A stretch of DNA of 64,000 nucleotides from an uncultured Candidatus Saccharibacteria bacterium. Lineage in GTDB: Bacteria; Patescibacteriota; Doudnabacteria; UBA920. The translations under genes and the position numbers were made by a program. The stretch is taken from positions 64,393 to 128,392 of the forward strand of contig CAYZEI010000001.1 of NCBI GenBank assembly GCA_964477745.1, written 5' to 3'. Numbering within the stretch: the first letter of the stretch is position 1; each line of letters begins with the position of its first letter. This document shows positions 1 through 64,000 of this stretch, piece by piece. Below the pieces are notes generated by a model. It was given only the letters and a program-made list of their open reading frames with translations, searched no databases and was not told the origin of the DNA.

Positions 1-137
1 TTCACAAAATCCAAAATAAACTCTTCACCGGTATGGGCAATTTGTGCCATATTGGCATAAGCTCCGCGCAAAACTTCGTCGGAAACTTTCACTTGGATTT
101 GCTGATCACCGGCTCCCTGATTATTTATATTTGTCAT
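1..137 (-). CDS. Partial gene (N-terminal part only, runs off window start); product resembles small DUF3467-like proteins (MTNINNQGAGDQQIQVKVSDEVLRGAYANMAQIAHTGEEFILDF...)
   Basis: ATG at 137..135 on minus strand, open frame to window edge; family assignment from memory of DUF3467 N-terminal motif, not verified. Confidence 0.35.
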   Translation of the reverse strand, partial: MTNINNQGAGDQQIQVKVSDEVLRGAYANMAQIAHTGEEFILDFV

Positions 138-141
138 AATA

Positions 142-885
142 TTATTTGTTAGCTGCGGCTTGATTAGCTTTCAACTGGTTTAACTCAAAGTCACAAAACT
201 TAGTTTTAATATAATCAATGCTTTGACCCCAAAGAGCAACGGGCTTTTCCACACTTTCATTCATAATACAGCCAAACTCTTCGTTGTGCTCCAAACCAAG
301 CTGATGGCCGAACTCATGAAGCAAAGTAGATTCTACGTATTCTGTCTCTGCCCCCGGATAACCGGAAGTAACTTCCTTTACCCTTTTATTGGATAAAACC
401 ATTGCGTATTCATTGTACGTCTTTGCAATTTCTGTGCCTTCGCGCTCAAAATCATCCGCGTAAATTATAAATAGATTCGGCTGTCCGGAAATAGTTTGCT
501 TACGATGCAGGGCAATTTCTTTTCCTATGTCGGCATCGGTCAAAACTCCATTTGGCACTTCTTCATAATTGAATACTGTGGCATACCTCCCGATATATTT
601 TTGAATATCTTCGGCAAAATTATCCAGAGCCTTTTGATCAATATCAATATTCTTGGCCGACACAACTTCAACCACAATAGAAGAATTACCTTTTAAATAC
701 CAATCTCTGGCATCTCCGTAATTATGCATCCCCAAAATACTTCGCATAAACTGAGAAGAACCCAGCTTATACCGATACGTTTTGTTAAAGCTACTATTTA
801 CGTCTCCTAAAATTTGAACTTTTAGGTATATAAATACACCTAAAATCAAAATTATTATAAGGAGCAAAAAGGTTTTCCAGGACAT
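142..885 (-). CDS. Membrane-anchored zinc metalloprotease (metzincin-type HEFGHQLGLEH motif)
   Basis: N-terminal TM helix; HExxHxxGxxH zinc-binding signature near C-terminus. Confidence 0.65.
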   Translation of the reverse strand: MSWKTFLLLIIILILGVFIYLKVQILGDVNSSFNKTYRYKLGSSQFMRSILGMHNYGDARDWYLKGNSSIVVEVVSAKNIDIDQKALDNFAEDIQKYIGRYATVFNYEEVPNGVLTDADIGKEIALHRKQTISGQPNLFIIYADDFEREGTEIAKTYNEYAMVLSNKRVKEVTSGYPGAETEYVESTLLHEFGHQLGLEHNEEFGCIMNESVEKPVALWGQSIDYIKTKFCDFELNQLKANQAAANK

Positions 886-912
886 AGATTTTTATTTAAG
901 GTTTTTGTCTGA

Positions 913-2781
913 CTATTGTTTTGGAACTTCTTTAAACTCTGCGTCTACCGGCCCTTGCTCCCCTGCTTTTGCAGAATCTGCCGGTGCCTCTTCCGACTTC
1001 TGATTCTCCGATTTTCCGGTCTCGTACATTGCCGCGCCGACTTTTTGTACGGCTTCGGATAACTCGTCCATGGCTTTCTTTAAAGCTTCCACATCGTCTT
1101 TGTCTTTAATGTCTTTTAAAGCTTTAATTTTTTCTTCTACCGCGGTCTTGTCTTCGGCCTTGGCTTTGTCCCCGGCGTCTTTTAAGGTTTTTTCCGAAAC
1201 GGAAATTAAAGTATCAGCCTGGTTTCGCATATCTACGGTCTCTTTGCGCTTGCGATCTTCGGCGGCATGAGTCTCGGCTTCTTTTTTCATTCGTTCAATT
1301 TCATCTTTGTTTAAATTGGAAGAGCCTTGAATGGTAATTTTATTTTCTTTACCGGTTGCCTTGTCTTTAGCATGCACGCTTAAAATTCCGTTGGCATCAA
1401 TATCAAAAGTTACCTCCACCTGAGGCACTCCCCGAGGCGCCGGCGGAATTCCGTCTAAAATAAAGTTGCCCAAAGTTTTGTTGTCTTTGGCAAATTCGCG
1501 CTCTCCCTGCAGTACATGAATTTCCACAGAGGTTTGGTTATCGGCCGCGGTAGAAAAAGTTTGGCTTTTGGAAGTTGGGATAGTGGTATTGCGATCTATT
1601 AACGGAGTGCGCACACCGCCTAAAGTTTCCAAACCTAAAGTCAATGGAGTGACATCCAGCAATAAAATTTCCTTGCTTTGTACGTCACCACCCAAAATCC
1701 CGGCTTGAATGGCAGCTCCCTTGGCTACCGCTTCCATAGGGTCAATTCCACCTTCGGCCTGTTTGCCGATATAGTCTTCCACAAATTTCTTTACAGAAGG
1801 CATTCTGGTCGGTCCGCCGATTAAGATAATTTTGTCTATATTTTGCGGAGACAATTTGGCGTCGGTAATTGCTTGCTCCACCGGATGACGCATTTTATCC
1901 ACCAAAGGTTTAATTAGCTCTTCCATTTTAGTGCGAGTAATCTTCATGGCAAAATGCTTCGGTCCATTGGCGTCGGCGGTCATAAACGGCAAGTTGATGT
2001 CGGTTTCCATAGTGGTAGATAACTCAATCTTGGCTTTTTCCGCGGCTTCGCGAATTCGGTTCATGGCCATTTTATCACCGGTAATATCCACTCCACTTTC
2101 ATTTTTAAAAGTAGCAACTAAATAATCTATTAACGCTTTGTCCATATCTTTACCGCCCAAAGCAGTGTCTCCGGAAGTGGAAAGAACTTCAAAAGTCGCT
2201 TGTCCATCGCTTTCCGAAAAATCCATAATCGTCACGTCCAAGGTTCCACCACCCAAGTCAAACACTAATATTTTTTGATCTTTAGAAGAAGTTTTATCCA
2301 AGCCATAGGCAAAAGCCGCGGCTGTCGGTTCGTTAATAACGCGAACCACTTCCAGTCCTGCAATTTCTCCGGCGTTTTTGGTGGCTTGTCTTTGGCTGTC
2401 ATCAAAATAAGCCGGAACAGTAATAACCGCTTTAGAAACCGGTGCACCCAAAAAGGTTTCGGCGTCTTTTTTTATTTTTTGCAAAATAAACGCAGAAATT
2501 TGTTCCGGGGTATAATCTTTTCCATTCACATGAAAATTAAACTTCTGACCCATTTTACGTTTGGCTTCAAAAATAGTGCCTTCCGGATTTGTTACCGCTT
2601 GTCTTCTGGCCGGTTCCCCGACGAGCAATTGACCTTCTTTAGTAAAAGCCACGTAAGACGGAAAAGCTTTCCCGCCTAAGGAAGCGCCTTCAGCCGCCGG
2701 AATAATTACCGCTTTCCCCGCTTCCATAACGCTTGCAGCGCTGTTGGAAGTCCCTAAATCTATCCCAATAATTTTACTCAT
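913..2781 (-). CDS. dnaK: Molecular chaperone DnaK (Hsp70)
   Basis: [14 protein letters not shown]..., DLGGGTLDV, full-length Hsp70 with C-terminal EEVKD-like tail; start chosen at [10 protein letters not shown] (ATG 2781..2779) rather than upstream in-frame extension. Confidence 0.95.
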
Positions 2782-2992
2782 AATTCTTTCTCCTTGTCCC
2801 CTGCAATCTTCCTCTCCCTTAAGGACTGAGGTTAGATGAGGGTGATATAAATTTGATAATTTAAATTTTTCTTGATTCCTGATCAAGCCTGTCTGCCGAT
2901 AGGCAGGTCCGGAATGACACTACTTCGCTAAAGCTACGAAGTGCAAGCACCTTAATTCTATCTACTAAATACTATATACTAGCTACTAGTTT

Positions 2993-3286
2993 TTACAGTT
3001 CTTCTATATCCAATTTCTTAAATTGCCCTAAAGTTAGACCGGTAATTTTTTTGCTGGCAAATAACTTTTTGGAAATCGGAAACTGGTCGTGAAATTCGTC
3101 TTTTAAGTACACAAATACATTTCCTTCGCTACCGTCAATGCTACGCTTCATATGCAAAATAATTTTATTCTTGTTTAGCGCTTTGCCGGTAATTACACAG
3201 TCGGTATCATCTAACACTTTTATGCTTTTTGCTTTGTCGTCCATTTCCATAATTCCGCCTACTTCAAACATTTCTTTGATCAACAT
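2993..3286 (-). CDS. Hypothetical 97-aa protein encoded between grpE and dnaK
   Basis: ORF in operon position; no recognisable motif. Confidence 0.4.
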   Translation of the reverse strand: MLIKEMFEVGGIMEMDDKAKSIKVLDDTDCVITGKALNKNKIILHMKRSIDGSEGNVFVYLKDEFHDQFPISKKLFASKKITGLTLGQFKKLDIEEL

Positions 3287-3352
3287 AAATTCCTTTCTAC
3301 TAACTGTTAAAAACTTGTTACTGATTACTTGCTCCCTGTTATTTGTTATTTG

Positions 3353-3874
3353 TTATTTGTTATTTGTTATTTGCTTACTGATTACCACCTGGCTGGGACG
3401 AATAACTTTGCCGTTTAGTTCAAACCCGGATTGTAATTCGCTTAAAATAATTCCGTCATCTTCTTCCGACTCCTGTTCGCGAATAGCTTCGTGAAAGTGC
3501 GGGTCAAACTTTTTACCTATTGCCTCTATCTTTTTCACTCCCAACTCTTCTAAAGTTTTATCTAACTGGATAATTATTCCATTTACTCCTGTTTGCCAAT
3601 TCAAATATCTTTTACCAAAATCTCCATCCGATTCTCCGACTTCCGACTTCTGATATTCCGGCATATGTTTTAGAGCTTGCTCCAAAGTATCCAATGTCGG
3701 CAAGAGTTTGGCTACTGTAACTTCACGGGCGAATTCCACCAATTCTTTATTTTCCCCCTCTTTGCGCCGTTTATAGTTTTCAAAATCCGCCATGGCACGC
3801 TTCCATGCATTTGTGGTGTCTTCTAAATCCGATTGAAGTTTTTCAATTGTTATTTCTTCATTTTCTTCTGCCAT
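3353..3874 (-). CDS. grpE: Nucleotide exchange factor GrpE
   Basis: Typical GrpE coiled-coil N-term and C-terminal beta domain (…LLPTLDTLEQAL…NGKVIRPSQVVISK). Confidence 0.9.
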   Translation of the reverse strand: MAEENEEITIEKLQSDLEDTTNAWKRAMADFENYKRRKEGENKELVEFAREVTVAKLLPTLDTLEQALKHMPEYQKSEVGESDGDFGKRYLNWQTGVNGIIIQLDKTLEELGVKKIEAIGKKFDPHFHEAIREQESEEDDGIILSELQSGFELNGKVIRPSQVVISKQITNNK

Positions 3875-3933
3875 GCTAACTTCCTATCATACTAGCATTT
3901 TAACAATGCTTTCCTTGTTAAAATGTTAAGATG

Positions 3934-4680
3934 TTACTTTGTTAAAATAAACATTATTACTGCCGCTCCTCCACCAAGTAATTTGGCAATATACTCCATT
4001 AAACTCATATTTTTTTCATACTTCATTGACTTTGGCCCCACCAAACCGATAATTCCTTTTTTCCCGGAAGGTAACTGCAGACCCGAAACTATCATAGAGT
4101 AATCACTGGTTTTGGAAAGTTCAATTTCTTTACCAATCATGGCCTTTGGCCCTTTGCCGGAATAGTCATGCATCATTTTTTCCGCGTGCTCGTCCAGGTT
4201 ATCAAAAAACTTGGCAATTTCCCGCGCGTCTTCCGAAGGTAAGGCCGGATTATTTAAAATATTGGACATGCCCATGGTGGATATTTCGTTGTCAAAAAGC
4301 GCAAAGCTGGCTGACTGACTGTGATCGGAAAGTAATTTGGTTAAACGCCGGCCCATTTCCATATGCACCATTTGGAGTTTTACCAATTCACGTTTTAAAG
4401 AGTCTTGTTCTTTTAAGGTCAGCTTAACCCGATCCATTAATTCATTTACAAAAAACCGGAAACCCTTATCTGTGGGCACTCGCCCGGCTGAAGTGTGCGG
4501 TTGTTTTATATACCCGGATTTTTCCAGTTCCTGCATTTCATTGCGAATGGTCGGGGCAGATACGCCAAAATTATATTTTTCCGCCAAATCACCACTGGCC
4601 ACGGGTTGGCCATTGTCACAATTTTCCTTCACAATTGCAGCTAGAATTTTTGCTTGGCGTTGAGTAATTTCGTTAGTCAT
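3934..4680 (-). CDS. hrcA: Heat-inducible transcription repressor HrcA
   Basis: N-terminal winged-helix (LAEKYNFGVSAPTIRNEMQELEKSGYI), HrcA-length; ATG at 4680 preferred over TTG at 4695. Confidence 0.9.
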   Translation of the reverse strand: MTNEITQRQAKILAAIVKENCDNGQPVASGDLAEKYNFGVSAPTIRNEMQELEKSGYIKQPHTSAGRVPTDKGFRFFVNELMDRVKLTLKEQDSLKRELVKLQMVHMEMGRRLTKLLSDHSQSASFALFDNEISTMGMSNILNNPALPSEDAREIAKFFDNLDEHAEKMMHDYSGKGPKAMIGKEIELSKTSDYSMIVSGLQLPSGKKGIIGLVGPKSMKYEKNMSLMEYIAKLLGGGAAVIMFILTK

Positions 4681-4705
4681 ATTCCTAAATATCAACTAAT
4701 ACAAA

Positions 4706-4739
4706 AGAGTGCTAAATGCATTTTAGCATTTAGCACTCT
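4706..4739 (-). promoter_or_regulatory. CIRCE-like inverted repeat (AGAGTGCTAAATGC-N6-GCATTTAGCACTCT) upstream of hrcA
   Basis: Perfect 14-bp arms containing the CIRCE half-sites GAGTGCTAA / TTAGCACTC, ~30 nt upstream of hrcA start. Confidence 0.65.
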
Positions 4740-4809
4740 AAGGTGTCAAGTGATAATTCTATTAAAATTTACCTCTGTTTTTAAGGCAAATTATTCGGAA
4801 AAAACCCTT

Positions 4810-5406
4810 TTATTGAATCTCCCCTGTTACCACCCAGCGAGCCAAGGCTGTACCGACCGGATATGAGGTCTGCAGGGTAATCAACTTTTTAGTATTCCCT
4901 TTTTGGTCTAAGACAGAAAGATCGTTCGCCGAAACTCGCCGACTGCTTGTTACCACATAAGTAAATTTATTTCCGTTTTCATCGCTAATATTTATTTCCG
5001 CACCAAGACTAATGGATGGCAAAACCGCGAACACCGTTTTATACTTGCCCTGATTCCAAAAAAAATCCGAGGAGTGACCAAAAAAATATGCATTACCTAA
5101 GTCCCCGGGATTAGAAGTCCCCGGAAAATGAACAACCCCTTGCTCCAATGCTTTTTGATATACCGTTTCCGAATTTTCGGTAACATAAACAACCGGCGCG
5201 GAAATATTCAGACTTGAAATTTCCAATCGGTTTGCCTGCATTTTTTTTGGGATACGCTTGTAGGATTCAGAAAATACATAAACATAAGTTCTCCCGCCAA
5301 ACAAGTATCGAAAATTTGCTAAAAAATAATTAAAATTTAAAACCAAAATCACCACGGGTAAAATACCTATTAAAATACCTATTTTTCTTTTTTTAGATAA
5401 TCCCAT
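4810..5406 (-). CDS. Sortase-like transpeptidase homologue (TLQTSYP in place of TLxTC)
   Basis: N-terminal TM anchor, conserved His (FFGHSS) and Arg (LARW) positions, TLxT[S]xP where catalytic Cys expected; adjacent to LPXTG protein. Confidence 0.55.
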   Translation of the reverse strand: MGLSKKRKIGILIGILPVVILVLNFNYFLANFRYLFGGRTYVYVFSESYKRIPKKMQANRLEISSLNISAPVVYVTENSETVYQKALEQGVVHFPGTSNPGDLGNAYFFGHSSDFFWNQGKYKTVFAVLPSISLGAEINISDENGNKFTYVVTSSRRVSANDLSVLDQKGNTKKLITLQTSYPVGTALARWVVTGEIQ

Positions 5407-5473
5407 AGTTTTAATTATACCATTTTAAAAGTCCGACCCGATATTATCAGGGCGGACTTTTAAAATTTTCAGG

Positions 5474-7093
5474 TTAAACCAATTTAAGTTTTTTATCCGC
5501 TAAAACCAAGGCGATGCCGAATATCAACAAAATGTAGCCCACCGGCATTCCGGTTCTCGGTAAAGTTGTGGAAGCTCCTAATACTTGAGGAACCGGATTA
5601 CTGGTTGCCACAGCAGGAACATCTGTTGATGCTCCTAATACCATAGGCGACCCCGTGGTTACTAAAGTTGGAGTAACACCGCCACCGGAAGGAATTCCAC
5701 TTCCACCACTACTTCCTCCCCCGCCGCTTCCTCCGCTACCGCCACCTGATATTGTGGACACGCTTAGCTCAACACCAGTGACTTCCGGAGAGCCGTGAGA
5801 AACCGGGCGGAAAAAATAAGTTGAGCCGGCGGTTAATCCGGAAATAACTACGCTATGAGTGGTGATTAAACTCGCATCTTCTACCGAAGAATTTGCATAA
5901 CCATAATTAGCATCACTTCCTAAAACCGAATGAGAAACCGTATCGTAAACTACGCGACTGGTTGCCGGATGGTTTGTGGTCCAAGTAATTGTGGCCGAAG
6001 TTTGACCAACTTCTCCCAATTGTTCACCGGAAATTTCCAAATTCCAAGTATTGGTAATTACACACTCTGTTTGAGAATCAACCAATACTCTTGTCGAACC
6101 CTCCGCGCAAGACTCACTAAAAGTTGTTGCATACCCTTCCGGTCCGGATTCGCTAACGGCATATCGGCCCGCAGTAAGCGTATAGGAAGTGCCGGTAACC
6201 GAGCCGGGCTGAGGACTGCCGACAACATCTTCAGAAACCTCTCCGACAGTTTTAACATGAATACTAAAATCAGATGAAGTTGCTGTTCCGCCAACAACCA
6301 ACTTTGAGACCTTCAAAGTTCCGGTTGAACCTTCGCCTTCTCCCCCACCGCTGGCTTTATCGGTAGCTTCCACTGTACAGGCGTTAATATCTCCTACTGC
6401 TATATTTCCGCTACAACCGGAAGAATAAGTAAAATCATACCCTGCGTCTGACGTGGAAATATCGTAAGCACCGGCATCCATGGTTATTAACGTCCCTAAG
6501 GAAGAGCCGGGAAAAGATGCTGAGCTAGGATTGGTGGCCGTAACATTAAAAGTAAAATCGCCGGCGGTTTTGGTTCCGCCATTGCTATTGGTAACGTTCA
6601 CCAACACATTTACACTGGGTGCATATGCCGTGTTGGTTACGGTACAAGTTTTAGTGTCTTCCCCTAGAGTGATTGAAGAGGAACAATTATCATAAGATGT
6701 AATATAGCCCGGAACAGCAACTTCAGTAACCCGATAATTTCCGTTCAGTGAAAAATTAAACGGCACACCGGTTTCGCTACCGACAAAATCCTGATTCACA
6801 ATTAAAGCTCCCGGCATAGTTGGGATGTATCGTAAATGCAAATTAAAATCACCGGCAGTTTTGGTACCGCCGAAATTATTTACCACATGCTTTACCACCG
6901 TTAAATTGGACACGGCAACAGCCTGAACCGGAGTTCGTCCGTACATAACTATTAAGGCGACAATTAATAACCCGCCGACTAATTTATTCCAAGCAATAGG
7001 CTCGTAAGAATTCCTTACGGCATCACCATAAACTCTTCGTACTGCAATCCCTTGCTTGGTATGTTTGATTGTGATTTTTGATTTTTTTATCAT
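5474..7093 (-). CDS. Cell-surface protein with C-terminal LPRTG sorting signal and repeated NGGTKTAGDF beta-domains
   Basis: N-terminal TM/signal, Gly/Ser linker, LPRTG + hydrophobic stretch + KKLKLV tail. Confidence 0.7.
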   Translation of the reverse strand: MIKKSKITIKHTKQGIAVRRVYGDAVRNSYEPIAWNKLVGGLLIVALIVMYGRTPVQAVAVSNLTVVKHVVNNFGGTKTAGDFNLHLRYIPTMPGALIVNQDFVGSETGVPFNFSLNGNYRVTEVAVPGYITSYDNCSSSITLGEDTKTCTVTNTAYAPSVNVLVNVTNSNGGTKTAGDFTFNVTATNPSSASFPGSSLGTLITMDAGAYDISTSDAGYDFTYSSGCSGNIAVGDINACTVEATDKASGGGEGEGSTGTLKVSKLVVGGTATSSDFSIHVKTVGEVSEDVVGSPQPGSVTGTSYTLTAGRYAVSESGPEGYATTFSESCAEGSTRVLVDSQTECVITNTWNLEISGEQLGEVGQTSATITWTTNHPATSRVVYDTVSHSVLGSDANYGYANSSVEDASLITTHSVVISGLTAGSTYFFRPVSHGSPEVTGVELSVSTISGGGSGGSGGGGSSGGSGIPSGGGVTPTLVTTGSPMVLGASTDVPAVATSNPVPQVLGASTTLPRTGMPVGYILLIFGIALVLADKKLKLV

Positions 7094-7413
7094 AAGTTTT
7101 ATTTAACTGATTAATTGCCTAAAGCCACTATTAATAGTGACTAATATAAGCAATACTAATGTCTGTTAGACAATTTTATCACAATTATGTTGTAACTTAC
7201 AAGCATTTTAGTGTATAACCTGTTGATGATTGGTGCTAATTAAAAATGCTTATAATTAAAAGCGAAATTGCCCTTAAGAAGGGTTTACAAACCACAAAAA
7301 ATTTGGTAAAATTATAAATCTTGTCGAATGTTCGGACGGCAAGAAATGTCCTGGGTAGCTTTTCTCAATTGAGCCCAGGAATCCTCTATTCCGAACCAGG
7401 AGGAGGGCTGGAG

Positions 7414-7965
7414 ATGATCCATCCCCAGAAGAGTGGTTACCGTGCGGTAGCCATATTCACTCTCGTCTTGGTTGCCGTGGTGCTTTGCGCCCCGGTCGCC
7501 ACAGGCGCGCCAATCAATCTCTATAACACGTTGGACAACACAGCCACCGGGCTGATTTGCACGACGTGTACACCAATCGCTACCAGTGGCCAAGTGGTCT
7601 CTGGATACGCGATCGGGTCTTCGGACCCGAACATCAACAACACAGGAGCGTGGCTGTTCGCGTTGATCTTCCCTGACCTTGGAGGAACTGACGCGGGTCT
7701 TGCAGACCACGTTAAATTGCTAACCGGGGCATCCATGCCAATGCTTGCCCAAGTGTTGATTGATCCCCACACCACCTTCACAGGAACCTCTTCCGGCGGC
7801 ACCTACACCGTTGGAGACGCCTCCTACGTTGTCCACATTGTCAGCGGTGGTAATGGAGGTGGCGGTGGCGGCAACGATCCGGGCGGACAGGTGCCGGAAC
7901 CTGCCAGCGTCGGACTCGTTGGCGCCGGAATCGGCGCAATCTTGTACTCCCGCTTCCGGCGGTAG
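7414..7965 (+). CDS. Secreted protein with PEP-CTERM sorting signal (VPEPASVGLVGAGIGAILYSRFRR)
   Basis: AGGAGGG RBS 7 nt upstream of ATG, signal peptide, Gly-rich linker, canonical PEP + TM + RR C-terminus; locally GC-rich. Confidence 0.6.
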   Translation: MIHPQKSGYRAVAIFTLVLVAVVLCAPVATGAPINLYNTLDNTATGLICTTCTPIATSGQVVSGYAIGSSDPNINNTGAWLFALIFPDLGGTDAGLADHVKLLTGASMPMLAQVLIDPHTTFTGTSSGGTYTVGDASYVVHIVSGGNGGGGGGNDPGGQVPEPASVGLVGAGIGAILYSRFRR

Positions 7966-8038
7966 AATTATTTGGAACGGAAGGAGGAGCCGTTTCAAAC
8001 TTTTAGGAGGATACTAACTTACCCTTAATTGGGCTTTC

Positions 8039-8072
8039 GCCGGAGTACATCCGTATGTACTCCGGCTTTTTT
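8039..8072 (+). terminator. Rho-independent terminator after PEP-CTERM gene
   Basis: GCCGGAGTACATCCGTATGTACTCCGGC hairpin followed by TTTTTT. Confidence 0.65.
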
Positions 8073-8136
8073 ATTTTTCCCTAAAAAACAAAATCCCTCC
8101 CCCGTATAAACGGAGAAGGGATTTTAAAAATTTAAA

Positions 8137-8637
8137 CTAGCGGGTAATACATATTGGCGGATTTCCAACAGAAGATTCAACTGTGTAAGCACAAACTGTA
8201 ACTCTGCCAGTAGTTGCATCTTTAAATACATGATAGCCTGTATCATAAGAAGTCGGACTAACATAAGCAGCCACTGCAGGTGTTGTTGTGCTTGGATCAA
8301 AAGGCAAAGCTGAAATATAGGTCGGTACCAAACATGGAGCAATATCATATCCGGCAGAATTACCCATCCTTGTTGCTGCTGTCGGGATATCAGTTGTACA
8401 ACCAGTCCCTGTAAACACTCCTTTATTGTCAGCCATCCTTTGTCCGACTGCATTTAAAATTGCATTTACATTGCTTGTTCTTTGAGTATTTCTGGATAAA
8501 GCAAATTGTCTCGCCGGGTTAATGGCGATTAATACGATTACCGCCAAAATGGCAATAATACCGATAACCACCAAAATTTCAATAAGGGTAAACCCTTCTT
8601 GCTTTGAAGCTAAAAGCTTCTTCATATTTTTAGTCAT
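8137..8637 (-). CDS. Type IV pilin (prepilin; KQEG/FTLIEILVV class III signal)
   Basis: Prepilin leader ending in Gly followed by FTLIE and hydrophobic helix; own promoter region, likely major pilin; true start may be internal ATG at 8625. Confidence 0.8.
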   Translation of the reverse strand: MTKNMKKLLASKQEGFTLIEILVVIGIIAILAVIVLIAINPARQFALSRNTQRTSNVNAILNAVGQRMADNKGVFTGTGCTTDIPTAATRMGNSAGYDIAPCLVPTYISALPFDPSTTTPAVAAYVSPTSYDTGYHVFKDATTGRVTVCAYTVESSVGNPPICITR

Positions 8638-8859
8638 ACCTTTAAATTTAATTAATTCTAAATTTGAACTTTTATATTTTTGGCCAAACTGCGGTCAAAA
8701 TTAATCTTTAATAATGTACAGAATTTATATCACGTCCTATAAAAAATGTCCAGCCTTTATTTATGCCAAACTTTAAGTTTTTTCTGCAAAATAAAGGGGA
8801 AATTTTGTCTCTTATCGACCGTTTAATTTTTAAGAGACTTAAAATATCGATTTATAAAC

Positions 8860-9321
8860 TTAAGAACAAACATCCGTAAAATTTGGGGCGGTAAATTTTG
8901 GGCATTCTACCCATGAAATAGTTTTAAAATTATTTGCCGGATCCACTGTAATTAATAAATTTGTATAACTACCTTGGTACTGCGCTTGGGTTCTGACCTC
9001 TTTGTAAGCGCCGTTAGTGAACACACCGGCAATTACACAAGATTGTCCGGCACTAACTAAAACGTTATCACCGCCTCCGGCCGGACTATAGCTCGAATTA
9101 TTTACTAAATTCAACAATGCCCTGTCTACACAAGCCTGTGCTAAAGAATAACTTCGTTCTTTATATTCGCTTTCTAAAATATTTACCCGGCTAAAATAAT
9201 TTATACTGCTTAAAGCAAAGCTAACGGTAACCAACAAAAGCGTAATAATAATTACGGAAGTAACCGCAATGTACCCCCGCTCGGTATTTTTGCCGTGTGT
9301 TTTTTTAGCGGTACTTATCAT
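8860..9321 (-). CDS. Pilin-like / minor pilin protein
   Basis: N-terminal hydrophobic helix, 4-nt overlap with upstream pseudopilin gene, in pilus operon. Confidence 0.5.
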   Translation of the reverse strand: MISTAKKTHGKNTERGYIAVTSVIIITLLLVTVSFALSSINYFSRVNILESEYKERSYSLAQACVDRALLNLVNNSSYSPAGGGDNVLVSAGQSCVIAGVFTNGAYKEVRTQAQYQGSYTNLLITVDPANNFKTISWVECPKFTAPNFTDVCS

Positions 9322-9788
9322 TTACGTATATATTTTGTTAATTTAAAATCTTGTCCGCTAATTTTAAAATATGCCGTCAACCAAATCTGAATTCCGTTGG
9401 TGTTTCTCACAAACGAAAAATCTGTAATTTGCACATTTTGACTATTTAAATTTTGGCCGTCCATTTGAACATTACTACCGATATTGGCAAAAGTTATTGA
9501 AACCGGTGACGCATACCGAGTGACAGTTAAGTGTTGCGGATCGGGCACAGAAATGTCAGAAGCGGAACCCATAGCCCAACCGATTTTTTTTAAAATAAAA
9601 TTGCCTTCCTGTTGAATCACAATCTTTTTCTGCACCTGATCGGCAGAAGCAATTGTCTGAAAAGTTACACCCAGCAGACTCCCAACCAACAAAGCAAAAA
9701 ATGCAATATAAATTAATGTCTCAATTAAGGTAAACCCGTCAGAAGGCTTGCAGGCAAATGTTAAACTGCGGGCAGTTTTGAATTTCAT
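9318..9788 (-). CDS. Prepilin-type pseudopilin (GFTLIETLIY)
   Basis: Class III signal motif G/FTLIE. Confidence 0.65.
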   Translation of the reverse strand: MKFKTARSLTFACKPSDGFTLIETLIYIAFFALLVGSLLGVTFQTIASADQVQKKIVIQQEGNFILKKIGWAMGSASDISVPDPQHLTVTRYASPVSITFANIGSNVQMDGQNLNSQNVQITDFSFVRNTNGIQIWLTAYFKISGQDFKLTKYIRK

Positions 9789-9829
9789 AAATATTTACGG
9801 TAAATCTTTTTTAAGATTATACTCCTACT

Positions 9830-11314
9830 CTACTGCATCTTTAATATCTTCAAACCTTCTTGAGATTTAATGGCCAAATAAACCAAGCCGTTCTGGTAAA
9901 CAATCCCGGCGCCGGCGCCGGACAGCGATGCGGTGGTACAGGCTGCGGGTATGGATGCCGGGGATGACACGTTATACACCTGGAAACCCACAAACGACAG
10001 ACTGCTGGCCACAAAGGCATAGTTCCCGGAAACGGTAATCCCGTTAGCCGCGTAACTTAAAGTCTTGGCACCAAGCTTGGTTAAGATCGGCGCGGCAGAA
10101 TTATCTAATACATAAAAGCCACGCGGGAGCACTGAACCTCCAACCGGCCCCGGGGACGTTCCTAAATAAAACTTTCCTCCGGAAAAATAAAGTGACTGCC
10201 CACCGGCTGCACCAAGATCGCTAAATTGCGTGGCAAACACAGGAGCACCACTTGCGATGTTTAAAACAATTTCCTGAGCGGCACTGCTATTCACTGCCAA
10301 GTAAGCATAATCTCCCCGAACATATATGGCATTTACTCTGGAGCCGACTTCATAAGACCCTCCGCTCACCAACACCGGACTGCCGGGCACGGTGGCATCT
10401 ACCACAAAAAATTCCGGTCCGACTGAATTATTCTCGGTAGCGATATAAACATAGTCATGATTATTGTTAGGGTTTTTGTAGTACACAATAGCGGTAGCTG
10501 GCATAGCATTTCCGGGCAAAGCAAAAGTCGAGCCGGAAATAATTGAAGCCGATCCCGGAACGGTGACATCTGCTATTTGAAATTGTCCGGTGCTTTTGGC
10601 CGTAGCTAAATAGGAATAAATATGTGGACCAACTGTTGCCGTATCAACCGCATTTACGCTACCACTGCCCGTGGACAAAGATTTTAAAACACTTGGAGAC
10701 TGAAAATTATTTGCGTCAACTACATAAAAATCGTCTCCCGAAGAGGCACTCGGTCTAACGGCTAAATATACCGTATTACCGATTACATCCAAACCGTTTG
10801 CAAAACTCCCGCTGGGCAAATTTAACGGACTTCCTGTTGTTTGAATGCTGGGACAAGTCGCCGGTGGCGCAGAGTTAGGACCGCACCCGCCTTGAGCCAC
10901 ACACTGATTCAAATTAACCAGGGTGCTGGATAGCACAACATTTTGGTTGCGCCCGTCAATTACCCACGAGACCGTTTCCGTAACATTTTTTACATCGCTA
11001 GAAACGTCTATCACACTCAATGAGCAACTATAATCCATTGCCGTCCCACAAGCATATGCCGAAATATTTTTAATCCCGTCAAAATTGGTCTGAGCCAAGG
11101 AACGAAAACTTTCCACGGCTTCTTGGGCAATTTGTAAGGCCTCATTGTTGCGCTGTGAGTCCACAGAAATGGATTGGTTGCCAAAAGCCAGGGTCGCTAC
11201 TCCGCCTAAACTAATGGAAAAAATTGAAAAGGCAATCAGCATTTCCAAAGTTCCATATCCCGCCAGTTTTGAGTTTTTTTGATTATTCATTTGCTTTACA
11301 TTAAAATTATTCAA
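9830..11314 (-). CDS. Large pilin-leader protein with LVIVD-type beta-propeller repeats (putative pilus tip/adhesin)
   Basis: AGYGTLEMLIAF prepilin-like N-terminus; repeated YAYLAV / YVYIAT / GPEFFVVDATVPGSP motifs typical of LVIVD repeats. Confidence 0.55.
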   Translation of the reverse strand: MNNFNVKQMNNQKNSKLAGYGTLEMLIAFSIFSISLGGVATLAFGNQSISVDSQRNNEALQIAQEAVESFRSLAQTNFDGIKNISAYACGTAMDYSCSLSVIDVSSDVKNVTETVSWVIDGRNQNVVLSSTLVNLNQCVAQGGCGPNSAPPATCPSIQTTGSPLNLPSGSFANGLDVIGNTVYLAVRPSASSGDDFYVVDANNFQSPSVLKSLSTGSGSVNAVDTATVGPHIYSYLATAKSTGQFQIADVTVPGSASIISGSTFALPGNAMPATAIVYYKNPNNNHDYVYIATENNSVGPEFFVVDATVPGSPVLVSGGSYEVGSRVNAIYVRGDYAYLAVNSSAAQEIVLNIASGAPVFATQFSDLGAAGGQSLYFSGGKFYLGTSPGPVGGSVLPRGFYVLDNSAAPILTKLGAKTLSYAANGITVSGNYAFVASSLSFVGFQVYNVSSPASIPAACTTASLSGAGAGIVYQNGLVYLAIKSQEGLKILKMQ

Positions 11315-11320
11315 AATATA

Positions 11321-11779
11321 TTACCAATCCACTCTGCCGTTTGCCCCAATGACAATGGAAGTGCTTCGCTTCCCGTCACCAAGTGTAATTGTCCCGGCGC
11401 CGGCAACCACATTCCCCGACACTTGAGCAAATACTATTTCTCCCGGACTGCTGTGGTTTATGTAAGTATCGGCAGGAATTACTTGATCTTGAGAATTGGC
11501 GCCTCCATAACCGGAGCGGTCAAAAAGAATATACTTATCGTTTTCAAAATATACCCCATGAGCAGTTTGACCAAGATTGTTTAAACTTTTACTGCGGGCT
11601 TTTTGTAAAATTGAAACCAGCGTGTCGCGTTCGGAATTAAAGGCATAAGAGCGGTAAAGATCTAAAGTTACCAACAAACCCAAAGTGGCGAGTACAGACA
11701 TAATTCCCATCACCACTAAAAGTTCAATTATGGTAAATCCTTTAATCTCCCTTGCGGGTTGATAATTAAAAATTCTCAT
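11321..11779 (-). CDS. Prepilin-type pseudopilin (KGFTIIELLVV)
   Basis: Class III signal motif. Confidence 0.7.
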   Translation of the reverse strand: MRIFNYQPAREIKGFTIIELLVVMGIMSVLATLGLLVTLDLYRSYAFNSERDTLVSILQKARSKSLNNLGQTAHGVYFENDKYILFDRSGYGGANSQDQVIPADTYINHSSPGEIVFAQVSGNVVAGAGTITLGDGKRSTSIVIGANGRVDW

Positions 11780-11780
11780 A

Positions 11781-12875
11781 CTAGGGATGTAATTTCTGGG
11801 TTACGGAATAAATCGGCGTAATAATCGAAATCGCCACAAATCCAACCATTAACCCCATAAATACCATAAGCACCGGCTCAATTAGACTGGATAAATTTTT
11901 TGTTAAATCATCCACTTCTTCTTCGTACATTTCGGCTAAATACAAAAAAGTTTCGCTTAAATTTCCCGCGGTCTCTCCGATTGCCACCATATGAGACATC
12001 ATGTCCGGAAAATATTTAGGGTGGGTAATTAAATAACTGGAAATCGGCTGACCTCGACTGACTGCCTGGCTAATAAATTCAAACTGCTCCCGGTAAACCA
12101 AATTTTCTGTCGTCGTGGCGGTAGTGGACAAAGCCTCGTCAATCCGTGCATCCCCTTTTAACAACAAGCCCATGGTTCGGGCGAAATTTGCCAAGTAATA
12201 ATCCTGAGCAATAGTCCCGGCTATGGGTAATTTTAATATAAAATTTTGGACCGGTTTTTTAAACCAGGGTTTTCGCATTAAAAAATAAACCGTAACTATT
12301 CCGGCAATAAACAATAAAAGAACCAACCAACCATAACTAATTAAGAACCGACTTACCACTATTAAAATTTTTGTGGACACCGGCAACGGAACATTAATAC
12401 TGGCAAAAATCGGCAACACTTTCGGGAACACAACTACTGTTAAAAGACCGATCATGCCGATTGTGGCGACAACAATAAAAACCGGGTAAATTAAAGCGGC
12501 CTGAACTTTTTTTCGTAGAGCCTGATTTTTTTTCAGTTCCTCGGCTAAATACTGCAAATTTTCCGCCAATATTCCGCCATGCTCGCCAACCCGAATAATA
12601 TTTACTGCAAAATCTCCGAATACCCGACGAAATTTTTCCATTGCGGTAGACAAAAAGTGCCCATTAGCCACATCGGAAATAATAGACTCAAAAATTACGC
12701 GGGAAGACTTTTGCTTAATTTGCTTGGTAATTAATTGCAAACTTTCCAAAATTGGCACTCCGGCCTTCATTAAAAAAGACAGCCGCTTGGCGAACAACAC
12801 CTGTTCTTGTTTGGAAAAGCGCGGTGTGTTAAACCATGAAAAAGATTTTTTTGTGTCTGCGGTTACGTTGTTCAT
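11781..12875 (-). CDS. pilC: Type IV pilus assembly platform protein PilC (GspF family)
   Basis: Two GspF-type domains, three TM segments, conserved ...GE.G.L...L ... motifs. Confidence 0.85.
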   Translation of the reverse strand: MNNVTADTKKSFSWFNTPRFSKQEQVLFAKRLSFLMKAGVPILESLQLITKQIKQKSSRVIFESIISDVANGHFLSTAMEKFRRVFGDFAVNIIRVGEHGGILAENLQYLAEELKKNQALRKKVQAALIYPVFIVVATIGMIGLLTVVVFPKVLPIFASINVPLPVSTKILIVVSRFLISYGWLVLLLFIAGIVTVYFLMRKPWFKKPVQNFILKLPIAGTIAQDYYLANFARTMGLLLKGDARIDEALSTTATTTENLVYREQFEFISQAVSRGQPISSYLITHPKYFPDMMSHMVAIGETAGNLSETFLYLAEMYEEEVDDLTKNLSSLIEPVLMVFMGLMVGFVAISIITPIYSVTQKLHP

Positions 12876-12897
12876 AAAAATAAACTAATAAAATAAT

Positions 12898-14118
12898 TTA
12901 TTCGTGAGCTACTCTCAAAACTTCTTCCACTGTGGTTATCCCGGCCGCGGCTTTTTCCATACCGTCTTGCCCCATTGGGATCATACCGTGAGTAATGGCA
13001 ATCTCTTTAATCTCTGAGGCGGTGGCTTTTTTTAAAATCGCCTCACGAATTGCATCATCTATCTCCAATACTTCGTGAATCGCCACTCTCCCCTTGTAGC
13101 CGGTCTGATTACAATCCTCGCACCCCTTGCCTCTATAAAATGTTTTATACTTTTTTAATATTCCGACCGGTATTTCCTCGGACAACGCTTTTATTTCCGT
13201 TGGGGTAAATTTATACTCCGCCTTACAGTTGCCACAAATTTTTCTTACCAATCTTTGACCAATGGCTACATTTACCGTGGAAGCAACCAAGAAGGCTTCT
13301 ATCCCCATATCCAGTAGGCGTGGTAAGGTGGTGGCCGGATCGTTCGTATGCAAAGTGGAAAGTAACAAGTGTCCGGTTAACGCGACATTAATCGCTATTC
13401 CGGCTGTTTCAGAATCTCGGATTTCTCCCACCATAATTATATTAGGATCTTGTCTTAATATAGAGCGAAGGCCGTTGGCGAAAGTTAGGCCGGTTCTGGG
13501 GTTTACACCTATTTGTTCAATGCCGGCCACTGCGTACTCAATTGGGTCTTCAATGGTAATAATAGAGACTTCCGGTTTACTAAGCATTTTAATAATTGTA
13601 TACAGAGTTGTTGTTTTTCCCGAGCCGGTCGGGCCGGTGGCCAAAATCATTCCGTAAGGCTTTTTCATTGCCCTAAGAATTTTTTTTCGGTTTGGTTCGG
13701 AAAAACCCAAGGTCTCCAGAGTATGGCTTTCTTCTTGAGCGGACAATAACCTCATTACGGCATTTTCGCCGTAATAAGTCGGGGCAATGGAAACGCGAAC
13801 ATCCAAGGGTTCTTGGTCTTTAAATTGCAAACGGAACCGACCATCTTGCGCAGCTTGGTGTTCATCGGTGCGTAGACCGGAAAGAATTTTAATTCTGGAG
13901 ATAACTTCTCCGTGAATGCTTTTTGGAAAGGATAAGGTCTCTATTAATACTCCATCCACCCGAAGTCTAACCCGAACATTTTTTTCTGCCGGATCAATAT
14001 GAATGTCCGAGGAACGGATTTCGCTGGCATAGGCCACAATATCTTGGACTAAATTAATAATAGATACTTGGCTGGGCTTATTTATTTCTTCCTTAATTTT
14101 TGAAAGCAATAATGACAT
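12898..14118 (-). CDS. pilB: Type IV pilus assembly ATPase PilB/GspE family
   Basis: Walker A GPTGSGKTTT, Asp/His boxes, tetracysteine CGNC...CEDC motif. Confidence 0.85.
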   Translation of the reverse strand: MSLLLSKIKEEINKPSQVSIINLVQDIVAYASEIRSSDIHIDPAEKNVRVRLRVDGVLIETLSFPKSIHGEVISRIKILSGLRTDEHQAAQDGRFRLQFKDQEPLDVRVSIAPTYYGENAVMRLLSAQEESHTLETLGFSEPNRKKILRAMKKPYGMILATGPTGSGKTTTLYTIIKMLSKPEVSIITIEDPIEYAVAGIEQIGVNPRTGLTFANGLRSILRQDPNIIMVGEIRDSETAGIAINVALTGHLLLSTLHTNDPATTLPRLLDMGIEAFLVASTVNVAIGQRLVRKICGNCKAEYKFTPTEIKALSEEIPVGILKKYKTFYRGKGCEDCNQTGYKGRVAIHEVLEIDDAIREAILKKATASEIKEIAITHGMIPMGQDGMEKAAAGITTVEEVLRVAHE

Positions 14119-14487
14119 AGTATAAATATCAATCCCAAAGAAATCCGTATTCTATTTAAAATTTAGTTTTAGTTTCAAATCCCTTAAAATCTACTGTGCA
14201 AAAATGTGTATACTTAAAATGCCATATTAATACTTTATAGTCAAAATCTAAAATTTTGGCTTAATTAAAGCCATGAGTGGATAAAATGTGAAGAAGACGT
14301 TGAAAAGAATAGGATAACTGACAAAAAAATCCTTTTAATTAAGATAAAAACCCAATACACAAAGCTATTTTGGCAAAATAAAGAAGCATATTTATAAGAA
14401 AAATTTGAAAAAATGAATATGTTTTGTTATTATATTCTCATAAATTCCCGGTTTTAACCCATAAGACGAGTTGGGTTTAAAAAGATA

Positions 14488-15888
14488 ATGCGCAAAAATA
14501 TGCGCCAGATTAAAAACCAAAATGCGGGTTTTTTAAGTTTAGAAATAGTTTTGAGTTTATGTTTAATCAGCAGCCTTACGTTGGCGGTAATGGTTTTAGT
14601 GTTCACTAACCAATACCTAATAGTAGATACCGAAAATAATCAGATAGCTTTGTTCAAATCTTCTACCGGTATGGAGGAAGCCCGGGCGGAAGGTTTTTAT
14701 TTTGTCCCTCCGGCAGACGAAGTTGAAAACGGATTCCAAAAGCACTTGGAAACCAAATGGCTGTCGGATTACGCAAAAGCCTTTATAAGCAAAACCAGCT
14801 ACACTTCCGAAGCCAGGGCACAAGTTGTGGAATTAAATAGTTTGCTGGCTGATTGGCAAAACGGACCGAGCAATGACACCTGCGCTTTATTCTTTCAAGG
14901 AAATTGGCAAAACCCGCAAGCAAAAGGCCTTAGCCAATTGTCGGTAAGTGAACCGATAACCGATATAGATGTAAATGAAAATTTGGCGTTTGTATCAGCT
15001 AATGGAAACACCTCTGCGATGGAGGATTTTTTTATTTTTAAAGTAGACGACATTAACAACCCGCAACAAGTCACCAAACTAAATACCGGCCCCGGCTTAA
15101 ACGCCGTGCATATTGCGGGAGACTACGCCTTTGTCGCCAACTCCAGCATTAACGGACAGCTGGAAATAATCAAACTTAATCGGTCAACCAATCCTCCTAC
15201 CGCCACCCTAATAAATTCAAAAAAACTAACCGACTATTTAGGCAACATTGCTTTAGGAATCGGTCAAAGCATTTATTATTACCGACAAAAACTTTTTGTC
15301 GGAACCGTTAAAAACTCCGGGCCGGAATTTTTTATTTACGACGTATCCAATCCGCAAGCTCCAACCCCTTTAGGTTCTTTTGAATTAAACACCGCTGTAA
15401 ATGATATTTATGTGCATAACACCACTGCCTATCTGGCACTGGCTCAGGGCAAAGAAATAATCGGTCTTGATTTTAGTAACCCTTATAATATTCAAGAAAT
15501 TAATTCTTACACACCGCCGGGAGCTTTAAGTCAAAGTGGTCAAAGTATTGCCGGCCTTGGTGATTATGCTTTCTTGGGGCGCGCCGGTGGTTTGCCGGCT
15601 TTGGGTTATAAAGAACTGTATATTTTGGAGAAGACCAATATTCCCAATCCGCCGGCAAATTTCGATTTAAATGCCAGCATAAATAAAATTTTCGTTCGGG
15701 ACGGATTAATATTTTTGGCCACTAACGACTCAGGTAAAGAATTCAAAATTTTTAAATTCACAAATAGCCAACTCACTCCCTTTGCGGAACTCCCACTAAC
15801 CGACACAGGAAATGCTTTAGATTGTGAAAATGAAAATCTGTTTGTAACTTCCAATGACGGAAAATTACAAATAATTTCCGCCCAGTAA
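14488..15888 (+). CDS. Pilin-leader-like protein with LVIVD beta-propeller repeats, paralogous to 9830..11314
   Basis: NAGFLSLEIVLSL N-terminus; shared motifs GDYAFVAN, GPEFFIYDVS, AYLALA. Confidence 0.5.
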   Translation: MRKNMRQIKNQNAGFLSLEIVLSLCLISSLTLAVMVLVFTNQYLIVDTENNQIALFKSSTGMEEARAEGFYFVPPADEVENGFQKHLETKWLSDYAKAFISKTSYTSEARAQVVELNSLLADWQNGPSNDTCALFFQGNWQNPQAKGLSQLSVSEPITDIDVNENLAFVSANGNTSAMEDFFIFKVDDINNPQQVTKLNTGPGLNAVHIAGDYAFVANSSINGQLEIIKLNRSTNPPTATLINSKKLTDYLGNIALGIGQSIYYYRQKLFVGTVKNSGPEFFIYDVSNPQAPTPLGSFELNTAVNDIYVHNTTAYLALAQGKEIIGLDFSNPYNIQEINSYTPPGALSQSGQSIAGLGDYAFLGRAGGLPALGYKELYILEKTNIPNPPANFDLNASINKIFVRDGLIFLATNDSGKEFKIFKFTNSQLTPFAELPLTDTGNALDCENENLFVTSNDGKLQIISAQ

Positions 15889-15933
15889 AAAAAGGAGCCT
15901 TAACTTAAGGCTCCTTTTTTAAAAGATTATTCT

Positions 15934-18783
15934 TTAGAGGGCATTTTTTAAATATTGCCCCGTGTAACTGGCTTTGACTTTGGCAATATCTTCCGGGGTG
16001 CCGGCTGCCACTAACTGCCCGCCCTTGTCCCCGCCTTCGGGACCGAGGTCTATAATCCAGTCCGAGGTTTTAATCATGTCCAAGTTATGTTCAATCACCA
16101 CCACAGTATTTCCTTTGTCCACAAGCTTGTTTAGGACTTGCACTAATCTCTTAACATCGGCAAAGTGCAAGCCCGTGGTCGGCTCGTCTAACAAATACAG
16201 GGTGCGACCGGTGGAAGCGCGGGACAATTCCGTGGCTAACTTTATACGTTGAGCTTCCCCACCGGAAAGGGTGGTGGCATTTTGTCCGAGTCGCATATAA
16301 CCCAAACCGACATGACTTAAGGTTTCCAGCTTTTTATAAATTTGCGGTAAGTTGGCAAAATAAATTTTCGCGTCATCAACAGTCATCTCCAGCACATCGG
16401 AAATGGTTTTGTCTTTATAATGAATTTCCAAGGCCTGCGCGTTATAACGTTTGCCGTTGCATTCTTCACAAGTAATATAGACGTCCGGTAAAAAATTCAT
16501 TTCCACTTTAATCACGCCATCGCCCGCGCATTTTTCACATCGTCCGCCTTTAACGTTAAAACTAAATCGCCCGGCGCGATACCCGCGCATTTTTGCTTCT
16601 TTGGTTTCCGCAAATAAATCGCGAATCGGCGTAAATAGTCCAGTATAAGTAGCCGGATTACTTCGTGGAGTGCGCCCAATCGGGCTTTGATCAATATTGA
16701 TAATTTTATCGATATGCTCAATACCAAGAATTTTCTTGTGCTTGCCCGGCTCGTCTTTACTGTTATAAAAATATTTATACAGCGCCCTGGCTAAAATATC
16801 ATGGAAGAGCGTAGACTTACCGCTACCGGACACACCGGTAACGCAAACAAATTTTCCCAAAGGAATGTCTACATTAATGTCTTTTAAATTAAATTCACTG
16901 GCGCCCAAAATAGAAATTTTTCGGCCATTACCGGGTCTGCGTTTTTTCGGTACTTCAATAAATTCCTTACCGGCCAAATACTGACCGGTTAAACTCTTGA
17001 GGTTTTTTTGCACCTGAGCCGGAGTCCCTTCGGCTACCAATTCTCCGCCGTGCTTCCCGGCACCGGGACCGATATCTACGACCCAGTCCGCCTCGCGAAT
17101 GGTTTCCTCGTCGTGTTCCACTACAATTACCGTGTTACCTAAATCGCGTAATTCCTTAAGGGTTTGCAACAACCGGGAGTTGTCCCGCTGGTGCAATCCA
17201 ATGGACGGTTCATCTAATATATAGAGGACGCCGGTAAGGCCGCTGCCAATTTGCGTAGCAAGACGAATACGTTGAGCCTCTCCACCAGACAGCGTGTCGG
17301 CTGCGCGATCCAGTGACAAATATGACAAACCGACATTTAACAAAAATGACAGGCGGGCATTAATTTCTTTTAACACCTGCCTAGCAATGGTTAAATCTTT
17401 TTGGTTTAAAGATTTGGAAAGATTTTTATAAAATTCACTGGCATCTTCAATATTAGAAGCGGAGACTTCCACAATCCCCTTACCGCCTACCGTTACACCC
17501 AAAACCTCAGGTTTTAACCTGCGCCCCAAACAAGTCGGGCATTGGCGCACGCGCATATAATTTTCAATTTCACTGCGCATATATTCGGAATCGGTTTCTC
17601 TGTAACGACGATCTAAATTTGGAATGACTCCTTCAAATACCGTCATCATTTCAAATTCACCTTCTCGGCTGGCAAATTCTCCGGAGACCTTTACTTTTTT
17701 ATCACCGGTACCATATAAAATTACATCCAAGAATTTTTTCGGTAAATCTTTTATGGGAGTATTTATAGAGAAGCCATACTCTTTGGCCACAGCTTCTAAA
17801 ATTCGGCCGTACCAAGACAGGCGGGATGTTGTTTTGCTCCAAGGACGGACTGCGCCTTCGGCCAAAGTTAACCGCGGGTTTGGAATAACCAAATCGGGTT
17901 CAACTGTTAATTTATGTCCCAACCCCTTACATTCACTGCAAGCACCGTGCGGACTGTTAAAAGAAAAATCCCGCGGGTCCAATTGAGACAATTGCATATG
18001 GCCATCCGGACAGGCAAACTTTTGGGACATTAGCATGTCCGCACCTAACTTGTCGCCTTCCATTTTTGTGGCCATAGCTAAACCGTCACCCAAGTCCAAG
18101 GCTTTTTCCAAACTTTCGGAAATTCGGCCCTTGTCGCTTCGGTCTACCACCAGGCGGTCCACCACTACATCAATACTGTGTTTCTTTTGTTTATCCAAAT
18201 TTAAATTTTGGGCTTCGTTTAAGTCCATCACTGTGCCGTCTACGCGCACACGAGCAAACCCGGCTTTTTTGATTTGTTCAAAAATTACCCGATGTTCTCC
18301 TTTTTGATCTTTAATAAAGGGCGCCAATAAAATTATTTTTGTGCCCGGCTTTATTCCCAAAATCTGCTCTACCATAGCGGCAATGGTTTGCCCTTGTATT
18401 TTTTTCCCGCAAACAGGACAATGCGGAATACCAATACGCGCCCACAAAAGCCTCATGTAGTCATAAATTTCCGTAACGGTTCCGACCGTGCTTCTGGGGT
18501 TATGGGATGCAGATTTTTGGTCAATGGATATTGCCGGAGACAAACCTTCAATTTTATCCACGTCCGGCTTATCCATTAAGCCAATGAATTGGCGCGCGTA
18601 AGCAGACAAGCTTTCCACGTAACGCCTTTGTCCTTCGGCGTAAATTGTATCAAACGCCAAAGAACTCTTACCACTGCCGGACAAACCGGTAAAAACTACC
18701 AGCTTATTGCGGGGTAAATCCACATCTAGATTCTTTAAATTGTGTTGCCGGGCTCCCCGGATGGAAATAATGTCTTTTAACAT
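15934..18783 (-). CDS. uvrA: Excinuclease ABC subunit A
   Basis: Two ABC ATPase modules, zinc-finger Cys clusters, N-term [18 protein letters not shown]. Confidence 0.95.
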
Positions 18784-19002
18784 ATGCTACGGAATTATAA
18801 ATAAATACCTACAGAAAACTACAGAATCTAATAGTCAAACCATTTTTATAGTTTTTTGTAGTGGTTCATTTAGACAAATCAAGCAACAAGCTAGTCATCA
18901 TTCTACCACTTATGTCAAGACCGGGCAAGGGGCTAAGACTTAAATTAAAGCGCCCCGCGACATATGCCGCGGGGCAAGAACAAAGAATCCCAGTTGCCTG
19001 AT

Positions 19003-19248
19003 TCAAGAACTACCCCTTGGCCAAGGCAGAGAGGGTTTTTCTACGTCTCGAAGTTTGTTTGCCTGGGGGACTACAACCGTCCAGGCGACCCAGCAAGCGC
19101 AAGCCTGTTGGATATCCTTGGGCTGAGCCAAGAACCACGAAATAATGGCTCCGCAACCCACAAAAGCCAACACAATGACGCCGATGGCAAACACTCTCCA
19201 GACAGCGTGAACTTTGCCATCGAGGACAACAAAAAACTCGAGCTCCAT
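19003..19248 (-). CDS. Small membrane protein (81 aa) in GC-rich mini-island
   Basis: AGGGGGG RBS 4 nt from ATG (MELEFF...), one TM helix, hairpin terminator downstream (18950..18975). Confidence 0.35.
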   Translation of the reverse strand: MELEFFVVLDGKVHAVWRVFAIGVIVLAFVGCGAIISWFLAQPKDIQQACACWVAWTVVVPQANKLRDVEKPSLPWPRGSS

Positions 19249-19463
19249 ACACCCCCCTATCTTATTTCCTCCCCGGCATGAAATTCCGGAGGTTGAGTGC
19301 ACCAAGCATTACCGCGACGACATTCCCGTTCGCACAGAAACAACATGCCAAGCAATGCCACAATGGACCCAAGGGTCCATAAAACAAGATTTCTCTTGAT
19401 CATAACCAGTAAATTATCACTTTATAGACACAAGGTCAACGGATAGATATAATTTAACTACTT

Positions 19464-21410
19464 ATGAATTCCGACACTAAACTAAAATCTAAAGCTTCCG
19501 AGTTCCCAAAGCTACCTGGTGTGTACCAGTTTATAAGCGCTAGCGGGGAAGTTCTTTACGTGGGTAAAGCCAAAAATTTGCGCGTGCGAGTTAAGCAATA
19601 TTTTGGTCACGATGATAGCCGTCCCCAAATCCCTTTTTTAATGGCCGAAGCAACCAACGTTACCTATACGGTAGTAGACAGCGAATTGGAAAGCGCATTT
19701 TTAGAAAACACGTTAATTAAACAACATCATCCGCGGTTTAATATTGACCTAAAAGACGACAAAAATTACGCCTTTATAAAAATTGACTTCTCAACCGAAA
19801 TCCCCCAAATCACTTACACTCGTTCTGTCGACCCGCCTATAAGCTATAAGCTAGCTCCTAAAAGCTTGTTCTTCGGTCCCTACACCGCAGCCTATAAAAT
19901 TCGCAACACCTTAAACTTGGTGCGAAAAATTTTTTCCTTCTGTGCCAATACCAAAGTCGGTAGTCGGCCTTGTTTTTATTACCACATGCATCGCTGTCCC
20001 GGTGTTTGCGTGGGGAAAATTAGTTTGACGGAGTACCGGGAGCACCTGGAAAAAATTGCCAAATTCTTACAGGGCGACACCGCCGGCGTATATAAAAAAA
20101 TCAAGGCGGAAATGCAAAAATCCGCGAATCATAAACGTTTTGAGACCGCAGCTCGTTTGCGTGACCAACTTAAAGCCTTGGAACTACTAAATGAAAAACA
20201 AAATGTCATTTTAGCGAAAAAAGTTGACTGGGATATTATTTCACTGTCGACAGAAAGCGGCTTTTCTTGCGTAAATTTATTTAAGATCCGGGGGGGGAAA
20301 TTATTTGATAAAGAAAATTTTATCTACGAACTTCCAACTTCAGAACAAGAAACAATTAGCACTACAGAAATCTACGGGGGAAAAATTATGCAACGGTTTG
20401 TTGAACAGTATTATCAAGAAACCAGCTTTGCCCCAAAAATTATTTATACCCAAATAAAACTATTAAACGAAAAAATTCTGGAACAAATAATTAAATCCCG
20501 ATTTCATAAAACAATAAAAGTTATTTTGCCACAAAAAGGCAAGTCCCTAAGTTTAATAAAACTGGGGGGTATGAATGCAAACGAATTTTTAAAAACCTGG
20601 CTAACGGACAAGGCAGGTAATTTAGATAAAATTAACCAAAGTCTAGAACAATTAAAGCAGACTTTAAATTTACCTAGCCTGCCAAACCGCATTGAGTGTT
20701 ATGATATTTCCAATATTCAGGGGACCAACCCGGTCGGTAGTATGGTGGTATTTTCCGCCAAAGGCGGATCCGCCTCCGGCGGAAAAAATTTTGGATTTCA
20801 AAAATCTGAATACCGGAAATTTAAAATTCAGGGGAAAAATACGCCCGATGATTTTGCCATGATGAAAGAGATGCTGTCTCGTCGACTCGCGAGAAGCATC
20901 GGCGACAAAACCAAAGTCCAAATTTCCCGCCCGCAGTCGCCTGAAGCTCCAGCTGATGGCGGGCAGGCCAATAACAAAACCTGGCCCATTCCTGACCTCA
21001 TAGTCATCGATGGCGGAAAAGGTCAACTCAATGCTGCCCTGTCAGTCCTTCGCGCTATCCGCTATCCGTTATCCGCTATTCCAGTTATTGGACTCGCGAA
21101 GAGGCTTGAAGAAATCTTTTTACCTAACCAAGAGGAGCCAATTATTTTGGGTCACGACCAACCGGCACTCCAGTTGCTCCAACGCCTGCGTGATGAAACC
21201 CATCGTTTTGGCATTACCTTCCACCGCCAGCTCAGAAGTAAACAAGCTGTTAAATCTGCACTCGACGATATCCCCGGAGTGGGCCCAAAAACAAAAAAAC
21301 TCTTAAAAACCAAATTTGGCACAGTGGCACAAATAAAAAAAACCCCTCTTGCCGACCTGTCGGCAATTGTGGGCGAAAAATTGGCGAAAATTATTCAACA
21401 AGGACTATAA
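19464..21410 (+). CDS. uvrC: Excinuclease ABC subunit C (carries two in-frame palindromic insertions)
   Basis: GIY-YIG N-terminus (VYQFISASGEVLYVGKAKNLRVRV), UvrBC-interaction and RNaseH-like/HhH C-terminus. Confidence 0.95.
   Translation: MNSDTKLKSKASEFPKLPGVYQFISASGEVLYVGKAKNLRVRVKQYFGHDDSRPQIPFLMAEATNVTYTVVDSELESAFLENTLIKQHHPRFNIDLKDDKNYAFIKIDFSTEIPQITYTRSVDPPISYKLAPKSLFFGPYTAAYKIRNTLNLVRKIFSFCANTKVGSRPCFYYHMHRCPGVCVGKISLTEYREHLEKIAKFLQGDTAGVYKKIKAEMQKSANHKRFETAARLRDQLKALELLNEKQNVILAKKVDWDIISLSTESGFSCVNLFKIRGGKLFDKENFIYELPTSEQETISTTEIYGGKIMQRFVEQYYQETSFAPKIIYTQIKLLNEKILEQIIKSRFHKTIKVILPQKGKSLSLIKLGGMNANEFLKTWLTDKAGNLDKINQSLEQLKQTLNLPSLPNRIECYDISNIQGTNPVGSMVVFSAKGGSASGGKNFGFQKSEYRKFKIQGKNTPDDFAMMKEMLSRRLARSIGDKTKVQISRPQSPEAPADGGQANNKTWPIPDLIVIDGGKGQLNAALSVLRAIRYPLSAIPVIGLAKRLEEIFLPNQEEPIILGHDQPALQLLQRLRDETHRFGITFHRQLRSKQAVKSALDDIPGVGPKTKKLLKTKFGTVAQIKKTPLADLSAIVGEKLAKIIQQGL
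20757..20792. repeat. In-frame palindromic element type B, copy 1 (GCCAAAGGCGGATCCGCCTCCGGCGGAAAAAAT) inside uvrC
   Basis: Near-identical to 62755..62794 in tsaD; encodes AKGGSASGGKN insertion. Confidence 0.7.
20926..20968. repeat. In-frame palindromic element type A, copy 1 inside uvrC
   Basis: 41/43 identical to 49364..49406 (which lies in a minus-strand gene); encodes SRPQSPEAPADGGQA. Confidence 0.7.
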
Positions 21411-21563
21411 ACCTTAAGTCTAAAAAGTCAGAAAACCAAAAACCAAAAAATTCCGACTTCCGGCATTCCGATTCTCCGAGTTGCCGGCACAATTGACACC
21501 ACCAGCCATTTTCTTGTATAATGGGCAAGCAATTTACTTCATAATCAACCATTTAAAAAATAT

Positions 21564-21788
21564 ATGTTTTCTGGACCAATCTTCAAGTTTCTCAACATTT
21601 TAGTGATGATTTTGCTGATTATTGTTATTGCCTTGCAAAATAAATCATCCGGCTTGTCTACAGTTTTTGGCGGAGCCGGTAATATTGTCCAAACCAGACG
21701 AGGCTTTGAAAAATGGCTATTTTACGCCACAATCGCTTTAGGAATTCTTTTTGTTTTAATTAACATCGGCTTCTTGTTTAAGTCATAA
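21564..21788 (+). CDS. secG: Preprotein translocase subunit SecG
   Basis: Two TM helices with LLQ..KS.GLS..FGG loop typical of SecG. Confidence 0.7.
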   Translation: MFSGPIFKFLNILVMILLIIVIALQNKSSGLSTVFGGAGNIVQTRRGFEKWLFYATIALGILFVLINIGFLFKS

Positions 21789-21877
21789 TAATCCAAATAT
21801 ACGAATTTTATCCGAATGACCCGAAACCCTTTTAGGAACATTCGGATAAACATTTAAAGCATTAGGATTATACTGTA

Positions 21878-23632
21878 ATGAACGGTTTTCCTCACAATTT
21901 AATCTCTTACACCAAGTCAGCAACCCTCGGCGTTAAAGAGCTAAAACATCTAAGCCTTTCCCGTTTGCGGAAAGTTTTTTCTTTAATGGGCAAACGGGAA
22001 AAAATAACTCTTTTTGCCTTGCTGGCAGCGGCTATTATTAGTCTGATTTGGTCCGGCCGAAATTTTTATATAAACCACACCAACCCGGTGTCTAATTTTG
22101 GCGGAGCATATAGCGAAGGACTACTTGGCCAACCAACTTATATAAATCCCCTATTGGCGCACCAAGAAGCAGAACTGGCTTTAACAAAATTAGTTTTTTC
22201 CGGTCTTTATAAATATGATTCTACCGGTCAACTAACCTCGGATTTGGCCGATGGCATGCCCCAAATCTCCCCGGATCAAAAACAATACACCATTAATTTA
22301 AGACGTGACGCAAAGTGGCATAACGACAAGCCAATAACCGCAGACGACGTCACCTACACTTTTCAGCTCTTAAAGGACCCTGCTTACAAAAGCCCGCTCA
22401 GACCGCTTTGGCAATCCACCACCGTGGAAAAACTGTCCGATTATAGCGTAAAATTTACCACCAAAGATATTTCCGGGCCGTTTATTGAAAATTTGACTCT
22501 GCCGTTATTGCCAAAAAATATTTGGAGTAAGGTCGATTCCCAAAATTTCCTTCTTTCAAAATTCAATTTGGAAGCTATCGGCAGTGGCCCTTATGTAATT
22601 AAACAAATTAAAAAATTATCCAGCGGTAAAATTGAACAAATCTCCCTTCAGGCCAATGCCCAACACTATGCCGGCCGGCCAAAAATTGACCTGTTAACCG
22701 TAAAATTTTACGACTCCGAAGATGATATGCTCAATGCCTTCCATAGTCGAGAAATTCTGGGCTTTGGATTTATTCCATTAGGCAGTAGCTTATACCTGGA
22801 CAAAGAGCAGGACAGCAGCCAGATTTTTCAAATTCCCTTGCCTCAGTACCAGGTTGTATTTTTTAACTTAAATAACAAAATTTTGGCAGATCAGAGCATT
22901 CGTAAGGCTCTATCTTTGGCCACCAACAAAAAACAAATTATAGAAGAGGTGTTTAAAAACAATGCCTTACTCCCCTCTTCTCCTTTTCTATTTGCCGAAC
23001 AAAGAAATTTCCAAACCCCAACAACAGAAACGAATCCGGAACAGGCCAAAGTTCAATTAGACGCCGCCGGTTGGACCGTAAATTCGGAAACTGGACTCAG
23101 AACCAGTAAAAAAGGCACTCCTTTAGAAATCTCTCTGGCGACAAGCGACAGCTTAACCAATGCCAAGGCCGCGGAAATTTTAGCCAACCAATGGCGTGCT
23201 TTAAATATTAAAGTAAATTTGGTTATTTTACCCAGCAAACAACTAACCGATACTTTAATTAAACCTCGAACTTTTGATGTTTTACTTTTCCCGCAAAAAT
23301 TCGGCGCGGACCCGGACCCATTCTTATTTTGGCATTCCAGCCAAGCCAAAGATCCTGGGGTTAATCTGACAGGCTTTCAAGATGCGACAGCAGATAAATT
23401 AATTACCGATGCCAGAACCACAACAGACCGAAAAACCAGGCAAGGGATCTACGAGCAATTTAATCAAATTATTTTGGACAAAGCTCCGGTGATATTTTTA
23501 GACCAGACTGAATACGTTTATGCCCTAGATAAAAATATAAAAAATATTAATATAAGCTTTTTACCAGAACCGGCAATGCGATTTTACAATTTACAAAACT
23601 GGTACATAAATACAAAAAGGGTTTGGAAATAA
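21878..23632 (+). CDS. ABC transporter substrate-binding protein, family 5 (peptide/nickel type), membrane-anchored
   Basis: Length and motifs (AKWHNDKPITADDVTYTF) typical of SBP_bac_5; N-terminal TM anchor. Confidence 0.7.
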   Translation: MNGFPHNLISYTKSATLGVKELKHLSLSRLRKVFSLMGKREKITLFALLAAAIISLIWSGRNFYINHTNPVSNFGGAYSEGLLGQPTYINPLLAHQEAELALTKLVFSGLYKYDSTGQLTSDLADGMPQISPDQKQYTINLRRDAKWHNDKPITADDVTYTFQLLKDPAYKSPLRPLWQSTTVEKLSDYSVKFTTKDISGPFIENLTLPLLPKNIWSKVDSQNFLLSKFNLEAIGSGPYVIKQIKKLSSGKIEQISLQANAQHYAGRPKIDLLTVKFYDSEDDMLNAFHSREILGFGFIPLGSSLYLDKEQDSSQIFQIPLPQYQVVFFNLNNKILADQSIRKALSLATNKKQIIEEVFKNNALLPSSPFLFAEQRNFQTPTTETNPEQAKVQLDAAGWTVNSETGLRTSKKGTPLEISLATSDSLTNAKAAEILANQWRALNIKVNLVILPSKQLTDTLIKPRTFDVLLFPQKFGADPDPFLFWHSSQAKDPGVNLTGFQDATADKLITDARTTTDRKTRQGIYEQFNQIILDKAPVIFLDQTEYVYALDKNIKNINISFLPEPAMRFYNLQNWYINTKRVWK

Positions 23633-23832
23633 TACTACAGTGGGGGTACTACACCTGCCCGCCATGCCTTACCTGACTAGTAGACTAACCTTTGTTAAAA
23701 AATAGACTCTAAAAAAATTAACACTGATTTTCCAAGCAGGCGTTGGCAGGCGGGGAAGCCTACAGAATAATCCCAATTTCTTAAATCGATATAACTTTAA
23801 TTTGGTTTGAAAATATTCTATACTAACAACAC

Positions 23833-23919
23833 GCCGCGGTGGTGGAATTGGCATACACGTACGCTTCAGGTGCGTATGGCCGCAAGGCCGTGAGGGTTCA
23901 AGTCCCTCCCGCGGCACCA
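23833..23919 (+). tRNA. tRNA-Leu (anticodon CAG), class II with long variable arm, CCA encoded
   Basis: Acceptor GCCGCGG/CCGCGGC, anticodon loop TTCAGGT, T-loop GGTTCAAGTCC. Confidence 0.85.
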
Positions 23920-24207
23920 AATATTTTAAACCCAAATTGACAAAAAAAGCCGTAAATGATATAATTAAGGAAATAGTTTAATTCCCCGCAGAAACAAAAG
24001 TAAAATCAGTTGGTAAATTGCAGTTAAAAAGTTCCTTTTTGTTTGCAATTTGTTAATTGCTTCATTTCAAGCAAGTTTTGTTTTAGGTCGGTATAGATTC
24101 CACTTAGAACAAAAGACAAAAAAATTAATAACTAATTCAAGCTTTTTTGCTTGAAAGAATTCCATTAACCTACGTAATATTACTTTAGGTTAATGCACTA
24201 AAACAGA

Positions 24208-26058
24208 ATGATGAAAAGACAAGATCACTCACACACAAGACCCGGCCATCAACATCGGCCGAGCAATTATTCCGGCAACCCGGCGCCGGCCAAAACCGAT
24301 CGTTTGGATATGCTAATTAGCAAAGCCACGGATATGGTTCCGGCCAAAGCCCCAACAACTTTAAATACCAGTCGTTATACCGCCTCCAGACAAAACTTAC
24401 GCATTATCCCTATGGGTGGTGTGGAAGAAGTCGGAGAAAATATGACAGTGCTGGAATTTGGCGATGACTTAATTGTTATTGACATGGGACTGGCCTTTCC
24501 GGACGACACTATGCCGGGAATCGACTATATTATTCCTGACACAAAATGGCTGGAAGAAAACAAACGCCGAATCCGTGGAGTAATTATTACTCACGGTCAC
24601 TTGGACCACATTGGTGCCATTCCTTACATTTTGCCGAAAATCGGTGACCCGCCGGTTTACACCATGGGTCTGACCGCTGCGTTTATAAAAAAACGCCTGG
24701 AGGAATTCGGATTACTTGGACGCTCAAAAATTCACACCTTAACCAAAGACGATGTCTTGGCTTTGGGTAATTTTAAAATTCGCTTTTTTAGGCTTAACCA
24801 CAGCATCCCCGACTCTGTCGGCTTGTGCATTACTACTCCGGTCGGACAAATAATTTATGCCACTGACTGGAAATTTGACCACACCCCGGCTGACGGCAAA
24901 CCAACCGAGTTTGATAAAATTGCCAAATTTGGCGCCGAAGGAGTAACCCTTTTAATGTCCGATTCCACCAATGCCACTAAACCCGGCTACTGCGCTTCTG
25001 AACGTGAAATCGGCTTAACCATTGACCGAACCTTCGCCGATATTAAGGGTAGAATTATTTTTGCCAACTTTTCCACCAACATTTCCCGTATTCAGCAAGT
25101 GTTTGACTCTGCGGCCAAATATAACCGCAAAGTTATTGTTACCGGACGCAGTTTGGTAAATAATATTGAAATTGCGTTGTCTTTAAATTATTTAAAGATC
25201 CAACCAAAAATTATTATCAAATCGGAAGCAGCCAAGAAGTTTCCGGATAGCCAAATTTTAATTTTGACCACCGGAGCCCAAGGGGAAGAAGCGGCCGGCT
25301 TGGCGCGAATTGCCCGTGGTGACCACAAAACTGTAAAAATTAAAAAGGGTGATACTACTATTGTCTCCGCCTCCCCAATTCCGGGTAACGAACGCGCTAT
25401 TTCCGCTATGTTGTCCAACCTGACACGTTTGGGCAGTCACGTTATTTATAACAAAACTTTAGACATTCATACTTCCGGTCACGCGCACCAAGAAGAATTA
25501 AAACTGATGATGGCTTTGGTAAAGCCGAAATTCTTTATGCCAATTCACGGTGAACACCATATGATTGTGGCTCACGCGGAATTGGCCAAAGTTATGAGCA
25601 TTCCGGAAGACCGGGTGTTTGCTTTAGACAACGGACAAATTTTGGAAATTACTTCCGCTCAAGAAGCCAAGGTTACTTCCGATTCCAAAATTTCCACCGG
25701 ATATGTATTTATAGACGGCCTGGGTATTGGTGATGTCGGCGAAGTGGTCATTCGCGATCGCCAAGTAATGGCGCAAGACGGAATGTTTGTTATTATTATG
25801 ACATTGGATCGACGCACCGGAAAACTTATAAACCAAGCGGATATTATTTCTCGAGGGTTTATATATATGAAGGGCAATGACGATTTAATCCGCGAAGTAA
25901 AACACGAGGTACGAAAGTTAGTGGAATCCAAAGGCAAAGAAAAATTGGAACCAAACTATGCATACTTGCGCAACATCGTTCGCGATGAAATCGGCGAATA
26001 CCTCTATCAAAAAACGGAAAGACGCCCAATGGTCTTGCCAGTCGTAATAGAAATCTAG
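24208..26058 (+). CDS. rnj: Ribonuclease J (metallo-beta-lactamase/beta-CASP) with ~65-aa N-terminal extension
   Basis: ITHGHLDHIGAIPY motif, beta-CASP and C-terminal domain. Confidence 0.9.
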   Translation: MMKRQDHSHTRPGHQHRPSNYSGNPAPAKTDRLDMLISKATDMVPAKAPTTLNTSRYTASRQNLRIIPMGGVEEVGENMTVLEFGDDLIVIDMGLAFPDDTMPGIDYIIPDTKWLEENKRRIRGVIITHGHLDHIGAIPYILPKIGDPPVYTMGLTAAFIKKRLEEFGLLGRSKIHTLTKDDVLALGNFKIRFFRLNHSIPDSVGLCITTPVGQIIYATDWKFDHTPADGKPTEFDKIAKFGAEGVTLLMSDSTNATKPGYCASEREIGLTIDRTFADIKGRIIFANFSTNISRIQQVFDSAAKYNRKVIVTGRSLVNNIEIALSLNYLKIQPKIIIKSEAAKKFPDSQILILTTGAQGEEAAGLARIARGDHKTVKIKKGDTTIVSASPIPGNERAISAMLSNLTRLGSHVIYNKTLDIHTSGHAHQEELKLMMALVKPKFFMPIHGEHHMIVAHAELAKVMSIPEDRVFALDNGQILEITSAQEAKVTSDSKISTGYVFIDGLGIGDVGEVVIRDRQVMAQDGMFVIIMTLDRRTGKLINQADIISRGFIYMKGNDDLIREVKHEVRKLVESKGKEKLEPNYAYLRNIVRDEIGEYLYQKTERRPMVLPVVIEI

Positions 26059-26134
26059 CAAAATCATTAGACCCCGCCCTTTGTTCACAAAGAGCGGGGT
26101 TTTTGTTACCATTAAATAACTAGTTAATTCGCAA

Positions 26135-26755
26135 ATGAAAAATCGCCTACTAACATTTTTATTAATTATTGCCGGCCTATTGCCAATAATCCGTTTATCT
26201 CAAGACGGGGTTTCTTCCATTCTGATTTTTTCAATATTTGTCCTGGTATTTTTATGGACCGGGCTTCAGCGTGTTTCCGCTAAACTGCCCATTCCCCTTA
26301 CCATGCAATTTATTGGCTTGGGAATTATTGTTGGGGGAATTACCCAAATTTTTGTGCAAATGGAAGGCTTTGAAAAATCTTTCAGCCCAAATCCGGTTAG
26401 TCATTTCATCCAAGCCCTGACTATTTATTTTTGGGTTATTGTTGCTTGGTATTTTATGCTAAAAAAATATAACTTCTCAACCTGGGATATTTATTGGGTG
26501 ACAGGAATTTGGGGAGTGGTGTTTGAAGCTGTCCTACTGTATGGAGCACTCAATCCATTAATCTGGTTATTTATTTTTGTGGTTTACGGGTCCTTTGCAA
26601 CTATTCCATTTTTGCTGACGCAGGGAAAATTTATGTTGATCCCTCGACCCAAACCAAGCAAAAAAAATTACCTGACCATGTTCGTCCTGCTTGTACTTGC
26701 CCTGGTCATGTCTAACCTACTAATTTTTGTTTTGTCTAAATTTGGGGTCCGTTAA
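26135..26755 (+). CDS. Integral membrane protein (6 TM), unknown function
   Basis: Hydrophobicity pattern only. Confidence 0.5.
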   Translation: MKNRLLTFLLIIAGLLPIIRLSQDGVSSILIFSIFVLVFLWTGLQRVSAKLPIPLTMQFIGLGIIVGGITQIFVQMEGFEKSFSPNPVSHFIQALTIYFWVIVAWYFMLKKYNFSTWDIYWVTGIWGVVFEAVLLYGALNPLIWLFIFVVYGSFATIPFLLTQGKFMLIPRPKPSKKNYLTMFVLLVLALVMSNLLIFVLSKFGVR

Positions 26756-26780
26756 GCCCATATCCTAATAACCCTGCTTC

Positions 26781-26809
26781 TTGGGTATTAAGCAGGGCTA
26801 TGCTATAAT
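26781..26809 (+). promoter_or_regulatory. Promoter with extended -10 (TTGGGT-N17-TGcTATAAT) for small ORF 26833..27015
   Basis: Consensus spacing, followed by AAGGAGG RBS. Confidence 0.5.
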
Positions 26810-26832
26810 TTTTAACGAAGGAGGAATCCACG

Positions 26833-27015
26833 ATGTTTCAGTGGGTTCTGGGTTCGGGATTACTAACGCGCTCAACTATTATTCCGGCGAATGGAACCAC
26901 AGATTCCACCACCGCCAAACCGGCATCAGCCTCACCAGCTCCACAACCAACTCTCACGGCTGAAGAAATCATCACTCTGACAGCCGATGAAATTACCCCC
27001 TCTGAACATTTCTAA
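26833..27015 (+). CDS. Small 60-aa protein/peptide of unknown function
   Basis: Strong promoter and AAGGAGG-N7-ATG, hairpin terminator downstream at ~27040..27075. Confidence 0.35.
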   Translation: MFQWVLGSGLLTRSTIIPANGTTDSTTAKPASASPAPQPTLTAEEIITLTADEITPSEHF

Positions 27016-27107
27016 AACCCGCCCCAAAGCGGCCCTCATTTAGGCCACGAACCCCCAAGTCCGTGGCCACCTTTTTATTTATTGAAACTATTTGCTATAA
27101 TAACTGC

Positions 27108-28085
27108 ATGGAAAAATCGTTAACAATTGTTTCCGGCATCAGAGCCAGCGGAAAACTTCACATCGGCAATTATTTGGGGGCCTTAAAGCAGTTTATTGAA
27201 CTGCAAGACCAGGGCCATAATTGCTATTTTTTTATTGCCGACCTGCACGGTATGACTACCCCGTTTAAACCGGCTGAGCTTTCGGCAAATACGCTTGATG
27301 TGGCTGCTACTTACTTAGCTGCCGGTATAAACCCTGAAAAGTCCACTTTCTTTTTACAAAATCACGTACTTGAACACGCGACCTTGGCTTGGATTTTTAA
27401 CTGCATTACCCCACTTGGGGAATTGGAGCGGATGACCCAGTATAAAGATAAGTCCAAAACCCAAAAAGACAGCATCAATGCCGGACTGCTAACCTACCCG
27501 GCCCTAATGGCTGCGGATATATTAATTTATAAGCCAACGGCAGTGCCTGTGGGTGAAGATCAAATCCAGCATGTGGAATTAACCCGCGAAATCGCCCGCA
27601 AATTTAACAGCAGGTTTGGTCAAACTTTTCCCGAGCCAAAACCGTTTATGCAAAAACCTTTGCGCATAATGTCGCTCACTGACCCGGAGAAAAAAATGAG
27701 CAAAACCGGTGACGAAGCCATTTTAATGGATGACTCCCCTGCCGAAATTACCCGCAAACTAAAAAAAGCCGTTACCGCCACCGAAGGCAATAGCAAATCA
27801 CCGGGAGTGGATAATTTATTTTTCTTACTGGAACAATTTGGCACTAAAGAAGAAGTCGCGTTCTTTAAAGACCAGCAAAAAGCCGGTAATTTGAAATTCA
27901 GCGAACTAAAAGAAACCTTAGCCAAAGAAATTAGCACCTACTTTGCGGAGTTCCGAGAAGAAAAACAGAAGCTATTGGACAAACCGGACTATATTGCCCA
28001 AGTGCTGGGACAAGGTGCCTCCCGCGCCCGCGCCATTGCGCAAGCGACTCTAATTGAAGTAAAAGAAAAAATCGGACTGCTCTAA
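27108..28085 (+). CDS. trpS: Tryptophanyl-tRNA synthetase
   Basis: HIGN (HIGH) and KMSKT (KMSKS) class I motifs; start at MEKSLT directly after TATAAT. Confidence 0.9.
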   Translation: MEKSLTIVSGIRASGKLHIGNYLGALKQFIELQDQGHNCYFFIADLHGMTTPFKPAELSANTLDVAATYLAAGINPEKSTFFLQNHVLEHATLAWIFNCITPLGELERMTQYKDKSKTQKDSINAGLLTYPALMAADILIYKPTAVPVGEDQIQHVELTREIARKFNSRFGQTFPEPKPFMQKPLRIMSLTDPEKKMSKTGDEAILMDDSPAEITRKLKKAVTATEGNSKSPGVDNLFFLLEQFGTKEEVAFFKDQQKAGNLKFSELKETLAKEISTYFAEFREEKQKLLDKPDYIAQVLGQGASRARAIAQATLIEVKEKIGLL

Positions 28086-28140
28086 ATGAGTAGTCTTTTT
28101 TTAAATTAAAACAAATTATGATATTAAAAATAGTTATAGA

Positions 28141-28172
28141 AAAAGACAGCTAAATTTTTTCGCTGTCTTTTT
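28141..28172 (+). terminator. Terminator after trpS
   Basis: AAAGACAGC-loop-GCTGTCTTTTT. Confidence 0.6.
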
Positions 28173-28195
28173 GTGTGACTAAAAGGAGGCAATCA

Positions 28196-28507
28196 GTGCT
28201 TGCGACTAGTGTGGTTCTTATTGAATGCGAGGAGGAGGCATATGCCAGATTCCTTCATGACCAATGGCCAAGCCTACAATCCTGGTGTGGACTCTTTCCC
28301 ACCCATGGACCAGTAGAGGTCCATCGTAAGAATGTGGTCATCGCGTTGACTTGGGGTGGCCAATTCAAGCCAGAAGAAACCCCTACCTACGTCAGGGGGG
28401 TCAAAGTTTTCGCCCACTCGGGCGACTTCCATATTGCCAGGCAGGAACTCTTGGCACATAACAACACTCAGGTTCATCCTGAGACCCTCTTCGGGGGAAA
28501 AAGTTGA
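28196..28507 (+). CDS. Hypothetical 103-aa protein in GC-rich mini-island
   Basis: AAGGAGG RBS 6 nt upstream of GTG start; hairpin terminator 28538..28575. Confidence 0.35.
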   Translation: MLATSVVLIECEEEAYARFLHDQWPSLQSWCGLFPTHGPVEVHRKNVVIALTWGGQFKPEETPTYVRGVKVFAHSGDFHIARQELLAHNNTQVHPETLFGGKS

Positions 28508-28586
28508 CCACGAACAACGCAACAGTACCGACTCACAAAGAGGCCGCCGCGATTTTCATATCACGACGGCCTCAAACTTCTAACAA

Positions 28587-30041
28587 CTATTTTATTTCAT
28601 TTATATACCCGACGACTTCGTCGGTTTTTTGTTTTAATAGTTCAGCGGAGTCGGCTTCCAAATTTATACGTAAAAGGCTCTGAGTGTTGGAGCTACGGAC
28701 ATTAAACCGCCATGAGGGATAGCTAAAACTATAACCGTCGGTTGCGTCTATTCCCGCATCTTTATATTTTTCTTTTAAACTCTCCAGCACATTCGGATTT
28801 GTAAACTCAAAATTTATTTCCTCACTAATATAAAACTGCTCGCGGAATGGTTTTAAAATTTCAGAGAAAGTTTTTATAACCTCTCCCTGACCCTCCCCAT
28901 GAATTGGGGAGGGAATCTGAGTGGATAGTATTTCCAATACTGCTATAAACGGAAACAATCCATTGTCCAAATAAAAATTATCTTTAAAATAATAATGACC
29001 GGAGGTCTCATTGCCGAAAACCGCATCTTCTTTAGCCATACGTTCTTTTATAAACGAATGTCCGGCTTTGGTCATTATGGAAATTCCGCCGTTTTTTTCA
29101 ATAGTGGAATCTATTACCCGCACAACTCTAGTGTCGTGCAAAATTTTCGCACCCGGATGTTTTTGCAAATAGTACTCGGCTAGTAGCGCGTTAATATAGG
29201 CTGGAGTTACAAAAACACCGTTTTCGTCAAAAAAGAAACAACGATCCGCATCCCCGTCCCAAGCCACGCCTAAATCCGGTTTTAATTTTTTTATGGCCTC
29301 AATAGTTTCTCCGCGATTACTCGGCAACAACGGGTCGGAAGGGCCTTTAGGAAAATTCCCGTCTAGGTTTGGGTTAACTATTTCCAAAAATTCTATTGGC
29401 AACCTTTTCTTTAATTCATCTATTGCCTGCGTGGCCATACCAAAATTTGTATTGGCCACAATCTTTAAAGGTTTGATTTTAGAAATATTAAAAGATTTAA
29501 ACACATGGTCAAAATATTCCCGTTTGATATCTTGTTTCGTTACTGTCCCCCCGTTAGGCCCTGAGCCTGTCGAAGGGTTATTTCCTGCTTTTGGGTTTTC
29601 TGTAGTGTCACTTGCCACTTGCCACTTGCCACTGGTTACCAAATCTCTAATTTGGTAAATGCCCGAGTCCCCGGAAATCGGCGCCCCTTTTTCCCGCACT
29701 AACTTGAGCCCGCCAAACTCTTTTGGGTTGTGACTTGCCGTTATTTGCACTCCGCCGGCTACCGGTAAAGTAGCGGCCGCAAAATACAACTGGTCAGTAG
29801 AAGCTAAGCCTATGTCTATTACATTCACCCCGGCATCGGTTAAGGCATTAATGACCGCTTCACTAAACTCTTCTCCAGAAAGCCTCATGTCGTGCCCTAC
29901 AACTATCTTTGATCCCTTATCTTTTATTTCTAACAACTGCACATAGGCCTGGGCAATTTTATACACCAACTCAGCATTAATTTGCGTCGGATAAATTCCG
30001 CGAATGTCGTATGCTTTAAATATGGATGGATCTATGGTCAT
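28587..30041 (-). CDS. Phosphoglucomutase/phosphomannomutase family protein
   Basis: Active-site TASHNP loop, four-domain phosphohexomutase length. Confidence 0.85.
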   Translation of the reverse strand: MTIDPSIFKAYDIRGIYPTQINAELVYKIAQAYVQLLEIKDKGSKIVVGHDMRLSGEEFSEAVINALTDAGVNVIDIGLASTDQLYFAAATLPVAGGVQITASHNPKEFGGLKLVREKGAPISGDSGIYQIRDLVTSGKWQVASDTTENPKAGNNPSTGSGPNGGTVTKQDIKREYFDHVFKSFNISKIKPLKIVANTNFGMATQAIDELKKRLPIEFLEIVNPNLDGNFPKGPSDPLLPSNRGETIEAIKKLKPDLGVAWDGDADRCFFFDENGVFVTPAYINALLAEYYLQKHPGAKILHDTRVVRVIDSTIEKNGGISIMTKAGHSFIKERMAKEDAVFGNETSGHYYFKDNFYLDNGLFPFIAVLEILSTQIPSPIHGEGQGEVIKTFSEILKPFREQFYISEEINFEFTNPNVLESLKEKYKDAGIDATDGYSFSYPSWRFNVRSSNTQSLLRINLEADSAELLKQKTDEVVGYINEIK

Positions 30042-30409
30042 AAAGTTTCGTCTACAGTTTTTAATGCATCTAAAAATTCTTGTGGGGCACCGGTAATAAT
30101 TTCATTATTTTGATTTGGTCTAAAAGCAATTTTGCCATCAGCCATTTGAATAGCACCAGACTTTGCATACCCTGCAGTTACCTGCCCTTGTTGTAATTTT
30201 GCTTGTCTAACATCAATTCCCTTTACGCCTAAATATTGCTTTAATTCCAAAAGCTCCCTAGGGCTTAATGAACTAATCTGTCGTTCTTGCAAGCCAACTT
30301 CCGGACCAACAAGATGCTCGTATTCTATTCCACGATCAGCTTTAAAAGGAGGCTCACCCCCTGCAATTTTTGCTATATATGGACTTGTGCCTTTAGGTCT
30401 TTCAGTCAT
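30038..30409 (-). CDS. Hypothetical 123-aa protein (downstream member of a two-gene pair)
   Basis: ORF with 4-nt overlap to PGM start; no recognised domain. Confidence 0.4.
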   Translation of the reverse strand: MTERPKGTSPYIAKIAGGEPPFKADRGIEYEHLVGPEVGLQERQISSLSPRELLELKQYLGVKGIDVRQAKLQQGQVTAGYAKSGAIQMADGKIAFRPNQNNEIITGAPQEFLDALKTVDETL

Positions 30410-30411
30410 AA

Positions 30412-30801
30412 TTAAATTTTATTATTTTTATGATTATAACCTTTGTGTTGCGCTGAAACTTTATCGTATTTAAAAAACTTGCTATAAAACTCGCTCGGCA
30501 GACCAACATAAACAAAACTTTTGCCATTACTTTCCACTGTTACAACTAATTCCCTTCCTCTAACTTCTACTTTCGCAAAAGGCACAAATTTTTTCCCTAA
30601 CTCTTCGGCAGATAATGCTTTTACGCTTTTTTCCGGAAAAAACCCAGCCAAAGCAAATAATTTATGTACCTCTGCCAACTCAACATGGTTATTATTCTCG
30701 ATGGATGCCAAACTTACCACAATACTCCCTGAAAATTCCACATTTCTTGCAGCCTCGGCTTTATTGCTTAAAAAACCTCTAGTTATATTTCGATTTTCCA
30801 T
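30412..30801 (-). CDS. Hypothetical 129-aa protein (upstream member of the pair)
   Basis: 2-nt spacing to next ORF. Confidence 0.4.
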   Translation of the reverse strand: MENRNITRGFLSNKAEAARNVEFSGSIVVSLASIENNNHVELAEVHKLFALAGFFPEKSVKALSAEELGKKFVPFAKVEVRGRELVVTVESNGKSFVYVGLPSEFYSKFFKYDKVSAQHKGYNHKNNKI

Positions 30802-30954
30802 AAATTTATTCTACTTCCTCAACCCCTTTAAGTCAATTTTCGAGTTTGTCTAATTTTATATGTAATTACGTATAAAATTGGGCAAAAGAAAAAGCGACAG
30901 GGACGTATGGAGAATACGTCAAACCTGTCGCCTATGGCGGATGAACATGAACGG

Positions 30955-31158
30955 TCAGTAGGTGCGCGCGAAGAGGAACGAGCGCATTTCACGATCGGCC
31001 TGACGATCATGCAACTCTCTCTCTTTTTTGGAAACAAGCGCCTCGGCTGCGCGCCCACGGGGAGCACCTTTCATTTTACGCCTTCGGGCGGCTTTTGGCC
31101 CACCTTTTACCATTCCGCCTGCCGCGGTTCTAATTCGTGGCTGACCATGACCACTCAT
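30955..31158 (-). CDS. Small highly basic protein (67 aa, R/K/G/P-rich) in GC-rich island
   Basis: AAGGAGTG RBS 6 nt from ATG; hairpin terminator 30889..30935. Confidence 0.3.
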   Translation of the reverse strand: MSGHGQPRIRTAAGGMVKGGPKAARRRKMKGAPRGRAAEALVSKKERELHDRQADREMRSFLFARTY

Positions 31159-31319
31159 ACAATTCACTCCTTTGAACTGGATTTCGGTGACCTTGAAAAT
31201 AAATTTAGGCAACCGAATTTAATATAAATATTAATCCCGTTGTCGGAATTTGTCAAAAGAAAGAGGCGCGGGGAGTCATTGGGAATTGACTCGCGACCGC
31301 GCCCTTGATGATTTCTGAA

Positions 31320-31775
31320 CTACCGATTCAAGCCGGCAAGCTCTGGCAGTGTGCCGTAGTAGCCGACATACCGTTTTTGGCCGGCGACATTTGCTTCAAA
31401 CAATAGAGCCAGCACCCCTACCTTTCCGGAGGGTCTATCGGTCTCCAACTTCCGACAGTCCCAGACCCGAAACTCCGAGTCGCTTGATTCAACGCTGAGA
31501 CGACGCCCCAAACGGCGCCATTCGGCTGCCAGTTTGTCGTACGACATTTTGTGCTTGCGCGATTGCCCTGCCCAGCAGGACTTTTCCTGGGCGTAAAAAC
31601 CATACACCCCGGCTTCGGTTAGAAGTTCGAGGATATAAACCAGAAGCACCTGGTCTCGACACAACCGGACGTGGCACAAATCTACACGTCCTCCTGACGG
31701 ATCTTTCAGAAATAGAGCCACTGGCTCACCTCCTACAAGTCTGTATTTTTCATAAGGCGAAATTAATCGCCCCAA
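31320..31775 (-). CDS. Hypothetical 151-aa protein in GC-rich island (TTG start)
   Basis: Open frame with GC-rich codon usage distinct from host; terminator hairpin 31262..31297. Confidence 0.3.
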   Translation of the reverse strand: MGRLISPYEKYRLVGGEPVALFLKDPSGGRVDLCHVRLCRDQVLLVYILELLTEAGVYGFYAQEKSCWAGQSRKHKMSYDKLAAEWRRLGRRLSVESSDSEFRVWDCRKLETDRPSGKVGVLALLFEANVAGQKRYVGYYGTLPELAGLNR

Positions 31776-31882
31776 GATTTGAGCAGTATAACAAATAAGT
31801 TTAATAAAAGAAAGAGGCGGCCCAGGGTTACCAGGCCGCCTTGCACATCGCGTTGTGGGCGGGTGCTTGCGGGGGAACTATT

Positions 31883-32341
31883 TCAGGCATGAGCAGACGA
31901 TGCGGAAGGGACGAGCCCGGCCCGTTGCATTACCAACGGACCATGTATCCACGCCAGGAGTTGGAGGTGAGAAAATGTGACCTCCGCCTTTCGGATGGCT
32001 TCGCCATCAAAGGCGTGTTCGATCAGAATTTGGACACACCCCTCTTCTGGCTGAGGCTCGCACTGAACCATGGTGAACCCGTCACCTTTCTTCGTTCCTT
32101 GGTTTCGCTGTTCCCGGAGCGCCTTACCGCACAGACGAAACCGCTTCGCGAAGACCCCAAAGGCCAATTGGGGATTTCTCAGCTCAGGACAAGAATCCAT
32201 GTGAGCACGGAGATACTCCGCGACATCACAGGATTTTACTTCCCCTACCAACGGCTTGATGACAATATCTCGAGGAGCTACATCTCCTGAGGCCAAACTG
32301 GCACCTGAAGAGAACGTCAAACGATCAGTGTGTTTGCTCAT
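31883..32341 (-). CDS. Hypothetical 153-aa protein in GC-rich island
   Basis: AGAGGA RBS, ATG at 32341; terminator hairpin 31812..31842. Confidence 0.35.
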   Translation of the reverse strand: MSKHTDRLTFSSGASLASGDVAPRDIVIKPLVGEVKSCDVAEYLRAHMDSCPELRNPQLAFGVFAKRFRLCGKALREQRNQGTKKGDGFTMVQCEPQPEEGCVQILIEHAFDGEAIRKAEVTFSHLQLLAWIHGPLVMQRAGLVPSASSAHA

Positions 32342-32573
32342 CAATCCTCTTTTGTCTATAATATTTCCGGCCGTCCTGAGAAAATTTGAACGCCGAATTT
32401 AATTTAAATATTACTCCTACATAAACCATCTTGTCAAAGCCTCTCCTTGGCTAACGTTAGAGATACTGATATACTGATGCATGCTGATGGCGCTGAGAAA
32501 TTCCGATATCATTAAAATTTGATATCAGTATTATCCGTTTCATCTGTATTAATCCGTATATCAGTATCATATT

Positions 32574-33659
32574 ATGTCTTTTCAAATCGGCATCGTCGGC
32601 CTGCCTAACGTCGGCAAAAGCACCCTGTTTAACGCTATTACCAAAAGTAAAGTAGAAGCTGCCAATTATCCGTTTGCCACCATAGACCCAAACGTTGGCG
32701 TGGTTGCTGTGCCGGATGAACGCCTGGCAAAACTTTCGGAATTAGAAAAGAGTGAAAAAATTGTGCCTACATCCATAGAATTTGTAGATATTGCCGGGCT
32801 GGTAAAAGGCGCTTCCACGGGGGAAGGTTTGGGCAATAAATTTTTAAGCCACATCCGCGAAGTGGACGCGATTTTGGAAGTAGTGCGGGTATTTGAAAAT
32901 AAAGATATTATCCACGTTAACGGCAACGTTGACCCAAACCGCGATATGGAAACTATTGCCATTGAACTACAATTGGCGGATTTACAAAATGTAAACAACC
33001 GGCTAAATACTACAAGTAAACTGGCCAAATCCGGCGACCGCGACGCGGTGGTAAAAAAACAAGTTTTGGAAAAATATAAATTAGCTTTGGAAAAAGGTGA
33101 AATGGTGCGAACCGTAATGTTAACCGATGAAGAAAAAGAACACAGCAAAGATATTATTTTGCTGACCAATAAACCAATTATGTATGTGGTAAATGACGAA
33201 TTTAATTTAGAGAAAAAACAATTTGCTTCGGAAATTGCCAATGTTAAATTACCAATTGCTAATCCAATCCCAATTGATGCAAAAATTGAAAGCGAGCTGG
33301 CGGAACTGGAAGACGCAGAAAGAGCCGACTACCTCAAAGAACTCGGCCTTCCGGAATCCGGTTTGGATAAAATTATTAAATCTGCCTACAAAACTTTAGG
33401 CCTGATTACTTTTATAACTGCCGGGCCAAAAGAAAGTAAAGCCTGGACTTGCACCGCGGGTAGCAAAGCCCCACAAGCGGCCGGAAAAATTCATACCGAT
33501 TTTGAAAAAGGATTTATTCGCGCGGAAGTGATTCAATGGGACAAACTGCTGGAAGCCAAAGGATACGTTGGCGCCAAAGAAAAAGGTTGGCTTAGAGTAG
33601 AAGGCAAAGAATACGTTGTCCAAGACGGCGATGTAGTTCACTTTAGATTCACCGCTTAA
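32574..33659 (+). CDS. ychF: Ribosome-binding ATPase YchF (Obg family)
   Basis: GIVGLPNVGKSTLFNA P-loop, TGS C-terminal domain. Confidence 0.9.
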   Translation: MSFQIGIVGLPNVGKSTLFNAITKSKVEAANYPFATIDPNVGVVAVPDERLAKLSELEKSEKIVPTSIEFVDIAGLVKGASTGEGLGNKFLSHIREVDAILEVVRVFENKDIIHVNGNVDPNRDMETIAIELQLADLQNVNNRLNTTSKLAKSGDRDAVVKKQVLEKYKLALEKGEMVRTVMLTDEEKEHSKDIILLTNKPIMYVVNDEFNLEKKQFASEIANVKLPIANPIPIDAKIESELAELEDAERADYLKELGLPESGLDKIIKSAYKTLGLITFITAGPKESKAWTCTAGSKAPQAAGKIHTDFEKGFIRAEVIQWDKLLEAKGYVGAKEKGWLRVEGKEYVVQDGDVVHFRFTA

Positions 33660-33766
33660 AAATTCATAGCTCCCCTCTCCAGTACATGGAGAAAGGTTTT
33701 TAACAAAAGAAAAACGCGAGCCGTGAGGTCCGCGTTCTGCATGCCAACCGGGCAAGCTCGGGTTGT

Positions 33767-33985
33767 TTAGGCTCCTTTGACGAAGCCGATGATGATCAAC
33801 CACGCCGCTAGGGCATTGCACCCCCAGAACAGGGGTTTTGAACAGGTTTTCCGAAACCCATCCCACAGTGTCTGATACATTCCGGCGATTGAGCCAGTGT
33901 TGTTCAACGACTGGCTAAGAATTGGGATTCCCCACAAGACTGTGGAGAACAGGATGACACAAAGACCTAAAAAGATGAGAATCAT
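33767..33985 (-). CDS. Small two-TM membrane protein in GC-rich mini-island
   Basis: AAGGAGG RBS before MILIFLG...; hairpin terminator downstream. Confidence 0.35.
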   Translation of the reverse strand: MILIFLGLCVILFSTVLWGIPILSQSLNNTGSIAGMYQTLWDGFRKTCSKPLFWGCNALAAWLIIIGFVKGA

Positions 33986-34165
33986 GGCCCTCCTTGGGCT
34001 TGCCAAATTTATTCTTGGTTGAGCCAAGAATTCTGTATATTATAGCACTTTTTAAGTACTTTGTCAATATCTATGCCCTATCGACAAAAACCCAAGTAAA
34101 TGCTATAATTTCAACAACTTAATAATTCATATTCTCCCGACAGGGAGATAGAAAGGTTACTTTCT

Positions 34166-34696
34166 ATGCCGCAATATGAGCTCATGTATTTGCTTGGCAG
34201 CCAAGTTGCCGACGATGAAGTGCCGAAAATTTCTGAAAGCATATTAAAATTTGCTGCAGACTTTGGCGGAACTGACATTAAAGAGACTCAATTAGGAAAG
34301 AAAAAACTCGCCTACCCCATTGGCAAAACCCGCAACGGTCATTATGTTGTGGTTAATTTTACTATGGACGGCAAAAACATTAATGCCTTTGACGCGAAAA
34401 TCCACACTCAGGATACGCAAATTATCCGCTACCTGATTGTAAATTTGGACGAACATTTGGCCAGAATGGAAAAAGACCGCATTGCCCAATCTAAGATTGT
34501 GCGCAAAGGTCCTCCGTCAGAAGATGCTCCAATTGGTGTTCCGTTAATTACCAAACCGGTAGTAGCGGAAAAACCGGTTCGCAAAACAGTTTCCAAACCA
34601 GCGGTCAAAAAAGAAAAAGTAGTATTGGCCGAAATCAACCAGGAAGAACTGGATAAAAAAATCGAAGAAGCTTTGAGTGAAGACCTAACTAAATAA
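34166..34696 (+). CDS. rpsF: 30S ribosomal protein S6 with Lys-rich C-terminal extension
   Basis: MPQYELMYLL... S6 fold motifs. Confidence 0.85.
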   Translation: MPQYELMYLLGSQVADDEVPKISESILKFAADFGGTDIKETQLGKKKLAYPIGKTRNGHYVVVNFTMDGKNINAFDAKIHTQDTQIIRYLIVNLDEHLARMEKDRIAQSKIVRKGPPSEDAPIGVPLITKPVVAEKPVRKTVSKPAVKKEKVVLAEINQEELDKKIEEALSEDLTK

Positions 34697-34806
34697 ATTC
34701 TAATTACAAAACCCTAAATACTAAACAAATCACAAATTCCAAATTCTAATAGGTTTAGTATTTAGAAATTAGGATTTAGAGTTTGTAAAAATTAATTTTT
34801 ACTCAT

Positions 34807-35319
34807 ATGGACTTAAATAAAGTTATGATCATCGGGCGCTTAACCCGAGATCCAGAACTTCGCAGTACTCCTTCCGGCGTTAACGTTTGCCAAATTGGCG
34901 TAGCTACTTCTTACGTCTACACCAACCAGGCTACCGGTCAGAAGGTAGAACAAACTGAATTCCATAACGTGGTATTGTGGAGAAAATTGGGAGAAATTGC
35001 CAACCAATATTTAAAAAAAGGTGCTCAGGTGTTTATTGAAGGCCGTTTGCAAACCCGTAGCTGGGATGGCAAAGACGGCGCCAAACGCTACCGCACAGAA
35101 ATTATTGGTGACAACATGATTATGTTGGGCAAACCATCCTCCGGCGGAACTTCTTCCGCTACCGGTGGTTACTCCGCCCCAAGCAGTGCTCCAAGCCAAG
35201 CTCCTAAGGCCAGTAGTTCCACTTCCCAAGACTTTGGTGGTGCTCCGGCTCCAATTACCGAAGAACTCCCAACCATTGTCCAAGGCGAAGACATTAATGT
35301 AGAAGACATCCCTTTTTAA
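34807..35319 (+). CDS. ssb: Single-stranded DNA-binding protein
   Basis: OB-fold motifs, Gly/Ser-rich linker, acidic DIPF tail. Confidence 0.9.
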   Translation: MDLNKVMIIGRLTRDPELRSTPSGVNVCQIGVATSYVYTNQATGQKVEQTEFHNVVLWRKLGEIANQYLKKGAQVFIEGRLQTRSWDGKDGAKRYRTEIIGDNMIMLGKPSSGGTSSATGGYSAPSSAPSQAPKASSSTSQDFGGAPAPITEELPTIVQGEDINVEDIPF

Positions 35320-35441
35320 CCAAAGGTTAAAAAGGGAATGACAAGATTTAAAAGAATTAAAAGATTGGCAAGACTAAACTGCAATCTGCAGAACATTCAT
35401 GTCAATCATGTTCAATCCTGATCAATCATTTAAATTATATT

Positions 35442-35672
35442 ATGAGACCAACTAACAACACCCCCCAAGTAAAGAAGCAGTGTTATTTCTGCTCCAATAA
35501 AATCTCTACTGCGGATTACAAAGACACCACCACTTTGCGCCGGTTTATGTCTCCGCATGCAAAAATTTTAAATCACAACCGCACCGGCACTTGCCCAAAG
35601 CACCAGAGAATGGTAACCAAGTCTTTAAAGCAAGCCAGACATATGGCCCTTTTACCTTTCGTAGCGGCGTAA
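35442..35672 (+). CDS. rpsR: 30S ribosomal protein S18
   Basis: CYFC...RTGTCPKHQR motif. Confidence 0.85.
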   Translation: MRPTNNTPQVKKQCYFCSNKISTADYKDTTTLRRFMSPHAKILNHNRTGTCPKHQRMVTKSLKQARHMALLPFVAA

Positions 35673-35823
35673 AGAATAAATCCGAAATTTAAATCTCTAA
35701 ATTCTAAACAATACCTAAATTTAAAATTCCAATATTTAAACATTTGGATTTGAAAATTTGTTTAGAATTTAGCAATTAGGATTTCGAGTTTATTCAAAAT
35801 TTTATTAACAAAAATTTTGAATT

Positions 35824-36384
35824 ATGGATATTTCAGACATCAAACTCGGTGTTATTCTGATGTATAACAATGAACCGTGGCAAATTATCTGGTCGAACCG
35901 CATGCGCACCGCCCAGAGAAAACCGGTTATGCAAACCAAACTTCGCAACGTAATCACCGGCAAAGTTATTGAATACTCATTCAAGTTCGGAGAAAAAGTT
36001 GATGAAGCCGACGTGACCCGCGAAAAAGCAACCTTTATGTATGCGGACGAAGGCGGCACTCACTTTATGAACCAGGAAACTTTTGAAACCATTGATATGG
36101 TTAAAGAGTCCACTGCCGAACAAGAAGCGTTTTTAAAAGAAGGCTTTGAAGTTTCTATTATGCGCTTTAACGGCAATCCTGTTTCCATTGAACTGCCGAT
36201 TAAAGTAGATTTAAAAGTAGTGGAAGCTCCCCCGGATACCAAAGGCAACAGCGGTGGCAACGTAACCAAGCCGGTAAAAATGGAAACCGGTTTGCAAGTA
36301 GATGCACCAATGTTCATTAAAGAAGGTGACACGCTAAGAATAGATACCCGCACCGGTGAATACGTGGAAAGAGCGAGTCAGTAG
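35824..36384 (+). CDS. efp: Elongation factor P
   Basis: Three-domain EF-P length and motifs. Confidence 0.9.
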   Translation: MDISDIKLGVILMYNNEPWQIIWSNRMRTAQRKPVMQTKLRNVITGKVIEYSFKFGEKVDEADVTREKATFMYADEGGTHFMNQETFETIDMVKESTAEQEAFLKEGFEVSIMRFNGNPVSIELPIKVDLKVVEAPPDTKGNSGGNVTKPVKMETGLQVDAPMFIKEGDTLRIDTRTGEYVERASQ

Positions 36385-36420
36385 AATAGTAGATAGTATT
36401 TAGCATATAGTAGATAGAAA

Positions 36421-36467
36421 AACACCACTTCGATACGTCCACGTATCGAAGTGGTGTTTTGTTTTGG
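36421..36467 (+). terminator. Terminator after efp
   Basis: AACACCACTTCGATACG-loop-CGTATCGAAGTGGTGTT + T-tract. Confidence 0.65.
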
Positions 36468-36549
36468 GCAGTCTTTACATAAACCCAAAATACCCTTAAA
36501 CTTATGTGAGCCTGGTAACTAAACTAGGTAATTTACCCAAGGAGGGTGA

Positions 36550-36951
36550 ATGAGATCGCGACTGATTTTTCTACTGCACTGTTGCTGTTTATTCTCCTTG
36601 GTTGCGAGTTCGCTCGCTTCCGAGTTCATTAAACACACCCACCCCAAGTTCTTTGCCGGAACTTTTATTTACGGCCTCGGACTTGCCTCGGTCCTAACTT
36701 TAGCATCGTGGATGGTGTTCGGCGGTTGCCCGCTTACGTGGCTAGAAAACCACTACCGCAGACTGGAAGGCCGGCCAACGTACCACGGATCGTGTATGGT
36801 CCACTACTACCCCACACGGTGGTTAGGCCAGCCCAACTCGCGCTACATCCACTGCGCACTTTTTGCGATCATGGCTTACCCCGTGGCCGTCCGCTACAGC
36901 GAGCAAATCAAAAGCCTCTGCCTTTCGGCAGTCCGCTTTCTCCTCGAGTGA
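36550..36951 (+). CDS. Membrane protein (CPLTWLE motif, DUF2784-like) in GC-rich mini-island
   Basis: AAGGAGGG RBS, TM helices, terminator 36948..36983. Confidence 0.4.
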   Translation: MRSRLIFLLHCCCLFSLVASSLASEFIKHTHPKFFAGTFIYGLGLASVLTLASWMVFGGCPLTWLENHYRRLEGRPTYHGSCMVHYYPTRWLGQPNSRYIHCALFAIMAYPVAVRYSEQIKSLCLSAVRFLLE

Positions 36952-36971
36952 CCCGAGACACTTCGGGTCAC

Positions 36972-37781
36972 TCACTTTTTTTTACAAGATTTTATTTTAA
37001 CTACAAGCGGGCGATGGTCGGAAATATACGGTCCCATTTCCGCAAGTTGGACTACCAAATTTTTACACAACACCCAGTCTAATTTTAATTTAAACAGTTC
37101 CCAAAATTTTGTATAAAACGGCGACCAGGTAGGAAGGTCTAGTTCAAAAACTTCCTTGAACTTATTTTCTTCCGCTACCGAATTAAAAATAATCCGTTCG
37201 TCCTCGGACAAAAATTTATCTTCATAATTCAATTCGGAATTTGGTTCGCGATGCCACCACTGAATAATTTTTCTGGTCCAACCCGTCCTTACTATGGTAA
37301 CGTTAAAATCTCCGCAAAAAATTATTGGCTCGCCGTTATTAGGCGCATGAAAAAATAAATATTTTAACATTTTTAAACGGGACTTTGGCCCAACATCAAT
37401 AATTGGAAAGTGGCAATTATAAATATGCACTTTTTCTCCGTGAATATTTACCCGCGAGTAACTGGCCGATTCCACCACCGCTTTCGCCGGAACCAAATTT
37501 TTAGGAAAATATATTTCTTTGCTTTCTTCAATCGGAAACTTGGAAAGAATGACATTATGGTTTGCTCCATAAACTCTGACCGATGCCGTATTTTTGGCCG
37601 GCACAAAAATTTGATACTGTTTTAAATTTTCTAATTTTTCTGCAGCGTCGGTTAACTCTTGCAAACAAATTATGTCCGCTTGCTGTTTTTGTAAATAGGG
37701 TAAAATTTTTGAAAACTTTGTAACCGGCCCGTGACGAAACTGTTGGCCCTGCACATTCCACGACAATAGAGTAAACATCAT
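36972..37781 (-). CDS. Endonuclease/exonuclease/phosphatase (EEP) family protein
   Basis: LLSWNVQG N-term, SDHRPLV C-terminal motif. Confidence 0.75.
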   Translation of the reverse strand: MMFTLLSWNVQGQQFRHGPVTKFSKILPYLQKQQADIICLQELTDAAEKLENLKQYQIFVPAKNTASVRVYGANHNVILSKFPIEESKEIYFPKNLVPAKAVVESASYSRVNIHGEKVHIYNCHFPIIDVGPKSRLKMLKYLFFHAPNNGEPIIFCGDFNVTIVRTGWTRKIIQWWHREPNSELNYEDKFLSEDERIIFNSVAEENKFKEVFELDLPTWSPFYTKFWELFKLKLDWVLCKNLVVQLAEMGPYISDHRPLVVKIKSCKKK

Positions 37782-37867
37782 AATGAAGTAATTATATCAA
37801 AACACACTGTCCTTACAAAGGACAGTGTGTTTTCCTATTTACTATATGCTATCTACTAAATGCTAAT

Positions 37868-40261
37868 CTATTGTAATCTCACATCTCCATAAGTCATGGG
37901 AGACAAACGAGGTAAGGCTAAATCGTACAAATTAGCCGAGACAATAAAGCCGGCTTGGCCAGCGTTGTTTAAGAAGGTGTTCCAATCCGGAACCGGAATT
38001 AAACCTTGCTCGTGCACCATGTAAACGGCTACACCGCTCTTTACCCAAGCGCCCCATGGGTGACTGGAATAGTTTGTGCGAATAGCATAACCGGAATCAA
38101 CTAAACCGGAATTACCCACTTCGGTCACATTAGAAAATTTATAACCTAACCCGGTAAACACACCGGCGGAGACAAATCCTGTTTTGGTATTTTTATAAAC
38201 AATATATACCGTACCATTTTCGGAAATTAATTGACCGTTGGCATAAGTGCTGGCTCCCAACACGCCGGGATACGTAAGTCCCCCGCCGTTAGAATAACCA
38301 CTCACTGTCACATATACGCTAACACAGGCACTGTAACCACCGCTCTGGCAAATAGACAAGGTGGTACTTCCATATTGCCGACCATAAATGCTTAAAGCGT
38401 TGCCGGAAAGGGAGGCCGTCGCTACACCGGAATTGCTGTTACTGGAAATATAATAACTTCCGCTTCCGTATACTGTAACATTTACATTTTGATTAATACC
38501 AACTGTGACGCTGGGCTGCGACACGGACAAATTGCCACCGGAAGAACCCCCGCCAACTGTAACATACAGCGTACTGCAATAGCTCAAAGAAGAATGACAC
38601 ACGCTAATGCTGGTGGAACCATTTTGGTAAGCATACAAGTTCAGCACTGTGCCGGAAATGCTGGCACTGGCTATATTGGAATTGCTGTTACTGGAAATAT
38701 AATAAGAGGTATTGTTGTAATACGGATAAACAGCTGCATATGCACTGCTGTTAATGGATACTGCTAAACTTTGACCAACATATAAATTCGGGTTGGCCGG
38801 GCTAAACCACAAGTTAGTATTAGAGCCAAGTACGGAACCGGTGACGGTAACATACAAAGTGGCACAGCTACTAACATTATTCTGACACACGCTAATGCTG
38901 GTGGAACCGCTGGCTAAACCGTTTAAATAAAGTGAGCTACCGGAAATACTGGCTGTGGCCACATTTGGGTTGCCGTTAGAAGAAATATAATAGCTATTAT
39001 TATAGTTATAATTATTGTTATTATAAATCGTTACTGTCTGACTTTGTCCCGCGGTTAAACTAACATTGGAAGTGGTAAAATAAATATTCCCGTAACCGCC
39101 GGTTCCGCTTCCGGAAACCGTGACATAAATATATGCGCACTGCGTGGACGAGCTAATCGCACAAACATAAATAGTGCTACTGCCGGCGCTGTTTGCGTAA
39201 AGATTTATTTTATTTACATCCAAGGAAGAAGTTACAACCGACGGACTGCTGTTGGAAGAAATATAAACCGCCGGGGCATTGTACGCGGTAACGGTTAAAC
39301 TTTGACCGACAGTCATCGAGACGCTGGTTTGGGACAAAGACAAACTACCGTAACTGCTACCGGAAACTGTAACATACAAAGTGGCACAATTGGAGTAACT
39401 GCTTTGACAAACACTAATACTGGTGCTTCCACTGACCAATCCGCTCACATACAAAGAACTGCCCGACACATAAGCCGAAGCAACGCTAGAGTTAGAATTA
39501 CTGGAAATATAATAACTCCCGGAGGAATATCCGCTGTTGTTATAAATAGAGACATTAGAATTTTGTCCCGCGGTAAGCGTTAACGAAGATGGAGAAAAAT
39601 AAATATTTCCGCCATAATTACTACCTCCGCTAACCGTTACATACAAATAGGAGCAAGTAGACCCGGTTGAACAAACGGAAATTGTTGCGCTTCCGGAAGC
39701 AAGACCATAAACATTTATTGTGCTACCGGAAATGCTGGCGCTGGCTACACTGGAGTTACTATTGGAAGCAATATAATAACTACCGCTATAAATATAGCTA
39801 CCAATGGAAACGTAGGAAGAAGCACTTTGCCCCACACTTACAGATAAACTGGATGGGCTAATAGTTAGCCCGCCAACACTACATCCGTAGTATCCGCATC
39901 CACCTGTTCCGCTTGAACCCGGATAAATTGAAATGGTAGACGATTGCTGACCGCCAACTGTGACATACAGCTGAACTTGGCTGGAACTATAATCCGAAGG
40001 CATGCTCACAACTTGAGTAAAATATCCACTACCATCGGTTTGGCCAATATTGTTGACCGTGGTCCACAGGGTGCTGGATTGTCGGTAAGACAAATTTACT
40101 TGGCTAAAAGTTGCCGCATTGGAAACGGTTATTTGGACGTTGTCATTTCCACCCTGATAGTTAGCGGAAAGAGTCGGGGAATAGGCTAATGCTGGTCCGG
40201 CAATACTTAACAAACCCGCAACAAATCCCCCTAAAATAAGGCTTTTTATGTATTTAGTCAT
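37868..40261 (-). CDS. Large Ser/Thr/Gly-rich cell-surface protein with ~6 Ig-like (Big_2-like) tandem repeats
   Basis: Signal peptide MTKYIKSLILGGFVAGLLSIAGPALA; repeated YISSNSNSSVASA...SISVC...CATLYVTVSG units. Confidence 0.7.
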   Translation of the reverse strand: MTKYIKSLILGGFVAGLLSIAGPALAYSPTLSANYQGGNDNVQITVSNAATFSQVNLSYRQSSTLWTTVNNIGQTDGSGYFTQVVSMPSDYSSSQVQLYVTVGGQQSSTISIYPGSSGTGGCGYYGCSVGGLTISPSSLSVSVGQSASSYVSIGSYIYSGSYYIASNSNSSVASASISGSTINVYGLASGSATISVCSTGSTCSYLYVTVSGGSNYGGNIYFSPSSLTLTAGQNSNVSIYNNSGYSSGSYYISSNSNSSVASAYVSGSSLYVSGLVSGSTSISVCQSSYSNCATLYVTVSGSSYGSLSLSQTSVSMTVGQSLTVTAYNAPAVYISSNSSPSVVTSSLDVNKINLYANSAGSSTIYVCAISSSTQCAYIYVTVSGSGTGGYGNIYFTTSNVSLTAGQSQTVTIYNNNNYNYNNSYYISSNGNPNVATASISGSSLYLNGLASGSTSISVCQNNVSSCATLYVTVTGSVLGSNTNLWFSPANPNLYVGQSLAVSINSSAYAAVYPYYNNTSYYISSNSNSNIASASISGTVLNLYAYQNGSTSISVCHSSLSYCSTLYVTVGGGSSGGNLSVSQPSVTVGINQNVNVTVYGSGSYYISSNSNSGVATASLSGNALSIYGRQYGSTTLSICQSGGYSACVSVYVTVSGYSNGGGLTYPGVLGASTYANGQLISENGTVYIVYKNTKTGFVSAGVFTGLGYKFSNVTEVGNSGLVDSGYAIRTNYSSHPWGAWVKSGVAVYMVHEQGLIPVPDWNTFLNNAGQAGFIVSANLYDLALPRLSPMTYGDVRLQ

Positions 40262-40289
40262 ATATTTATATGGTTAATTCTTGACTTTA

Positions 40290-40860
40290 TATTATACTCT
40301 TTTGCCCCTCAAGCGTCAATGCAATTTTAAAGGCCCCCGGAAACTTCTGACGAAGCGTGGAGGCCTTTGCTTGAACATCTTTTAACCACCGATGGTGGCA
40401 AGCTGTTCAAACCCGGTAACCGTAGCCGGGGCGGAGATTAGGAGATCACCTCCTTTCGGAAATGATTACAACCATCGTGCGTGGTCATGGTAATACTCCT
40501 TTTCCTGTATGGGTTGATACCTGCCGGAGCTAGCCTTAAGCTCAGGCAAAAATAGAATGGCCTAAGAAATGCCCCTGGGGTCAATGACCCCGTGTCGTGC
40601 CGCAAAAGATCTTGCGGGCTTTCCGGTTTTTGCCGTGGGTTTGTGACTTGAGCCTTTTGGCCTTTCAGTCCGAGGAAATCTCGGATTGGCCTGAAGCCGG
40701 TCAATCACCGGACCAGATTCGGGGGGAGTCGGCATTATGCGAAAATGCGGATCGCGCCGGTTGTCTCGCCGGATCACGGACAGGAATGAGCCCATATTTA
40801 ACCTCCTATGGTTTGTGGGCAAAAAAATGCTCCTTTGGCTTTTTAGGGCTTAAGGAGTTC
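40290..40860. other. GC-rich non-coding block; candidate structured RNA (unclassified), contains 16S-3'-end-like segment
   Basis: GC ~55% vs ~40% flanks, many short hairpins, no convincing ORF; GGTAACCGTAG...GATCACCTCCTTTC at 40420..40466. Confidence 0.3.
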
Positions 40861-40976
40861 GAACAACTAATATTAATACAAAGCTCTCTTGGAATTTATC
40901 TACAAAATCTGCAGATTGTGGAAACGCAACATTCATAAGTAGTATATTAGCCTTATGCTGGTATTATAGCACATTG

Positions 40977-41507
40977 CTAACTTTTCAAAAAAACCTTGGC
41001 AGACAGCACGGCTCTGGAGCCTTCCCCTACCGAGGTTACTGAATTACCCGGCGCCCCGGACAAAACAGACCCACCCGCAAACAGTCCGGGAACATTGGTG
41101 GCCATTTGTGCGTCCACTTTAATTTTATTTTTAAAATCTTTAAATGCGGTTAAATCAAAAGCTGTATTACCTTCATGAGTTACGGAATTCTCACCGCTAC
41201 AAATAATAACACTTTTAGCATAAAAAGTTTGTCCGCTTTTTGTTTCCACAGAAAAACTAATCACGTTTTTTTCCAAAGAAGTTACTTCCTGTTTTAAGTA
41301 TAATTCAAAAAATTGAGCAGAGTTTTCTGTTACTTTAACTAATTCTTTTTGCATTTTTTTAGCATCGAATAAATTTAACTCTGTCGCTCCAACTTTTAGA
41401 ACGGAAAATTCCTTTGCCACCAGCAAAGTTTTTAGTTTTAATTTTACGGCGGTCAGCGCCGCGGACATTCCGGACATCCCCGCACCGATGATTATAATGT
41501 CATGCAT
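40977..41507 (-). CDS. Thioredoxin-reductase-like FAD-domain protein lacking the NADPH/redox-disulfide domain
   Basis: IIIIGAGMSGMSAA Rossmann and VPGLFAGG motifs alignable to both ends of trxB (45644..46576); 176 aa. Confidence 0.5.
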   Translation of the reverse strand: MHDIIIIGAGMSGMSAALTAVKLKLKTLLVAKEFSVLKVGATELNLFDAKKMQKELVKVTENSAQFFELYLKQEVTSLEKNVISFSVETKSGQTFYAKSVIICSGENSVTHEGNTAFDLTAFKDFKNKIKVDAQMATNVPGLFAGGSVLSGAPGNSVTSVGEGSRAVLSAKVFLKS

Positions 41508-41580
41508 AGGTTAGTGGTTAGCATTTAGCATACAGCAGATAGACACAATACAATTATAGCATTTAACAAACTAATATTTG
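41500..41580. repeat. Direct duplication copy A (includes start of 40977..41507 gene and its upstream region)
   Basis: ~75 nt near-identical to 42415..42500. Confidence 0.75.
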
Positions 41581-41602
41581 CAGGAAAAATTGTTGAATAA
41601 TT

Positions 41603-42418
41603 TCATTTATTTATTGAATTTTCTAAAAATGGCTGGTACATCATAATTGCATGATTTGTAACAATTATTTCGTCTGAAATCTTTAAACCAGTTTTAATAT
41701 CATAAATAGTTCTTACTAGCTCGTTATTCCGCGTATAACCGCCCCACCATTCATGCTTAATTAAATGGTTGCGTTCACTTATAGAATATCTAATATTTAG
41801 TGGTTTATTACATAACCATCGACCAATCAAATAAGTTTCTGTCAGTTCAAGCTTTAATTGAAACGTTAAGTCTGTGTCATTTTTTATTTGAAGGTCAATA
41901 TTTGGGTAAGAACACGTGGCACCAGACCCAAAAGGCTGTGTTCTACTTACATCAGGAAACACATCATATGAATGCCTCCAGCGCTCTATAACCGCAAGCG
42001 GAGTATGTAACGTTGCCCAGTATATTAGGTTAGATAATTGACACAAACCACCGCCAATCCCTGCCTTAAACCCGCCCCGGTCTAATACCATTCCAGGCAA
42101 ATAACCTTTTAAACGTGTTGGTTTTCCAACAAGCAGCCAATAGGAAAAAACTTCTCCGGGTTTAATCACTAACCCGTCCAATTTTTTTATTGCTAATTTT
42201 AAGTTTTTTATCTTATTCAATTGCATCCACATATCAACATTTTTCAGTGGCCTAATAAGTAAGCTTTGATGCTGAAAAATTTCTTGCCCTATATTGAAAC
42301 TACATAATTCTTTGGAAAAATTATTTTTAGAAAACCGCCAATAAATATTCTTGCGAATAAGAAAATACATTTTGCCGATTATCAAACGTATCTTTGAACG
42401 ATATTTCGGCTTATTCAT
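41603..42418 (-). CDS. VanW-like protein
   Basis: GGGLCQLSNLIYWA core motif of VanW family (from memory). Confidence 0.55.
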   Translation of the reverse strand: MNKPKYRSKIRLIIGKMYFLIRKNIYWRFSKNNFSKELCSFNIGQEIFQHQSLLIRPLKNVDMWMQLNKIKNLKLAIKKLDGLVIKPGEVFSYWLLVGKPTRLKGYLPGMVLDRGGFKAGIGGGLCQLSNLIYWATLHTPLAVIERWRHSYDVFPDVSRTQPFGSGATCSYPNIDLQIKNDTDLTFQLKLELTETYLIGRWLCNKPLNIRYSISERNHLIKHEWWGGYTRNNELVRTIYDIKTGLKISDEIIVTNHAIMMYQPFLENSINK

Positions 42419-42500
42419 AATATTATAATGTCATGCATGGGTTAGTAGTTAGCATTTAGTATTTAGCATACAGCAGATAGACACAATACAATTATAGCAT
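42415..42500. repeat. Direct duplication copy B upstream of VanW-like gene
   Basis: Contains ATGCATGACATTATAAT identical to first codons of 40977..41507 gene. Confidence 0.75.
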
Positions 42501-42571
42501 TAAGACAGCATTGCTTTGCAATACTGTCTTAAATTCGGATTATTCGGATGTAATTCGTAGTATTCGGATCG

Positions 42572-43801
42572 CTATTTCATTTTCTCTATTATCCTCTGTG
42601 CCGCCAACACATATGCCGCGTTTCTAAATGTCGTGTTATATTTTTTCTGTAATTCATAGACATCGGCAAAGGCCTGTTTAATTTGCTTGGACAGTTTTTC
42701 CAACACATCTTCTTTACTCCAGGATTCATTATGCATATTTTGATACCACTCATAGTAACTTACACAAACCCCGCCGGAATTGGCCAAAATGTCAGGAATA
42801 ACCGGAATATTCTTTTTGGCAAAAATCACGTCAGCTTCCGGAGTGGTCGGACCATTGGCCATTTCCACAATTAGCTTGGCCTTAACCTTGTCCGCGTTCT
42901 CCGCAGTCAACACATTTTCCAAAGCGCCCGGCACCAAAACATCCACCGGCAATTCCAACAATTCGCTGTTGGTAATATTTTTTGCTCCGGCAAAATCTTT
43001 TAAACTACCGGTTTGTTTTTTGTGCGCGGTAACGGCTACCAAATCCAAACCTTTTTCGTTATAGATTCCACCCTTGGAGTCGGAAAGAGCCACAACAACA
43101 AAACTCAATTTTTGCGCCGCTTCGGCAAAAAAACTGGAAACATTTCCAAAACCCTGAAGAGCCACTGTGTTACCTTTAACAACCCCACCCAAGGAATTTT
43201 TTACAGCTTCTTCAAACACATGCACCCCGCCAAATCCGGTAGCCTCCGCTCGGCCTTCGCTTCCGCCTTTGCCCAACGGTTTACCCGTAAAGGTAGCCAA
43301 TGCTTTTGGGTTACCGGTAATTTTTTTATATTCATCAACCATCCATTCCATAATTTGGCCGTTGGTGTTTACATCCGGTGCCGGCACGTCTAACTCCGGA
43401 CCGATTACGGAATAAATCTTTTGCACAAAACCCCTAGACAAACGTTCCAATTCCCCTACCGATAATTCCTTCGGGTTAACAATAATTCCACCCTTACCAC
43501 CGCCGAACGGGACATTCACCACGGCATTTTTAAAACTCATCCAAAAACTTAAAGCCCGAACTTCATCCAGGTTCACATCTTGGTGATAGCGGATTCCGCC
43601 CTTATACGGACCACGGGAATTATTATGCTGACTCCTGAACCCTACAAAAATTTCCTGCTCTCCGCTATCCATGATTACCGGAATTGAAACTTCCACGTAC
43701 CGGTCCGGCATGGTTAGTTGTTGAATTTTATTCTTATCCAACTGAGCGATCTCCGCGGCTTGTAAAAGTTGGGCTTGAGCTGTCTTGAATGGGTTGGTCA
43801 T
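42572..43801 (-). CDS. gdh: Glutamate dehydrogenase (Glu/Leu/Phe/Val dehydrogenase family)
   Basis: KGGIRYHQDVNLDEV and FGGGKGG motifs. Confidence 0.9.
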   Translation of the reverse strand: MTNPFKTAQAQLLQAAEIAQLDKNKIQQLTMPDRYVEVSIPVIMDSGEQEIFVGFRSQHNNSRGPYKGGIRYHQDVNLDEVRALSFWMSFKNAVVNVPFGGGKGGIIVNPKELSVGELERLSRGFVQKIYSVIGPELDVPAPDVNTNGQIMEWMVDEYKKITGNPKALATFTGKPLGKGGSEGRAEATGFGGVHVFEEAVKNSLGGVVKGNTVALQGFGNVSSFFAEAAQKLSFVVVALSDSKGGIYNEKGLDLVAVTAHKKQTGSLKDFAGAKNITNSELLELPVDVLVPGALENVLTAENADKVKAKLIVEMANGPTTPEADVIFAKKNIPVIPDILANSGGVCVSYYEWYQNMHNESWSKEDVLEKLSKQIKQAFADVYELQKKYNTTFRNAAYVLAAQRIIEKMK

Positions 43802-43849
43802 ATAGTCAATTACTAATTACTTTTTTCTAATTTCTAATTACTGAATGAA

Positions 43850-44770
43850 CTATGATGTTTCTTCCACCGGGTTTTCGGCTAAGACCAGCAAAGTTACCGA
43901 AAGCAATAATATTAAAGTCCCAACAATTTGCCAAAGACTTAAACTAATTCCTAAAAATTTCCAGTTAACCACGGCCAAAGCCAGTGGGTAGCCTAGCTCC
44001 ATTAGTGTAGCCACTGAGGCGCGAGTATTTTTTAACCCATAATAATAGAGCAGGAGTGCAAAAAACCCGGTTATTAGGGCAATTATTAAGGTATTACGCC
44101 AAAATAGCGGGGTCATGGCGGAGAATTGGAAGCCCGAAGTCAGGCTTAAATATCCGGCTAAAAAGATAAATCCAAACACAAACCGCATCCCGTTTACCAA
44201 ATGTAAATTTAAATTAGTCATTAAACTTCTGCCCACCACTGTGCCACCGGCCCACAGTACAGCCGCACCCACGGCTAAGCCTGGACCAATTAAAGTAAAC
44301 TTTCCTGAGCTTAATAAAACCGCTGGGGAAGCCAAACCAAATGTTACTAAATAGGCACCGGCTAAAGCCGGAACGGCAAACAACCAAAACTTAGGATGCA
44401 ATTTTTCTTTTAAAAAAATTACGGCAAAAAAAATCGCGAATATCGGTTGTAGTTTTTGTAAAAGAGCCGCTACAGTAAAATTATAGTTCATGACCACGGC
44501 ACCTTGGACAAACATTAATGCCCCCAAGGCCGAGGCCCCGGCGCCAATATAAATTAATCCGAGCCATTGTTTTAGGCTCACATTTTTAATTTGCGCGCGA
44601 GCCATAAACAATCCCGGCAATGACACCACGGCATTTAGCAAATGTTCCAAAAAAGAAACAAAGGCCACGCCTAAGCCACCGACAAGGAGCGGTTTTCTAA
44701 ACGGTCCATCCCCGGCCCAAAGAAGCGAAGCAAGAAAAACAATAAATGGCGATAATTTTTTACGGGTCAT
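43850..44770 (-). CDS. EamA/DMT-family transporter
   Basis: 10 predicted TM segments in two repeats. Confidence 0.65.
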   Translation of the reverse strand: MTRKKLSPFIVFLASLLWAGDGPFRKPLLVGGLGVAFVSFLEHLLNAVVSLPGLFMARAQIKNVSLKQWLGLIYIGAGASALGALMFVQGAVVMNYNFTVAALLQKLQPIFAIFFAVIFLKEKLHPKFWLFAVPALAGAYLVTFGLASPAVLLSSGKFTLIGPGLAVGAAVLWAGGTVVGRSLMTNLNLHLVNGMRFVFGFIFLAGYLSLTSGFQFSAMTPLFWRNTLIIALITGFFALLLYYYGLKNTRASVATLMELGYPLALAVVNWKFLGISLSLWQIVGTLILLLSVTLLVLAENPVEETS

Positions 44771-44835
44771 AAATATTATAGAGATTTAGTGATAAAGAGA
44801 ATTAGAGAAAAAGATAGGGACATCACTACACAGAG

Positions 44836-45204
44836 CTAATATTTAGTTGGGGAGGTTTTCATTTTAGAAACTAAACTGGTCAACATTTTTTGAATTTCTG
44901 AATTTAAATTTTCTGCCTTATCGTAAGTAATTTTAGGATACTCGTTTTTAGCAATTATTAAATGAGTTTCCAATTCTGTAGAAGATCCATACGCAATATT
45001 TAAAAATCTAATAAATTCAATTTTATGATTCCTTCCCCACCCTTCAGCAATATTAGCCGGAATGGAAATTGCCGCCCGAATCATTTGCGATACTAGAATG
45101 AATTGCTCGGTTTTAGGTAATTGCTTGGCGATCTTGTAAATTTCTTTTACCAACTCAATTGCCTTTTGCCAAACAATTAACTCTTTATATGTACTTATCT
45201 TCAT
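44836..45204 (-). CDS. Four-helix-bundle protein (23S rRNA intervening-sequence protein family)
   Basis: LIVWQKA...IRAAISIPANIAEG...GSSTELETHL signature. Confidence 0.7.
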   Translation of the reverse strand: MKISTYKELIVWQKAIELVKEIYKIAKQLPKTEQFILVSQMIRAAISIPANIAEGWGRNHKIEFIRFLNIAYGSSTELETHLIIAKNEYPKITYDKAENLNSEIQKMLTSLVSKMKTSPTKY

Positions 45205-45226
45205 ATTATTTTGTCTAACTATTTCT

Positions 45227-45619
45227 CTATTTCTCTAACTTTCTAATTCTCTGTATATCTTTCTTTATCTGCATCTTTAACTCCGCTTCAGTTTTAAACT
45301 TCTTAAACGGTCTTAAATATTTTTGCAGAGTGACGGTAATTTTTTTCCCGTACAAATTTCCTTTAAAACCAATTAAGTGCGCTTCGAGTTTGGGTAGACC
45401 GGATTTATCTAACGGCCCGACAATGACCCCTGCGGGATAATCTTTTAATCTTTTTATTTTTAAATCTTTCAATTCTACATGCCCAGCATATATGCCAAAC
45501 TTAATATTTTGTTTCCGACGCGAATAACTGCGCCTATCCAAATTTGCAGTCGGAAAACCAATCTTCCGCCCGTACTTTTCTCCATGTATAACCTTGCCTG
45601 ATATTGTTATATCTTCCAT
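45227..45619 (-). CDS. Riboflavin kinase domain protein (no FAD synthetase domain)
   Basis: GKVIHGEKYGRKIGFPTANL motif. Confidence 0.7.
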   Translation of the reverse strand: MEDITISGKVIHGEKYGRKIGFPTANLDRRSYSRRKQNIKFGIYAGHVELKDLKIKRLKDYPAGVIVGPLDKSGLPKLEAHLIGFKGNLYGKKITVTLQKYLRPFKKFKTEAELKMQIKKDIQRIRKLEK

Positions 45620-45643
45620 TTGTATTATCCTATCTACTATATA

Positions 45644-46576
45644 CTAAATGCTTTCTGCTAAATACTTCTCCACATCCAATGCGGCCATACAGCCCATACC
45701 GGCTGCGCTTATGGCTTGGCGGTAACGCGGATCATTTACGTCCCCGGCAACAAACACGCCGGCAATATTGGTGTGGGTGTTGTTTTGTACTTTTATATAA
45801 CCCTTAGCGTCCGTCTCCACGCCGGCCGCGGCAAAAATTTTCGTTGCCGGGGTGTGGCCAATGGCCAAAAATATTCCTTGTAAAGACAAAACAGATTCCT
45901 CGCCTGACTGATTATCTTTAATCTTTAATCCTTCAACTGTGTTCTCGCCCACCACATCCAGCACTGCCACATTGGTCACAAAAGAAATTTTTGGGTTATC
46001 CTGCGCCCGCTTTAACATTATTTTTGAAGCTTTAAATTCCGCCCGACGATGGACAATATAAACTTTATTGGCAAAGCGGGTTAAAAAGTTGGCTTCTTCC
46101 ATAGCTGAGTCTCCCCCGCCAATTACGGCCACATCTTTTCCTTTAAAGAAAAACCCGTCGCAAGTGGCGCAAGCCGAAACTCCCTTACCCCTAAGGCGCT
46201 GTTCTCCGGGCAGGCCAAGCCAATTAGCTTCCGCGCCTGTGGCAATTATTACACTCTTGGCCAAATATTCACCTTTACCGGTTTTTACTTTAAACGGTTG
46301 CGCAGAAAAATCCACGCTCTCCACGTTCTCGGGCAAGATTGTGGTTTCAAACCGCTCTGCTTGCTTGGTCATATTATCCATTAGTTCCGGGCCCATAACA
46401 CCGTTAACAAACCCCGGAAAATTTTCCACTTCCGTAGTATCCATTAATTGTCCACCCGGCTTTAGTCCGGCTAAAACTAGTGGTTTTAATTCCGCTCGCC
46501 CGGCATAAATAGCCGCAGTTAACCCCGCAGGGCCGGAACCGATTATGATTACATTTTTGATTTCTTGATTGGTCAT
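45644..46576 (-). CDS. trxB: Thioredoxin reductase
   Basis: GSGPAG FAD motif, CATC redox centre, GGGDSA NADPH motif. Confidence 0.9.
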   Translation of the reverse strand: MTNQEIKNVIIIGSGPAGLTAAIYAGRAELKPLVLAGLKPGGQLMDTTEVENFPGFVNGVMGPELMDNMTKQAERFETTILPENVESVDFSAQPFKVKTGKGEYLAKSVIIATGAEANWLGLPGEQRLRGKGVSACATCDGFFFKGKDVAVIGGGDSAMEEANFLTRFANKVYIVHRRAEFKASKIMLKRAQDNPKISFVTNVAVLDVVGENTVEGLKIKDNQSGEESVLSLQGIFLAIGHTPATKIFAAAGVETDAKGYIKVQNNTHTNIAGVFVAGDVNDPRYRQAISAAGMGCMAALDVEKYLAESI

Positions 46577-46583
46577 ATATTTA

Positions 46584-46859
46584 TTAGTTTTGTTTACTAT
46601 AAAGTTTTAATAATTCAGATACCGCCGCTTTGCGCTTGTTGGTATTTTTACTGTTTACCGCATCCCATGCGCAAATTCCCAAATGCCCCTCCAGAATCAT
46701 TTGGTTAATTTTTTTTAGGGCTTCGATTACCGCGTGGTTTTGATTAATAATATCTAAGCAGTAAGCGCCTTGGTTAATCATTTTTTCCACAGCTTTTAAA
46801 TGCCCTTGGGCATAATGCACCCTTTTTACCACCTCTTGTTTATTCTTCTCTATCGTCAT
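46584..46859 (-). CDS. CsoR/RcnR-family metal-sensing repressor
   Basis: DUF156 pattern with Cys (YCLD) and His/Cys (EGHLGIC) ligands. Confidence 0.65.
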   Translation of the reverse strand: MTIEKNKQEVVKRVHYAQGHLKAVEKMINQGAYCLDIINQNHAVIEALKKINQMILEGHLGICAWDAVNSKNTNKRKAAVSELLKLYSKQN

Positions 46860-46950
46860 ATTACTTTGCTGTTAAATCTTAAATCCTCAATCTTAAATCT
46901 TAAATTTCCTACCCCCCTCCTGGGGGTCTTAAGTAACTATACTTTTTAAC

Positions 46951-46979
46951 TTGACGACTGTCAACCATTTCTCTATACT
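46951..46979 (+). promoter_or_regulatory. Sigma70-like promoter TTGACG-N17-TATACT
   Basis: Consensus hexamers and spacing upstream of small ORF 47073..47342. Confidence 0.5.
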
Positions 46980-47072
46980 GACCGGTCCACCGGCTAGTTT
47001 TGGGAGCCCCTAGCCAAAAAGGGTGGATAAAAGTTCTTTGAAAAATTAGTGAGGAGGGAAGAAAGGAAACTT

Positions 47073-47342
47073 ATGGAATCCTTGCTGTTCCTGATTTTGG
47101 CAGCCGGCGTCATGGTGCTCTGGAGTTTGCAACACAACTCCAAGCTCCACGAAGTACTGAGTAAACACTCAGTTAAGTCGGAAAAACTGCCCCAGGCCTT
47201 AGGCATGCTGATTATTTGCGCTCAAATTTCTGAGTTGCTGAAAGTCATTGAGCATGTATCTTTGGTCAATGTAGTCGCCGCCCTATTTTTACTGGCAATA
47301 GTGGCTGCAACTAAAACAGGAACAGAAGGAGGCTTGCACTAA
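47073..47342 (+). CDS. Small two-TM membrane protein (89 aa)
   Basis: GAGGAGGG RBS; terminator 47416..47447. Confidence 0.4.
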   Translation: MESLLFLILAAGVMVLWSLQHNSKLHEVLSKHSVKSEKLPQALGMLIICAQISELLKVIEHVSLVNVVAALFLLAIVAATKTGTEGGLH

Positions 47343-47492
47343 TTCCCCGCGCCGATTTCTCGGTAGCGGATGTTTAGTGCAAACTTTTCCAAAAGTTCCT
47401 GATGCAGAATTTGCAAACACCGCCCTTTATTCTAAAGGGCGGTGTTTCAGTTCCTATCTACTAAATGCTATATGCTATCTCCTAGTTACCAG

Positions 47493-48581
47493 CTACTTAT
47501 ACTCCCCCAAAATCACCGGCAATTCCAAAGTCTCACCGGAGCGTAAAATTTTGAAAGTCACTTGACTACCGGCCTGATATTTTTGAATAATTAAATCCAA
47601 TTCGTTGTTGTAACCTAATTTTTGTCCGTTAACCGCAATTACTATATCCCCCGCTTTAATTCCGGCCAGTGCTGCCGGCGTGTTTGGTGACACCGCGGAA
47701 ATAATTGCCCCGTCATCTACGGTTAAGTTATAAGTCAATTTACTTGCTTGATCTATAGTTTTAAATTGTACGCCTAAAAACGGCCGGGAAATTTTGCCAA
47801 AATCTTTTACCTGTTGTAAAGATTCTTTAACAATATTTATCGGGATAGAAAAATTTAAAGAATACCCGCCCGTGTCCATAAGGGTATTTAGCCCCACCAC
47901 CTCACCGGCCAAATTAATTAACGGCCCGCCACTATTACCGTTGCTAATGGCCGCGTCGGTTTGAATTAAATTATGGATGCGGGGAGCACTGCCGTCGGCC
48001 TCACTTAACGCCCGGCCCAACGCGGAAACTACTCCGCGAGTAACACTATTTTGATACCGCCCAAGCGAATTCCCAATGGCAAACACGGTTTGCCCGGTTT
48101 CTAGTGCGTCGGAATCCCCTAAGACAGCCGGAGTTAGTCCTGAACTCTCAATTTTTATAAATGCCACGTCGTCAAATTTGTCTAAAGCTAAAACTTTTGC
48201 CGGGAATCTTTTTCCGTCCGCCAAAATTACCCAATAATCCATATTTAAATCTTCCACCACATGATTATTGGTTACAATTAGCCCATTAGCTTCTAAAATA
48301 ATTCCGGTGCCGGAAATTTCCGTATTTACCGGCACACTAATACTCACACCAAACGAAGGGACGGTGGGCACGGATTTACTTAAACCTAAAATATTTACTA
48401 CCGAGGCTTTGGCTTTTCGCACGGCCAAAATGGCCTGTTGTTCATCGGTAATTCCAACGGCAGATTTTGCCCCCGGTTTAATCGGATTTAATTTTATATT
48501 CTGACTCACCGCCTGGTTTGAAAAAAAAATTATACTTAATACGGCAGTAGCTAAAATGATTTTTTTGTAATTTTGTATCAT
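47493..48581 (-). CDS. htrA: HtrA/DegP-family serine protease with PDZ domain
   Basis: TNNHVV His, GNSGGPL Ser motif, C-terminal PDZ. Confidence 0.85.
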   Translation of the reverse strand: MIQNYKKIILATAVLSIIFFSNQAVSQNIKLNPIKPGAKSAVGITDEQQAILAVRKAKASVVNILGLSKSVPTVPSFGVSISVPVNTEISGTGIILEANGLIVTNNHVVEDLNMDYWVILADGKRFPAKVLALDKFDDVAFIKIESSGLTPAVLGDSDALETGQTVFAIGNSLGRYQNSVTRGVVSALGRALSEADGSAPRIHNLIQTDAAISNGNSGGPLINLAGEVVGLNTLMDTGGYSLNFSIPINIVKESLQQVKDFGKISRPFLGVQFKTIDQASKLTYNLTVDDGAIISAVSPNTPAALAGIKAGDIVIAVNGQKLGYNNELDLIIQKYQAGSQVTFKILRSGETLELPVILGEYK

Positions 48582-48615
48582 AATCTTTAAATCTTTCTAT
48601 TTTTAAATCTTTAAA

Positions 48616-49542
48616 TTACTCTATCCCCAACTCCTGTAATTCCTCCAGCACCTGCCTGGTTGCTGCCATCCAATTAGGATTTTTAGGCTGAACATAAACA
48701 CCATTCATTTGTTCCAGTGTCCAATTACTGTAGCGTCTTTCCAATAACCGGTTAAAATCTTTTACCCAATCCCCTAAGGTGGCATATTTATGCCAGTATG
48801 GATGCCCGGGTTTAACCCCAATGTTGCTACAATTATTATCTACACAATTTCGGCCAAAAGTACTTTCCGCAAACGAAATGGCCAAAATTAATTTCCAATG
48901 TTTTTGTTCGGCAATAATGTCCGAGGCTTCCACAAACGGCGTTTTTTTAGCGGTTAAATAGGCGCGTAATTTTTCTTTCCGCAAAGCCATTCTTTCGGCT
49001 TCTTTTAACTGTTTGTTTTGTTCGGCAATGGAATTTAAATAATTTTCCAACTGACCAATGGTCATATTATACAACACGTCATTGGAGACATTGCTAATCG
49101 GGCCTAAGTTGCCAGTGTTTTGCATTGGGATTGAACCGGCCTGGGTTTGCTCAAAATCTTGGGCTGATGTTTTCTGAGTATTTAATGCTGTCCACGCGCC
49201 CCCGCCAAAGGCCACAATTAGCGCCACTATAATGGCGTACACTGGTACAGCTTTTTTTAAACTATTAAATTTTTTAAACTCAATTATAACCAGAGCTAGG
49301 TTATTTTTAAAAGCATAAAAGATGCCTGTAATTTTTTGTTGAGCCCTTTGCTGGATGCTATATGCCCCGCCTGCAGTCGCCTGAGGCTCCAGCTGATGGC
49401 GGGCAGGTATATGCTTGTTCCCAAGTTTCGGTGGCACTAAAAATTCGGTATAAAAAACTTCCACAGTAGGCTGTATTTTAACTTTAACAATGGGCTTTAA
49501 AGTCTTTGGCTTGGTTTTATTTATCCCGTCTAAGTTTCTCAT
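48616..49542 (-). CDS. Membrane-anchored putative peptidoglycan glucosaminidase-like protein; carries in-frame palindromic element
   Basis: C-terminal ...LAISFAESTFGRN...NIGVKPG resembles glucosaminidase domain; element A copy at 49364..49406. Confidence 0.4.
   Translation of the reverse strand: MRNLDGINKTKPKTLKPIVKVKIQPTVEVFYTEFLVPPKLGNKHIPARHQLEPQATAGGAYSIQQRAQQKITGIFYAFKNNLALVIIEFKKFNSLKKAVPVYAIIVALIVAFGGGAWTALNTQKTSAQDFEQTQAGSIPMQNTGNLGPISNVSNDVLYNMTIGQLENYLNSIAEQNKQLKEAERMALRKEKLRAYLTAKKTPFVEASDIIAEQKHWKLILAISFAESTFGRNCVDNNCSNIGVKPGHPYWHKYATLGDWVKDFNRLLERRYSNWTLEQMNGVYVQPKNPNWMAATRQVLEELQELGIE
49364..49406. repeat. In-frame palindromic element type A, copy 2
   Basis: 41/43 identity with 20926..20968; read on opposite strand yet remains in-frame. 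Confidence 0.7.
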
Positions 49543-49559
49543 TGGTCTTTTAAAAAGTT

Positions 49560-50309
49560 TTACGCCGATCTAATGTCCGCGTGTTTTTTATGATAAGGCC
49601 GTCCAAATAACACTGTCCACAAATAATTTAAACCATAGCGAAGCGGAGTGGCAAAAAATCCTTCTGCTCTCACTCTTCGGCCGGAAGCAAATATGGGCAA
49701 GCTTAAAGTAAACAACACATTCCCCACTTTATTCATGCGCTTGGCAATGTCCGCGTCTTCACCATAAAAATCAAACCCTTCGTTAAATCCGCCAATCTGC
49801 TCTAGTGCACTCCGCCGTAATACAAAGTTTCCGCCCTGTACCATAGAAGCGTTACGCAACACGAATCGATTAAACCAATACAACCCGTACACTATATAAT
49901 AGTAAACCGATACTCCGCGGTTAAACCAATTCGGCATATCGTAAAATACGTGCGGTCCACTTAAACAAACCAGATTGGGTTTTTCGTTATAAAATTTTTC
50001 TACGGTCTCGATCCAACCTTTAGGCATAATTGTGTCGGCATCTAAGTTGGCCACTAAATCCCCGGTTGCCACTTTAAAGCCGGCTTGGCGGGCGTAACTT
50101 ATACCTTTTTTTGGTTGATCCACCACTTTTACCTGCTTATAGCTTTGAGCAATATTTTTAGTCTGGTCAGTGCTGGCGTTGTTAACTACAATAATTTCAC
50201 CGGCAATATTTTTGCCTGCGGTTTCTTTAATTATAGAGTCTAAACAAAGTTTCAGATTATTTTCTTCGTTGTATGCCGGAATAACAAAACTTATTTTAAG
50301 GTTGTTCAT
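49560..50309 (-). CDS. Family 2 glycosyltransferase
   Basis: ISFVIPAYNEE...DAD motifs. Confidence 0.8.
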   Translation of the reverse strand: MNNLKISFVIPAYNEENNLKLCLDSIIKETAGKNIAGEIIVVNNASTDQTKNIAQSYKQVKVVDQPKKGISYARQAGFKVATGDLVANLDADTIMPKGWIETVEKFYNEKPNLVCLSGPHVFYDMPNWFNRGVSVYYYIVYGLYWFNRFVLRNASMVQGGNFVLRRSALEQIGGFNEGFDFYGEDADIAKRMNKVGNVLFTLSLPIFASGRRVRAEGFFATPLRYGLNYLWTVLFGRPYHKKHADIRSA

Positions 50310-50393
50310 TTATCTATTATAGCCCAACAAGGCAATCCTTTACAACTACCAATAGTTTGCTATGCTTTATAAACAATAATTAAAATCCATACT

Positions 50394-50822
50394 ATGCCTA
50401 AAGGATTTATTGCAAAAATTGAATTTACGATTAACGCAACACCGGAAAAAGTTTGGGAAGCTTTAACTAAGCCGGAAATAGTAAAAGAGTACTTATTTGG
50501 CACCAATTTGGTAACTGATTGGGTTGTTGGCGGGCCAATTAGCTACCAAGGTGAATGGGAAGGCAAGCCTTACGAAGACAAAGGAACGGTCTTGGAATTT
50601 ACTCCACCTTCCAAAATAGTTTCCACTTACTGGTCCAGTATGGGCGGTTTGCCGGATGCGCCGGAAAACTACAACACTTTAACTTACGAGTTGGAAAGTG
50701 TGGATGGTGGCACCAAGCTTACCCTCCTGCAAGATAATAACTCCACCGAAGAAAAACGAGACCACAGTCAGCAAAACTGGACCTTGGTGCTAAATAAAAT
50801 GAAAGAGATTTTGGAGAAATAA
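50394..50822 (+). CDS. SRPBCC (AHSA1/START-like) domain protein
   Basis: PEKVWEALTKPE motif. Confidence 0.65.
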   Translation: MPKGFIAKIEFTINATPEKVWEALTKPEIVKEYLFGTNLVTDWVVGGPISYQGEWEGKPYEDKGTVLEFTPPSKIVSTYWSSMGGLPDAPENYNTLTYELESVDGGTKLTLLQDNNSTEEKRDHSQQNWTLVLNKMKEILEK

Positions 50823-50869
50823 CTACAAATCAAAACACCCCCGACCGTATCGGGGGTGTTTTTAAAAAA

Positions 50870-51535
50870 CTACTTTATTTTAAACACTCCAGCTACGGTA
50901 AAAATAATTAGGGCGCAAAATATATAGGTTAAAGGCAATATTATAATTGGCGCGAAATATTTAAAAATGGAGTTAGAGCGATTGGCGGGTAACCGGTCTT
51001 GAATGCGTAAAAATGGTACCGCATTCATGGCATGATAATTTATTAACACATACGGAATAAAAATTAACAAACCAGGATTGGCTAAAAAAGACCGACTGCC
51101 ATCACCCAAACCCTGGCCCAAACCAAATAAAATTATAAACTGCCAGGCATTGTATTGGTACTTATTAATTAAATACCACACCACTCGGAAAATTACATAG
51201 TAAGCCGGAGCAGTAAGCAAAACATCAATGGCATAATTTTTTACCATATCCCCGACAGCCATTCCGGCGGTAAAACGCAAGCTCGGAAGTATTGGGCTGT
51301 AAATCATGTAAAAACCTTCTACAATGGAGGCGGAGATTACGCAAAATAAAATAAACTCTTTGCGAATATTGGTTGCGGTGCTTTTACCAAACTTTTTATA
51401 CGCCCACAAACTTAAAGCCAAATAACCCAAGATTAACATATGGGTAACATTGTCAGCAGAAAATTTACCTTTAGCAAAAACCAAGACAAATACCAGAATG
51501 GCCCAAACTAAATAAACTTTAAAATATTTTGGCAT
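50870..51535 (-). CDS. Integral membrane protein, unknown function
   Basis: Hydrophobicity. Confidence 0.45.
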   Translation of the reverse strand: MPKYFKVYLVWAILVFVLVFAKGKFSADNVTHMLILGYLALSLWAYKKFGKSTATNIRKEFILFCVISASIVEGFYMIYSPILPSLRFTAGMAVGDMVKNYAIDVLLTAPAYYVIFRVVWYLINKYQYNAWQFIILFGLGQGLGDGSRSFLANPGLLIFIPYVLINYHAMNAVPFLRIQDRLPANRSNSIFKYFAPIIILPLTYIFCALIIFTVAGVFKIK

Positions 51536-51541
51536 AAATTA

Positions 51542-52006
51542 TTAATTAATTATTTCTATTTGAGTTTTTGTTTCATCGATGTCTCCTCCTACAATCCCCA
51601 CCCCAGGATAAGCCCATACACTAACAACATATTTACCAGGATTTATTTCTGAACCGAGCATGGCAGTATAAGATCCTGTATTCGCAATACCTTTAACAAG
51701 ATCATAAGAATTAAGTTTATCACAGACCATTTCGCCATTTTCTTTAAAACAACCTTTTTGCCTTTCGCCAATAATACTGATTCTGACCAGTTTATTTGTT
51801 TCCTGACTTTGTTTGCTAGAAGTCCAAGCTATGGTCTGACTTGTACCAATTTTCCAAACTTCGCCACCTTTAGGATTAGTGATGGTAAGTTTTTCGTTGG
51901 AGGGCTGAGTAACAGCCGACGTTGGTATATTTTAAGGCGCAACCTGCTTATTACATCCGGCAGCAAGCAAAAAAACAATTGAAGCTCCCAATAAAATTTT
52001 TTTCAT
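51542..52006 (-). pseudogene. Lipoprotein gene (lipobox LAAGC; Kre9/KNH-like ITNPKGGEVWKIGTSQTIAWT domain) interrupted by in-frame TAA at codon 25
   Basis: MKKILLGASIVFLLAAGCNKQVAP-TAA(51934..51932)-continues in same frame to 51542. Confidence 0.5.
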
Positions 52007-52031
52007 AAATAATATATTATTTTTTAAATAA

Positions 52032-52403
52032 TTAATTTTTTTCTTTCCATTTTTTATCTTCCAGTTTACTTTCTTTTACCCGAAACGCGGTGATTTGGCG
52101 AATTAGAGTTAGGGGTAAAGGTTTTTCCAGCGGGAACTGAATGGATCCGGTGGCGGTTTTGTATTTGGTCAATTTTTTACTAAACGCTTTTATGGCCGAA
52201 GGGGTGGGGTATAACCCGACATGATGTTTAAACCCGGCAAAAGTCACCAGTATTCGCTTGTAGGAAAAGGCGGGCATCCCCCACTTTAAACTCTCCACAG
52301 CCCCCGGCGCTACCGCGCGAATGCAAACCAACATTTCCCGTAATTTCTTTTGTGCCTCTTTTGGCGCTGCTAAAATATACTCGTTAATATTTTTTGGTTT
52401 CAT
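52032..52403 (-). CDS. DUF1801 (YdhG-like) domain protein
   Basis: AAPKEAQKKLREM...WGMPAFSYK...HVGLYP pattern. Confidence 0.6.
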   Translation of the reverse strand: MKPKNINEYILAAPKEAQKKLREMLVCIRAVAPGAVESLKWGMPAFSYKRILVTFAGFKHHVGLYPTPSAIKAFSKKLTKYKTATGSIQFPLEKPLPLTLIRQITAFRVKESKLEDKKWKEKN

Positions 52404-52530
52404 TTCCGTAGATTTATTTGTTAATTATATAAATAGTAGCAAAAAATCACCCATCTGGCGACTTTGAAATATTTTGAATTAAGCTTAAATACATGGTATA
52501 TTTAAATTAATTCAGTATTAAATCAAAAAT

Positions 52531-52830
52531 ATGAGTATTCAATACCCCACTGGTTATGATAGGTCAAAGCCACAAGAAATGTACGATCGTCATTTAGGAG
52601 CGTTAATGGACAATGAAGATGGGCCGGTAAGCCAAGGAAAATATGAGAGTGTAATACTTAGAATGAAAAGTTACCAGAATAACCCGGAAGAAATGGGAAA
52701 ACAAATTACTGCTTTAATAGATTCTATAAATAAAGAACTGCCACGTATTAAAGAATCTTTGGGGGAAGAAATGGCAAATAACTATAAAGGGTTAATCCCG
52801 GAACTAGAAAAACTCCTCCCGAATAAATAA
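52531..52830 (+). CDS. Hypothetical 99-aa protein
   Basis: ORF only. Confidence 0.4.
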   Translation: MSIQYPTGYDRSKPQEMYDRHLGALMDNEDGPVSQGKYESVILRMKSYQNNPEEMGKQITALIDSINKELPRIKESLGEEMANNYKGLIPELEKLLPNK

Positions 52831-52914
52831 TATTTAAAAAACACAATCAAATGATTGTGTTTTTTAAAACGTAAAGGATCACGTCCCCTTTTCCACATTG
52901 GCTAATTCCTGCCT

Positions 52915-52990
52915 ACCGGCGACTGGACAATTCGCGCGAATTGTCCAGTCGCCAAAATACGTAAGTGATGGGATATGTCCCCATTCACAT
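52915..52990 (+). repeat. Direct repeat copy 1 containing 36-nt perfect palindrome GGCGACTGGACAATTCGCGCGAATTGTCCAGTCGCC (52918..52953)
   Basis: Seen directly; partner at 53330..53412. Confidence 0.8.
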
Positions 52991-53066
52991 TCTTGGCAAA
53001 GACACTAAAAGTTGTGGTAAAATATACGGACTAACAATTATCCTTTAAAAAAGGAGTACCAAATTT

Positions 53067-53282
53067 ATGAAGCAAATGACATGTGCCCAAATGGGCGGAC
53101 CTGCAGAGTGTAGCTTTACGCTCTCCGGCAACACTGCCGAAGAAATGGTTAAAAACGGCTTTGACCACGTAATGCAAGCACACCCTGAAATGGGACAAAA
53201 GATTCAAAGCAACAGTCCGGAAGAAAATGAAAAATGGATGGCTGGCTTTCGAGCCACATTCGACGCCATCCCGGAAATGTAA
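53067..53282 (+). CDS. Small DUF1059-like protein (MKQMTCAQMGGPAEC...)
   Basis: AGGAG RBS; extended -10 TGGTAAAAT upstream; terminator 53296..53325. Confidence 0.5.
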   Translation: MKQMTCAQMGGPAECSFTLSGNTAEEMVKNGFDHVMQAHPEMGQKIQSNSPEENEKWMAGFRATFDAIPEM

Positions 53283-53329
53283 AAAGAATTTAAAAAACTC
53301 ATCCAAATTGGATGAGTTTTTTTATACGA

Positions 53330-53412
53330 ATCAGCGCTGGACAATTCGCGCGAATTGTCCAGTCGCCAAAATACGTAATTAAATATGAGGTTAATGGGCC
53401 ATGTCCCCATTT
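53330..53412 (+). repeat. Direct repeat copy 2 with 34-nt near-perfect palindrome (53334..53367)
   Basis: Shares palindrome + AAAATACGTAA...ATGTCCCCATT with copy 1. Confidence 0.8.
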
Positions 53413-53456
53413 GTTTTAGATTTACAATATTATAAAGAATCTGGATTTGATTATAA

Positions 53457-54098
53457 CTATTGTTTTTTAGGAGACTCGGAATACTCTTCTATTGTTTTAT
53501 CCTGAACAGAGTCAACTTTAAAAAAGGGTGTTTTTTTGCCTTGTTGATCTTCTGCATCTACAACTGTGCCAACAATTTGGTATTCTCGAGTTCCTTTTAG
53601 ACCAGAACCTTTAGGGTCTTCCTTTAAGAAGACATATTGCGATTCACCACCATCTGCGATCATATCTATACTAGGGGAATTGGGCTCAGGATTAGCACGT
53701 AATTTAAAGAAATCCGTTCTTGTAACGACGGTTTTCGTATAATATACTCGGGAATTGCCAATCAGAGCACTGTCTAATTCAAAACGTTTTACATCTTTAG
53801 GACCAAGGTATGTTGGGATGCCCCTAGTTTTTATATAACCTTTATCGCGGTAAGCATTTAAACCGTTATTAACTAAGTCTTCCACTTTTGTCTCCGGCAT
53901 TTGTTCTATTTCTTTTCGAGAAATACCGCACGCAGCCATTGCCAAACCTAATCCCGCAGTTAAAACCAATCGTTGAAAACGGCTCCAAAACTTAGCCACT
54001 TGCGGATTGTTGAGTGACTCTCTTAATTCTTTATTTCCTGGTATTTCGGAAGCCGTTTGGGATTGCTCCGTATTTTGAGATGGATATTTTTCACTCAT
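53457..54098 (-). CDS. Putative lipoprotein, unknown function
   Basis: Signal/TM segment with LAMAACG lipobox-like motif. Confidence 0.45.
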   Translation of the reverse strand: MSEKYPSQNTEQSQTASEIPGNKELRESLNNPQVAKFWSRFQRLVLTAGLGLAMAACGISRKEIEQMPETKVEDLVNNGLNAYRDKGYIKTRGIPTYLGPKDVKRFELDSALIGNSRVYYTKTVVTRTDFFKLRANPEPNSPSIDMIADGGESQYVFLKEDPKGSGLKGTREYQIVGTVVDAEDQQGKKTPFFKVDSVQDKTIEEYSESPKKQ

Positions 54099-54330
54099 AT
54101 AATATTTTTAATTAGCTTAATCTTAACACACAGTAATTATATGGAAAAGAGAGTTAAAGACGCTATACGAAATGTTTAAAAGATAATGAGGACATGACCA
54201 ATTTTATTTCAAACAAAAAAACTCCACCCGGATGGGTGAAGTTTTTTGTGGTAGTCTTTTATAAATAGAATCTAAACACCTTTATGAAGAAAATACAATA
54301 ATGAACAACGGTGATACTAGTCTTAAATAG

Positions 54331-55287
54331 TTAGCCATTTTCAAACATATCCTTGTTTGCCCTAAAATTTTCTGGCCATTTATGTTTTAAAGTGGCAACT
54401 ATGGAAGACTTTAAATTAAAATCGTTTGTTTCAAAATAATCACGAACCAAAATTGCCAACTGCTCATTTTCTTCATTATCCTTTGAAATCCCCAAAGCTG
54501 CCAATACCCTTAGTGATTCATTCCCAAAAGCCCTTTCAATATCCCTTAAGTGCATCATTTCTCCTGTAAACAAACCCCTTTTGAATCTCTCCCATACTTT
54601 TTCGGGGTTCTCATTTTTTATTTCAGCAACCTTACCTATAATAACACCTATAGTTTCAACATAATAATCATAAATGTCTAACACTTTGGGAATCCCTTTA
54701 GGCTCAAGCTTTAACTCGGAAACTAATTCTTCTTCATGTTTATGATATAGTTCGTTTTCGAGTTTGGTAGTTATGGCTTCAACAAAACCATCAAAATGTG
54801 AATGTTTGTCTTTTGGATGCTCAATTCCATACCCCACTCTGTACTGTTTTAGGCTCTGCTCTTTTAGAGAAGCAAAATATTTCTGGTGTGATAAAGCGTG
54901 AATTGTTTCGTGAATTATTGTTGAACAAATATCTAATTCATCCCAGCCTTCAAAAGTATCATCATAAACATATATTCCGTCTTCTGGTAAACTCTTATAA
55001 AAAGCAACTGTTTTATGATTAGGAAAATGCTGTGCAAATACAGTAGGCTTCAAAAAATGAAATCTGTGAGGGGGGAACGGCGCAATAGTGGCAATCCCCA
55101 ATTTTTTAAACTCATCTTGCAAATACAAATTCACTAACTCAATCAGCTTTAATTGTTTCTGAGTTTTTTTTGTTTCTCCCTCCAAAATTTTAGCGCCTAC
55201 TTCTTTTTTTCTATCAATCTCTTCCCGCACGGCTTTTTCTAGTTCGGGATGAATGTCTTTGCCAACCAGGCCGTATTCTTTACTCAT
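54331..55287 (-). CDS. Hypothetical protein with HExxH motif (IIHETIHALSH)
   Basis: Possible zinc-dependent hydrolase; otherwise no recognised domain. Confidence 0.45.
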   Translation of the reverse strand: MSKEYGLVGKDIHPELEKAVREEIDRKKEVGAKILEGETKKTQKQLKLIELVNLYLQDEFKKLGIATIAPFPPHRFHFLKPTVFAQHFPNHKTVAFYKSLPEDGIYVYDDTFEGWDELDICSTIIHETIHALSHQKYFASLKEQSLKQYRVGYGIEHPKDKHSHFDGFVEAITTKLENELYHKHEEELVSELKLEPKGIPKVLDIYDYYVETIGVIIGKVAEIKNENPEKVWERFKRGLFTGEMMHLRDIERAFGNESLRVLAALGISKDNEENEQLAILVRDYFETNDFNLKSSIVATLKHKWPENFRANKDMFENG

Positions 55288-55298
55288 TTTTAATCCTT

Positions 55299-55514
55299 TT
55301 AATTTTTGATTAAGCGATTATACGAAGATTTTATTAACCTATAATCTAAGTAGATAAAACCAATTGCTATTAATATACTCGTGGCGTTAGCACCTATCGA
55401 TTCAGCACCGTCTATAGGGTAAAAAGTTAATACTGAAAACATAACAAAAATGGTTAAAGCGATTAAAATAATCGATGTTGAGTAGAAAATTATTTGATTA
55501 TAGATATTTTTCAT
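55299..55514 (-). CDS. Small two-TM membrane protein
   Basis: Hydrophobicity only. Confidence 0.3.
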   Translation of the reverse strand: MKNIYNQIIFYSTSIILIALTIFVMFSVLTFYPIDGAESIGANATSILIAIGFIYLDYRLIKSSYNRLIKN

Positions 55515-55698
55515 ATTTTAGATATTAATTTTTACATATCCAGTATATACCTAAGCCAAATCGTTGTAAATAAAGCTTATATAAGGGATTCATGGGGAAA
55601 TTTTACCCTTGAAAAATTTGAGCATTTATGGTAGAATATCAAAAGTTATTCGTTTATAGTGTCATCTTCTATAATTGATGCATAAACTTACTAATCAT

Positions 55699-55773
55699 GG
55701 CGCTATCATCTAACGGTTAGGATAAGTGGTTTTCATCCACTAAATCGGGGTTCGATTCCCCGTAGCGCTACCA
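55699..55773 (+). tRNA. tRNA-Glu (anticodon UUC), CCA encoded
   Basis: Anticodon loop TTTTCAT, T-loop GGGGTTCGATTCCCC, acceptor pairing. Confidence 0.85.
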
Positions 55774-55897
55774 CTAACAACCTCATTCCCCGGAATGGGG
55801 TTTTTAGTTTGCTTTTATCGGTAAAGGAATGGTTTTCTAAAATTTTGGCATGATTGTAGCATTTCTTAATTAGGCCTATAATTAAGGTAAATTAGTT

Positions 55898-57028
55898 TTG
55901 ATTCTTATTTTACAATCTACAATGCCTACAAAAAAATATAAAATAATACTTGATACAAATTTTATATGGAATGACCAAAATAACGGATTGGGAGTTATTT
56001 TTAGTGAACATCTTAATCAACTATCTGCATTTATAAAAAAACATGATTTGATGGCTTCTGTACAGATCTGTTTGCCGGAAATGGTCATCAAGGAGAGGGT
56101 TGCCCAGAAAGTCCGTAAGGCTGATGAATTTAGAAGAAATAGCATGCTAGCATTAAAAAGTTTAGAAACAATAAACCTAAAAGTTGGAAATAAAAAATTT
56201 GAAATAATCGACCTTGAAAAAGCATTTAAAAAAAAGGCTGCGGATATAGTAAGTACCAATAATATTGAAGTAATACCAATCCCCAAAATTAAAAATCATG
56301 ACATTATTAATCGTTCGTTAAGAAAGATTCCCCCTTTTTCGAAAAAAAATACTGATTCAGGCTATAAGGATACAATTATTTGGCTATCTATTTTGGAGGA
56401 TGCAAAAAAGTCAAAAGATTTTGAATATATTTTTTGCACAGAAAATACAAATGATTTTATAATCCCAGAATGCGCAGATGAATTTAAAAAAATTACAAAA
56501 ATCAATATTGAATTTGTAAATAATTTAGATGAGCTAAAATTATTTTTAGACAAGGAGCTAATTTTAAATTTAGAGCTTAAAAAACTTAATGAGCGTATAA
56601 CCGATGAGATAAAACAACATTTGGGAAATCTAAACATTGAATTTAATAAATTTGTTAGAAAAGAACCCGACCCTTTCCCACGAAATCCTTATACATCATT
56701 AAGGGCTTTTGATTCTATTTTAGGAGAAGAAAATAAAGGCGCAATTAAAGGTTATAATGTTTTAAATTTTGCACCAACTAACATTGACCAAAAAAATAAA
56801 TATCAATTTAGCATTGAGGGGGACTTAATGGTTGAAGAGGTATTTGATAATTCAAAAAATGAACCCTTTTTGGTTTATAGGCCTAGTTTTGGGGTAGATA
56901 CTAAGCCTATTACAACGCAGTGGCGCACGCACTTTATATGGAATGATCAAAATAAAACTTTTACTTCATTATTTACAAATCGGCCTTACCCGCCGGTGGG
57001 AATGGCACACTCTTGGGGAATGATTTAA
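55898..57028 (+). CDS. PIN-like-domain protein (DUF4935-like), 376 aa, very AT-rich
   Basis: N-terminal KYKIILDTNFIW PIN-like start; ORFan-like composition next to tRNA. Confidence 0.5.
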   Translation: MILILQSTMPTKKYKIILDTNFIWNDQNNGLGVIFSEHLNQLSAFIKKHDLMASVQICLPEMVIKERVAQKVRKADEFRRNSMLALKSLETINLKVGNKKFEIIDLEKAFKKKAADIVSTNNIEVIPIPKIKNHDIINRSLRKIPPFSKKNTDSGYKDTIIWLSILEDAKKSKDFEYIFCTENTNDFIIPECADEFKKITKINIEFVNNLDELKLFLDKELILNLELKKLNERITDEIKQHLGNLNIEFNKFVRKEPDPFPRNPYTSLRAFDSILGEENKGAIKGYNVLNFAPTNIDQKNKYQFSIEGDLMVEEVFDNSKNEPFLVYRPSFGVDTKPITTQWRTHFIWNDQNKTFTSLFTNRPYPPVGMAHSWGMI

Positions 57029-57099
57029 TACAAAACACTAATTCAATGAATCATGGATAACCAATCAATAATCAACATTTTAAAGTTAACTAAATTCTA

Positions 57100-58608
57100 A
57101 TGACAACACTCTCAACAAAAAATGTATATTCTATAGGTTTAATATCCCTTGTTTTAGGGCTGGCTTTTACCTATTTATTTTTTGACAAAGTGCCGGGAAT
57201 TTCATTGGTAATTTATGTGGCACTAATACTGTCCGGGCTGTTTGGATTACTGACGTATTTTAAAATACAAAACCGTAAAATTATTGCCTATTATTTATTG
57301 CCCCTGTTATTTTATTCCTTTATGGTCAGCGTGCAAGACAATGAATTTTTAACTTTCTTTAATTTTGTAATGACTTTGGGTTTGCTTATGCTATTGTCCA
57401 GCCATTTAGTCGGGCAAAGCGTTAAAAATTTCTTAATTTTGGATTATGCCAAAACTGCTGTACTATTACCGCTAAAAATTATTGGCAATGCATTTAACGG
57501 TTTAGTGAGAATGCTTTCCGTTGGCAAAAACATAAAAGACAACCAACACTCATCCCAAATAGTAAAAGGGGTGCTATTTACCGTGCCCATTGTAATATTC
57601 TTTTTACTGCTCTTTAGTTCCGCGGATTTAGCGTTTAACCATTTTGTTTCCGGCCTGTTTAATTTCAATTTTAATTTAGACGAAAACACCATTCCTCAAA
57701 TTTGGTGGACGGGAATTTTTACTTTTGTGTGGCTTGGCGCCGGTACATACATTTTAGAAAATTCAGATGGTAGCGAGATCGTGGAAGTAGTGGAAAAAGT
57801 ACCCACTTACCGATTTGGGAATATTGAAGCGGGCATTCTTTTTACTACGCTCAATGTTCTGTTTTTAACTTTTGTAATAGTGCAAATAAAATATTTGTTT
57901 GCCGGGCACAGTGCTATTACGGCTTTAGGTTTTACTTACGCCGATTACGCCCACAAAGGCTTTGGGGAATTAGTGACTGTTGCCTTGTTTACTTTTGGAA
58001 TAATTTTTCTGGCAGATGTATATATAGAGAGAAAAGAAAACAGATCCGGAGTTCTGTTTAAAAGCCTAACCGGCTTGCTAATAATTTTAGTGCTGGTAAT
58101 TATTGCTTCGGCTTTTACTCGGCTAAATATTTACGAACAAGCCTATAGTTTTACGCGCCAAAGAATTTTAGTGCAAGGCTTTATTCTGTGGCTGGCTGTG
58201 GTGTTTTTATGGCTAAGCTATAAAATTATGTTTGGCACGAAAACCAGACAATTTATTTTTGGTATATTTTTGTCTGTTATTGCTTTCTTTGTAGTATTTA
58301 ATTTATTTAATCCCGATGCCTTTATTGCCAAAAAAAATATTGCTAAAGATTTGAGCACCGGCAGACTAGATACCAAATATTTATCCATTCTGTCGGCCGA
58401 CGCCATTCCAGAACTTGTTCCTCTACTTAATATGCCAATGGCTAAAGACATATACGGCAATCCCCTGCCTCACGAAGTGGCTGTGGTTTTAAAAAATTAT
58501 CATGACACAAACCTTACGCAGTCTTGGCAATCCTATAACTTTTCCCGCGCCAGGGCTAAAAATATAATTAACAATAACTGGGATTTAATTTCCAAATTAG
58601 CCCAGTAA
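57100..58608 (+). CDS. Polytopic membrane protein (~12 TM), unknown function
   Basis: Hydrophobicity pattern. Confidence 0.5.
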   Translation: MTTLSTKNVYSIGLISLVLGLAFTYLFFDKVPGISLVIYVALILSGLFGLLTYFKIQNRKIIAYYLLPLLFYSFMVSVQDNEFLTFFNFVMTLGLLMLLSSHLVGQSVKNFLILDYAKTAVLLPLKIIGNAFNGLVRMLSVGKNIKDNQHSSQIVKGVLFTVPIVIFFLLLFSSADLAFNHFVSGLFNFNFNLDENTIPQIWWTGIFTFVWLGAGTYILENSDGSEIVEVVEKVPTYRFGNIEAGILFTTLNVLFLTFVIVQIKYLFAGHSAITALGFTYADYAHKGFGELVTVALFTFGIIFLADVYIERKENRSGVLFKSLTGLLIILVLVIIASAFTRLNIYEQAYSFTRQRILVQGFILWLAVVFLWLSYKIMFGTKTRQFIFGIFLSVIAFFVVFNLFNPDAFIAKKNIAKDLSTGRLDTKYLSILSADAIPELVPLLNMPMAKDIYGNPLPHEVAVVLKNYHDTNLTQSWQSYNFSRARAKNIINNNWDLISKLAQ

Positions 58609-58629
58609 CCCTTATTAATTAAAAAACAT

Positions 58630-59130
58630 ATGAACAAAAATACTTTGGGTTTGGAATTTTTAAGAGTCTTAGAAGAAGAGCTAACAGCCAGTCGCAAGTG
58701 CTTGGAAAGAATCTCCGAAAACTTATTTGACTACAAACCTCACGAAAAATCTATGGGCATGGGCTATTTAGCACTGCTTGTTGCGGAAATGCCTTTATGG
58801 ATTGAGCAAATGGTAGAAGTCGGGGAAATAAATTTTGTGACTTTTAAACATACCCAACCAAAAACCACCGCAGAGTTGGTTGCCCACTTTGACGAGAATA
58901 TGGCCAAGGTCAAAAAATCTTTGAGCACGGTAACGGACGAAAATTTGCAAAAAACTTTTACTTTAAAATCCGGGGAACAAGTACTAATGAGTATGAAAAT
59001 AAATGAAAGCATAAGTTCCACCATTCGTCACTGGGTTCACCATCGTGGCCAACTGACTGTCTACATGCGCCTAAATAACATCCCGGTACCGTCTATTTAC
59101 GGCCCGACCGCGGATGAGGCGGGTTTTTAG
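58630..59130 (+). CDS. DinB/YfiT-family four-helix-bundle protein
   Basis: C-terminal HWVHHRGQ motif. Confidence 0.7.
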   Translation: MNKNTLGLEFLRVLEEELTASRKCLERISENLFDYKPHEKSMGMGYLALLVAEMPLWIEQMVEVGEINFVTFKHTQPKTTAELVAHFDENMAKVKKSLSTVTDENLQKTFTLKSGEQVLMSMKINESISSTIRHWVHHRGQLTVYMRLNNIPVPSIYGPTADEAGF

Positions 59131-59195
59131 CACCCTGATTATTTAAATATTAAAACACCCCGATTAAACGGGGTGTTTTTGTCTTGTTGGTAGTA

Positions 59196-59223
59196 TTGAC
59201 AAATAGCTAATTTTTGCTATAAT
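59196..59223 (+). promoter_or_regulatory. Consensus sigma70 promoter TTGACA-N16-TATAAT
   Basis: Perfect hexamers upstream of small secreted-protein gene. Confidence 0.55.
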
Positions 59224-59294
59224 TATGCGGTAAAAATAGTCCCTGGTCGAGGACTAAATACTTATTTATAAACTAACCAAATAAATATATTCAT

Positions 59295-59528
59295 ATGAAA
59301 AAAACAATCATTGCCTCCTTTTTGGTAATCGTTATGAGTGTCTTTGCGTTTGCTCCGGCTTTTGCTCCAAAAGCCAAAGCCTTTGGAACAGAGCCAACAG
59401 AATATTGTGACTACGCAGTTTACATCTTATTCAACACCAGCCCGATCAAACCGGAAAGAGAACAGGCCTATTATGATGCTGTAAGCTGGGCTTATGATTT
59501 TGTTCGTATTTGGGGTTGCTCCATATAA
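59295..59528 (+). CDS. Small secreted protein (77 aa, signal peptide, 2 Cys)
   Basis: Signal peptide AFAPAFA; hairpin terminator 59548..59572. Confidence 0.45.
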   Translation: MKKTIIASFLVIVMSVFAFAPAFAPKAKAFGTEPTEYCDYAVYILFNTSPIKPEREQAYYDAVSWAYDFVRIWGCSI

Positions 59529-59666
59529 ATTGGTTAGCTAAGCTTAAGACTTTTATACGTAAAAGTCTTGACTTATAAGCCAATTTTTGTTACAATTTGT
59601 TACTGGTTGCTTACCTAAATCTAGTTTAAAAACCAGGGAAGCCCCTACTAATACGTAGTAGTTAAA

Positions 59667-59695
59667 CCCCGCTTCGGCGGGGTTTTTTAATTATT
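59667..59695 (+). terminator. Terminator CCCCGC-TTCG-GCGGGG + T-tract
   Basis: GC hairpin with tetraloop then TTTTTT. Confidence 0.6.
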
Positions 59696-59711
59696 TTGAT
59701 ATAATACCTGT

Positions 59712-60302
59712 ATGAATATAACTGCCGCAAAATTTGTAAAAGGCATTGTGGGTCCGGACGAATCTTTGGACGACGGCATTCCGCAAATTGCTTTTATCGG
59801 CCGGTCCAATGTGGGCAAGTCCAGCGTAATTAACACCCTGGCTAACCGCAGGGATTTGGCGCGCACCAGCTCCATGCCCGGACGAACTCAGCAAATTAAT
59901 TTATTTTTACTTTCCGCTAAAGGCGGAAGCACAATGAGCTCTTTTTACTTGGTTGACTTGCCCGGCTATGGTTTTGCCAAAGCTTCCAAAGACACCCAAG
60001 AACAAATCCAAAAATTAATTTACTGGTATTTTTTTGAATCTGACTACCAGCAAAAAAAAGTGGTCCTAATTATAGACGCCAACATTGGCGCCACCAACAG
60101 CGACATGGAAATGCTTTACAGCTTAAAAGATAGGAATAAGGATGTGGTAATTGTAGCCAACAAAATCGACAAAATGAAAAAGAATTCCCTGGTGGCTCAA
60201 ATTAAAGAAATTCAAACCTCCGTCGGCAACTGCAAGGTAATCCCCTACTCCGCGGAAAAACGCATCGGTATAAACGAGTTGGCAAACGAAATTTCTAAGT
60301 AG
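59712..60302 (+). CDS. engB: GTP-binding protein EngB/YihA
   Basis: GRSNVGKSS G1 motif, DLPGYG G3. Confidence 0.85.
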   Translation: MNITAAKFVKGIVGPDESLDDGIPQIAFIGRSNVGKSSVINTLANRRDLARTSSMPGRTQQINLFLLSAKGGSTMSSFYLVDLPGYGFAKASKDTQEQIQKLIYWYFFESDYQQKKVVLIIDANIGATNSDMEMLYSLKDRNKDVVIVANKIDKMKKNSLVAQIKEIQTSVGNCKVIPYSAEKRIGINELANEISK

Positions 60303-60399
60303 CCTAAAGTTTTACTATTTACAAGTATTTATCCCGCTCTTTGGAAACAAAGAGCGGGATTTTTGCATTGTTAAAAGTTTGGGCATACAATATAGGTAT

Positions 60400-61254
60400 A
60401 TGAATAAAAAGTATCCAAAAATTGGTTTAGCTTTAAGTGGTGGCGCAGCCTTAGGAATTGCCCATGTCGGCGCCCTGCAAGCCTTGGCTGATCATAATGT
60501 CCCCATTAGCTACCTGTCAGGGACCAGTGCCGGGGCAGTGGTTGCCGCAGGTTTGGCCTTTGGTCTGACCCCGGAGCAAATGTCCGAACGGGCCAAAAAC
60601 TTAAGCTGGTACAAACTCTCCAATATTTCCTACTCCCGCATGGGTTTAATTACCACTCAAGGCGTGGGTAATATGATGAAAGAAATTTTAGGCGATGTAA
60701 ACATTGAAGACGCCAAAATCCCGTTGGCAATTGTCGCCACCAATATTGAAAATGGTGAGGCAATAATTTTTAAAAAAGGAAGCGTGGCAGAAGCAGTAAT
60801 GGCCAGCGTGTGCATTCCCGGATTATTTGTTCCCACCGAGTATCAAGGAAAAAAATTAGTTGACGGCGGTTTGGTAAAAAATCTCCCGCTTTCGTTACTG
60901 GATGAAATGGGTGCAGAATTCACCATTGGTGTGAACTTAGCCCGTTGGCGAACATATAAAAAACCAAATAACTTATTGGATGTTATGATTAGCGCCCTGG
61001 ATATTTTAACCCATAAGCAAACGAATTTGGATGCCTTACAGGCGGATATGATTATTGAACCCCACCTGGAACAATTTTCCGCTTCGGACTTTAAAAAAGC
61101 CGCGGAACTAATTACCGAAGGCTACCGGGCAACAATCTTAGCCTTGCCGGCCTTAACCGATTCAATTTCCCAAACCAATAAAACTCAACAACCCGAAACA
61201 AGCCTATGGCAAAAATTCTTATCAATTTTTAAAAGTAAATCTAAAAATATATGA
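60400..61254 (+). CDS. Patatin-like phospholipase
   Basis: GGAALG oxyanion motif and GTSAG nucleophile elbow, DGG catalytic Asp. Confidence 0.8.
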   Translation: MNKKYPKIGLALSGGAALGIAHVGALQALADHNVPISYLSGTSAGAVVAAGLAFGLTPEQMSERAKNLSWYKLSNISYSRMGLITTQGVGNMMKEILGDVNIEDAKIPLAIVATNIENGEAIIFKKGSVAEAVMASVCIPGLFVPTEYQGKKLVDGGLVKNLPLSLLDEMGAEFTIGVNLARWRTYKKPNNLLDVMISALDILTHKQTNLDALQADMIIEPHLEQFSASDFKKAAELITEGYRATILALPALTDSISQTNKTQQPETSLWQKFLSIFKSKSKNI

Positions 61255-61643
61255 CCGGATACATTGCAAACTTAGAAGAAATTACTATAAGCAACACTGA
61301 CTTCCGCAGGGTATTATATACCGGCAAACATAGCCAACTGGTTCTTATGAGCCTAAAACCTAGTGAAGAAATTGGCGCCGAAGTTCACACCCTAGACCAA
61401 TTCTTTCGGTTTGAAAAAGGCGCAGGCAAAGTGGTAATTGACGGAGTAGAACATTTGGTCAAAGACGGTAGCGGGGTAATTGTGCCGGCCGGCGCCAACC
61501 ATAATGTCATAAATACCGGCGATGCGGACTTAAAACTATATACAATTTATTCCCCGGCTGAACATAAAGACGGCACCATTCGCGCTACCAAACAAGAAGC
61601 AATTAATAACGAAGAACATTTTGACGGTGTGGCCACCGAATAA
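61251..61643 (+). CDS. Cupin-domain protein
   Basis: Cupin_2-like G(X)5HXH...-like beta-barrel motifs. Confidence 0.6.
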   Translation: MTGYIANLEEITISNTDFRRVLYTGKHSQLVLMSLKPSEEIGAEVHTLDQFFRFEKGAGKVVIDGVEHLVKDGSGVIVPAGANHNVINTGDADLKLYTIYSPAEHKDGTIRATKQEAINNEEHFDGVATE

Positions 61644-61650
61644 TCTATCT

Positions 61651-62157
61651 ATGAAGAAAACTTTTCAACTAGCTTCACTCATTTTAATTGGAGGGTATTT
61701 AATTTCTTGTGGGGTAACTGCAAGCACTTTCCACTTTATTGATTACACCAATTTAATTTTTCACGAAGCCGGCCATTGGATATTTATGCCCTTTGGGGAA
61801 TTTATAACTTTTGCCGGCGGAAGCCTAAACCAAGTATTAATTCCGCTAATTGTGGCCGGATATTTTTTGTGGCACAGACAAATGGTATCGGCGGCTTTAA
61901 GTTTTATGTGGGCGGGGCAAAGTTTAATTAATGTTTCGGTTTATGCCGCCGACGCCTTAAAAATGCAACTCCCGCTCCTTGGGGGCGACAGCTCCATTCA
62001 TGACTGGAACTGGATGTTAATTTATTTAGGACAGCTTAGACATACCGCCGGAATTGCCCAAACCATAAATGTATTGGGTTGGATTTGTTTGCTTGCTGGA
62101 CTACTGGGAGGTTTGTACTTTATACTTACGGAAACCGAAACTATAGATTATGTCTAA
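61651..62157 (+). CDS. Membrane protein, unknown function
   Basis: Hydrophobicity; terminator 62195..62225. Confidence 0.45.
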   Translation: MKKTFQLASLILIGGYLISCGVTASTFHFIDYTNLIFHEAGHWIFMPFGEFITFAGGSLNQVLIPLIVAGYFLWHRQMVSAALSFMWAGQSLINVSVYAADALKMQLPLLGGDSSIHDWNWMLIYLGQLRHTAGIAQTINVLGWICLLAGLLGGLYFILTETETIDYV

Positions 62158-62245
62158 ACTTAATTCCAAAAAAATTATACTCGATAAACCCTCTCTGCCC
62201 CGCAAAAAGCGGGGCATCTCTCCCATAAAGGGAGAGAGTAAAGTG

Positions 62246-63361
62246 ATGATTCTCGCTATTGAAACCAGCTGCGACGAAACTGCCGCAGCGGTTTTAGAAG
62301 TAACCACCGGCGACAAATGGCCGGAAATTACCACCTTGTCGTCCATAGTAAATTCCCAAATTAAATTACACAGTAAAATGGGTGGCGTAGTACCGGAAGT
62401 GGCTGCCCGGGCTCACGTAAAAAACATCCGCCCGGTGGTCACTGCAGCCCTAAAAGCTAGCTCCTATAAGCTAGAAGCTATAGACTACATCGCCGTCACC
62501 GCCGGCCCCGGTCTTATTCCTTCACTAATTGTTGGCGTGGAGTTTGCTAAAGCTTTGTCCTTGGCCACCGGCAAACCGCTAATCCCGGTTAACCATATGC
62601 TTGGACACCTTTATTCTCCCTTTGGGAGAATAAAATCCAAAATCCAAATTTCCAATGACAAAAAAAATCCAAAATCTGAAATCATAAATCATAAATCTTT
62701 TTTTCCTAATATTTCTTTGATAGTTTCCGGAGGTCATACAATTCTGGTATTAATGCCCGCCAGAGGCGGGTCCGCCTCTGGCGGAGAAAATTCCAAGGAA
62801 TATATAGTACTTGGCCAAACCGTAGACGACGCGGCCGGTGAAGCATTTGATAAAGTAGCCAAGCTCTTAGGTCTCCCCTACCCAGGTGGTCCGGAAGTTT
62901 CGCGCCTGGCTTTAAAAGGAAATCCTACCGCCATAAATTTTCCTCGGCCAATGATCCATGCAAAAAATTATGACTTTTCTTTCTCCGGACTCAAAACCGC
63001 AGTTCTATATTATGTAAAAGATAAAGGATTAAAGATTAAAGATGAAGGTTTTACTGCGGATGTCTGCGCCAGCTTCCAAGCCGCGGCCGTGGACGTCTTG
63101 GTACAAAAAACCATGCGTGCAGTAAAACAATTCAATGCCAAATCCGTATCTCTCTCCGGCGGTGTCGCCGCCAATGCAGTCCTGCGTGATGCATTAAATC
63201 TTCAATCTAAAAACCTAAATCTTAAATTTTTTGTCCCTGACAAAAATTTATGCACCGACAATGCGGAAATGATTGGCATTGCTTCTGCCTTTATGCTACA
63301 AAACGGTTTTAAGCCTGTCAGTTATAAAAAAGCCAAAGCCGACTCCAATTTACATTTATAA
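62246..63361 (+). CDS. tsaD: tRNA N6-threonylcarbamoyladenosine synthase TsaD (carries in-frame palindromic element)
   Basis: MILAIETSCDETAAAV, HMLGHLY, GGVAAN motifs; start after GGGAGAG RBS. Confidence 0.85.
   Translation: MILAIETSCDETAAAVLEVTTGDKWPEITTLSSIVNSQIKLHSKMGGVVPEVAARAHVKNIRPVVTAALKASSYKLEAIDYIAVTAGPGLIPSLIVGVEFAKALSLATGKPLIPVNHMLGHLYSPFGRIKSKIQISNDKKNPKSEIINHKSFFPNISLIVSGGHTILVLMPARGGSASGGENSKEYIVLGQTVDDAAGEAFDKVAKLLGLPYPGGPEVSRLALKGNPTAINFPRPMIHAKNYDFSFSGLKTAVLYYVKDKGLKIKDEGFTADVCASFQAAAVDVLVQKTMRAVKQFNAKSVSLSGGVAANAVLRDALNLQSKNLNLKFFVPDKNLCTDNAEMIGIASAFMLQNGFKPVSYKKAKADSNLHL
62755..62794. repeat. In-frame palindromic element type B, copy 2 inside tsaD
   Basis: Near-identical to 20757..20792; encodes ARGGSASGGEN insertion absent from canonical TsaD. 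Confidence 0.7.
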
Positions 63362-63470
63362 AGAATTTTTTGTCTTTTTGGTTTAAAATAAAAAAATAAA
63401 ACTGTTTGTTAATTGATGATTACCCTAAGGGGTAGTCATGAGGGAACAAATCCACTGGAGGTAAGTGACC

Positions 63471-63755
63471 ATGAGGGTTATGCGTTTTTCTTCTGAGACT
63501 TTCGCTCAGCGCTTTACTGAAGCGCATTTAACGGCGCGGGATCGAGTCACCGTCTACCAAGGACAGCAGGTCTGCCTGGTTATTCCGGAAGACTACATCG
63601 TCCCAAGCGGTTCGGTACCCGGACTGCTTGAAGAAGTGCTGATAGAGCACAACGAATCAAAAATCGTGTCCCTGCTGGAACACGAAGACTGGGACAACCT
63701 CTTTCCCCGAATTGAACGCGGATCGGGAGAGGTGGTACTGTCTCATATTTGCTGA
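63471..63755 (+). CDS. Small protein with Phd/YefM-antitoxin-like N-terminal region; GC-rich unit
   Basis: GGAGG RBS; N-terminal pattern resembles YefM; terminator 63768..63815. Confidence 0.35.
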   Translation: MRVMRFSSETFAQRFTEAHLTARDRVTVYQGQQVCLVIPEDYIVPSGSVPGLLEEVLIEHNESKIVSLLEHEDWDNLFPRIERGSGEVVLSHIC

Positions 63756-64000
63756 AAGCGCTAGCCGGCCGGCCAGACATCACTTAAAGGGTGTCTGGCC
63801 ACAAATTTTTTTAGGCTTGAAACTGCTTTCGGAATGCTATATACTATACACAAGCTTACATTTCGGCCGTCACCGGAATATCCGCGCCGACAGCGCGGAA
63901 GCATCGGAAGAACCACTTAGGAAGTAGTAATTGGAAAATAGTGATTAGTGCCTTACACTAACTACTCATTACTAACTACTCATTACTAATTAAAGTAGAC

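What the first reader, a model, noticed from the sequence alone, without database searches (positions are those of the whole stretch)
20757..62794. Two families of palindromic repeat elements inserted in-frame in core genes (uvrC twice, tsaD, glucosaminidase-like gene)
Element A is ~43 nt (CCCGCC[C/T]GCAGTCGCCTGA[A/G]GCTCCAGCTGATGGCGGGCAGG). It occurs at 20926..20968 inside uvrC on the plus strand and at 49364..49406 inside a minus-strand gene, so it is translated in both orientations without a stop. Element B is ~36 nt (GCCA[A/G]AGGCGG[A/G]TCCGCCTC[C/T]GGCGGA[A/G]AAAAT). It occurs at 20757..20792 in uvrC and at 62755..62794 in tsaD, and encodes GGSASGG. Both segments are extra relative to canonical UvrC and TsaD as I remember them. 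This matches the behaviour of Rickettsia palindromic elements (selfish palindromes tolerated in-frame in proteins), which I am not aware of having been described outside a few lineages. Degenerate element-A terminus fragments also appear at 23661..23672 and 23744..23772, upstream of tRNA-Leu.
Basis: partly seen in the sequence, partly recalled or inferred. Interest (0 to 1): 0.78.

Follow-up and report, generated by a model that had tools for sequence, protein, structure and literature searches.

The report
Tiny hairpin elements inside essential genes
Two families of very small GC-rich mobile DNA elements (30 and 42 bases) have inserted, without breaking the reading frame, into disordered loops of essential genes of an ultra-small groundwater bacterium, and the 30-base double hairpin also sits inside genes of bacteria from at least eight other phyla.

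Summary
Both repeat pairs exist, with coordinates off by 2-4 nt, and none are expected by chance.

The window comes from a Candidatus Doudnabacteria (Patescibacteria/CPR) genome.

**Element B**
- B is exactly 30 nt: two adjacent 15-nt hairpins (TCCGCCnnnGGCGGA x2).
- In uvrC it is a clean insertion with no target duplication at GTATTT|AAAAAT. Three related genomes have the empty site.
- The tsaD copy (10 aa) is shared only with a sister genome.
- A single degenerate unit sits in engB.
By my tally these span about 53 Patescibacteria, 20 Omnitrophota, 12 PVC, Chloroflexota, Ignavibacteriota and others.
- 58 sites lie deep inside ORFs, and 47 of these are read as SAxGGSAxGG.
- Hairpin stems covary; the loops do not pair.

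**Element A**
- A is a 42-nt core with 10-nt imperfect terminal inverted repeats and in-register 7-nt flanking direct repeats. I found 15 distinct sites.
- It is a deletion derivative of a 104-nt form at 23654-23757.
- One filled versus empty comparison of the long form shows a 7-bp target duplication.

All in-gene copies fall in segments that AlphaFold models with low confidence.

The mobilising enzyme is unknown.

The parts
20754..20783 (.). Element B, full 30-nt double hairpin (TCCGCCAAAGGCGGA + TCCGCCTCCGGCGGA) in uvrC. Encodes SAKGGSASGG, UvrC residues 431-440.
   Evidence: Searches give the sequence. One search shows a clean 30-nt gap at GTATTT|AAAAAT in L122, L123 and L001; the insert is absent from the other 69 closest UvrC homologues displayed. 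DNA fold z -3.6; pLDDT below 50 at residues 435-441, after strand 424-431.
20926..20967 (+). Element A, short form (42-nt core), in the hypervariable UvrC linker. Encodes (S)RPQSPEAPADGGQ(A).
   Evidence: absent from the L122 and L123 orthologues, which carry other sequence there. L001 carries a 35/42-identical copy at the same linker; pLDDT below 50 at residues 483-504.
23654..23757 (+). Element A, long form (104 nt, inverted relative to the two short copies). It shares the first 12 nt (CCTGCCCGCCAT) and about 20 nt at the other end with the short form. It lies between the SBP_bac_5 gene and tRNA-Leu, and is flanked by TACTACA (23647-23653) and GCCTACA (23758-23764).
   Evidence: a homologous copy (83% identical) is in L123 at a different locus, and each locus is empty in the other genome.
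49366..49407 (+). Element A, short form, inside the minus-strand 308-aa membrane-protein gene. Read on the minus strand as PARHQLEPQATAGG. Flanked by exact 7-nt direct repeats TATATGC at 49359-49365 and 49408-49414.
   Evidence: the N-terminus MRNLDGI is conserved in homologues, so the element lies inside the CDS. It is absent from P0243 and from more distant homologues. One search gives the DNA alignment with L154 (filled, with a nested 39-nt insert) and L156 (empty).
59913..59927 (.). Single 15-nt B unit (TCCGCTAAAGGCGGA, one stem mismatch) in engB. Encodes SAKGG at a beta-hairpin turn.
   Evidence: 1 mismatch, 0.02 matches expected by chance; the sister genome has the perfect unit at the same site; 7 extra residues relative to the solved EngB structures 1sul and 3pqc.
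62756..62785 (.). Element B, full 30-nt double hairpin (CCCGCCAGAGGCGGG + TCCGCCTCTGGCGGA) in tsaD. Encodes PARGGSASGG, TsaD residues about 205-214.
   Evidence: a 10-aa insert present only in P0121 and P0122 among the 60 TsaD sequences displayed; the sister-genome copy is identical, 30/30; fold z -5.0; pLDDT below 50 at residues 206-215, essentially the insert, between strands 196-202 and 219-222.
19464..21410 (+). Host gene uvrC (648 aa).
   Evidence: Pfam UvrC domains in an identical database protein.
48616..49542 (-). Host gene: conserved Patescibacteria hypothetical membrane protein (308 aa). No Pfam family.
59712..60302 (+). Host gene engB/ysxC GTPase (196 aa).
62150..63361 (+). Host gene tsaD (403 aa).

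Best explanation
Both families are non-autonomous, hairpin-bearing selfish DNA elements that have inserted into the chromosome of a Ca. Doudnabacteria (Patescibacteria) bacterium. They are simply translated where they land in genes.

**Why they survive inside essential genes**
- Their lengths are multiples of three: B is 30 nt, or 15 nt as a single unit; the A core is 42 nt; a nested relative is 39 nt.
- They lack stop codons in 6/6 frames (B) or 5/6 frames (A).
- Selection has kept only copies in disordered loops and linkers, and for B almost only the Gly/Ser/Ala reading frame.

[quoted passage not shown] It exists as a 104-nt long form and a 42-nt internal-deletion form. It shows a 7-bp target duplication with an A/T-rich preferred target (about TAAWTYC). 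I infer that a transposase supplied in trans, making 7-bp staggered cuts, moves it.

**Family B is a dyad of two 15-nt hairpins.** It is inserted flush, with no target duplication, mostly between a T-run and an A-run (TTT|AAA, read as Phe|Lys). Hairpin formation matters for its persistence. Its presence in many phyla implies horizontal spread or great age.

**Shown versus inferred.** Shown: insertion status, structure, target, frame bias and distribution. Inferred: the mode of mobilisation. For B I favour a hairpin-recognising mechanism without target duplication (HUH/Y1-type, like IS200/IS605 or RAYT enzymes), but with low confidence.
For: **Insertions relative to orthologues**
- Protein and DNA alignments.
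- Each long-form locus of A is empty in the other genome.
- A 7-bp duplication in L123: TGTAGTT|element|TGTAGTG, against a single TGTAGTG in the window and in L122.
- In-register 7-nt flanking repeats at 15 A sites: mean 4.47/7, against 3.01 for permuted pairings (maximum 4.07 in 1000 permutations). The signal is lost when the boundaries are shifted.

**Family B**
- 127 sites in 120 loci from many phyla.
- The closing pair of unit 1 covaries: T-A 84 times, C-G 31 times, 8 exceptions. The two loops are complementary only 21/123 times, against 17 expected.
- Compensatory stem changes occur in degenerate units: CCCGCT..AGCGGG and CCCTCC..GGAGGG.
- 58/127 sites lie deep in ORFs. Of these, 47 are in the SAxGGSAxGG frame. 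Phe precedes in 23/47 and Lys follows in 23/47.
- Hosts outside CPR include DnaE, an E2 acyltransferase linker, HemB and GH57.
- Independent B insertions occur at about four other positions among the 120 listed UvrC homologues, plus P0197 in TsaD. A also occurs in another genome's TsaD, P0172.

**Location and composition**
- The inserts coincide with pLDDT below 50 in AlphaFold models.
- The genome is 41% G+C, while the B core is 79-86% and A is 69-71%.

**A candidate enzyme nearby.** A RAYT-like Y1 transposase gene is present in the sister genome.
Against: - No transposase is encoded in the 64-kb window.
- No autonomous partner carrying A's termini was found in 1.18 Mb of fetched loci.
- The only Y1 gene found is flanked by a different motif (GGGGACATGACCCGT), not by A or B. 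It is not linked to any other B site.
- Only 2.5 B copies and 3 A copies are visible in 64 kb. The source genome beyond the window could not be read, so the genome-wide copy number is unknown.
- A 42-nt core plus a 7-bp duplication is 49 nt, which is not a multiple of three. In-frame A copies therefore need an extra compensating change, which is inferred and not shown.
- The conservation of B stems across phyla is partly imposed by the search pattern.
Confidence: 0.75

Rival explanations
1. B spreads without any dedicated transposase. It is copied from an existing copy by template switching or microhomology-mediated repair, using the T-run and A-run that flank almost every copy as the homology.
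For: There is no target duplication at the uvrC site, and the empty site is TTT|AAA. T is found at position -3 in 98/123 sites and A at +30 in 101/123. No linked transposase was found. B is essentially absent from phages and plasmids.
Against: The tsaD site is ATG|GAA, with no T-run. Three-nucleotide homologies are very short. The model does not by itself explain transfer between phyla. It also does not explain why hairpin stems are kept by compensatory change.
Confidence: 0.15
2. The hairpins are host-functional DNA or RNA signals (protein binding sites, mRNA structure, an uptake-type signal). They are maintained by selection, rather than being selfish insertions that are merely tolerated.
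For: Stem covariation and compensatory changes indicate that structure is under constraint. The same sequence occurs across phyla. The orthologous tsaD copy is identical 30/30 in the sister genome, while 3 of about 25 upstream bases differ.
Against: Copies are present or absent between close relatives, in unrelated genes and in intergenic DNA. There is no consistent position relative to gene starts or ends. No U-tract follows the hairpins, and the flanks are T-rich 5' and A-rich 3' on both strands. No Rfam family matches. Density is low, about 1 per 25 kb. Constraint on structure is also expected if the hairpin is what the mobilising enzyme recognises.
Confidence: 0.07
3. The similarity reflects protein-level selection for flexible Gly/Ser/Ala (B) or Pro/Ala/Gln (A) loop peptides. 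That is, it is convergent low-complexity sequence.
For: 81% of in-gene B copies use the same frame. The inserts sit in loops.
Against: Identity holds at the DNA level, including synonymous positions, and in a G+C-rich codon choice foreign to a 41% G+C genome. The same DNA occurs in other frames (PPxADPPxAE, RxRRIRxxR), on both strands, and in intergenic DNA. A gives unrelated peptides in uvrC and in the minus-strand gene.
Confidence: 0.02
4. The repeats are an assembly, library or chimera artefact.
For: B is a near-perfect palindrome containing a BamHI site, which is the kind of sequence linkers have.
Against: Identical proteins are recorded from independent sources, NCBI and Logan. Orthologous copies sit in a sister genome from another assembly, with diverged flanks. 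Copies occur in short-read MAGs, a single-cell genome and what appear to be long-read MAGs, from many studies. Reading frames are preserved.
Confidence: 0.01

Closest known systems
Rickettsia palindromic elements (RPEs)
   Same: Selfish repeats inserted in frame into unrelated housekeeping genes. They are translated, and are compatible with the fold because they sit at the surface (PMC10969869, read).
   Different: RPEs are about 100-150 bp and are confined to Rickettsia and relatives. Here the in-gene forms are 15, 30 and 42 nt, and the hosts are Patescibacteria, plus many other phyla for B. Sequence homology to RPEs was not tested.
REP / REPIN elements mobilised by RAYT (Y1/HUH) transposases
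   Same: Short G+C-rich hairpins. B is an inverted doublet of a hairpin unit, like a REPIN. B makes no target duplication. A RAYT-like gene exists in the sister genome.
   Different: REPs are extragenic and carry a GTAG or CGTC tag at one end (PMC3733652, abstract seen). B and short A have no such tag, and about half of their copies are inside genes. The RAYT found here is flanked by a different motif.
Bacterial MITEs (e.g. ERIC, Correia/NEMIS, Coxiella QMITE)
   Same: Family A has terminal inverted repeats, a target duplication, long and short forms, and occasional in-frame gene insertions (PMC5896051).
   Different: A's short form (42 nt) is below the usual MITE size. No parent insertion sequence is known. 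B has no target duplication.
Mitochondrial G+C clusters, double-hairpin elements and repetitive hairpin-forming elements (yeast var1, Allomyces, sponges)
   Same: G+C-rich single or double hairpins in A+T-rich compact genomes. They are found in spacers, in variable rRNA regions and in frame in protein genes, and are not removed from transcripts. Stems are conserved and loops vary (PMC2800124). This is the closest structural analogue of B.
   Different: Those elements are organellar and lineage-specific. B is in free-living or episymbiotic bacteria of many phyla, with the same stem sequence.
IS200/IS605-derived palindrome-associated elements (PATEs)
   Same: Two end hairpins, no inverted terminal repeats in the usual sense, and no target duplication (my own knowledge of the family).
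   Different: PATEs are longer. They insert 3' of a fixed tetra- or pentanucleotide, and their two hairpins share one orientation. B is dyad-symmetric and has only a T-run/A-run preference.

Membership tests
Rickettsia palindromic elements | Length about 100-150 bp, palindromic along the whole element | tested here: not met
   B is 30 nt and short A is 42 nt. Only long A reaches 104 nt, and it is intergenic. A's fold is no better than shuffles.
Rickettsia palindromic elements | In-frame insertion in unrelated ORFs at positions compatible with the fold | tested here: met
Rickettsia palindromic elements | Sequence homology to one of the RPE families | not tested
REP/REPIN-RAYT | GTAG or CGTC tag next to the stem | tested here: not met
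   The flank profile of 123 B sites shows only T-rich and A-rich flanks. Flanks of short A are A/T-rich heptamers. Long A copies are flanked by CTACA on both sides, which is not the REP arrangement.
REP/REPIN-RAYT | Extragenic location | tested here: not met
   58/127 B sites and about half of the A sites lie inside long ORFs.
REP/REPIN-RAYT | Inverted doublet of a hairpin unit | tested here: met
   B consists of a unit plus its reverse complement. There are 132 doublets against 30 singlets in the loci.
REP/REPIN-RAYT | Cognate RAYT gene in the genome, flanked by the same repeats | tested here: inconclusive
   A Y1_Tnp gene is present in the sister genome (L154 6478-7149, L158 1073-1744) but is flanked by a different inverted motif. 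There is none in the window and none in the other loci. The whole source genome was not available.
MITE (transposase-derived) | Terminal inverted repeats | tested here: met
   A has CCYGCCYGCC at both ends, matching 8/10. B as a whole is an inverted repeat.
MITE (transposase-derived) | Target site duplication | tested here: met
   This holds for A only. One filled versus empty comparison shows a 7-bp duplication, and there is an in-register flank signal at 15 sites. It does not hold for B, which is a clean 30-nt insertion with only a weak flank signal, 2.46 against 1.99.
MITE (transposase-derived) | Parent insertion sequence with the same ends | tested here: inconclusive
   No pair of A termini 0.7-4 kb apart enclosing a transposase was found in 1.18 Mb of loci. 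This sample is far too small to exclude one.
Mitochondrial double-hairpin / G+C-cluster elements | Two adjacent G+C-rich hairpins with conserved stems and variable loops, in an A+T-rich genome, tolerated in coding regions | tested here: met
Mitochondrial double-hairpin / G+C-cluster elements | Organellar genome | tested here: not met
   The hosts are bacterial chromosomes.
IS200/IS605-type PATE | Insertion 3' of a fixed short target, with no duplication | tested here: inconclusive
   There is no duplication. The flank preference is symmetric T-run/A-run rather than a one-sided tetranucleotide.

The most novel reading that the evidence does not exclude
Element B would be the smallest horizontally spreading mobile DNA yet seen: a 30-nt dyad of two 15-nt hairpins that crosses phylum boundaries. 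It occurs in Patescibacteria, Omnitrophota, PVC, Chloroflexota, Ignavibacteriota and others. It inserts flush at TTT|AAA without target duplication and is translated as SAxGGSAxGG in the loops of housekeeping proteins.

Linked to this, the genome's abundant period-7 micro-arrays would be footprints or targets of elements that duplicate 7 bp (family A). Slippage of these heptamers would then restore the reading frame after a 49-nt insertion. If so, these streamlined genomes carry a previously unrecognised system of micro-transposition acting inside genes.
Probability: 0.3. Interest if true: 0.85.

Novelty: new variant of a known kind. Interest (0 to 1): 0.7.

Why it matters
- Patescibacteria have genomes of about 1 Mb and are thought to be stripped of non-essential DNA. 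Finding selfish micro-elements inside uvrC, tsaD and engB shows that streamlined genomes still host mobile DNA. It persists by hiding in protein loops.
- This supplies a concrete source for the many lineage-specific inserts and low-complexity loops seen in CPR proteins. The UvrC linker alone carries several different recurrent element-derived peptides across homologues.
- These inserts matter for alignments, marker-gene phylogenies and structure prediction.
- Element B gives a 30-nt sequence tag shared between phyla that live in the same groundwater and sediment habitats. It could serve as a tracer of genetic exchange.
- If B's mobilisation is worked out, it is a candidate for the minimal substrate of a hairpin-recognising recombinase.

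Tried and rejected
- **One long 28-nt hairpin for B: rejected.** The loops are complementary only at the chance rate, and the middle loop position actually avoids Watson-Crick pairing. The unit-level closing pair covaries.
- **Target duplication for B: rejected for the window copies**. Over 125 sites there is only a weak excess of in-register 7-mers, unrelated to genic or intergenic location.
- **Phage or plasmid vehicle: not supported.** There are 2 hits in 2.9 million IMG/VR contigs for B and 0 for A. There is no match in PLSDB plasmids or INPHARED phages.
- **Known RNA family: none.** Rfam at gathering threshold finds only two tRNAs in the window.
- **Transposase in the window: none** in Pfam scans of 27 ORFs.
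- **Autonomous element with A's termini: none found** in the loci.
- **Reading the rest of the source contig: failed.** The exact UvrC product is not on record for position look-up.
- **Literature: no description found** of such elements in Patescibacteria, and no hits to the peptide signatures beyond synthetic linkers. Only open-access text was searched.
- **Metagenome matches for A:** about 12 of the 28 were chance hits in G+C-rich contigs lacking the right half, and were discarded.

Full report
**1. What is in the sequence**

The window has 33-47% G+C, typically about 41%. It encodes typical Patescibacteria genes: type IV pilus proteins, sortase, uvrA/uvrC, RNase J, tsaD, engB, S6/SSB and EF-P. 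The closest named homologues of its proteins are annotated Candidatus Doudnabacteria.

- A is a 42-nt sequence at 20926-20967 and 49366-49407, 40/42 identical.
- The B core is at 20757-20789 and 62759-62791, differing by four transitions.
- Neither pattern occurs in any of 100 shuffles.

**2. Element B is a 30-nt double hairpin inserted flush**

DNA alignment of uvrC with three related genomes (L122, L123, L001) shows one clean 30-nt gap. The empty site is GTATTT|AAAAAT. The filled site is GTATTT-TCCGCCAAAGGCGGATCCGCCTCCGGCGGA-AAAAAT, with no duplicated target.

The element is two 15-nt units, TCCGCCnnnGGCGGA, the second being the inverse of the first. The 10-aa peptide SAKGGSASGG is absent from the other 69 closest UvrC homologues displayed.

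In TsaD the 10-aa insert PARGGSASGG is present only in the window genome and one sister genome among the 60 sequences displayed. The sister's DNA copy is identical, 30/30.

A third, single-unit copy (TCCGCTAAAGGCGGA, 59913-59927) lies in engB. It has one mismatch, with 0.02 matches expected by chance. It is perfect in the sister genome, and it coincides with 7 extra residues at a beta-turn relative to solved EngB structures. A covariance model of B finds no other full copy in the window.

**3. B is widespread**

I scanned one genome per GTDB species with CCGCCNNAGGCGGNTCCGCCTNNGGCGG. This pattern has 23 specified bases, so by my estimate one chance match or fewer is expected.

My tally of the record titles:

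| Group | Loci |
|---|---|
| Patescibacteria (many classes) | 53 |
| Omnitrophota | 20 |
| PVC (Planctomycetota, Kiritimatiellae, Verrucomicrobiota, Lentisphaeria) | 12 |
| MAGs labelled Gammaproteobacteria | 11 |
| Ignavibacteriota/Bacteroidota | 5 |
| Chloroflexota | 4 |
| Desulfotomaculaceae, Firestonebacteria, Deltaproteobacteria, Acidobacteria | 1 each |
| Unclassified | 11 |

These labels come from the depositors. Some small contigs may be mis-binned. However, the hosts include megabase contigs of Ignavibacteriota, a single-cell Omnitrophota genome, and genes that are not Patescibacteria-like, such as hemB.

**4. Structure of B**

The unit-1 closing pair (positions -1 and 13) covaries: T-A in 84 sites and C-G in 31, with 8 exceptions. 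The two 3-nt loops are complementary in only 21/123 sites, against 17 expected. At the middle loop position, Watson-Crick combinations are under-represented. The relevant structure is therefore two side-by-side hairpins, not one long one.

Degenerate units found next to perfect ones show compensatory stem changes: CCCGCT...AGCGGG in L032 and CCCTCC...GGAGGG in L070.

Loops run through the transition series GGA/AGA/GAA/AAA and TCC/TCT/TTC/TTT. The perfect stems of the primary sites were imposed by the search pattern, so stem conservation itself cannot be inferred from them.

**5. Coding context of B**

Of the 127 sites, 58 lie at least 40 codons from either end of a stop-free frame. Of these, 47 (81%) are read as (S/P)AxGG(S/P)AxGG, 6 as PPxADPPxAE and 5 as RxRRIRxxR.

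In the main frame the preceding residue is Phe in 23/47 sites and the following residue is Lys in 23/47. This matches the DNA flank profile, with T at -3 in 98/123 sites and A at +30 in 101/123. It also matches the TTT|AAA empty site in uvrC.

A TTT|AAA target in coding DNA can only occur in two codon phases, because the third contains TAA. This accounts for part of the frame bias.

Host proteins in other phyla include DnaE, the linker after the lipoyl domain of an E2 acyltransferase, GH57, a solute-binding protein, HemB and a laccase-type oxidase.

Among the 120 listed UvrC homologues, B appears independently at about four other positions (P0020/P0021, P0042/P0066, P0030 and probably P0080). 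It also appears in one further TsaD, P0197.

**6. Element A is MITE-like**

A metagenome scan with the left half of A gave 28 loci. Sixteen contain the complete 42-nt element, making 12 distinct sites, all in contigs of 37-46% G+C. The rest were chance matches in G+C-rich contigs. With the two window copies and a copy in another Doudnabacteria-like uvrC (L001, 35/42 identical, same linker), this gives 15 distinct sites.

The 7 nt on either side of the 42-nt core match each other far more often than permuted pairs. The mean is 4.47/7, against 3.01 for permuted pairs (maximum 4.07 in 1000 permutations). The signal disappears if either boundary is moved by one base. Examples:
- TATATGC|A|TATATGC in the window
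- TAAAAGCTATAAGC|A|TAAAAGCTATAAGC in L128
- TAATTTC|A|CAATTTC in L141

The flanks share an A/T-rich consensus of about TAAWTYC.

Five of the six frames are open. About half of the sites are in long ORFs, in several frames and both orientations.

In the 308-aa gene the N-terminus MRNLDGI is conserved among homologues. The element is therefore inside the CDS, in the variable cytoplasmic tail before the membrane helix. It is absent from P0243 (74% identical) and from more distant homologues. The sister genome's copy contains a nested 39-nt palindrome with similar termini.

**7. The long form of A**

Its first 12 nt (CCTGCCCGCCAT) and last roughly 20 nt match the short form read on the opposite strand.

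A copy 83% identical lies in L123 at a different locus, next to uvrA. That locus is empty in the window and in L122, and the window's locus lacks the element in L123. At the L123 insertion the heptamer TGTAGTG, which is single in the empty sites, flanks the element on both sides (TGTAGTT ... TGTAGTG). This is a 7-bp target duplication.

At the window's own locus, L123 has CACTACT-GAA-ACCTACA. This could be an excision footprint or the ancestral state; I cannot tell which.

Small elements with the same termini occur in other Patescibacteria loci (L058, L072, L115, L119).

**8. Position in the proteins**

AlphaFold2 models were built from the homologue alignments.
- TsaD: mean pLDDT 83.7. Confidence falls below 50 at residues 206-215, essentially the B insert, which sits in the turn between strands 196-202 and 219-222.
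- UvrC: mean pLDDT 79.8. Confidence is below 50 at residues 435-441 (B, after strand 424-431) and 483-504 (A, the linker before strand 512-516).

**9. Mechanism**

What is shown: both families are insertions. Both have copies at unrelated loci and in unrelated genomes. A duplicates 7 bp and B duplicates nothing. B's hairpins are structurally constrained. In-gene copies are restricted to loops, and for B mostly to one frame.

What is inferred: mobilisation in trans by enzymes not encoded in the window.

The sister genome encodes a 223-aa Y1/HUH transposase of the RAYT type (PF01797, with HWH and YIxxNP motifs). It lies about 3 kb upstream of the A-containing gene and is flanked by inverted GGGGACATGACCCGT motifs. 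It is absent from the window and from all other loci. It is therefore only a candidate.

A 42-nt core plus 7 bp is 49 nt, which would shift the frame. The in-gene copies sit among period-7 micro-arrays. Gain or loss of one unit changes the frame by one, so I suggest that heptamer slippage restores the frame. This is not shown.

**10. Comparison with known systems**

In-frame insertion of small repeats is known for Rickettsia RPEs (about 150 bp; PMC10969869). It occurs occasionally for ERIC and for Coxiella QMITEs (PMC5896051).

G+C-rich single and double hairpin elements are known in mitochondrial genomes. They occur in spacers, in variable rRNA regions and in protein genes, with conserved stems and variable loops (PMC2800124).

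REPs are defined by GTAG or CGTC tags and an extragenic location (PMC3733652). A and B meet neither criterion.

I found no description of such elements in Patescibacteria, and no description of the B sequence or its peptides. The library covers open-access papers only.

**11. Verdict**

It is a new variant of a known kind of selfish DNA. Two features go beyond the precedent: the very small size of the elements, and B's presence with the same stems in many phyla, mostly inside genes. The main gaps are the genome-wide copy number in the source organism and the identity of the mobilising enzymes.

Noticed in passing
window 3337-3373, 19837-19853, 21432-21449, 29609-29633, 45914-45930, 46889-46905, 62632-62648, 62679-62697, 63027-63043; also 21053-21079 in uvrC and 63194-63227 in tsaD: Perfect tandem repeats of at least 2.5 copies occur only at period 7. 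There are 9 such arrays, against 0.25 in shuffles, and none at periods 5, 6 or 8-13. Each array has its own unit, several lie inside genes, and many units resemble A's preferred flank (TAAATCT-like). The same UvrC loop, after GQL..A, is internally repetitive at 7-aa spacing in most CPR homologues, with a different unit in each genome.
   Followed up: partly
window 52918-52964 and 53332-53378: Two exact copies of a 42-47-nt repeat contain a perfect 32-nt palindrome (CGACTGGACAATTCGCGCGAATTGTCCAGTCG). They bracket a small gene at about 53069-53282. Nearby ATGTCCCC motifs resemble the inverted motifs that flank the Y1 transposase gene in the sister genome.
   Followed up: partly
L154 6478-7149 (also L158 1073-1744), syntenic with window about 53-54 kb: The sister genome carries a 223-aa RAYT-like Y1 transposase (PF01797) flanked by inverted GGGGACATGACCCGT repeats. 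The window genome lacks it at the corresponding place.
   Followed up: partly
L122 about 11195-11280 (uvrC linker of the sister genome): A different palindromic element of about 83 nt (GTCATTGCGAG...TCGCAATGAC) occupies the same UvrC linker where the window has A. Across CPR UvrC homologues this linker carries several recurrent element-like peptides, such as VIARSASDEAIS.., VPIYR.. and PPLLGKEG...
   Followed up: partly
L154 10151-10189: A 39-nt palindrome with termini like A's (..CCCGTCCGC...GCCGGGCGGG..) is nested inside the orthologous A copy of the sister genome. It keeps the reading frame.
   Followed up: partly
window 2956-2993, 36379-36438, 37826-37873, 41510-41563, 42442-42501, 45622-45665, 47451-47489: An A+T-rich intergenic repeat family (TAGTAGATAGTATTTAGCATATAG-like) occurs in both orientations at gene boundaries. 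It is built from heptamer-like units.
   Followed up: no
L004 4485, L009 4588 and 6409, L068 7326 (one Kiritimatiellae MAG): In this genome, B is the centre of a longer repeat with shared flanks (..ATAGGAATTTT-B-ACAATCCGTCTTTGTTGTCATTCCG). B can therefore be a module of larger repeats.
   Followed up: no
L074, L096, L117, L045 (one Omnitrophota MAG, BS750m-G21): B copies are flanked by arrays of heptamers in inverted orientation (CAGGTTT.. B ..AAACCTG), forming long composite palindromes. In Patescibacteria the flanking arrays are direct (L078-L080, L044).
   Followed up: no
L141 about 11100-11170 (reverse strand): Two G+C-rich elements, one ending GCGGGCGGG and then A, are separated by a single heptamer TAATTTC and followed by an array of CAATTTC-like units.
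   Followed up: no
window 62150-62245 versus L158 10001-10290: The TsaD N-terminal extension differs greatly between the two sister genomes (403 aa against 468 aa). The sister's extra segment is rich in PSPKGG and PPFSKKGG-type motifs, which suggests further element-derived sequence.
   Followed up: no

What the first reader, a model, noticed from the sequence alone, without database searches (positions are those of the whole stretch)
30830..32420. GC-rich three-gene mini-island with modular shared upstream and downstream motifs
Three consecutive minus-strand small genes (67, 151 and 153 aa, none recognisable, one extremely basic) sit in ~57% GC DNA inside a ~40% GC genome. Two of them are preceded by the same ~28-nt motif at equivalent spacing (G[GA][GA]TTAATATTTA[AT]ATTAAATTCGG; plus-strand copies at 31207..31235 and 32387..32415). 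All three end with the same terminator architecture, read on the plus strand as AAAAGAAA[AG]AG followed by a GC hairpin (30889..30935, 31246..31297, 31801..31842). A fourth terminator of this type follows the small membrane gene at 33767..33985. This looks like a set of cassettes of common foreign origin or a co-regulated module of unknown function.
Basis: seen in the sequence. Interest (0 to 1): 0.7.

Follow-up and report, generated by a model that had tools for sequence, protein, structure and literature searches.

The report
Strain-variable small-gene hotspot in a Patescibacterium
Three small GC-rich genes of unknown function, each with its own promoter and terminator, sit between two housekeeping genes in a stretch that differs from strain to strain in a tiny Saccharibacteria-like bacterium; this is a real but fairly ordinary accessory-gene hotspot, not a three-gene machine or a demonstrably recent foreign island.

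Summary
Three minus-strand genes (67, 133 and 152 aa; 54-57% GC against 41% for the window) each have a sigma-70-type promoter, a 5' leader hairpin, a Shine-Dalgarno site and an intrinsic terminator. The shared 21-nt motif is the -10 box, the start region and the 5' arm of the leader hairpin. The shared AAAAGAAARAG is the terminator T-tract, which in two units leads into the next promoter. All three are real, fast-evolving protein genes (dN/dS 0.13-0.34). Their families are confined to a few Patescibacteria contigs, with no Pfam, PHROG, PADLOC, NCBIfam, PDB, phage or plasmid match. They are not one module. In related genomes the ychF-to-phosphomannomutase slot holds different combinations: g2 alone, a short g3 allele, unrelated 120-aa or 58-aa genes, or an AbiEii plus TOTE primase-helicase insert. 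The intergenic promoter and terminator modules stay conserved. Recent foreign origin is not supported for g2, because syntenic orthologues remain GC-rich although synonymous sites are saturated. Best reading: autonomous, moron-like accessory genes in a recombination hotspot, possibly conflict-related. Protein functions remain unknown. Interest is moderate to low.

The parts
30955..31158 (-). g1: 67-aa, very basic protein (pI 11.7), clade-restricted ORFan
   Evidence: ORF with SD AAAGGAGTG. pI. Only one homologue beyond the self-cluster (65% id, P0010). dN/dS 0.14 against the L013 copy. 100% DNA identity in L004 and L005.
30884..30933 (-). g1 intrinsic terminator: compound GC hairpin plus UUUUUCUUUU
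   Evidence: Fold -23.4 kcal/mol, z -5.9. Shares 70% identity over 40 nt with the g2 terminator (D2).
31228..31256 (-). g1 promoter, TTGACA-N17-TAATAT. Its -35 box overlaps the last two T of the g2 terminator T-tract (TTTTGACA).
31183..31217 (-). g1 5' leader stem-loop (UUCGGU...ACCGAA), beginning a few nt after the predicted transcription start
   Evidence: Folds (64-nt leader, z -3.4). Compensatory changes in the 5-sequence alignment.
31320..31721 (-). g2: 133-aa alpha/beta protein with an invariant Arg-rich helix (KLAxxWRRxGRR); small clade-restricted family
   Evidence: Homologues at 49-69% id. 32 invariant columns. AF2 pLDDT 85, pTM 0.79. About 10 family clusters among 1.8 billion representatives. 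dN/dS 0.13-0.25.
31255..31306 (-). g2 intrinsic terminator: compound GC hairpin plus CUCUUUCUUUU
   Evidence: Fold z -4.1. Conserved (93%) downstream of the unrelated 125-aa gene in L015, and in L013.
31753..31793 (-). g2 putative extended -10 (TGTTATACT, 31785..31793) and leader hairpin GGGGCGAUUAAUUUCGCC (31753..31774)
   Evidence: Read from the sequence. Fold. 90-95% identical in L004 although the CDS is only 66% identical at protein level.
31883..32341 (-). g3: 152-aa ORFan protein; has a divergent 104-aa allele in other strains
   Evidence: SD AAGAGGA plus ATG. Homologues P0002 (71%) and a 150-aa copy in L015 (77%). 31% id, E 3e-10 to the 104-aa allele of L004/L013. dN/dS 0.34. The AF2 model is unusable (pLDDT 37).
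31806..31866 (-). g3 3' UTR module: conserved hairpin (31843..31866), terminator hairpin (31815..31841) and CUUUCUUUU tract
   Evidence: Fold. The two-hairpin consensus has 4 pairs with compensatory changes across cassettes carrying g3, the short allele or a 58-aa ORF.
32366..32437 (-). g3 promoter TTGACA-N18-TAATAT (32408..32437) and leader stem-loop (32366..32397)
   Evidence: The same promoter and leader precede the g3 homologue in L012/L015 and an unrelated 58-aa ORF in L020.
33767..33985 (-). 72-aa two-helix membrane ORF: a fourth autonomous unit in the neighbouring rpsF-ychF slot
   Evidence: ORF, GRAVY +1.03, GC 48.9%. The slot content differs in L015, L020 and L006.
33700..33738 (-). 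Terminator of the 72-aa membrane ORF (hairpin plus UUUUUCUUUUG)
34011..34067 (-). Consensus promoter TTGACA-N17-TGnTATAAT (34039..34067) and leader hairpin AUUCUUGG-CUCAA-CCAAGAAU (34011..34031) of the membrane ORF
   Evidence: 12 of 12 promoter match. Hairpin listed.

Best explanation
The region is the variable part of a recombination and integration hotspot. The hotspot lies between the core gene ychF and the phosphomannomutase (PMM) operon in a Saccharibacteria-like Patescibacterium.

It holds three autonomous, monocistronic accessory genes. Each is built like a phage 'moron': a strong sigma-70-type promoter, a stem-loop at the 5' end of the mRNA, a Shine-Dalgarno site, a small CDS, and a GC hairpin with a T-tract terminator. 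In two units the T-tract leads straight into the next promoter: it overlaps the -35 box of the g1 promoter, and lies just upstream of the putative extended -10 of g2.

The promoter and leader of g1 and g3, and the terminators of g1 and g2, are partly duplicated copies of one another.

The proteins are real, clade-restricted and evolve about 5-7 times faster at non-synonymous sites than ychF, but under purifying selection.

Strains differ by replacement of whole CDSs or whole units, while the intergenic modules stay conserved. This pattern is expected from homologous recombination (these bacteria carry type IV pilus genes) acting on old, divergent alleles.

Shown: the anatomy, coding status, narrow distribution, independent assortment, mosaic identity profile and atypical composition.

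Inferred:
- The 5' stem-loops stabilise the mRNAs against RNase J.
- The units are expressed independently and probably constitutively.
- Because a sister genome carries AbiEii and a TOTE primase-helicase in the same slot, the small proteins probably serve some strain-specific conflict or host-interaction role. g1 and g2 probably bind nucleic acid.
For: Anatomy: promoters; terminators and leader hairpins; SD sites and starts.

Coding status:
- dN/dS is 0.34 (g3), 0.13-0.25 (g2) and 0.14 (g1), against 0.03-0.09 for ychF.
- The g2 alignment has 32 invariant columns, and AF2 gives pLDDT 85.
- No Rfam family reaches threshold here.

Narrow distribution.

Slot contents, ychF to PMM:
- window: g3, g2, g1
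- L004: short g3 allele, g2 allele (66% aa identity), g1
- L013: short g3 allele, unrelated 120-aa gene, g1 homologue (65% identity)
- L015: AbiEii, a 287-aa gene and an AEP-TOTE/helicase, then g3, then the 125-aa gene
- L020: a 58-aa ORF inside the g3 promoter and terminator frame
- L006 and L010: g2 alone, or with one other gene

Mosaic identity between the window and L004:
- 100% over 31283..30843
- 90-95% over the g3-terminator and g2-leader region
- about 60% within the g2 CDS
- unalignable within the g3 CDS

Other evidence:
- AbiEii and AEP-TOTE Pfam hits in the L015 slot.
- RNase J is encoded in the window at 24208..26058.
- Other GC-rich small ORFs in the window behave the same way: they have their own terminators, and their orthologues are 40-55% identical in genomes where ychF is 88-98% identical.
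Against: - No function is demonstrated for any of the three proteins. The conflict or host-interaction role rests only on neighbourhood in one relative; PADLOC finds nothing.
- Transcription starts, terminator function and mRNA stabilisation are predicted, not measured.
- The persistent GC-richness of the g2 family in every genome examined is not explained by this model.
- The comparison rests on about seven related contigs, several of them short.
Confidence: 0.7

Rival explanations
1. A mini-island recently acquired from one GC-richer donor. On this view the three cassettes arrived together by horizontal transfer and have not yet ameliorated.
For: - CDS GC is 54-57% against 41%.
- Codon usage is uncorrelated with core genes. 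Cys, Trp, His and Arg are enriched (g1-g3: Cys 2.6% against 0.5% in core genes, Trp 1.1% against 0.5%, His 2.9% against 1.7%, Arg 10.0% against 4.0%); Lys, Asn and Ile are depleted.
- The slot is an insertion hotspot.
- Another GC-rich gene in the window carries a PEP-CTERM domain typical of Gram-negative bacteria.
- Patescibacteria are reported to carry many horizontally acquired regions (PMC12455944).
Against: - g2 orthologues occupy the same slot in L006 and L010, where ychF dS is 1.2-1.9 and g2 dS is saturated. GC3 is still 0.53-0.59 against 0.40-0.47 for neighbouring core genes.
- More distant family members (L022, L023) are also 12-22 points GC-richer than their flanks.
- g3 dS (0.34) is similar to ychF dS (0.49) between the window and L015, which fits co-inheritance.
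- The three genes assort independently.
- No donor homologue is found in 5.8 billion proteins, IMG/VR, phage or plasmid records.
Confidence: 0.12
2. A conserved 'expression socket' system. Fixed frames (promoter plus 5' hairpin, and 3' hairpin plus terminator) would serve as homology arms or recognition sites, and unrelated GC-rich CDSs would be swapped into them by a dedicated or semi-dedicated exchange mechanism. High GC would be actively maintained, by selection or by GC-biased conversion at the hotspot.
For: - L020 carries an unrelated 58-aa ORF between exactly the g3 promoter/leader and the g3 3' UTR. Homology to the window stops 18 nt before the start codon and resumes 8 nt after the stop.
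- The unrelated 120/125-aa gene uses the g2 terminator.
- The 3' and 5' hairpins show compensatory changes.
- GC-richness of the g2 family persists across deep divergence.
Against: - Only a handful of loci have been examined.
- The 5' break-points vary: after the -10 box in L004/L013, after the leader hairpin in L020.
- The frames are orthologous flanks of one slot, not a repeat spread over many slots. The leader motif was found only in this slot.
- No recombinase is associated with the slot.
- AT-rich ORFans in the same slot (orf129/orf123 against orf161/orf97) are equally variable.
- Ordinary homologous recombination plus fast CDS divergence explains the pattern.
Confidence: 0.1
3. One functional three-gene system, for example a toxin, an antitoxin and a regulator, or a small defence system, co-regulated through the shared promoter and leader motif.
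For: - The genes are adjacent and on the same strand.
- g1 and g3 share 20 of 21 nt around the -10 box and the start of the leader.
- The slot carries defence genes in a relative.
Against: - Each gene has its own promoter and a strong terminator.
- The genes occur in different combinations or alone in relatives.
- The shared leader occurs in L015 and L020, which lack g1.
- No TA or defence family matches in Pfam, PADLOC or NCBIfam.
Confidence: 0.04
4. Not protein genes at all: GC-rich structured RNAs, or chance ORFs that stay open because GC-rich DNA has few stop codons.
For: - Long ORFs are also open on the opposite strand (149 aa at 31841..32290, 106 aa at 30907..31227).
- The amino-acid composition (Cys, Trp, His and Arg rich) resembles random or young ORFs.
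- g3 gives no confident fold.
Against: - dN/dS is well below 1 in the proposed frames.
- Strong SD sites sit at the correct spacing.
- ORF lengths and N-termini are conserved in homologues.
- The AF2 model for g2 is confident from only 7 sequences.
- g3 and its 104-aa allele align as proteins (E 3e-10) although the DNA is unalignable.
- No Rfam hits, and no Pfam hits in alternative frames.
Confidence: 0.02
5. An integron-like cassette array in which the 3' hairpins are attC recombination sites.
For: An array of small ORFan cassettes in one orientation, each followed by an imperfect palindrome. Two of the palindromes are similar to each other (D2).
Against: - Every hairpin is immediately followed by a T-tract, and each cassette has its own promoter.
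- No GTTRRRY core is seen at the boundaries (sequence).
- The genes flanking the slot are ychF and PMM in every genome. No tyrosine recombinase was found among the window ORFs scanned.
Confidence: 0.02

Closest known systems
Phage 'morons' (independent transcription units added to phage genomes; Cumby et al. 2012, PMC3594210)
   Same: Each gene is a stand-alone unit with its own promoter and factor-independent terminator. Its GC content differs from that of its neighbours, and it is present in some relatives and absent in others at the same position. This matches the definition quoted in PMC3594210.
   Different: The units are not in a phage or prophage. The flanks are ychF and a phosphomannomutase operon. 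No viral homologues were found. At least g2 has been resident in the slot for a long time.
Flexible or replacement genomic islets and defence hotspots between conserved core genes
   Same: - A fixed slot between syntenic core genes has strain-specific content.
- Identity is mosaic, with sharp breaks in the intergenic regions.
- A sister genome carries known conflict genes (AbiEii, AEP-TOTE plus helicase) in the same slot.
   Different: The resident genes match no known defence family. They are unusually small, monocistronic and compositionally distinct from the host.
Integron gene cassettes / CALIN arrays
   Same: A one-orientation array of small, mostly ORFan genes, each followed by an imperfect palindrome.
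   Different: The palindromes are intrinsic terminators with T-tracts. The cassettes carry their own promoters. There is no integrase and no attC core motif.
5'-terminal stem-loop mRNA stabilisers in RNase J organisms (for example Bacillus subtilis leaders; from general knowledge)
   Same: A stable hairpin begins within a few nucleotides of the predicted transcription start in all four units. RNase J is encoded in the window.
   Different: This is only predicted here. No transcript ends or half-lives are known for this organism.

Membership tests
Phage moron | Own promoter and own terminator flanking a single gene | tested here: met
   g1 and g3 have TTGACA-N17/18-TAATAT promoters, and the membrane ORF a 12/12 consensus promoter. 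For g2 only a putative extended -10 (TGTTATACT), read from the sequence, supports its own promoter. All four have hairpin plus T-tract terminators, with folding z from -1.4 to -5.9.
Phage moron | Base composition different from surrounding genes | tested here: met
   CDS GC is 54-57% against 35-42% for the flanking genes and 41% for the window.
Phage moron | Located inside a phage or prophage genome | tested here: not met
   The flanks are ychF, rpsF, ssb and PMM. There are no hits in IMG/VR, GenBank phages or BFVD.
Integron cassette array | attC site (imperfect palindrome with R''/R' GTTRRRY cores) at the 3' end of each cassette | tested here: not met
   The 3' palindromes are followed directly by T-tracts. 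No GTTRRRY core is seen at the boundaries on reading the sequence. No attC covariance model was available.
Integron cassette array | Integron integrase next to the array | tested here: not met
   The slot is bounded by ychF and PMM in all seven related loci. No recombinase domain was found among the window ORFs scanned. Not every window ORF was scanned.
Type II toxin-antitoxin module | Two adjacent genes in one operon under one autoregulated promoter, both from known TA families | tested here: not met
   The transcription units are separate. There are no family hits. The genes assort independently.
Defence island / hotspot | Known defence or conflict genes occupy the same locus in related genomes | tested here: met
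   The L015 slot holds AbiEii (E 7e-19) and AEP-TOTE plus a ResIII/DEAD helicase (E 3e-78) between ychF and the g3 homologue. L012 shows the same AEP and helicase next to g3.
Defence island / hotspot | The genes themselves belong to a known defence family | tested here: not met
   PADLOC, Pfam, NCBIfam and PHROGs give no hits for g1-g3.
Pol-beta-type nucleotidyltransferase fold (MNT / AbiEii / MenT-like), considered for g2 | Clear structural match and the hG[GS]...DxD catalytic motif | tested here: not met
Known RNA families | Match to an Rfam covariance model | tested here: not met
   Only two tRNAs reach gathering score in the window, and none lies in this region.

The most novel reading that the evidence does not exclude
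This Patescibacteria clade may harbour a distinct class of 'portable micro-genes'. These would be small, GC-rich, fast-evolving, monocistronic ORFans held in conserved expression sockets (promoter plus 5' hairpin, and 3' hairpin plus terminator). Unrelated CDSs would be exchanged between the sockets. Their high GC would be actively maintained over deep divergence in an AT-rich genome, by selection or by biased conversion at recombination hotspots, rather than being a fading trace of transfer.
Probability: 0.1. Interest if true: 0.7.

Novelty: new member of a known kind. Interest (0 to 1): 0.35.

Why it matters
Patescibacteria have tiny genomes, and a large share of their genes have no known function. 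This locus shows, at single-gene resolution, how strain-specific small proteins are organised there.

- They are autonomous, strongly signalled transcription units.
- They sit in fixed slots between core genes.
- They are exchanged by recombination across conserved intergenic modules.

The slot is one where conflict systems (AbiEii, TOTE) also land, so g1-g3 and their alternates are reasonable candidates for new defence, counter-defence or host-interaction factors in episymbiotic bacteria.

The one puzzling point is that the g2 family stays 5-20 points GC-richer than its surroundings in every genome, although synonymous sites are saturated. If that generalises, it bears on how base composition is maintained within a genome. 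Otherwise the finding is a well-documented example of an ordinary phenomenon.

Tried and rejected
- Family and profile searches of g1-g3, the membrane ORF and neighbouring ORFans against Pfam, PHROGs, PADLOC and NCBIfam found nothing.
- PDB sequence searches found nothing meaningful. WD40 and PU.1 matches at E > 0.03 are artefacts of the RVWD and basic-helix motifs.
- An exhaustive profile search with the g2 alignment over 1.8 billion representatives returned about 10 true small-protein members. The long multi-stretch hits align only to the 'RVWDCRKL' stretch and look like WD40-type repeat artefacts; this is inferred from the motif and was not checked.
- The g3 model was too poor to search with (pLDDT 37).
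- Phage or plasmid origin: the motif and all three proteins were searched against IMG/VR, and g2 and g3 against GenBank phages and PLSDB. There were no hits.
- RNA reading: no Rfam hits.
- The idea that the cassettes are scrambled or out-of-frame fragments of known genes: alternative-frame and antisense ORFs give no Pfam hits.
- The metagenome scan for the 21-nt motif returned 7 contigs. Only 2 (L015, L020) are homologous loci; the other 5 are chance matches with no similarity beyond the motif, four in AT-rich contigs (23-36% GC) and one in a 62% GC contig.
- The genome-contig scan with the g2 profile found only the Saccharibacteria MAG already in hand.
- A literature search for a described equivalent in Saccharibacteria/Patescibacteria found only general HGT surveys.
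Full report
**Setting.**
The window has 41.1% GC. It carries core genes typical of a small Patescibacteria genome:
- dnaK, grpE and hrcA
- type IV pilus genes
- uvrA and uvrC
- RNase J
- trpS
- a phosphomannomutase (PMM)
- ychF
- rpsF, ssb and rpsR
- efp

A relative whose YchF is 88% identical is deposited as an uncultured Candidatus Saccharibacteria MAG. A g3 homologue is deposited under 'Patescibacteria group bacterium'.

**Check of the observation.**
Three consecutive minus-strand genes lie between ychF (32574..33659, plus strand) and a minus-strand operon (orf129, orf123, PMM).
- g1 is 30955..31158 (67 aa).
- g2 is best read as 31320..31721 (133 aa). It starts at a GTG six bases after AGGAGGTG, and the N-terminus MALFLKDP is shared by all homologues. 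The 151-aa reading is simply the longest ORF.
- g3 is 31883..32341 (152 aa).

The CDSs are 56.9%, 54.7% and 54.0% GC, elevated at all three codon positions. The neighbouring genes are 35-42% GC.

The 21-nt motif TAATATTTAWATTAAATTCGG occurs exactly twice in the window, before g1 and g3, against 0.03 matches expected. The plus-strand AAAAGAAARAG followed by a GC hairpin is present after all three genes. A one-mismatch version follows the 72-aa membrane ORF at 33767..33985. The same gene order appears in independent assemblies from other samples.

**What the motifs are.**
Read on the coding strand, each unit has the same layout.
- It starts with a sigma-70-type promoter: TTGACA-N17-TAATAT for g1, TTGACA-N18-TAATAT for g3, and a 12/12 consensus with TG for the membrane ORF. 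For g2 I read an extended -10, TGTTATACT, from the sequence.
- A stem-loop begins a few nucleotides after the expected start site.
- A strong Shine-Dalgarno site, the CDS and a GC-rich hairpin with a (C)UUUCUUUU tract follow.

Five leaders from the window and related loci keep this hairpin, with compensatory changes at two pairs.

The 'AAAAGAAARAG' motif is the reverse complement of the terminator T-tract. After g2 the tract overlaps the first two bases of the -35 box of the g1 promoter (CTTTCTTTTGACA). After g3 the tract is followed about a dozen bases later by the putative extended -10 of g2.

The g3 3' UTR has a second conserved hairpin just after the stop codon. Together with the terminator stem it shows four pairs with compensatory changes across five loci.

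GC-hairpin plus T-tract terminators are common throughout the window, including after core genes. The architecture is therefore generic, while the particular sequences are locus-specific. The g1 and g3 promoter/leader modules (92% over 25 nt) and the g1 and g2 terminators (70% over 40 nt) look like duplicated modules.

**Are they genes?**
Yes.
- Codon-aligned comparison with homologues gives dN/dS of 0.34 for g3, 0.13-0.25 for g2 and 0.14 for g1. The value for ychF is 0.03-0.09.
- Non-synonymous divergence is about seven times that of ychF for the same genome pair (0.116 against 0.016, window against L015).
- The g2 family alignment has 32 invariant positions in a protein-like pattern. AlphaFold gives a confident alpha/beta model from only seven sequences (pLDDT 85, pTM 0.79).
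- g3 and a 104-aa allele found in other strains align as proteins (31% identity, E 3e-10) although their DNA is unalignable.
- No Rfam family matches. ORFs in other frames have no Pfam matches.

**What are the proteins?**
This remains unknown.
- Pfam, PHROGs, PADLOC, NCBIfam and PDB sequence searches give nothing.
- Among 5.8 billion clustered proteins, g3 has one homologue cluster, g1 has one and g2 has five.
- An exhaustive profile search over 1.8 billion representatives finds only about ten true g2 relatives. The remaining hits are long multi-stretch proteins that align only to the 'RVWD' stretch of the profile, which I read as WD40-type repeat artefacts without checking them.
- g1 is a 67-aa protein with pI 11.7.
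- g3 could not be modelled.

**Comparative context, the key result.**
The segment between ychF and PMM is hypervariable among close relatives.

| Locus | Content of the slot |
|---|---|
| window | g3, g2, g1, orf129, orf123 |
| L004 | 104-aa g3 allele, g2 allele (66% identical), g1 identical at DNA level |
| L013 | 104-aa g3 allele, unrelated 120-aa gene, g1 homologue (65%), a different AT-rich ORF |
| L015 | AbiEii toxin gene, 287-aa gene, AEP-TOTE primase-helicase (Pfam E 7e-19 and 3e-78), then a g3 homologue (77%), the 125-aa gene with the g2-type terminator, no g1 |
| L020 | g3 promoter and leader, unrelated 58-aa ORF, g3 3' UTR and terminator, nothing else |
| L006, L010 | g2 orthologues (about 50% identical), with one other gene or alone |

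The identity profile between the window and L004 is a mosaic:
- 100% from inside the g2 terminator through g1 and its terminator
- 90-95% across the g3 terminator and the g2 leader
- about 60% within the g2 CDS
- unalignable within the g3 CDS

The three genes therefore assort independently. The intergenic promoter and terminator modules are better conserved than the coding sequences between them.

The neighbouring rpsF-ychF slot, which holds the 72-aa membrane ORF here, is also variable. In relatives it holds 114-135-aa GC-rich ORFs and a DUF559 endonuclease gene.

**Is it foreign DNA?**
The composition is clearly atypical.
- RSCU correlation with core genes is 0.05-0.16.
- There are no TTA leucine codons among 36, against 35% in core genes.
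- Cys, Trp, His and Arg are enriched.

The simple 'recent import' story does not fit g2.
- Its orthologues lie in the same slot in genomes where synonymous sites are saturated (g2 dS above 2; ychF dS 1.2-1.9).
- GC3 is nevertheless 0.53-0.59 in all four lineages, against 0.40-0.47 for their core genes.
- Two more distant family members on short contigs are also 12-22 points richer in GC than their flanks.
- g3 has a dS similar to that of ychF between the window and L015 (0.34 against 0.49), which fits co-inheritance.
- No homologue outside this clade was found, nor any in viral, phage or plasmid collections.

Other small GC-rich ORFs scattered through the window behave alike: 7414..7965, 19003..19403, 28175..28507, 36550..36951 and 63465..63755. 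They are stand-alone units. Where orthologues were found, they are 40-55% identical in genomes whose YchF is 88-98% identical. I have no tested explanation for the persistent GC excess and record it as unexplained.

**Most likely mechanism.**
The units are autonomous, monocistronic accessory genes in a recombination and integration hotspot.
- Their architecture is that of phage morons: own promoter, own terminator, deviant GC (PMC3594210). They are not in a phage.
- The 5' stem-loops probably protect the mRNAs from 5'-end-dependent decay. RNase J is encoded at 24208..26058. This step is inference from what is known in other RNase J organisms.
- Allele and cassette replacement most simply reflects homologous recombination in the conserved intergenic modules between strains carrying old, divergent alleles. 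This pattern is commonly seen at loci under diversifying or frequency-dependent selection.
- AbiEii and a TOTE conflict system occupy the same slot in a sister genome. I therefore think a strain-specific conflict or host-interaction role is the most likely function, with g1 and the Arg-rich helix of g2 as candidate nucleic-acid binders. This is guilt by association and carries low confidence.

**Rivals considered.**
- Recent single-donor island: weakened by the g2 orthologues.
- A dedicated 'expression-socket' exchange system with maintained GC: not excluded, about 0.1.
- A co-regulated three-gene system: contradicted by independent assortment and by separate promoters and terminators.
- Non-coding or chance ORFs: contradicted by dN/dS, SD sites and the g2 model.
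- Integron cassettes: no attC cores, no integrase, and the cassettes have their own promoters.

**Verdict.**
The finding is real and neatly organised, and its motifs are explained. It belongs to a known kind: a strain-variable accessory islet made of moron-like units. It carries new, uncharacterised protein families. It is of moderate interest, mainly as a source of candidate conflict or host-interaction proteins in Patescibacteria, and for the unexplained stable GC excess of these small genes.

Noticed in passing
window 7414..7965 (+): A 183-aa protein with an N-terminal hydrophobic segment that looks like a signal peptide (by eye) and a C-terminal PEP-CTERM sorting motif (PEPASVGLVGAGIGAILYSRFRR; Pfam PF07589 E 2e-4, TIGR02595 E 2e-4). 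It is encoded by the most GC-rich gene in the window (about 58%) and lies among type IV pilus genes. PEP-CTERM/exosortase substrates are typical of Gram-negative bacteria, so this one is odd in a Patescibacterium. It may be a cross-phylum import. It has its own strong terminator at 8039..8066.
   Followed up: partly
L015 (reverse strand), between ychF and the g3 homologue; also L012 499..2649: A 4.2-kb insert carries an AbiEii-family nucleotidyltransferase toxin gene, a 287-aa unknown gene and a 716-aa AEP-TOTE primase plus ResIII/DEAD helicase gene (39-41% GC). It sits in the same slot that holds g1-g3 in the window, which marks the slot as a landing site for conflict systems.
   Followed up: partly
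window 19003..19403 (-): Two small GC-rich ORFs in tandem (81 aa and 48 aa, each with a hydrophobic helix) lie between uvrA and uvrC. They end in the hairpin GCCCCGCGGCATATGTCGCGGGGC at about 18945..18968. They have no Pfam hits. The longest ORF here is on the opposite strand and is probably spurious.
   Followed up: partly
window 36550..36951 (+): A 133-aa membrane or secreted protein (54% GC; borderline DUF2784 match, 29.6 bits against a cutoff of 29.7) with its own promoter-like site and terminator. Its L020 orthologue is only 55% identical, while YchF is 98% identical.
   Followed up: partly
window 28175..28507 (+): A 110-aa GC-rich (51%) ORFan lies between trpS and PMM. A 114-aa orthologue (40% identity) occupies the same position in the Saccharibacteria MAG L006. 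It is another member of the GC-rich, fast-evolving small-gene class.
   Followed up: partly
window 30038..30801 (-): orf129 and orf123 are AT-rich (35-39% GC) ORFans that overlap by 4 nt with each other and with PMM, so they are probably co-transcribed with it. In L015, L020 and L013 they are replaced by unrelated orf161/orf97 or orf155. The variable slot therefore also contains AT-rich ORFans.
   Followed up: partly
window 32462..32568: A 28-nt inverted repeat (82% complementary, 51-nt spacer), rich in the word ATCAGTAT/ATACTGAT, lies in the divergent intergenic region just upstream of ychF. This region differs in L004, L012 and L015. It may be a ychF leader or operator.
   Followed up: no
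window 33767..33985 (-): The 72-aa membrane ORF has a perfect consensus promoter with an extended -10, a leader hairpin and a terminator. Yet no gene was called there in the public assemblies L001 and L002, so it is probably an overlooked small gene.
   Followed up: partly
window 63465..63755 (+) and 40303..40938: These are further short GC-rich stretches (52%, and 48-52%) with small ORFs that have no Pfam hits. They were not examined further.
   Followed up: no
L004 846..866 (inside the g2 allele): The words CCCGCAAGCAC and GATGTGC from the g3 3'-UTR hairpin also occur within the g2 coding sequence, 3 nt apart (they encode ...RKHKMC...). This is probably chance, but it could hint at a shared origin for the 3' UTR and g2 sequence.
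   Followed up: no

What the first reader, a model, noticed from the sequence alone, without database searches (positions are those of the whole stretch)
40290..40860. ~570-nt GC-rich non-coding block with a 16S-rRNA-3'-terminus-like sequence
No credible ORF sits in this block, which is ~55% GC and densely hairpinned. It lies upstream (minus sense) of the giant surface-protein gene. At 40420..40466 the plus strand reads GGTAACCGTAGCCGGGGCGGAGATTAGGAGATCACCTCCTTTC, which resembles the 16S helix-45/anti-SD terminus (GGTAACCGTA...GGATCACCTCCTTTC). On the minus strand this gives a perfect extended SD (GAAAGGAGGTGATC) with no start codon behind it. One alternative is a 77-aa R/P-rich ORF (40562..40795, minus strand) with a perfect AGGAGG-N6-ATG. 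I could not match the region to tmRNA or RNase P RNA by eye, and I did not recognise SRP RNA.
Basis: seen in the sequence. Interest (0 to 1): 0.55.

Follow-up and report, generated by a model that had tools for sequence, protein, structure and literature searches.

The report
Small basic-protein gene with ribosome-binding tail
The "non-coding" GC-rich block is a small minus-strand gene unit found only in one group of candidate-phyla-radiation (CPR) bacteria. It encodes a very basic, disordered 77-residue protein, and its folded 3' untranslated region carries a near-perfect complement of the 16S rRNA tail. That complement is why the opposite strand looks like the end of a 16S gene.

Summary
The block is real. 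It is 51% GC against 41% for the window, folds far better than shuffles (z = -5.2 and -4.4), and contains the quoted 16S-like string at 40415-40457.

It is not a known RNA: Rfam gives no credible hit, and ARAGORN finds no tRNA or tmRNA there. The claim of "no credible ORF" is wrong.

All conserved signals are on the minus strand:
- an extended -10 promoter
- a 28-codon leader ORF that ends in a hairpin+U7 terminator
- AGGAGG-N6-ATG
- the 77-codon ORF
- a 240-nt hairpin-rich 3' UTR
- a second terminator

The ORF carries a clear coding signature. In its first 20 codons, 16 of 24 variable columns are third positions, and dN/dS is 0.3-0.5. Its homologues are all 71-77 aa with pI 11.4-12, but the body of the sequence is freely replaced.

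The excess RNA structure sits in the 3' UTR only. The 16S-like string is the reverse complement of GAAAGGAGGUGAUC. This is the strongest potential anti-SD-binding site in the 64 kb (-25.5 kcal/mol) and is retained in five lineages of an otherwise SD-poor genome.

The unit occurs only in a narrow clade related to Ca. Doudnabacteria. Outgroups have a 117-nt spacer instead. Function is unknown. It is ordinary in kind, with one intriguing RNA element.

The parts
40963..40971 (-). Extended -10 promoter TGCTATAAT, starting 6 nt after the stop codon of the upstream 176-aa gene
   Evidence: T.TG.TATAAT is invariant in the six sequences aligned (for the alignments). The seventh lineage, L014, reads TGCTATAAT directly. 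Coordinates. No good -35 element at proper spacing. Activity not tested.
40850..40936 (-). sORF1: a 28-codon leader ORF (MNVAFPQSADFVDKFQESFVLILVVRTP*) with no SD, as is typical for this genome
   Evidence: The ORF is open in all 7 lineages (25-30 codons). There is a frame-preserving 3-nt indel. It ends Pro-stop in 6 of 7 lineages, and the stop lies in or next to the following hairpin in all 7. The codon-position signal is weak (variable columns 17/18/23), so translation is inferred, not shown.
40821..40857 (-). Hairpin CUCCUU...AAGGAG followed by U7: an intrinsic terminator/attenuator between sORF1 and ORF77
   Evidence: A hairpin of -8.9 to -12.5 kcal/mol followed by U5-U8 is present in all 7 lineages. 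The stem covaries: CUCCUU/AAGGAG, CCCCA/UGGGG in L009, ACCCC/GGGGU in L014.
40790..40820 (-). Translation-initiation region of ORF77: stem GCCCA/UGGGC enclosing the SD AGGAGG (40802-40807) and touching the AUG
   Evidence: Consensus fold, with one compensatory pair in L004 (ACCCA/UGGGU). The SD:anti-SD duplex is -11.4 kcal/mol here and -10.3 to -13.5 in homologues. Core gene starts have a median of -2.8 (a canonical 16S tail is assumed).
40562..40795 (-). ORF77: 77-aa Arg/Pro-rich protein (pI 11.9) with an almost invariant N-terminus MGSFLSV(I/V)RRDNRRxPHxR
   Evidence: In the first 20 codons, variable columns by codon position are 5/3/16. Twelve codons vary only synonymously, including CGA/AGA/CGT for Arg. 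Over the whole ORF, 17 codons vary only synonymously in frame, against 3 and 6 in the shifted frames. dN/dS is 0.3-0.5, and the one indel between window and L004 is 12 nt. Homologues are 71-77 aa, pI 11.4-12.0, net charge +7 to +15. AlphaFold gives pTM 0.11 and almost all coil (one 4-residue helix, 64-67). No Pfam, NCBIfam or PDB match.
40323..40561 (-). Structured 3' UTR: hairpin A 40523-40547, single-stranded GGCAGGUAUCAAC 40513-40525, an SD3/anti-SD-like stem enclosing sORF3, hairpin D 40412-40430, hairpin E 40373-40408, terminator 40323-40368
   Evidence: Folding z is -4.3 in the window, -5.8 in L008, -3.3 in L014 and -2.3 in L010. In the consensus fold, 17 of 62 pairs keep pairing through changes on both sides in at least one lineage, although the overall covariation term is slightly unfavourable. 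Conserved sequence islands are listed.
40438..40488 (-). sORF3: a 16-codon mini-ORF (MTTHDGCNHFRKEVIS*) preceded by AAAGGAG-N7-ATG (SD at 40496-40502)
   Evidence: SD, ATG and stop are retained in window, L004, L008, L010 and L014 (16-17 codons). There is no codon-position signal (8/10/9), and the amino-acid changes are radical. It is probably translated, but the peptide is probably not what is selected.
40444..40457 (-). GAAAGGAGGUGAUC: a 14-nt perfect complement of the canonical 16S 3' tail.
   Evidence: Duplex with GGAUCACCUCCUUUC is -25.5 kcal/mol, the strongest of 25,590 windows on both strands (next best outside the element -19.6). L004 gives -25.5, L008 and L010 -21.4, L014 -27.6. All three A-to-G changes between lineages keep pairing as G.U. 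The stop codon lies exactly 8 nt after GG(A/G)GG in all lineages. No start codon follows at initiation distance.
40412..40430 (-). Hairpin D, CCCGG-CUACGGUUA-CCGGG. Its loop is the complement of the 16S-like GGTAACCGTAG
   Evidence: The stem covaries (C-G to U-A at the base). The loop C(A/U)ACGG(U/C)U is kept in five lineages, but with a 1-nt insertion and 1 mismatch relative to the window.
40291..40319 (-). TTGACG-17-TATAAT promoter of the surface-protein gene. It is not part of the unit and marks its downstream boundary
   Evidence: Promoter scan gives 11 of 12 matches. The promoter and the 5' UTR AUAAAGUCA(A)GAAUUAAC are also conserved in outgroups that lack the block.

Best explanation
The block is a self-contained minus-strand transcription unit of about 640 nt. 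It was gained by one narrow CPR clade (labelled Ca. Doudnabacteria / Saccharibacteria in the MAG records), between a mini thioredoxin-reductase-like gene and a surface-protein gene.

Proposed order of events:
1. Transcription starts at a conserved extended -10 promoter.
2. It runs through a 28-codon leader ORF whose last codons form the 5' arm of a hairpin+U7 terminator.
3. Only read-through transcripts carry the 77-codon ORF. That ORF is translated from a strong SD, in a genome whose ordinary genes have none.
4. The product is a small, disordered, polycationic protein. It has a fixed 19-residue N-terminus and a fast-evolving basic tail, and most likely binds nucleic acid or the ribosome.
5. 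The mRNA ends in a 240-nt hairpin-rich 3' UTR. This UTR holds a second SD-led mini-ORF and, 8 nt before that ORF's stop codon, a 14-15-nt complement of the 16S 3' tail, which can anchor a 30S or terminating ribosome.

The GC-richness comes from Arg/Pro/Gly codons plus UTR hairpins. The '16S 3' terminus' is the antisense image of the SD-like element and of a hairpin loop.

Shown: strand, coding status of ORF77, the conserved hairpin+U-run, localisation of structure to the UTR, the strength and conservation of the SD-like element, and clade-restricted presence.

Inferred: promoter activity, leader-peptide-coupled attenuation, 16S-tail binding, and the function of the protein.
For: Strand and layout: promoter, terminators, SDs and ORFs are conserved in 5-7 lineages on the minus strand.

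Coding status of ORF77:
- Third-position and synonymous excess.
- The gene is called in independent assemblies.
- The plus-strand ORF 40597-40938 has its second codon position where ORF77 has its third, so it cannot be the conserved frame (from the coordinates).

Protein character: length 71-77 aa and pI 11.4-12.0 are kept although the body is unalignable between window and L010, where flanking genes are about 80-90% identical in most 60-nt windows. AlphaFold predicts disorder.

Attenuator: hairpin plus U-run in all 7 lineages, with compensatory stem changes.

Localisation of structure: z-scores.

SD-poor background: 4 of 48 large ORFs have any GGAG/GAGG/AGGA within 22 nt upstream, and many have TATAAT 3-10 nt before the ATG. 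Core gene starts have a median duplex energy of -2.8 kcal/mol, against -11.4 for the ORF77 SD and -25.5 for the UTR element.

Gain: outgroups L015 and L017/L018 have only a ~117-nt terminator+promoter spacer at the same place.

Rarity: only 3 clusters match among 1.84 billion representative proteins, and only 2 loci each in the genome and metagenome scans.
Against: - There are no expression data. Promoter use, read-through and translation are all inferred.
- sORF1 and sORF3 lack a codon-position signal, so they may be RNA features that merely stay open.
- No alternative (antiterminator) structure was identified for the attenuator. The hairpin may simply terminate the upstream gene as well.
- Outside the conserved N- and C-terminal blocks, the ORF77 body is only weakly constrained. 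The protein itself might matter less than the act of translating it.
- The 16S tail of this organism is not available, so the pairing energies assume the canonical tail.
- L009 appears to have a weaker version of the SD-like element (AAGGUG) just where its contig ends.
- Only about 6 independent lineages exist, so covariation statistics are weak. The covariation term of the consensus folds is near zero or slightly unfavourable.
Confidence: 0.6

Rival explanations
1. The 3' 240 nt is the functional core. It would be an RNA that binds the 3' tail of 16S rRNA, and possibly other terminal 16S segments. It could act in cis as a STAB-SD-like ribosome anchor or termination/tethering site. It could also act as a 3'-UTR-derived sRNA that titrates free anti-SD in an SD-poor organism. 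On this view ORF77 is a co-expressed partner or merely the vehicle.
For: - This is the only part of the block with excess structure, and that holds in four lineages.
- The 14-15-nt anti-SD complement is the strongest site in the 64 kb. It is kept at -21 to -28 kcal/mol through A-to-G changes that preserve pairing, while the mini-ORF peptide changes radically.
- Two further conserved islands are complementary to terminal 16S segments. Hairpin D's loop matches the helix-45 5' strand. GGCAGGUAUCAAC matches UUGAU-CCUGCC of the SSU 5' end with one bulge (the 16S sequences are from my own knowledge).
- An AU-rich run before hairpin A could be a processing site (inference).
- Precedents exist: STAB-SD binds 30S without initiating translation (PMC4113751), and extended SDs are read by specialised ribosomes in SD-blind Bacteroidia (PMC9976891).
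Against: - No promoter for the UTR alone was found.
- The cis partner (AUCUCCUAAUCUCC) offers an intramolecular explanation for the GGAGG conservation in four of five lineages.
- The hairpin D loop match to 16S is exact only in the window.
- The match to the bacterial 16S 5' end is weak, about 10 bp with two bulges.
- The organism's own 16S is unknown.
- STAB-SD elements act at 5' ends, not 3' ends.
Confidence: 0.2
2. ORF77 is a regulatory ORF rather than a protein gene. Only its first ~19 codons (a nascent-peptide signal) and its length matter. Its translation, or stalling during it, would control the folding or fate of the downstream UTR.
For: - Only the N-terminal 19 residues are conserved in all lineages.
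- The body is replaced in L009, L010 and L014, yet ORF length stays at 71-77 codons.
- The stop codon stays about 15-25 nt before hairpin A (my reading of the sequences).
Against: - The basic, proline-rich composition and high pI are conserved even where the sequence is not. This points to a property of the protein itself.
- The C-terminal 19 residues are under strong purifying selection in three lineages.
- No regulated downstream gene is evident. A terminator follows, and the surface-protein gene has its own promoter.
Confidence: 0.1
3. The whole ~630-nt block is one large structured non-coding RNA on either strand, and the ORF is incidental.
For: - Whole-block folding z is -5.2 and -4.4.
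- GC enrichment in an AT-rich genome is typical of structured RNAs.
- Some compensatory pairs fall inside the ORF, for example the CCGAG/CUCGG hairpin.
Against: - The ORF has a coding signature.
- The ORF alone does not fold unusually well: z = -0.9, and +0.45 in L014.
- The ORF body is unalignable between genomes whose flanking genes are mostly about 80-90% identical.
- There is no Rfam hit.
Confidence: 0.05
4. The plus strand carries a relic or mimic of a 16S rRNA 3' end, either a pseudogene fragment or a decoy for a 16S-tail-binding factor.
For: - An 11-mer and a 14-mer identical to 16S are present, in the right order and at nearly the right spacing.
- This is the best local alignment in the window.
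Against: - No SSU covariance-model hit even at E <= 10 on 246 nt.
- The helix-45 pairing partner is absent.
- No plus-strand promoter was found, and a terminator-like hairpin lies just upstream on that strand.
- In relatives the core CCUCC becomes CCCCC. That breaks an anti-SD mimic but keeps pairing in the minus sense.
- The alignment score is only about 3 SD above the null maximum.
Confidence: 0.03

Closest known systems
Leader-peptide transcription attenuators (pyrBI, trp and tnaC types; from my own knowledge)
   Same: A short ORF sits directly upstream of a structural gene and ends in or at the stem of a hairpin+U-run, so a ribosome at its end would prevent hairpin formation. The Pro-stop ending recalls TnaC.
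   Different: No antiterminator alternative or diagnostic regulatory codons were found. The leader has no SD, and the peptide shows no clear codon-level selection. Regulation is untested.
rpsU (bS21) autoregulation through an exceptionally strong SD in SD-blind Bacteroidia (PMC9976891, PMC7797042, PMC13000453)
   Same: The genome is SD-poor. A small, very basic protein gene carries one of the rare strong SDs (-11 to -13.5 kcal/mol, against the < -13 kcal/mol reported for rpsU).
   Different: ORF77 has no detectable similarity to bS21 or any ribosomal protein family. The window holds several other SD-led orphan ORFs. The strongest anti-SD complement is in the 3' UTR, not the initiation region. 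The phylum is different.
STAB-SD mRNA stabiliser of Bacillus thuringiensis cry3A (PMC4113751)
   Same: An SD-like sequence pairs with the 16S 3' end but does not start translation. The window element includes GAAAGGAGG, which I recall as the STAB-SD sequence (not checked in the paper read).
   Different: STAB-SD lies near the 5' end and blocks 5'-3' decay of the coding part. Here the element lies downstream of the main ORF, inside a mini-ORF, 8 nt before its stop.
16S rRNA 3' terminus (helix 45 + anti-SD)
   Same: The plus strand shares GGTAACCGTAG and GATCACCTCCTTTC with it, in the same order.
   Different: There is no helix-45 3' strand or GGAA loop. The SSU model does not recognise it. It lies on the strand opposite all expression signals. 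The identity decays in relatives.
Rfam RF01867 (Caulobacter sRNA CC2171)
   Same: Its consensus starts with CGAAAGGAGGUGAUCCA, the same 16S-tail complement.
   Different: The score is 10.1 bits against a gathering score of 75 (E = 5), and only the motif and a terminal hairpin align. It is not a member.

Membership tests
Any Rfam family (including SSU rRNA, tmRNA, RNase P, SRP, 6S, riboswitches) | Covariance-model score at or above the family's gathering threshold | tested here: not met
   At gathering thresholds only two tRNAs are found, elsewhere in the window. Permissive searches of 40200-41050 and 40320-40565 give only chance-level hits with E of 2-7. ARAGORN finds no tRNA or tmRNA in the block.
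16S rRNA 3'-terminal fragment | Helix 45 (both strands plus GGAA loop) followed by the anti-SD tail, recognisable by the SSU model and conserved as such | tested here: not met
   Only the 5' strand and the tail are matched. There is no SSU hit. In relatives the motif has an insertion and mismatch, and CCUCC becomes CCCCC.
Protein-coding gene (ORF77) | Open frame kept across lineages, indels in multiples of three, excess of third-position and synonymous change, dN/dS < 1, and a start signal | tested here: met
   In the N-terminal 20 codons, variable columns by codon position are 5/3/16. Seventeen codons vary only synonymously in frame, against 3 and 6 in the shifted frames. The indel is 12 nt. 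AGGAGG-N6-ATG is conserved.
Intrinsic terminator / attenuator | Stable hairpin directly followed by a U-run, conserved with covariation | tested here: met
   Hairpins of -8.9 to -12.5 kcal/mol followed by U5-U8 occur in 7 lineages, with three different stem sequences.
Leader-peptide attenuation | A translated leader ORF whose ribosome position decides between terminator and antiterminator folds | tested here: inconclusive
   The leader ORF is open in 7 of 7 lineages and ends at the hairpin. However, it has no codon-level signal, and no antiterminator structure was found. Translation and read-through cannot be tested with these tools.
bS21-type SD-dependent autoregulation | SD-poor genome, a gene with an exceptionally strong SD, and a product that is ribosomal protein bS21 sequestering the anti-SD | tested here: not met
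   The SD-poor genome is met. The strong SD is partly met (-11.4 here, -13.5 in homologues). Identity with bS21 is not met: no Pfam, NCBIfam or PDB match even at E <= 10. Anti-SD sequestration cannot be tested with these tools.
STAB-SD-type stabiliser | A non-initiating SD-like element near the 5' end of the stabilised RNA that binds 30S | tested here: inconclusive
   The strong, non-initiating complement is met (no start codon at initiation spacing). The 5' location is not met. 30S binding cannot be tested with these tools.
RiPP / bacteriocin precursor | Conserved leader plus variable core, with adjacent modifying or export genes | tested here: not met
   The conserved-N-terminus, variable-tail pattern is present. 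Neighbouring genes are GDH, VanW, mini-TrxR, a Big_2 protein and an exonuclease. No recognised maturation or transport genes are among them.

The most novel reading that the evidence does not exclude
The unit could be a ribosome-specialisation module of an SD-poor CPR lineage. Its 3' UTR would be an RNA that pairs with the 16S 3' tail, and perhaps also with the helix-45 5' strand and the 16S 5' end, using three conserved single-stranded islands. The co-expressed polycationic 77-aa protein would be a lineage-specific ribosome-associated factor whose synthesis depends on free anti-SD, analogous to bS21/rpsU in Bacteroidia. Together they would sense or set the fraction of ribosomes able to read the genome's small set of GC-rich, SD-led orphan genes.
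Probability: 0.1. Interest if true: 0.75.

Novelty: new member of a known kind. Interest (0 to 1): 0.35.

Why it matters
As it stands, this corrects an apparent novel ncRNA into an orphan small-protein gene with ordinary bacterial regulatory parts. That is useful for annotation: the ORF is real, and the "16S-like" string is an antisense SD.

Three points go beyond the ordinary:
- It is a clean example of a recently gained, independently transcribed small gene in streamlined CPR genomes. Outgroups show the empty site.
- It adds a family of disordered polycationic proteins to the unexplored CPR small proteome.
- The genome appears to run mostly without SD sequences, yet it conserves a 14-15-nt complement of the 16S tail in a 3' UTR, alongside a handful of SD-led orphan genes. 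If that element really engages ribosomes, it would bear on how SD-independent lineages use their retained anti-SD.

Tried and rejected
- **Rfam** at gathering and permissive thresholds on the window, the block, the UTR and 12 related loci: nothing credible.
- **ARAGORN:** no tRNA or tmRNA in the block.
- **Repeats or extra copies** of the block in the window or loci: none. There is one 26-nt chance-level match at 30382.
- **Plus-strand 113-codon ORF** (40597-40938): no Pfam hit, and its second codon position coincides with the variable third position of ORF77. Rejected.
- **ORF77 against Pfam, NCBIfam and PDB** at E <= 10: only noise, such as an eS24 tail at E = 0.5.
- **AlphaFold:** disordered, so no fold search was run.
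- **Viral contigs:** no relatives.
- **Frameshift extension of sORF3** (prfB-like SD + stop): the +1 frames are short and not conserved (my reading of the sequences). Rejected.
- **Own promoter for the UTR:** none convincing.
- **Strand test by G.U asymmetry:** uninformative, because each strand's own predicted structure loses pairs when mirrored. Consensus energy favours the minus strand, -51.3 against -36.3.
- **RiPP precursor, type I toxin (no hydrophobic segment) and 16S pseudogene:** rejected as set out in the membership tests and rivals.
- **The organism's own 16S:** could not be obtained.
- **Long-range pairing** between UTR island GGCAGG and ORF codons 4-6 (CCUGUCC): one compensatory change in L004, but not supported in L014 or L009. 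Left as a lead.
Full report
**1. What is in the sequence.** The finding lies in a 715-nt gap (40262-40976) between two minus-strand genes. One is a 797-aa Big_2 / pilus-N-domain surface protein (37868-40261). The other is a 176-aa Pyr_redox_2 protein that lacks the NADPH domain (40977-41507). GC content is 51% for 40290-40860, against 41% for the window, with a 55% peak at 40600-40799. The block folds much better than dinucleotide shuffles on both strands (z = -5.24 and -4.44). The quoted string GGTAACCGTAG-N18-GATCACCTCCTTTC sits at 40415-40457.

That is the best score in the window. The null maxima for 64-kb simulated sequences are 14.3 +/- 1.2 and 13.8 +/- 0.9. The resemblance is therefore real but only about 3 SD beyond chance.

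**2. Known RNA families.** Rfam gives nothing at gathering thresholds except two tRNAs elsewhere in the window. Permissive searches of the block and of the 3' 246 nt give only chance-level hits, and no SSU rRNA hit. One such hit, RF01867 (10 bits against a gathering score of 75), matches only because its consensus begins with the same CGAAAGGAGGUGAUCC motif. ARAGORN finds no tRNA or tmRNA in the block. The block has no other copy in the window.

**3. Relatives.** The 77-codon ORF (40562-40795, minus) is called as a gene in public assemblies.
- A word-indexed protein search found three relatives.
- An exhaustive profile search of 1.84 billion representatives found three clusters at E <= 0.001.
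- Pattern scans of the genome and metagenome collections found two loci each.
- Viral contigs gave none.

With look-ups, this gives about six independent lineages besides the window's own species: L004, L005/6/8, L007, L009, L010-12 and L013/14. All come from CPR bacteria whose MAG records are labelled Ca. Saccharibacteria or Ca. Doudnabacteria. All have the same gene order: GDH, mini-TrxR, block, Big_2 protein. More distant genomes with the same neighbours (mini-TrxR 45-48% identical; L015, L017/18) have only about 117 nt at this place: a terminator plus the surface-gene promoter. The ~640-nt unit is therefore a gain of one narrow clade.

**4. Strand and layout.** Every conserved signal reads on the minus strand (alignments; L014):
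- an invariant extended -10 element, TGnTATAAT (40963-40971);
- a 25-30-codon ORF (sORF1, 40850-40936);
- a hairpin of -9 to -12.5 kcal/mol followed by U5-U8 (40821-40857), with three different but complementary stem sequences among lineages;
- AGGAGG-N6-ATG (the SD at 40802-40807);
- ORF77;
- a ~240-nt region ending in a strong terminator (40323-40368, -19 to -25 kcal/mol);
- the surface gene's own TTGACG-17-TATAAT promoter.

**5. ORF77 is coding.** In the first 20 codons, variable alignment columns fall 5/3/16 on codon positions 1/2/3. Twelve codons vary only synonymously, including CGA/AGA/CGT for one arginine. Over the whole ORF, 17 codons vary only synonymously in frame, against 3 and 6 in the two shifted frames. 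Pairwise dN/dS is mostly 0.3-0.5 (range 0.10-0.63), and the one indel between window and L004 is 12 nt. The plus-strand 113-codon ORF has its second codon position where ORF77 has its third, so it cannot be the conserved frame.

The protein family has an almost invariant N-terminus, MGSFLSV(I/V)RRDNRRxPHxR. L014 keeps DNxRDPHxR. The rest is conserved in three lineages (KPARSFAARHGVIDPRGIS) and replaced by unrelated sequence in L009, L010 and L014. Even so, all members are 71-77 aa, pI 11.4-12.0, and net +7 to +15. Between the window and L010, most 60-nt windows of the flanking genes are 80-98% identical (a few fall to 58-68%), the leader is 92-97% identical, and the ORF body is only 30-48% identical. 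There is no Pfam, NCBIfam or PDB relative. AlphaFold predicts almost all coil, with one 4-residue helix (pTM 0.11). This is a disordered polycation and most plausibly a nucleic-acid or ribosome binder (inference).

**6. Where the structure is.** Computed separately, the ORF (z = -0.9; homologues +0.45 to -2.8) and the leader (+0.15) are unremarkable. The 3' region is not: -4.3 in the window, -5.8 in L008, -3.3 in L014 and -2.3 in L010. Three control coding segments give -0.3 to -1.5. The consensus fold of the 3' region is a string of hairpins, and 17 of 62 pairs keep pairing through changes on both sides in at least one lineage. The net covariation term is about zero.

The conserved islands of the 3' region are:
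- U-run + hairpin A + GGCAGGUAUCAAC;
- AAAGG(A/G)G-N7-9-AUG, which opens a 16-17-codon mini-ORF (sORF3, 40438-40488);
- GAAAGG(A/G)GGUGAU;
- hairpin D with the loop C(A/U)ACGG(U/C)U.

sORF3's SD pairs with a CUCC repeat just after its stop codon. sORF3 has no codon-level signal (8/10/9), and its amino-acid changes are radical.

**7. The 16S-like string explained.** On the transcribed strand it reads GAAAGGAGGUGAUC (40444-40457) plus the loop and 3' arm of hairpin D. Against an assumed canonical tail GGAUCACCUCCUUUC, the first element forms a -25.5 kcal/mol duplex. That is the strongest of 25,590 windows on both strands; the next best outside the element is -19.6. Homologues give -25.5, -21.4, -21.4 and -27.6. 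The three A-to-G differences among lineages keep pairing as G.U in the minus sense but would be C-A mismatches in the plus sense. In addition, CCUCC becomes CCCCC on the plus strand. Both points argue against a 16S mimic and for an anti-SD-binding (or CUCC-binding) element. The stop codon of sORF3 lies exactly 8 nt after GG(A/G)GG in all lineages, and no start codon follows. The exact 11-mer GGTAACCGTAG exists only in the window. Relatives have a 1-nt insertion and one mismatch.

**8. Genomic background.** Only 4 of 48 ORFs of at least 150 aa have any GGAG/GAGG/AGGA within 22 nt upstream. Many have TATAAT 3-10 nt before the ATG. Duplex energies at 43 core gene starts have a median of -2.8 and a minimum of -8.0 kcal/mol. 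Strong SDs occur in front of a handful of GC-richer orphan ORFs. ORF77 (-11.4; -13.5 in homologues) belongs to that class.

The closest precedent for a rare strong SD on a small basic protein gene in an SD-blind lineage is rpsU/bS21 in Bacteroidia (PMC9976891, PMC7797042). The closest precedent for a non-initiating SD that binds 30S is STAB-SD (PMC4113751). Neither membership is met (see the membership tests).

**9. Mechanism proposed.**
- Shown: strand, coding status, hairpin+U-run, structure localisation, strength and conservation of the SD-like element, and clade-restricted gain.
- Inferred: transcription from the extended -10 promoter. A ribosome finishing sORF1 (Pro-stop inside the hairpin's 5' arm) modulates termination, so that ORF77 is made only on read-through. 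ORF77 initiates by SD in a mostly SD-independent cell. The UTR element tethers a 30S or terminating ribosome, or pairs in cis with the CUCC repeat.

Confidence in the overall description is 0.6. Coding status of ORF77 is about 0.85, the attenuator role about 0.5, and 16S-tail binding about 0.3.

**10. Verdict.** The locus is a new, undescribed member of familiar kinds: a small orphan protein gene, a terminator/attenuator and a structured UTR. One element deserves an experiment. Interest is 0.35. The most novel reading not excluded is a 16S-tail-binding RNA together with an SD-dependent ribosome-associated protein in an SD-poor CPR lineage (probability about 0.1).

Noticed in passing
whole window (gene starts); e.g. 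37781, 42418, 50309, 59712: The genome is SD-poor. Only 4 of 48 ORFs of at least 150 aa have an SD-like tetramer upstream, and many have TATAAT 3-10 nt before the ATG, which suggests leaderless or near-leaderless mRNAs. The median anti-SD duplex energy at core starts is -2.8 kcal/mol.
   Followed up: partly
26833-27015(+), 28175-28507(+), 30955-31158(-), 31320-31775(-), 33767-33985(-), 36550-36951(+), 7321-7965(+): A set of GC-richer ORFs is preceded by strong SDs (AAGGAGG / AGGAGG), unlike the core genes. Five have no Pfam hit at all. The exceptions are a below-threshold DUF2784 match (36550-36951) and a PEP-CTERM tail (7321-7965). One of them (30955-31158, minus) is another small Arg/Lys-rich basic protein, with a terminator at about 30890-30935. 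They may form a special SD-dependent class or be acquired genes.
   Followed up: partly
40977-41507 (-): A mini thioredoxin-reductase-like protein of 176 aa has the FAD-binding N- and C-terminal parts of Pyr_redox_2 but no NADPH domain. A full-length 310-aa paralogue lies at 45644-46576. The mini form is a narrow family (163-189 aa, 11 clusters) and is always next to the Big_2 surface-protein gene.
   Followed up: partly
2956, 3291, 36385, 37826, 41510, 42448, 45628, 47452: An AT-rich repeat family of about 38-54 nt (CTATCTACTAAATACTATATGCTA...) recurs in both orientations at gene boundaries. Examples lie directly upstream of the starts at 41507 and 42418. It may be a shared promoter, UTR or terminator element.
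   Followed up: no
52918-52948 / 53337-53367: A perfect 31-nt inverted repeat (GGCGACTGGACAATTCGCGCGAATTGTCCAG) flanks a 388-nt segment. The arms are themselves palindromic.
   Followed up: no
20926-20967 and 49366-49407: A 42-nt GC-rich direct repeat (95% identical; CCCGCC.GCAGTCGCCTGA.GCTCCAGCTGATGGCGGGCAGG) occurs in two distant genes or regions.
   Followed up: no
40513-40525 (-) and 40412-40430 (-): Two further conserved islands of the 3' UTR are complementary to terminal 16S segments. GGCAGGUAUCAAC is complementary to the SSU 5'-end core UUGAU-CCUGCC with one bulge; the match is better for the archaeal/eukaryal form than for the bacterial form. Hairpin D's loop is complementary to the helix-45 5' strand. 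Together with the anti-SD complement, the UTR looks antisense to both ends of 16S. This cannot be judged without the organism's own 16S.
   Followed up: partly
40778-40786 (-) with 40520-40525 (-): There may be long-range pairing between ORF77 codons 4-6 (CCUGUCC) and the UTR island GGCAGG. L004 changes both sides (CUG to CUA, and GGCAGG to GGUAGG). L014 and L009 do not support it.
   Followed up: partly
L006, L007, L008, L009 (contig ends): Several independent assemblies break inside or just after this block. The cause could be low coverage or strain-level variability of the ORF body, and was not determined.
   Followed up: no
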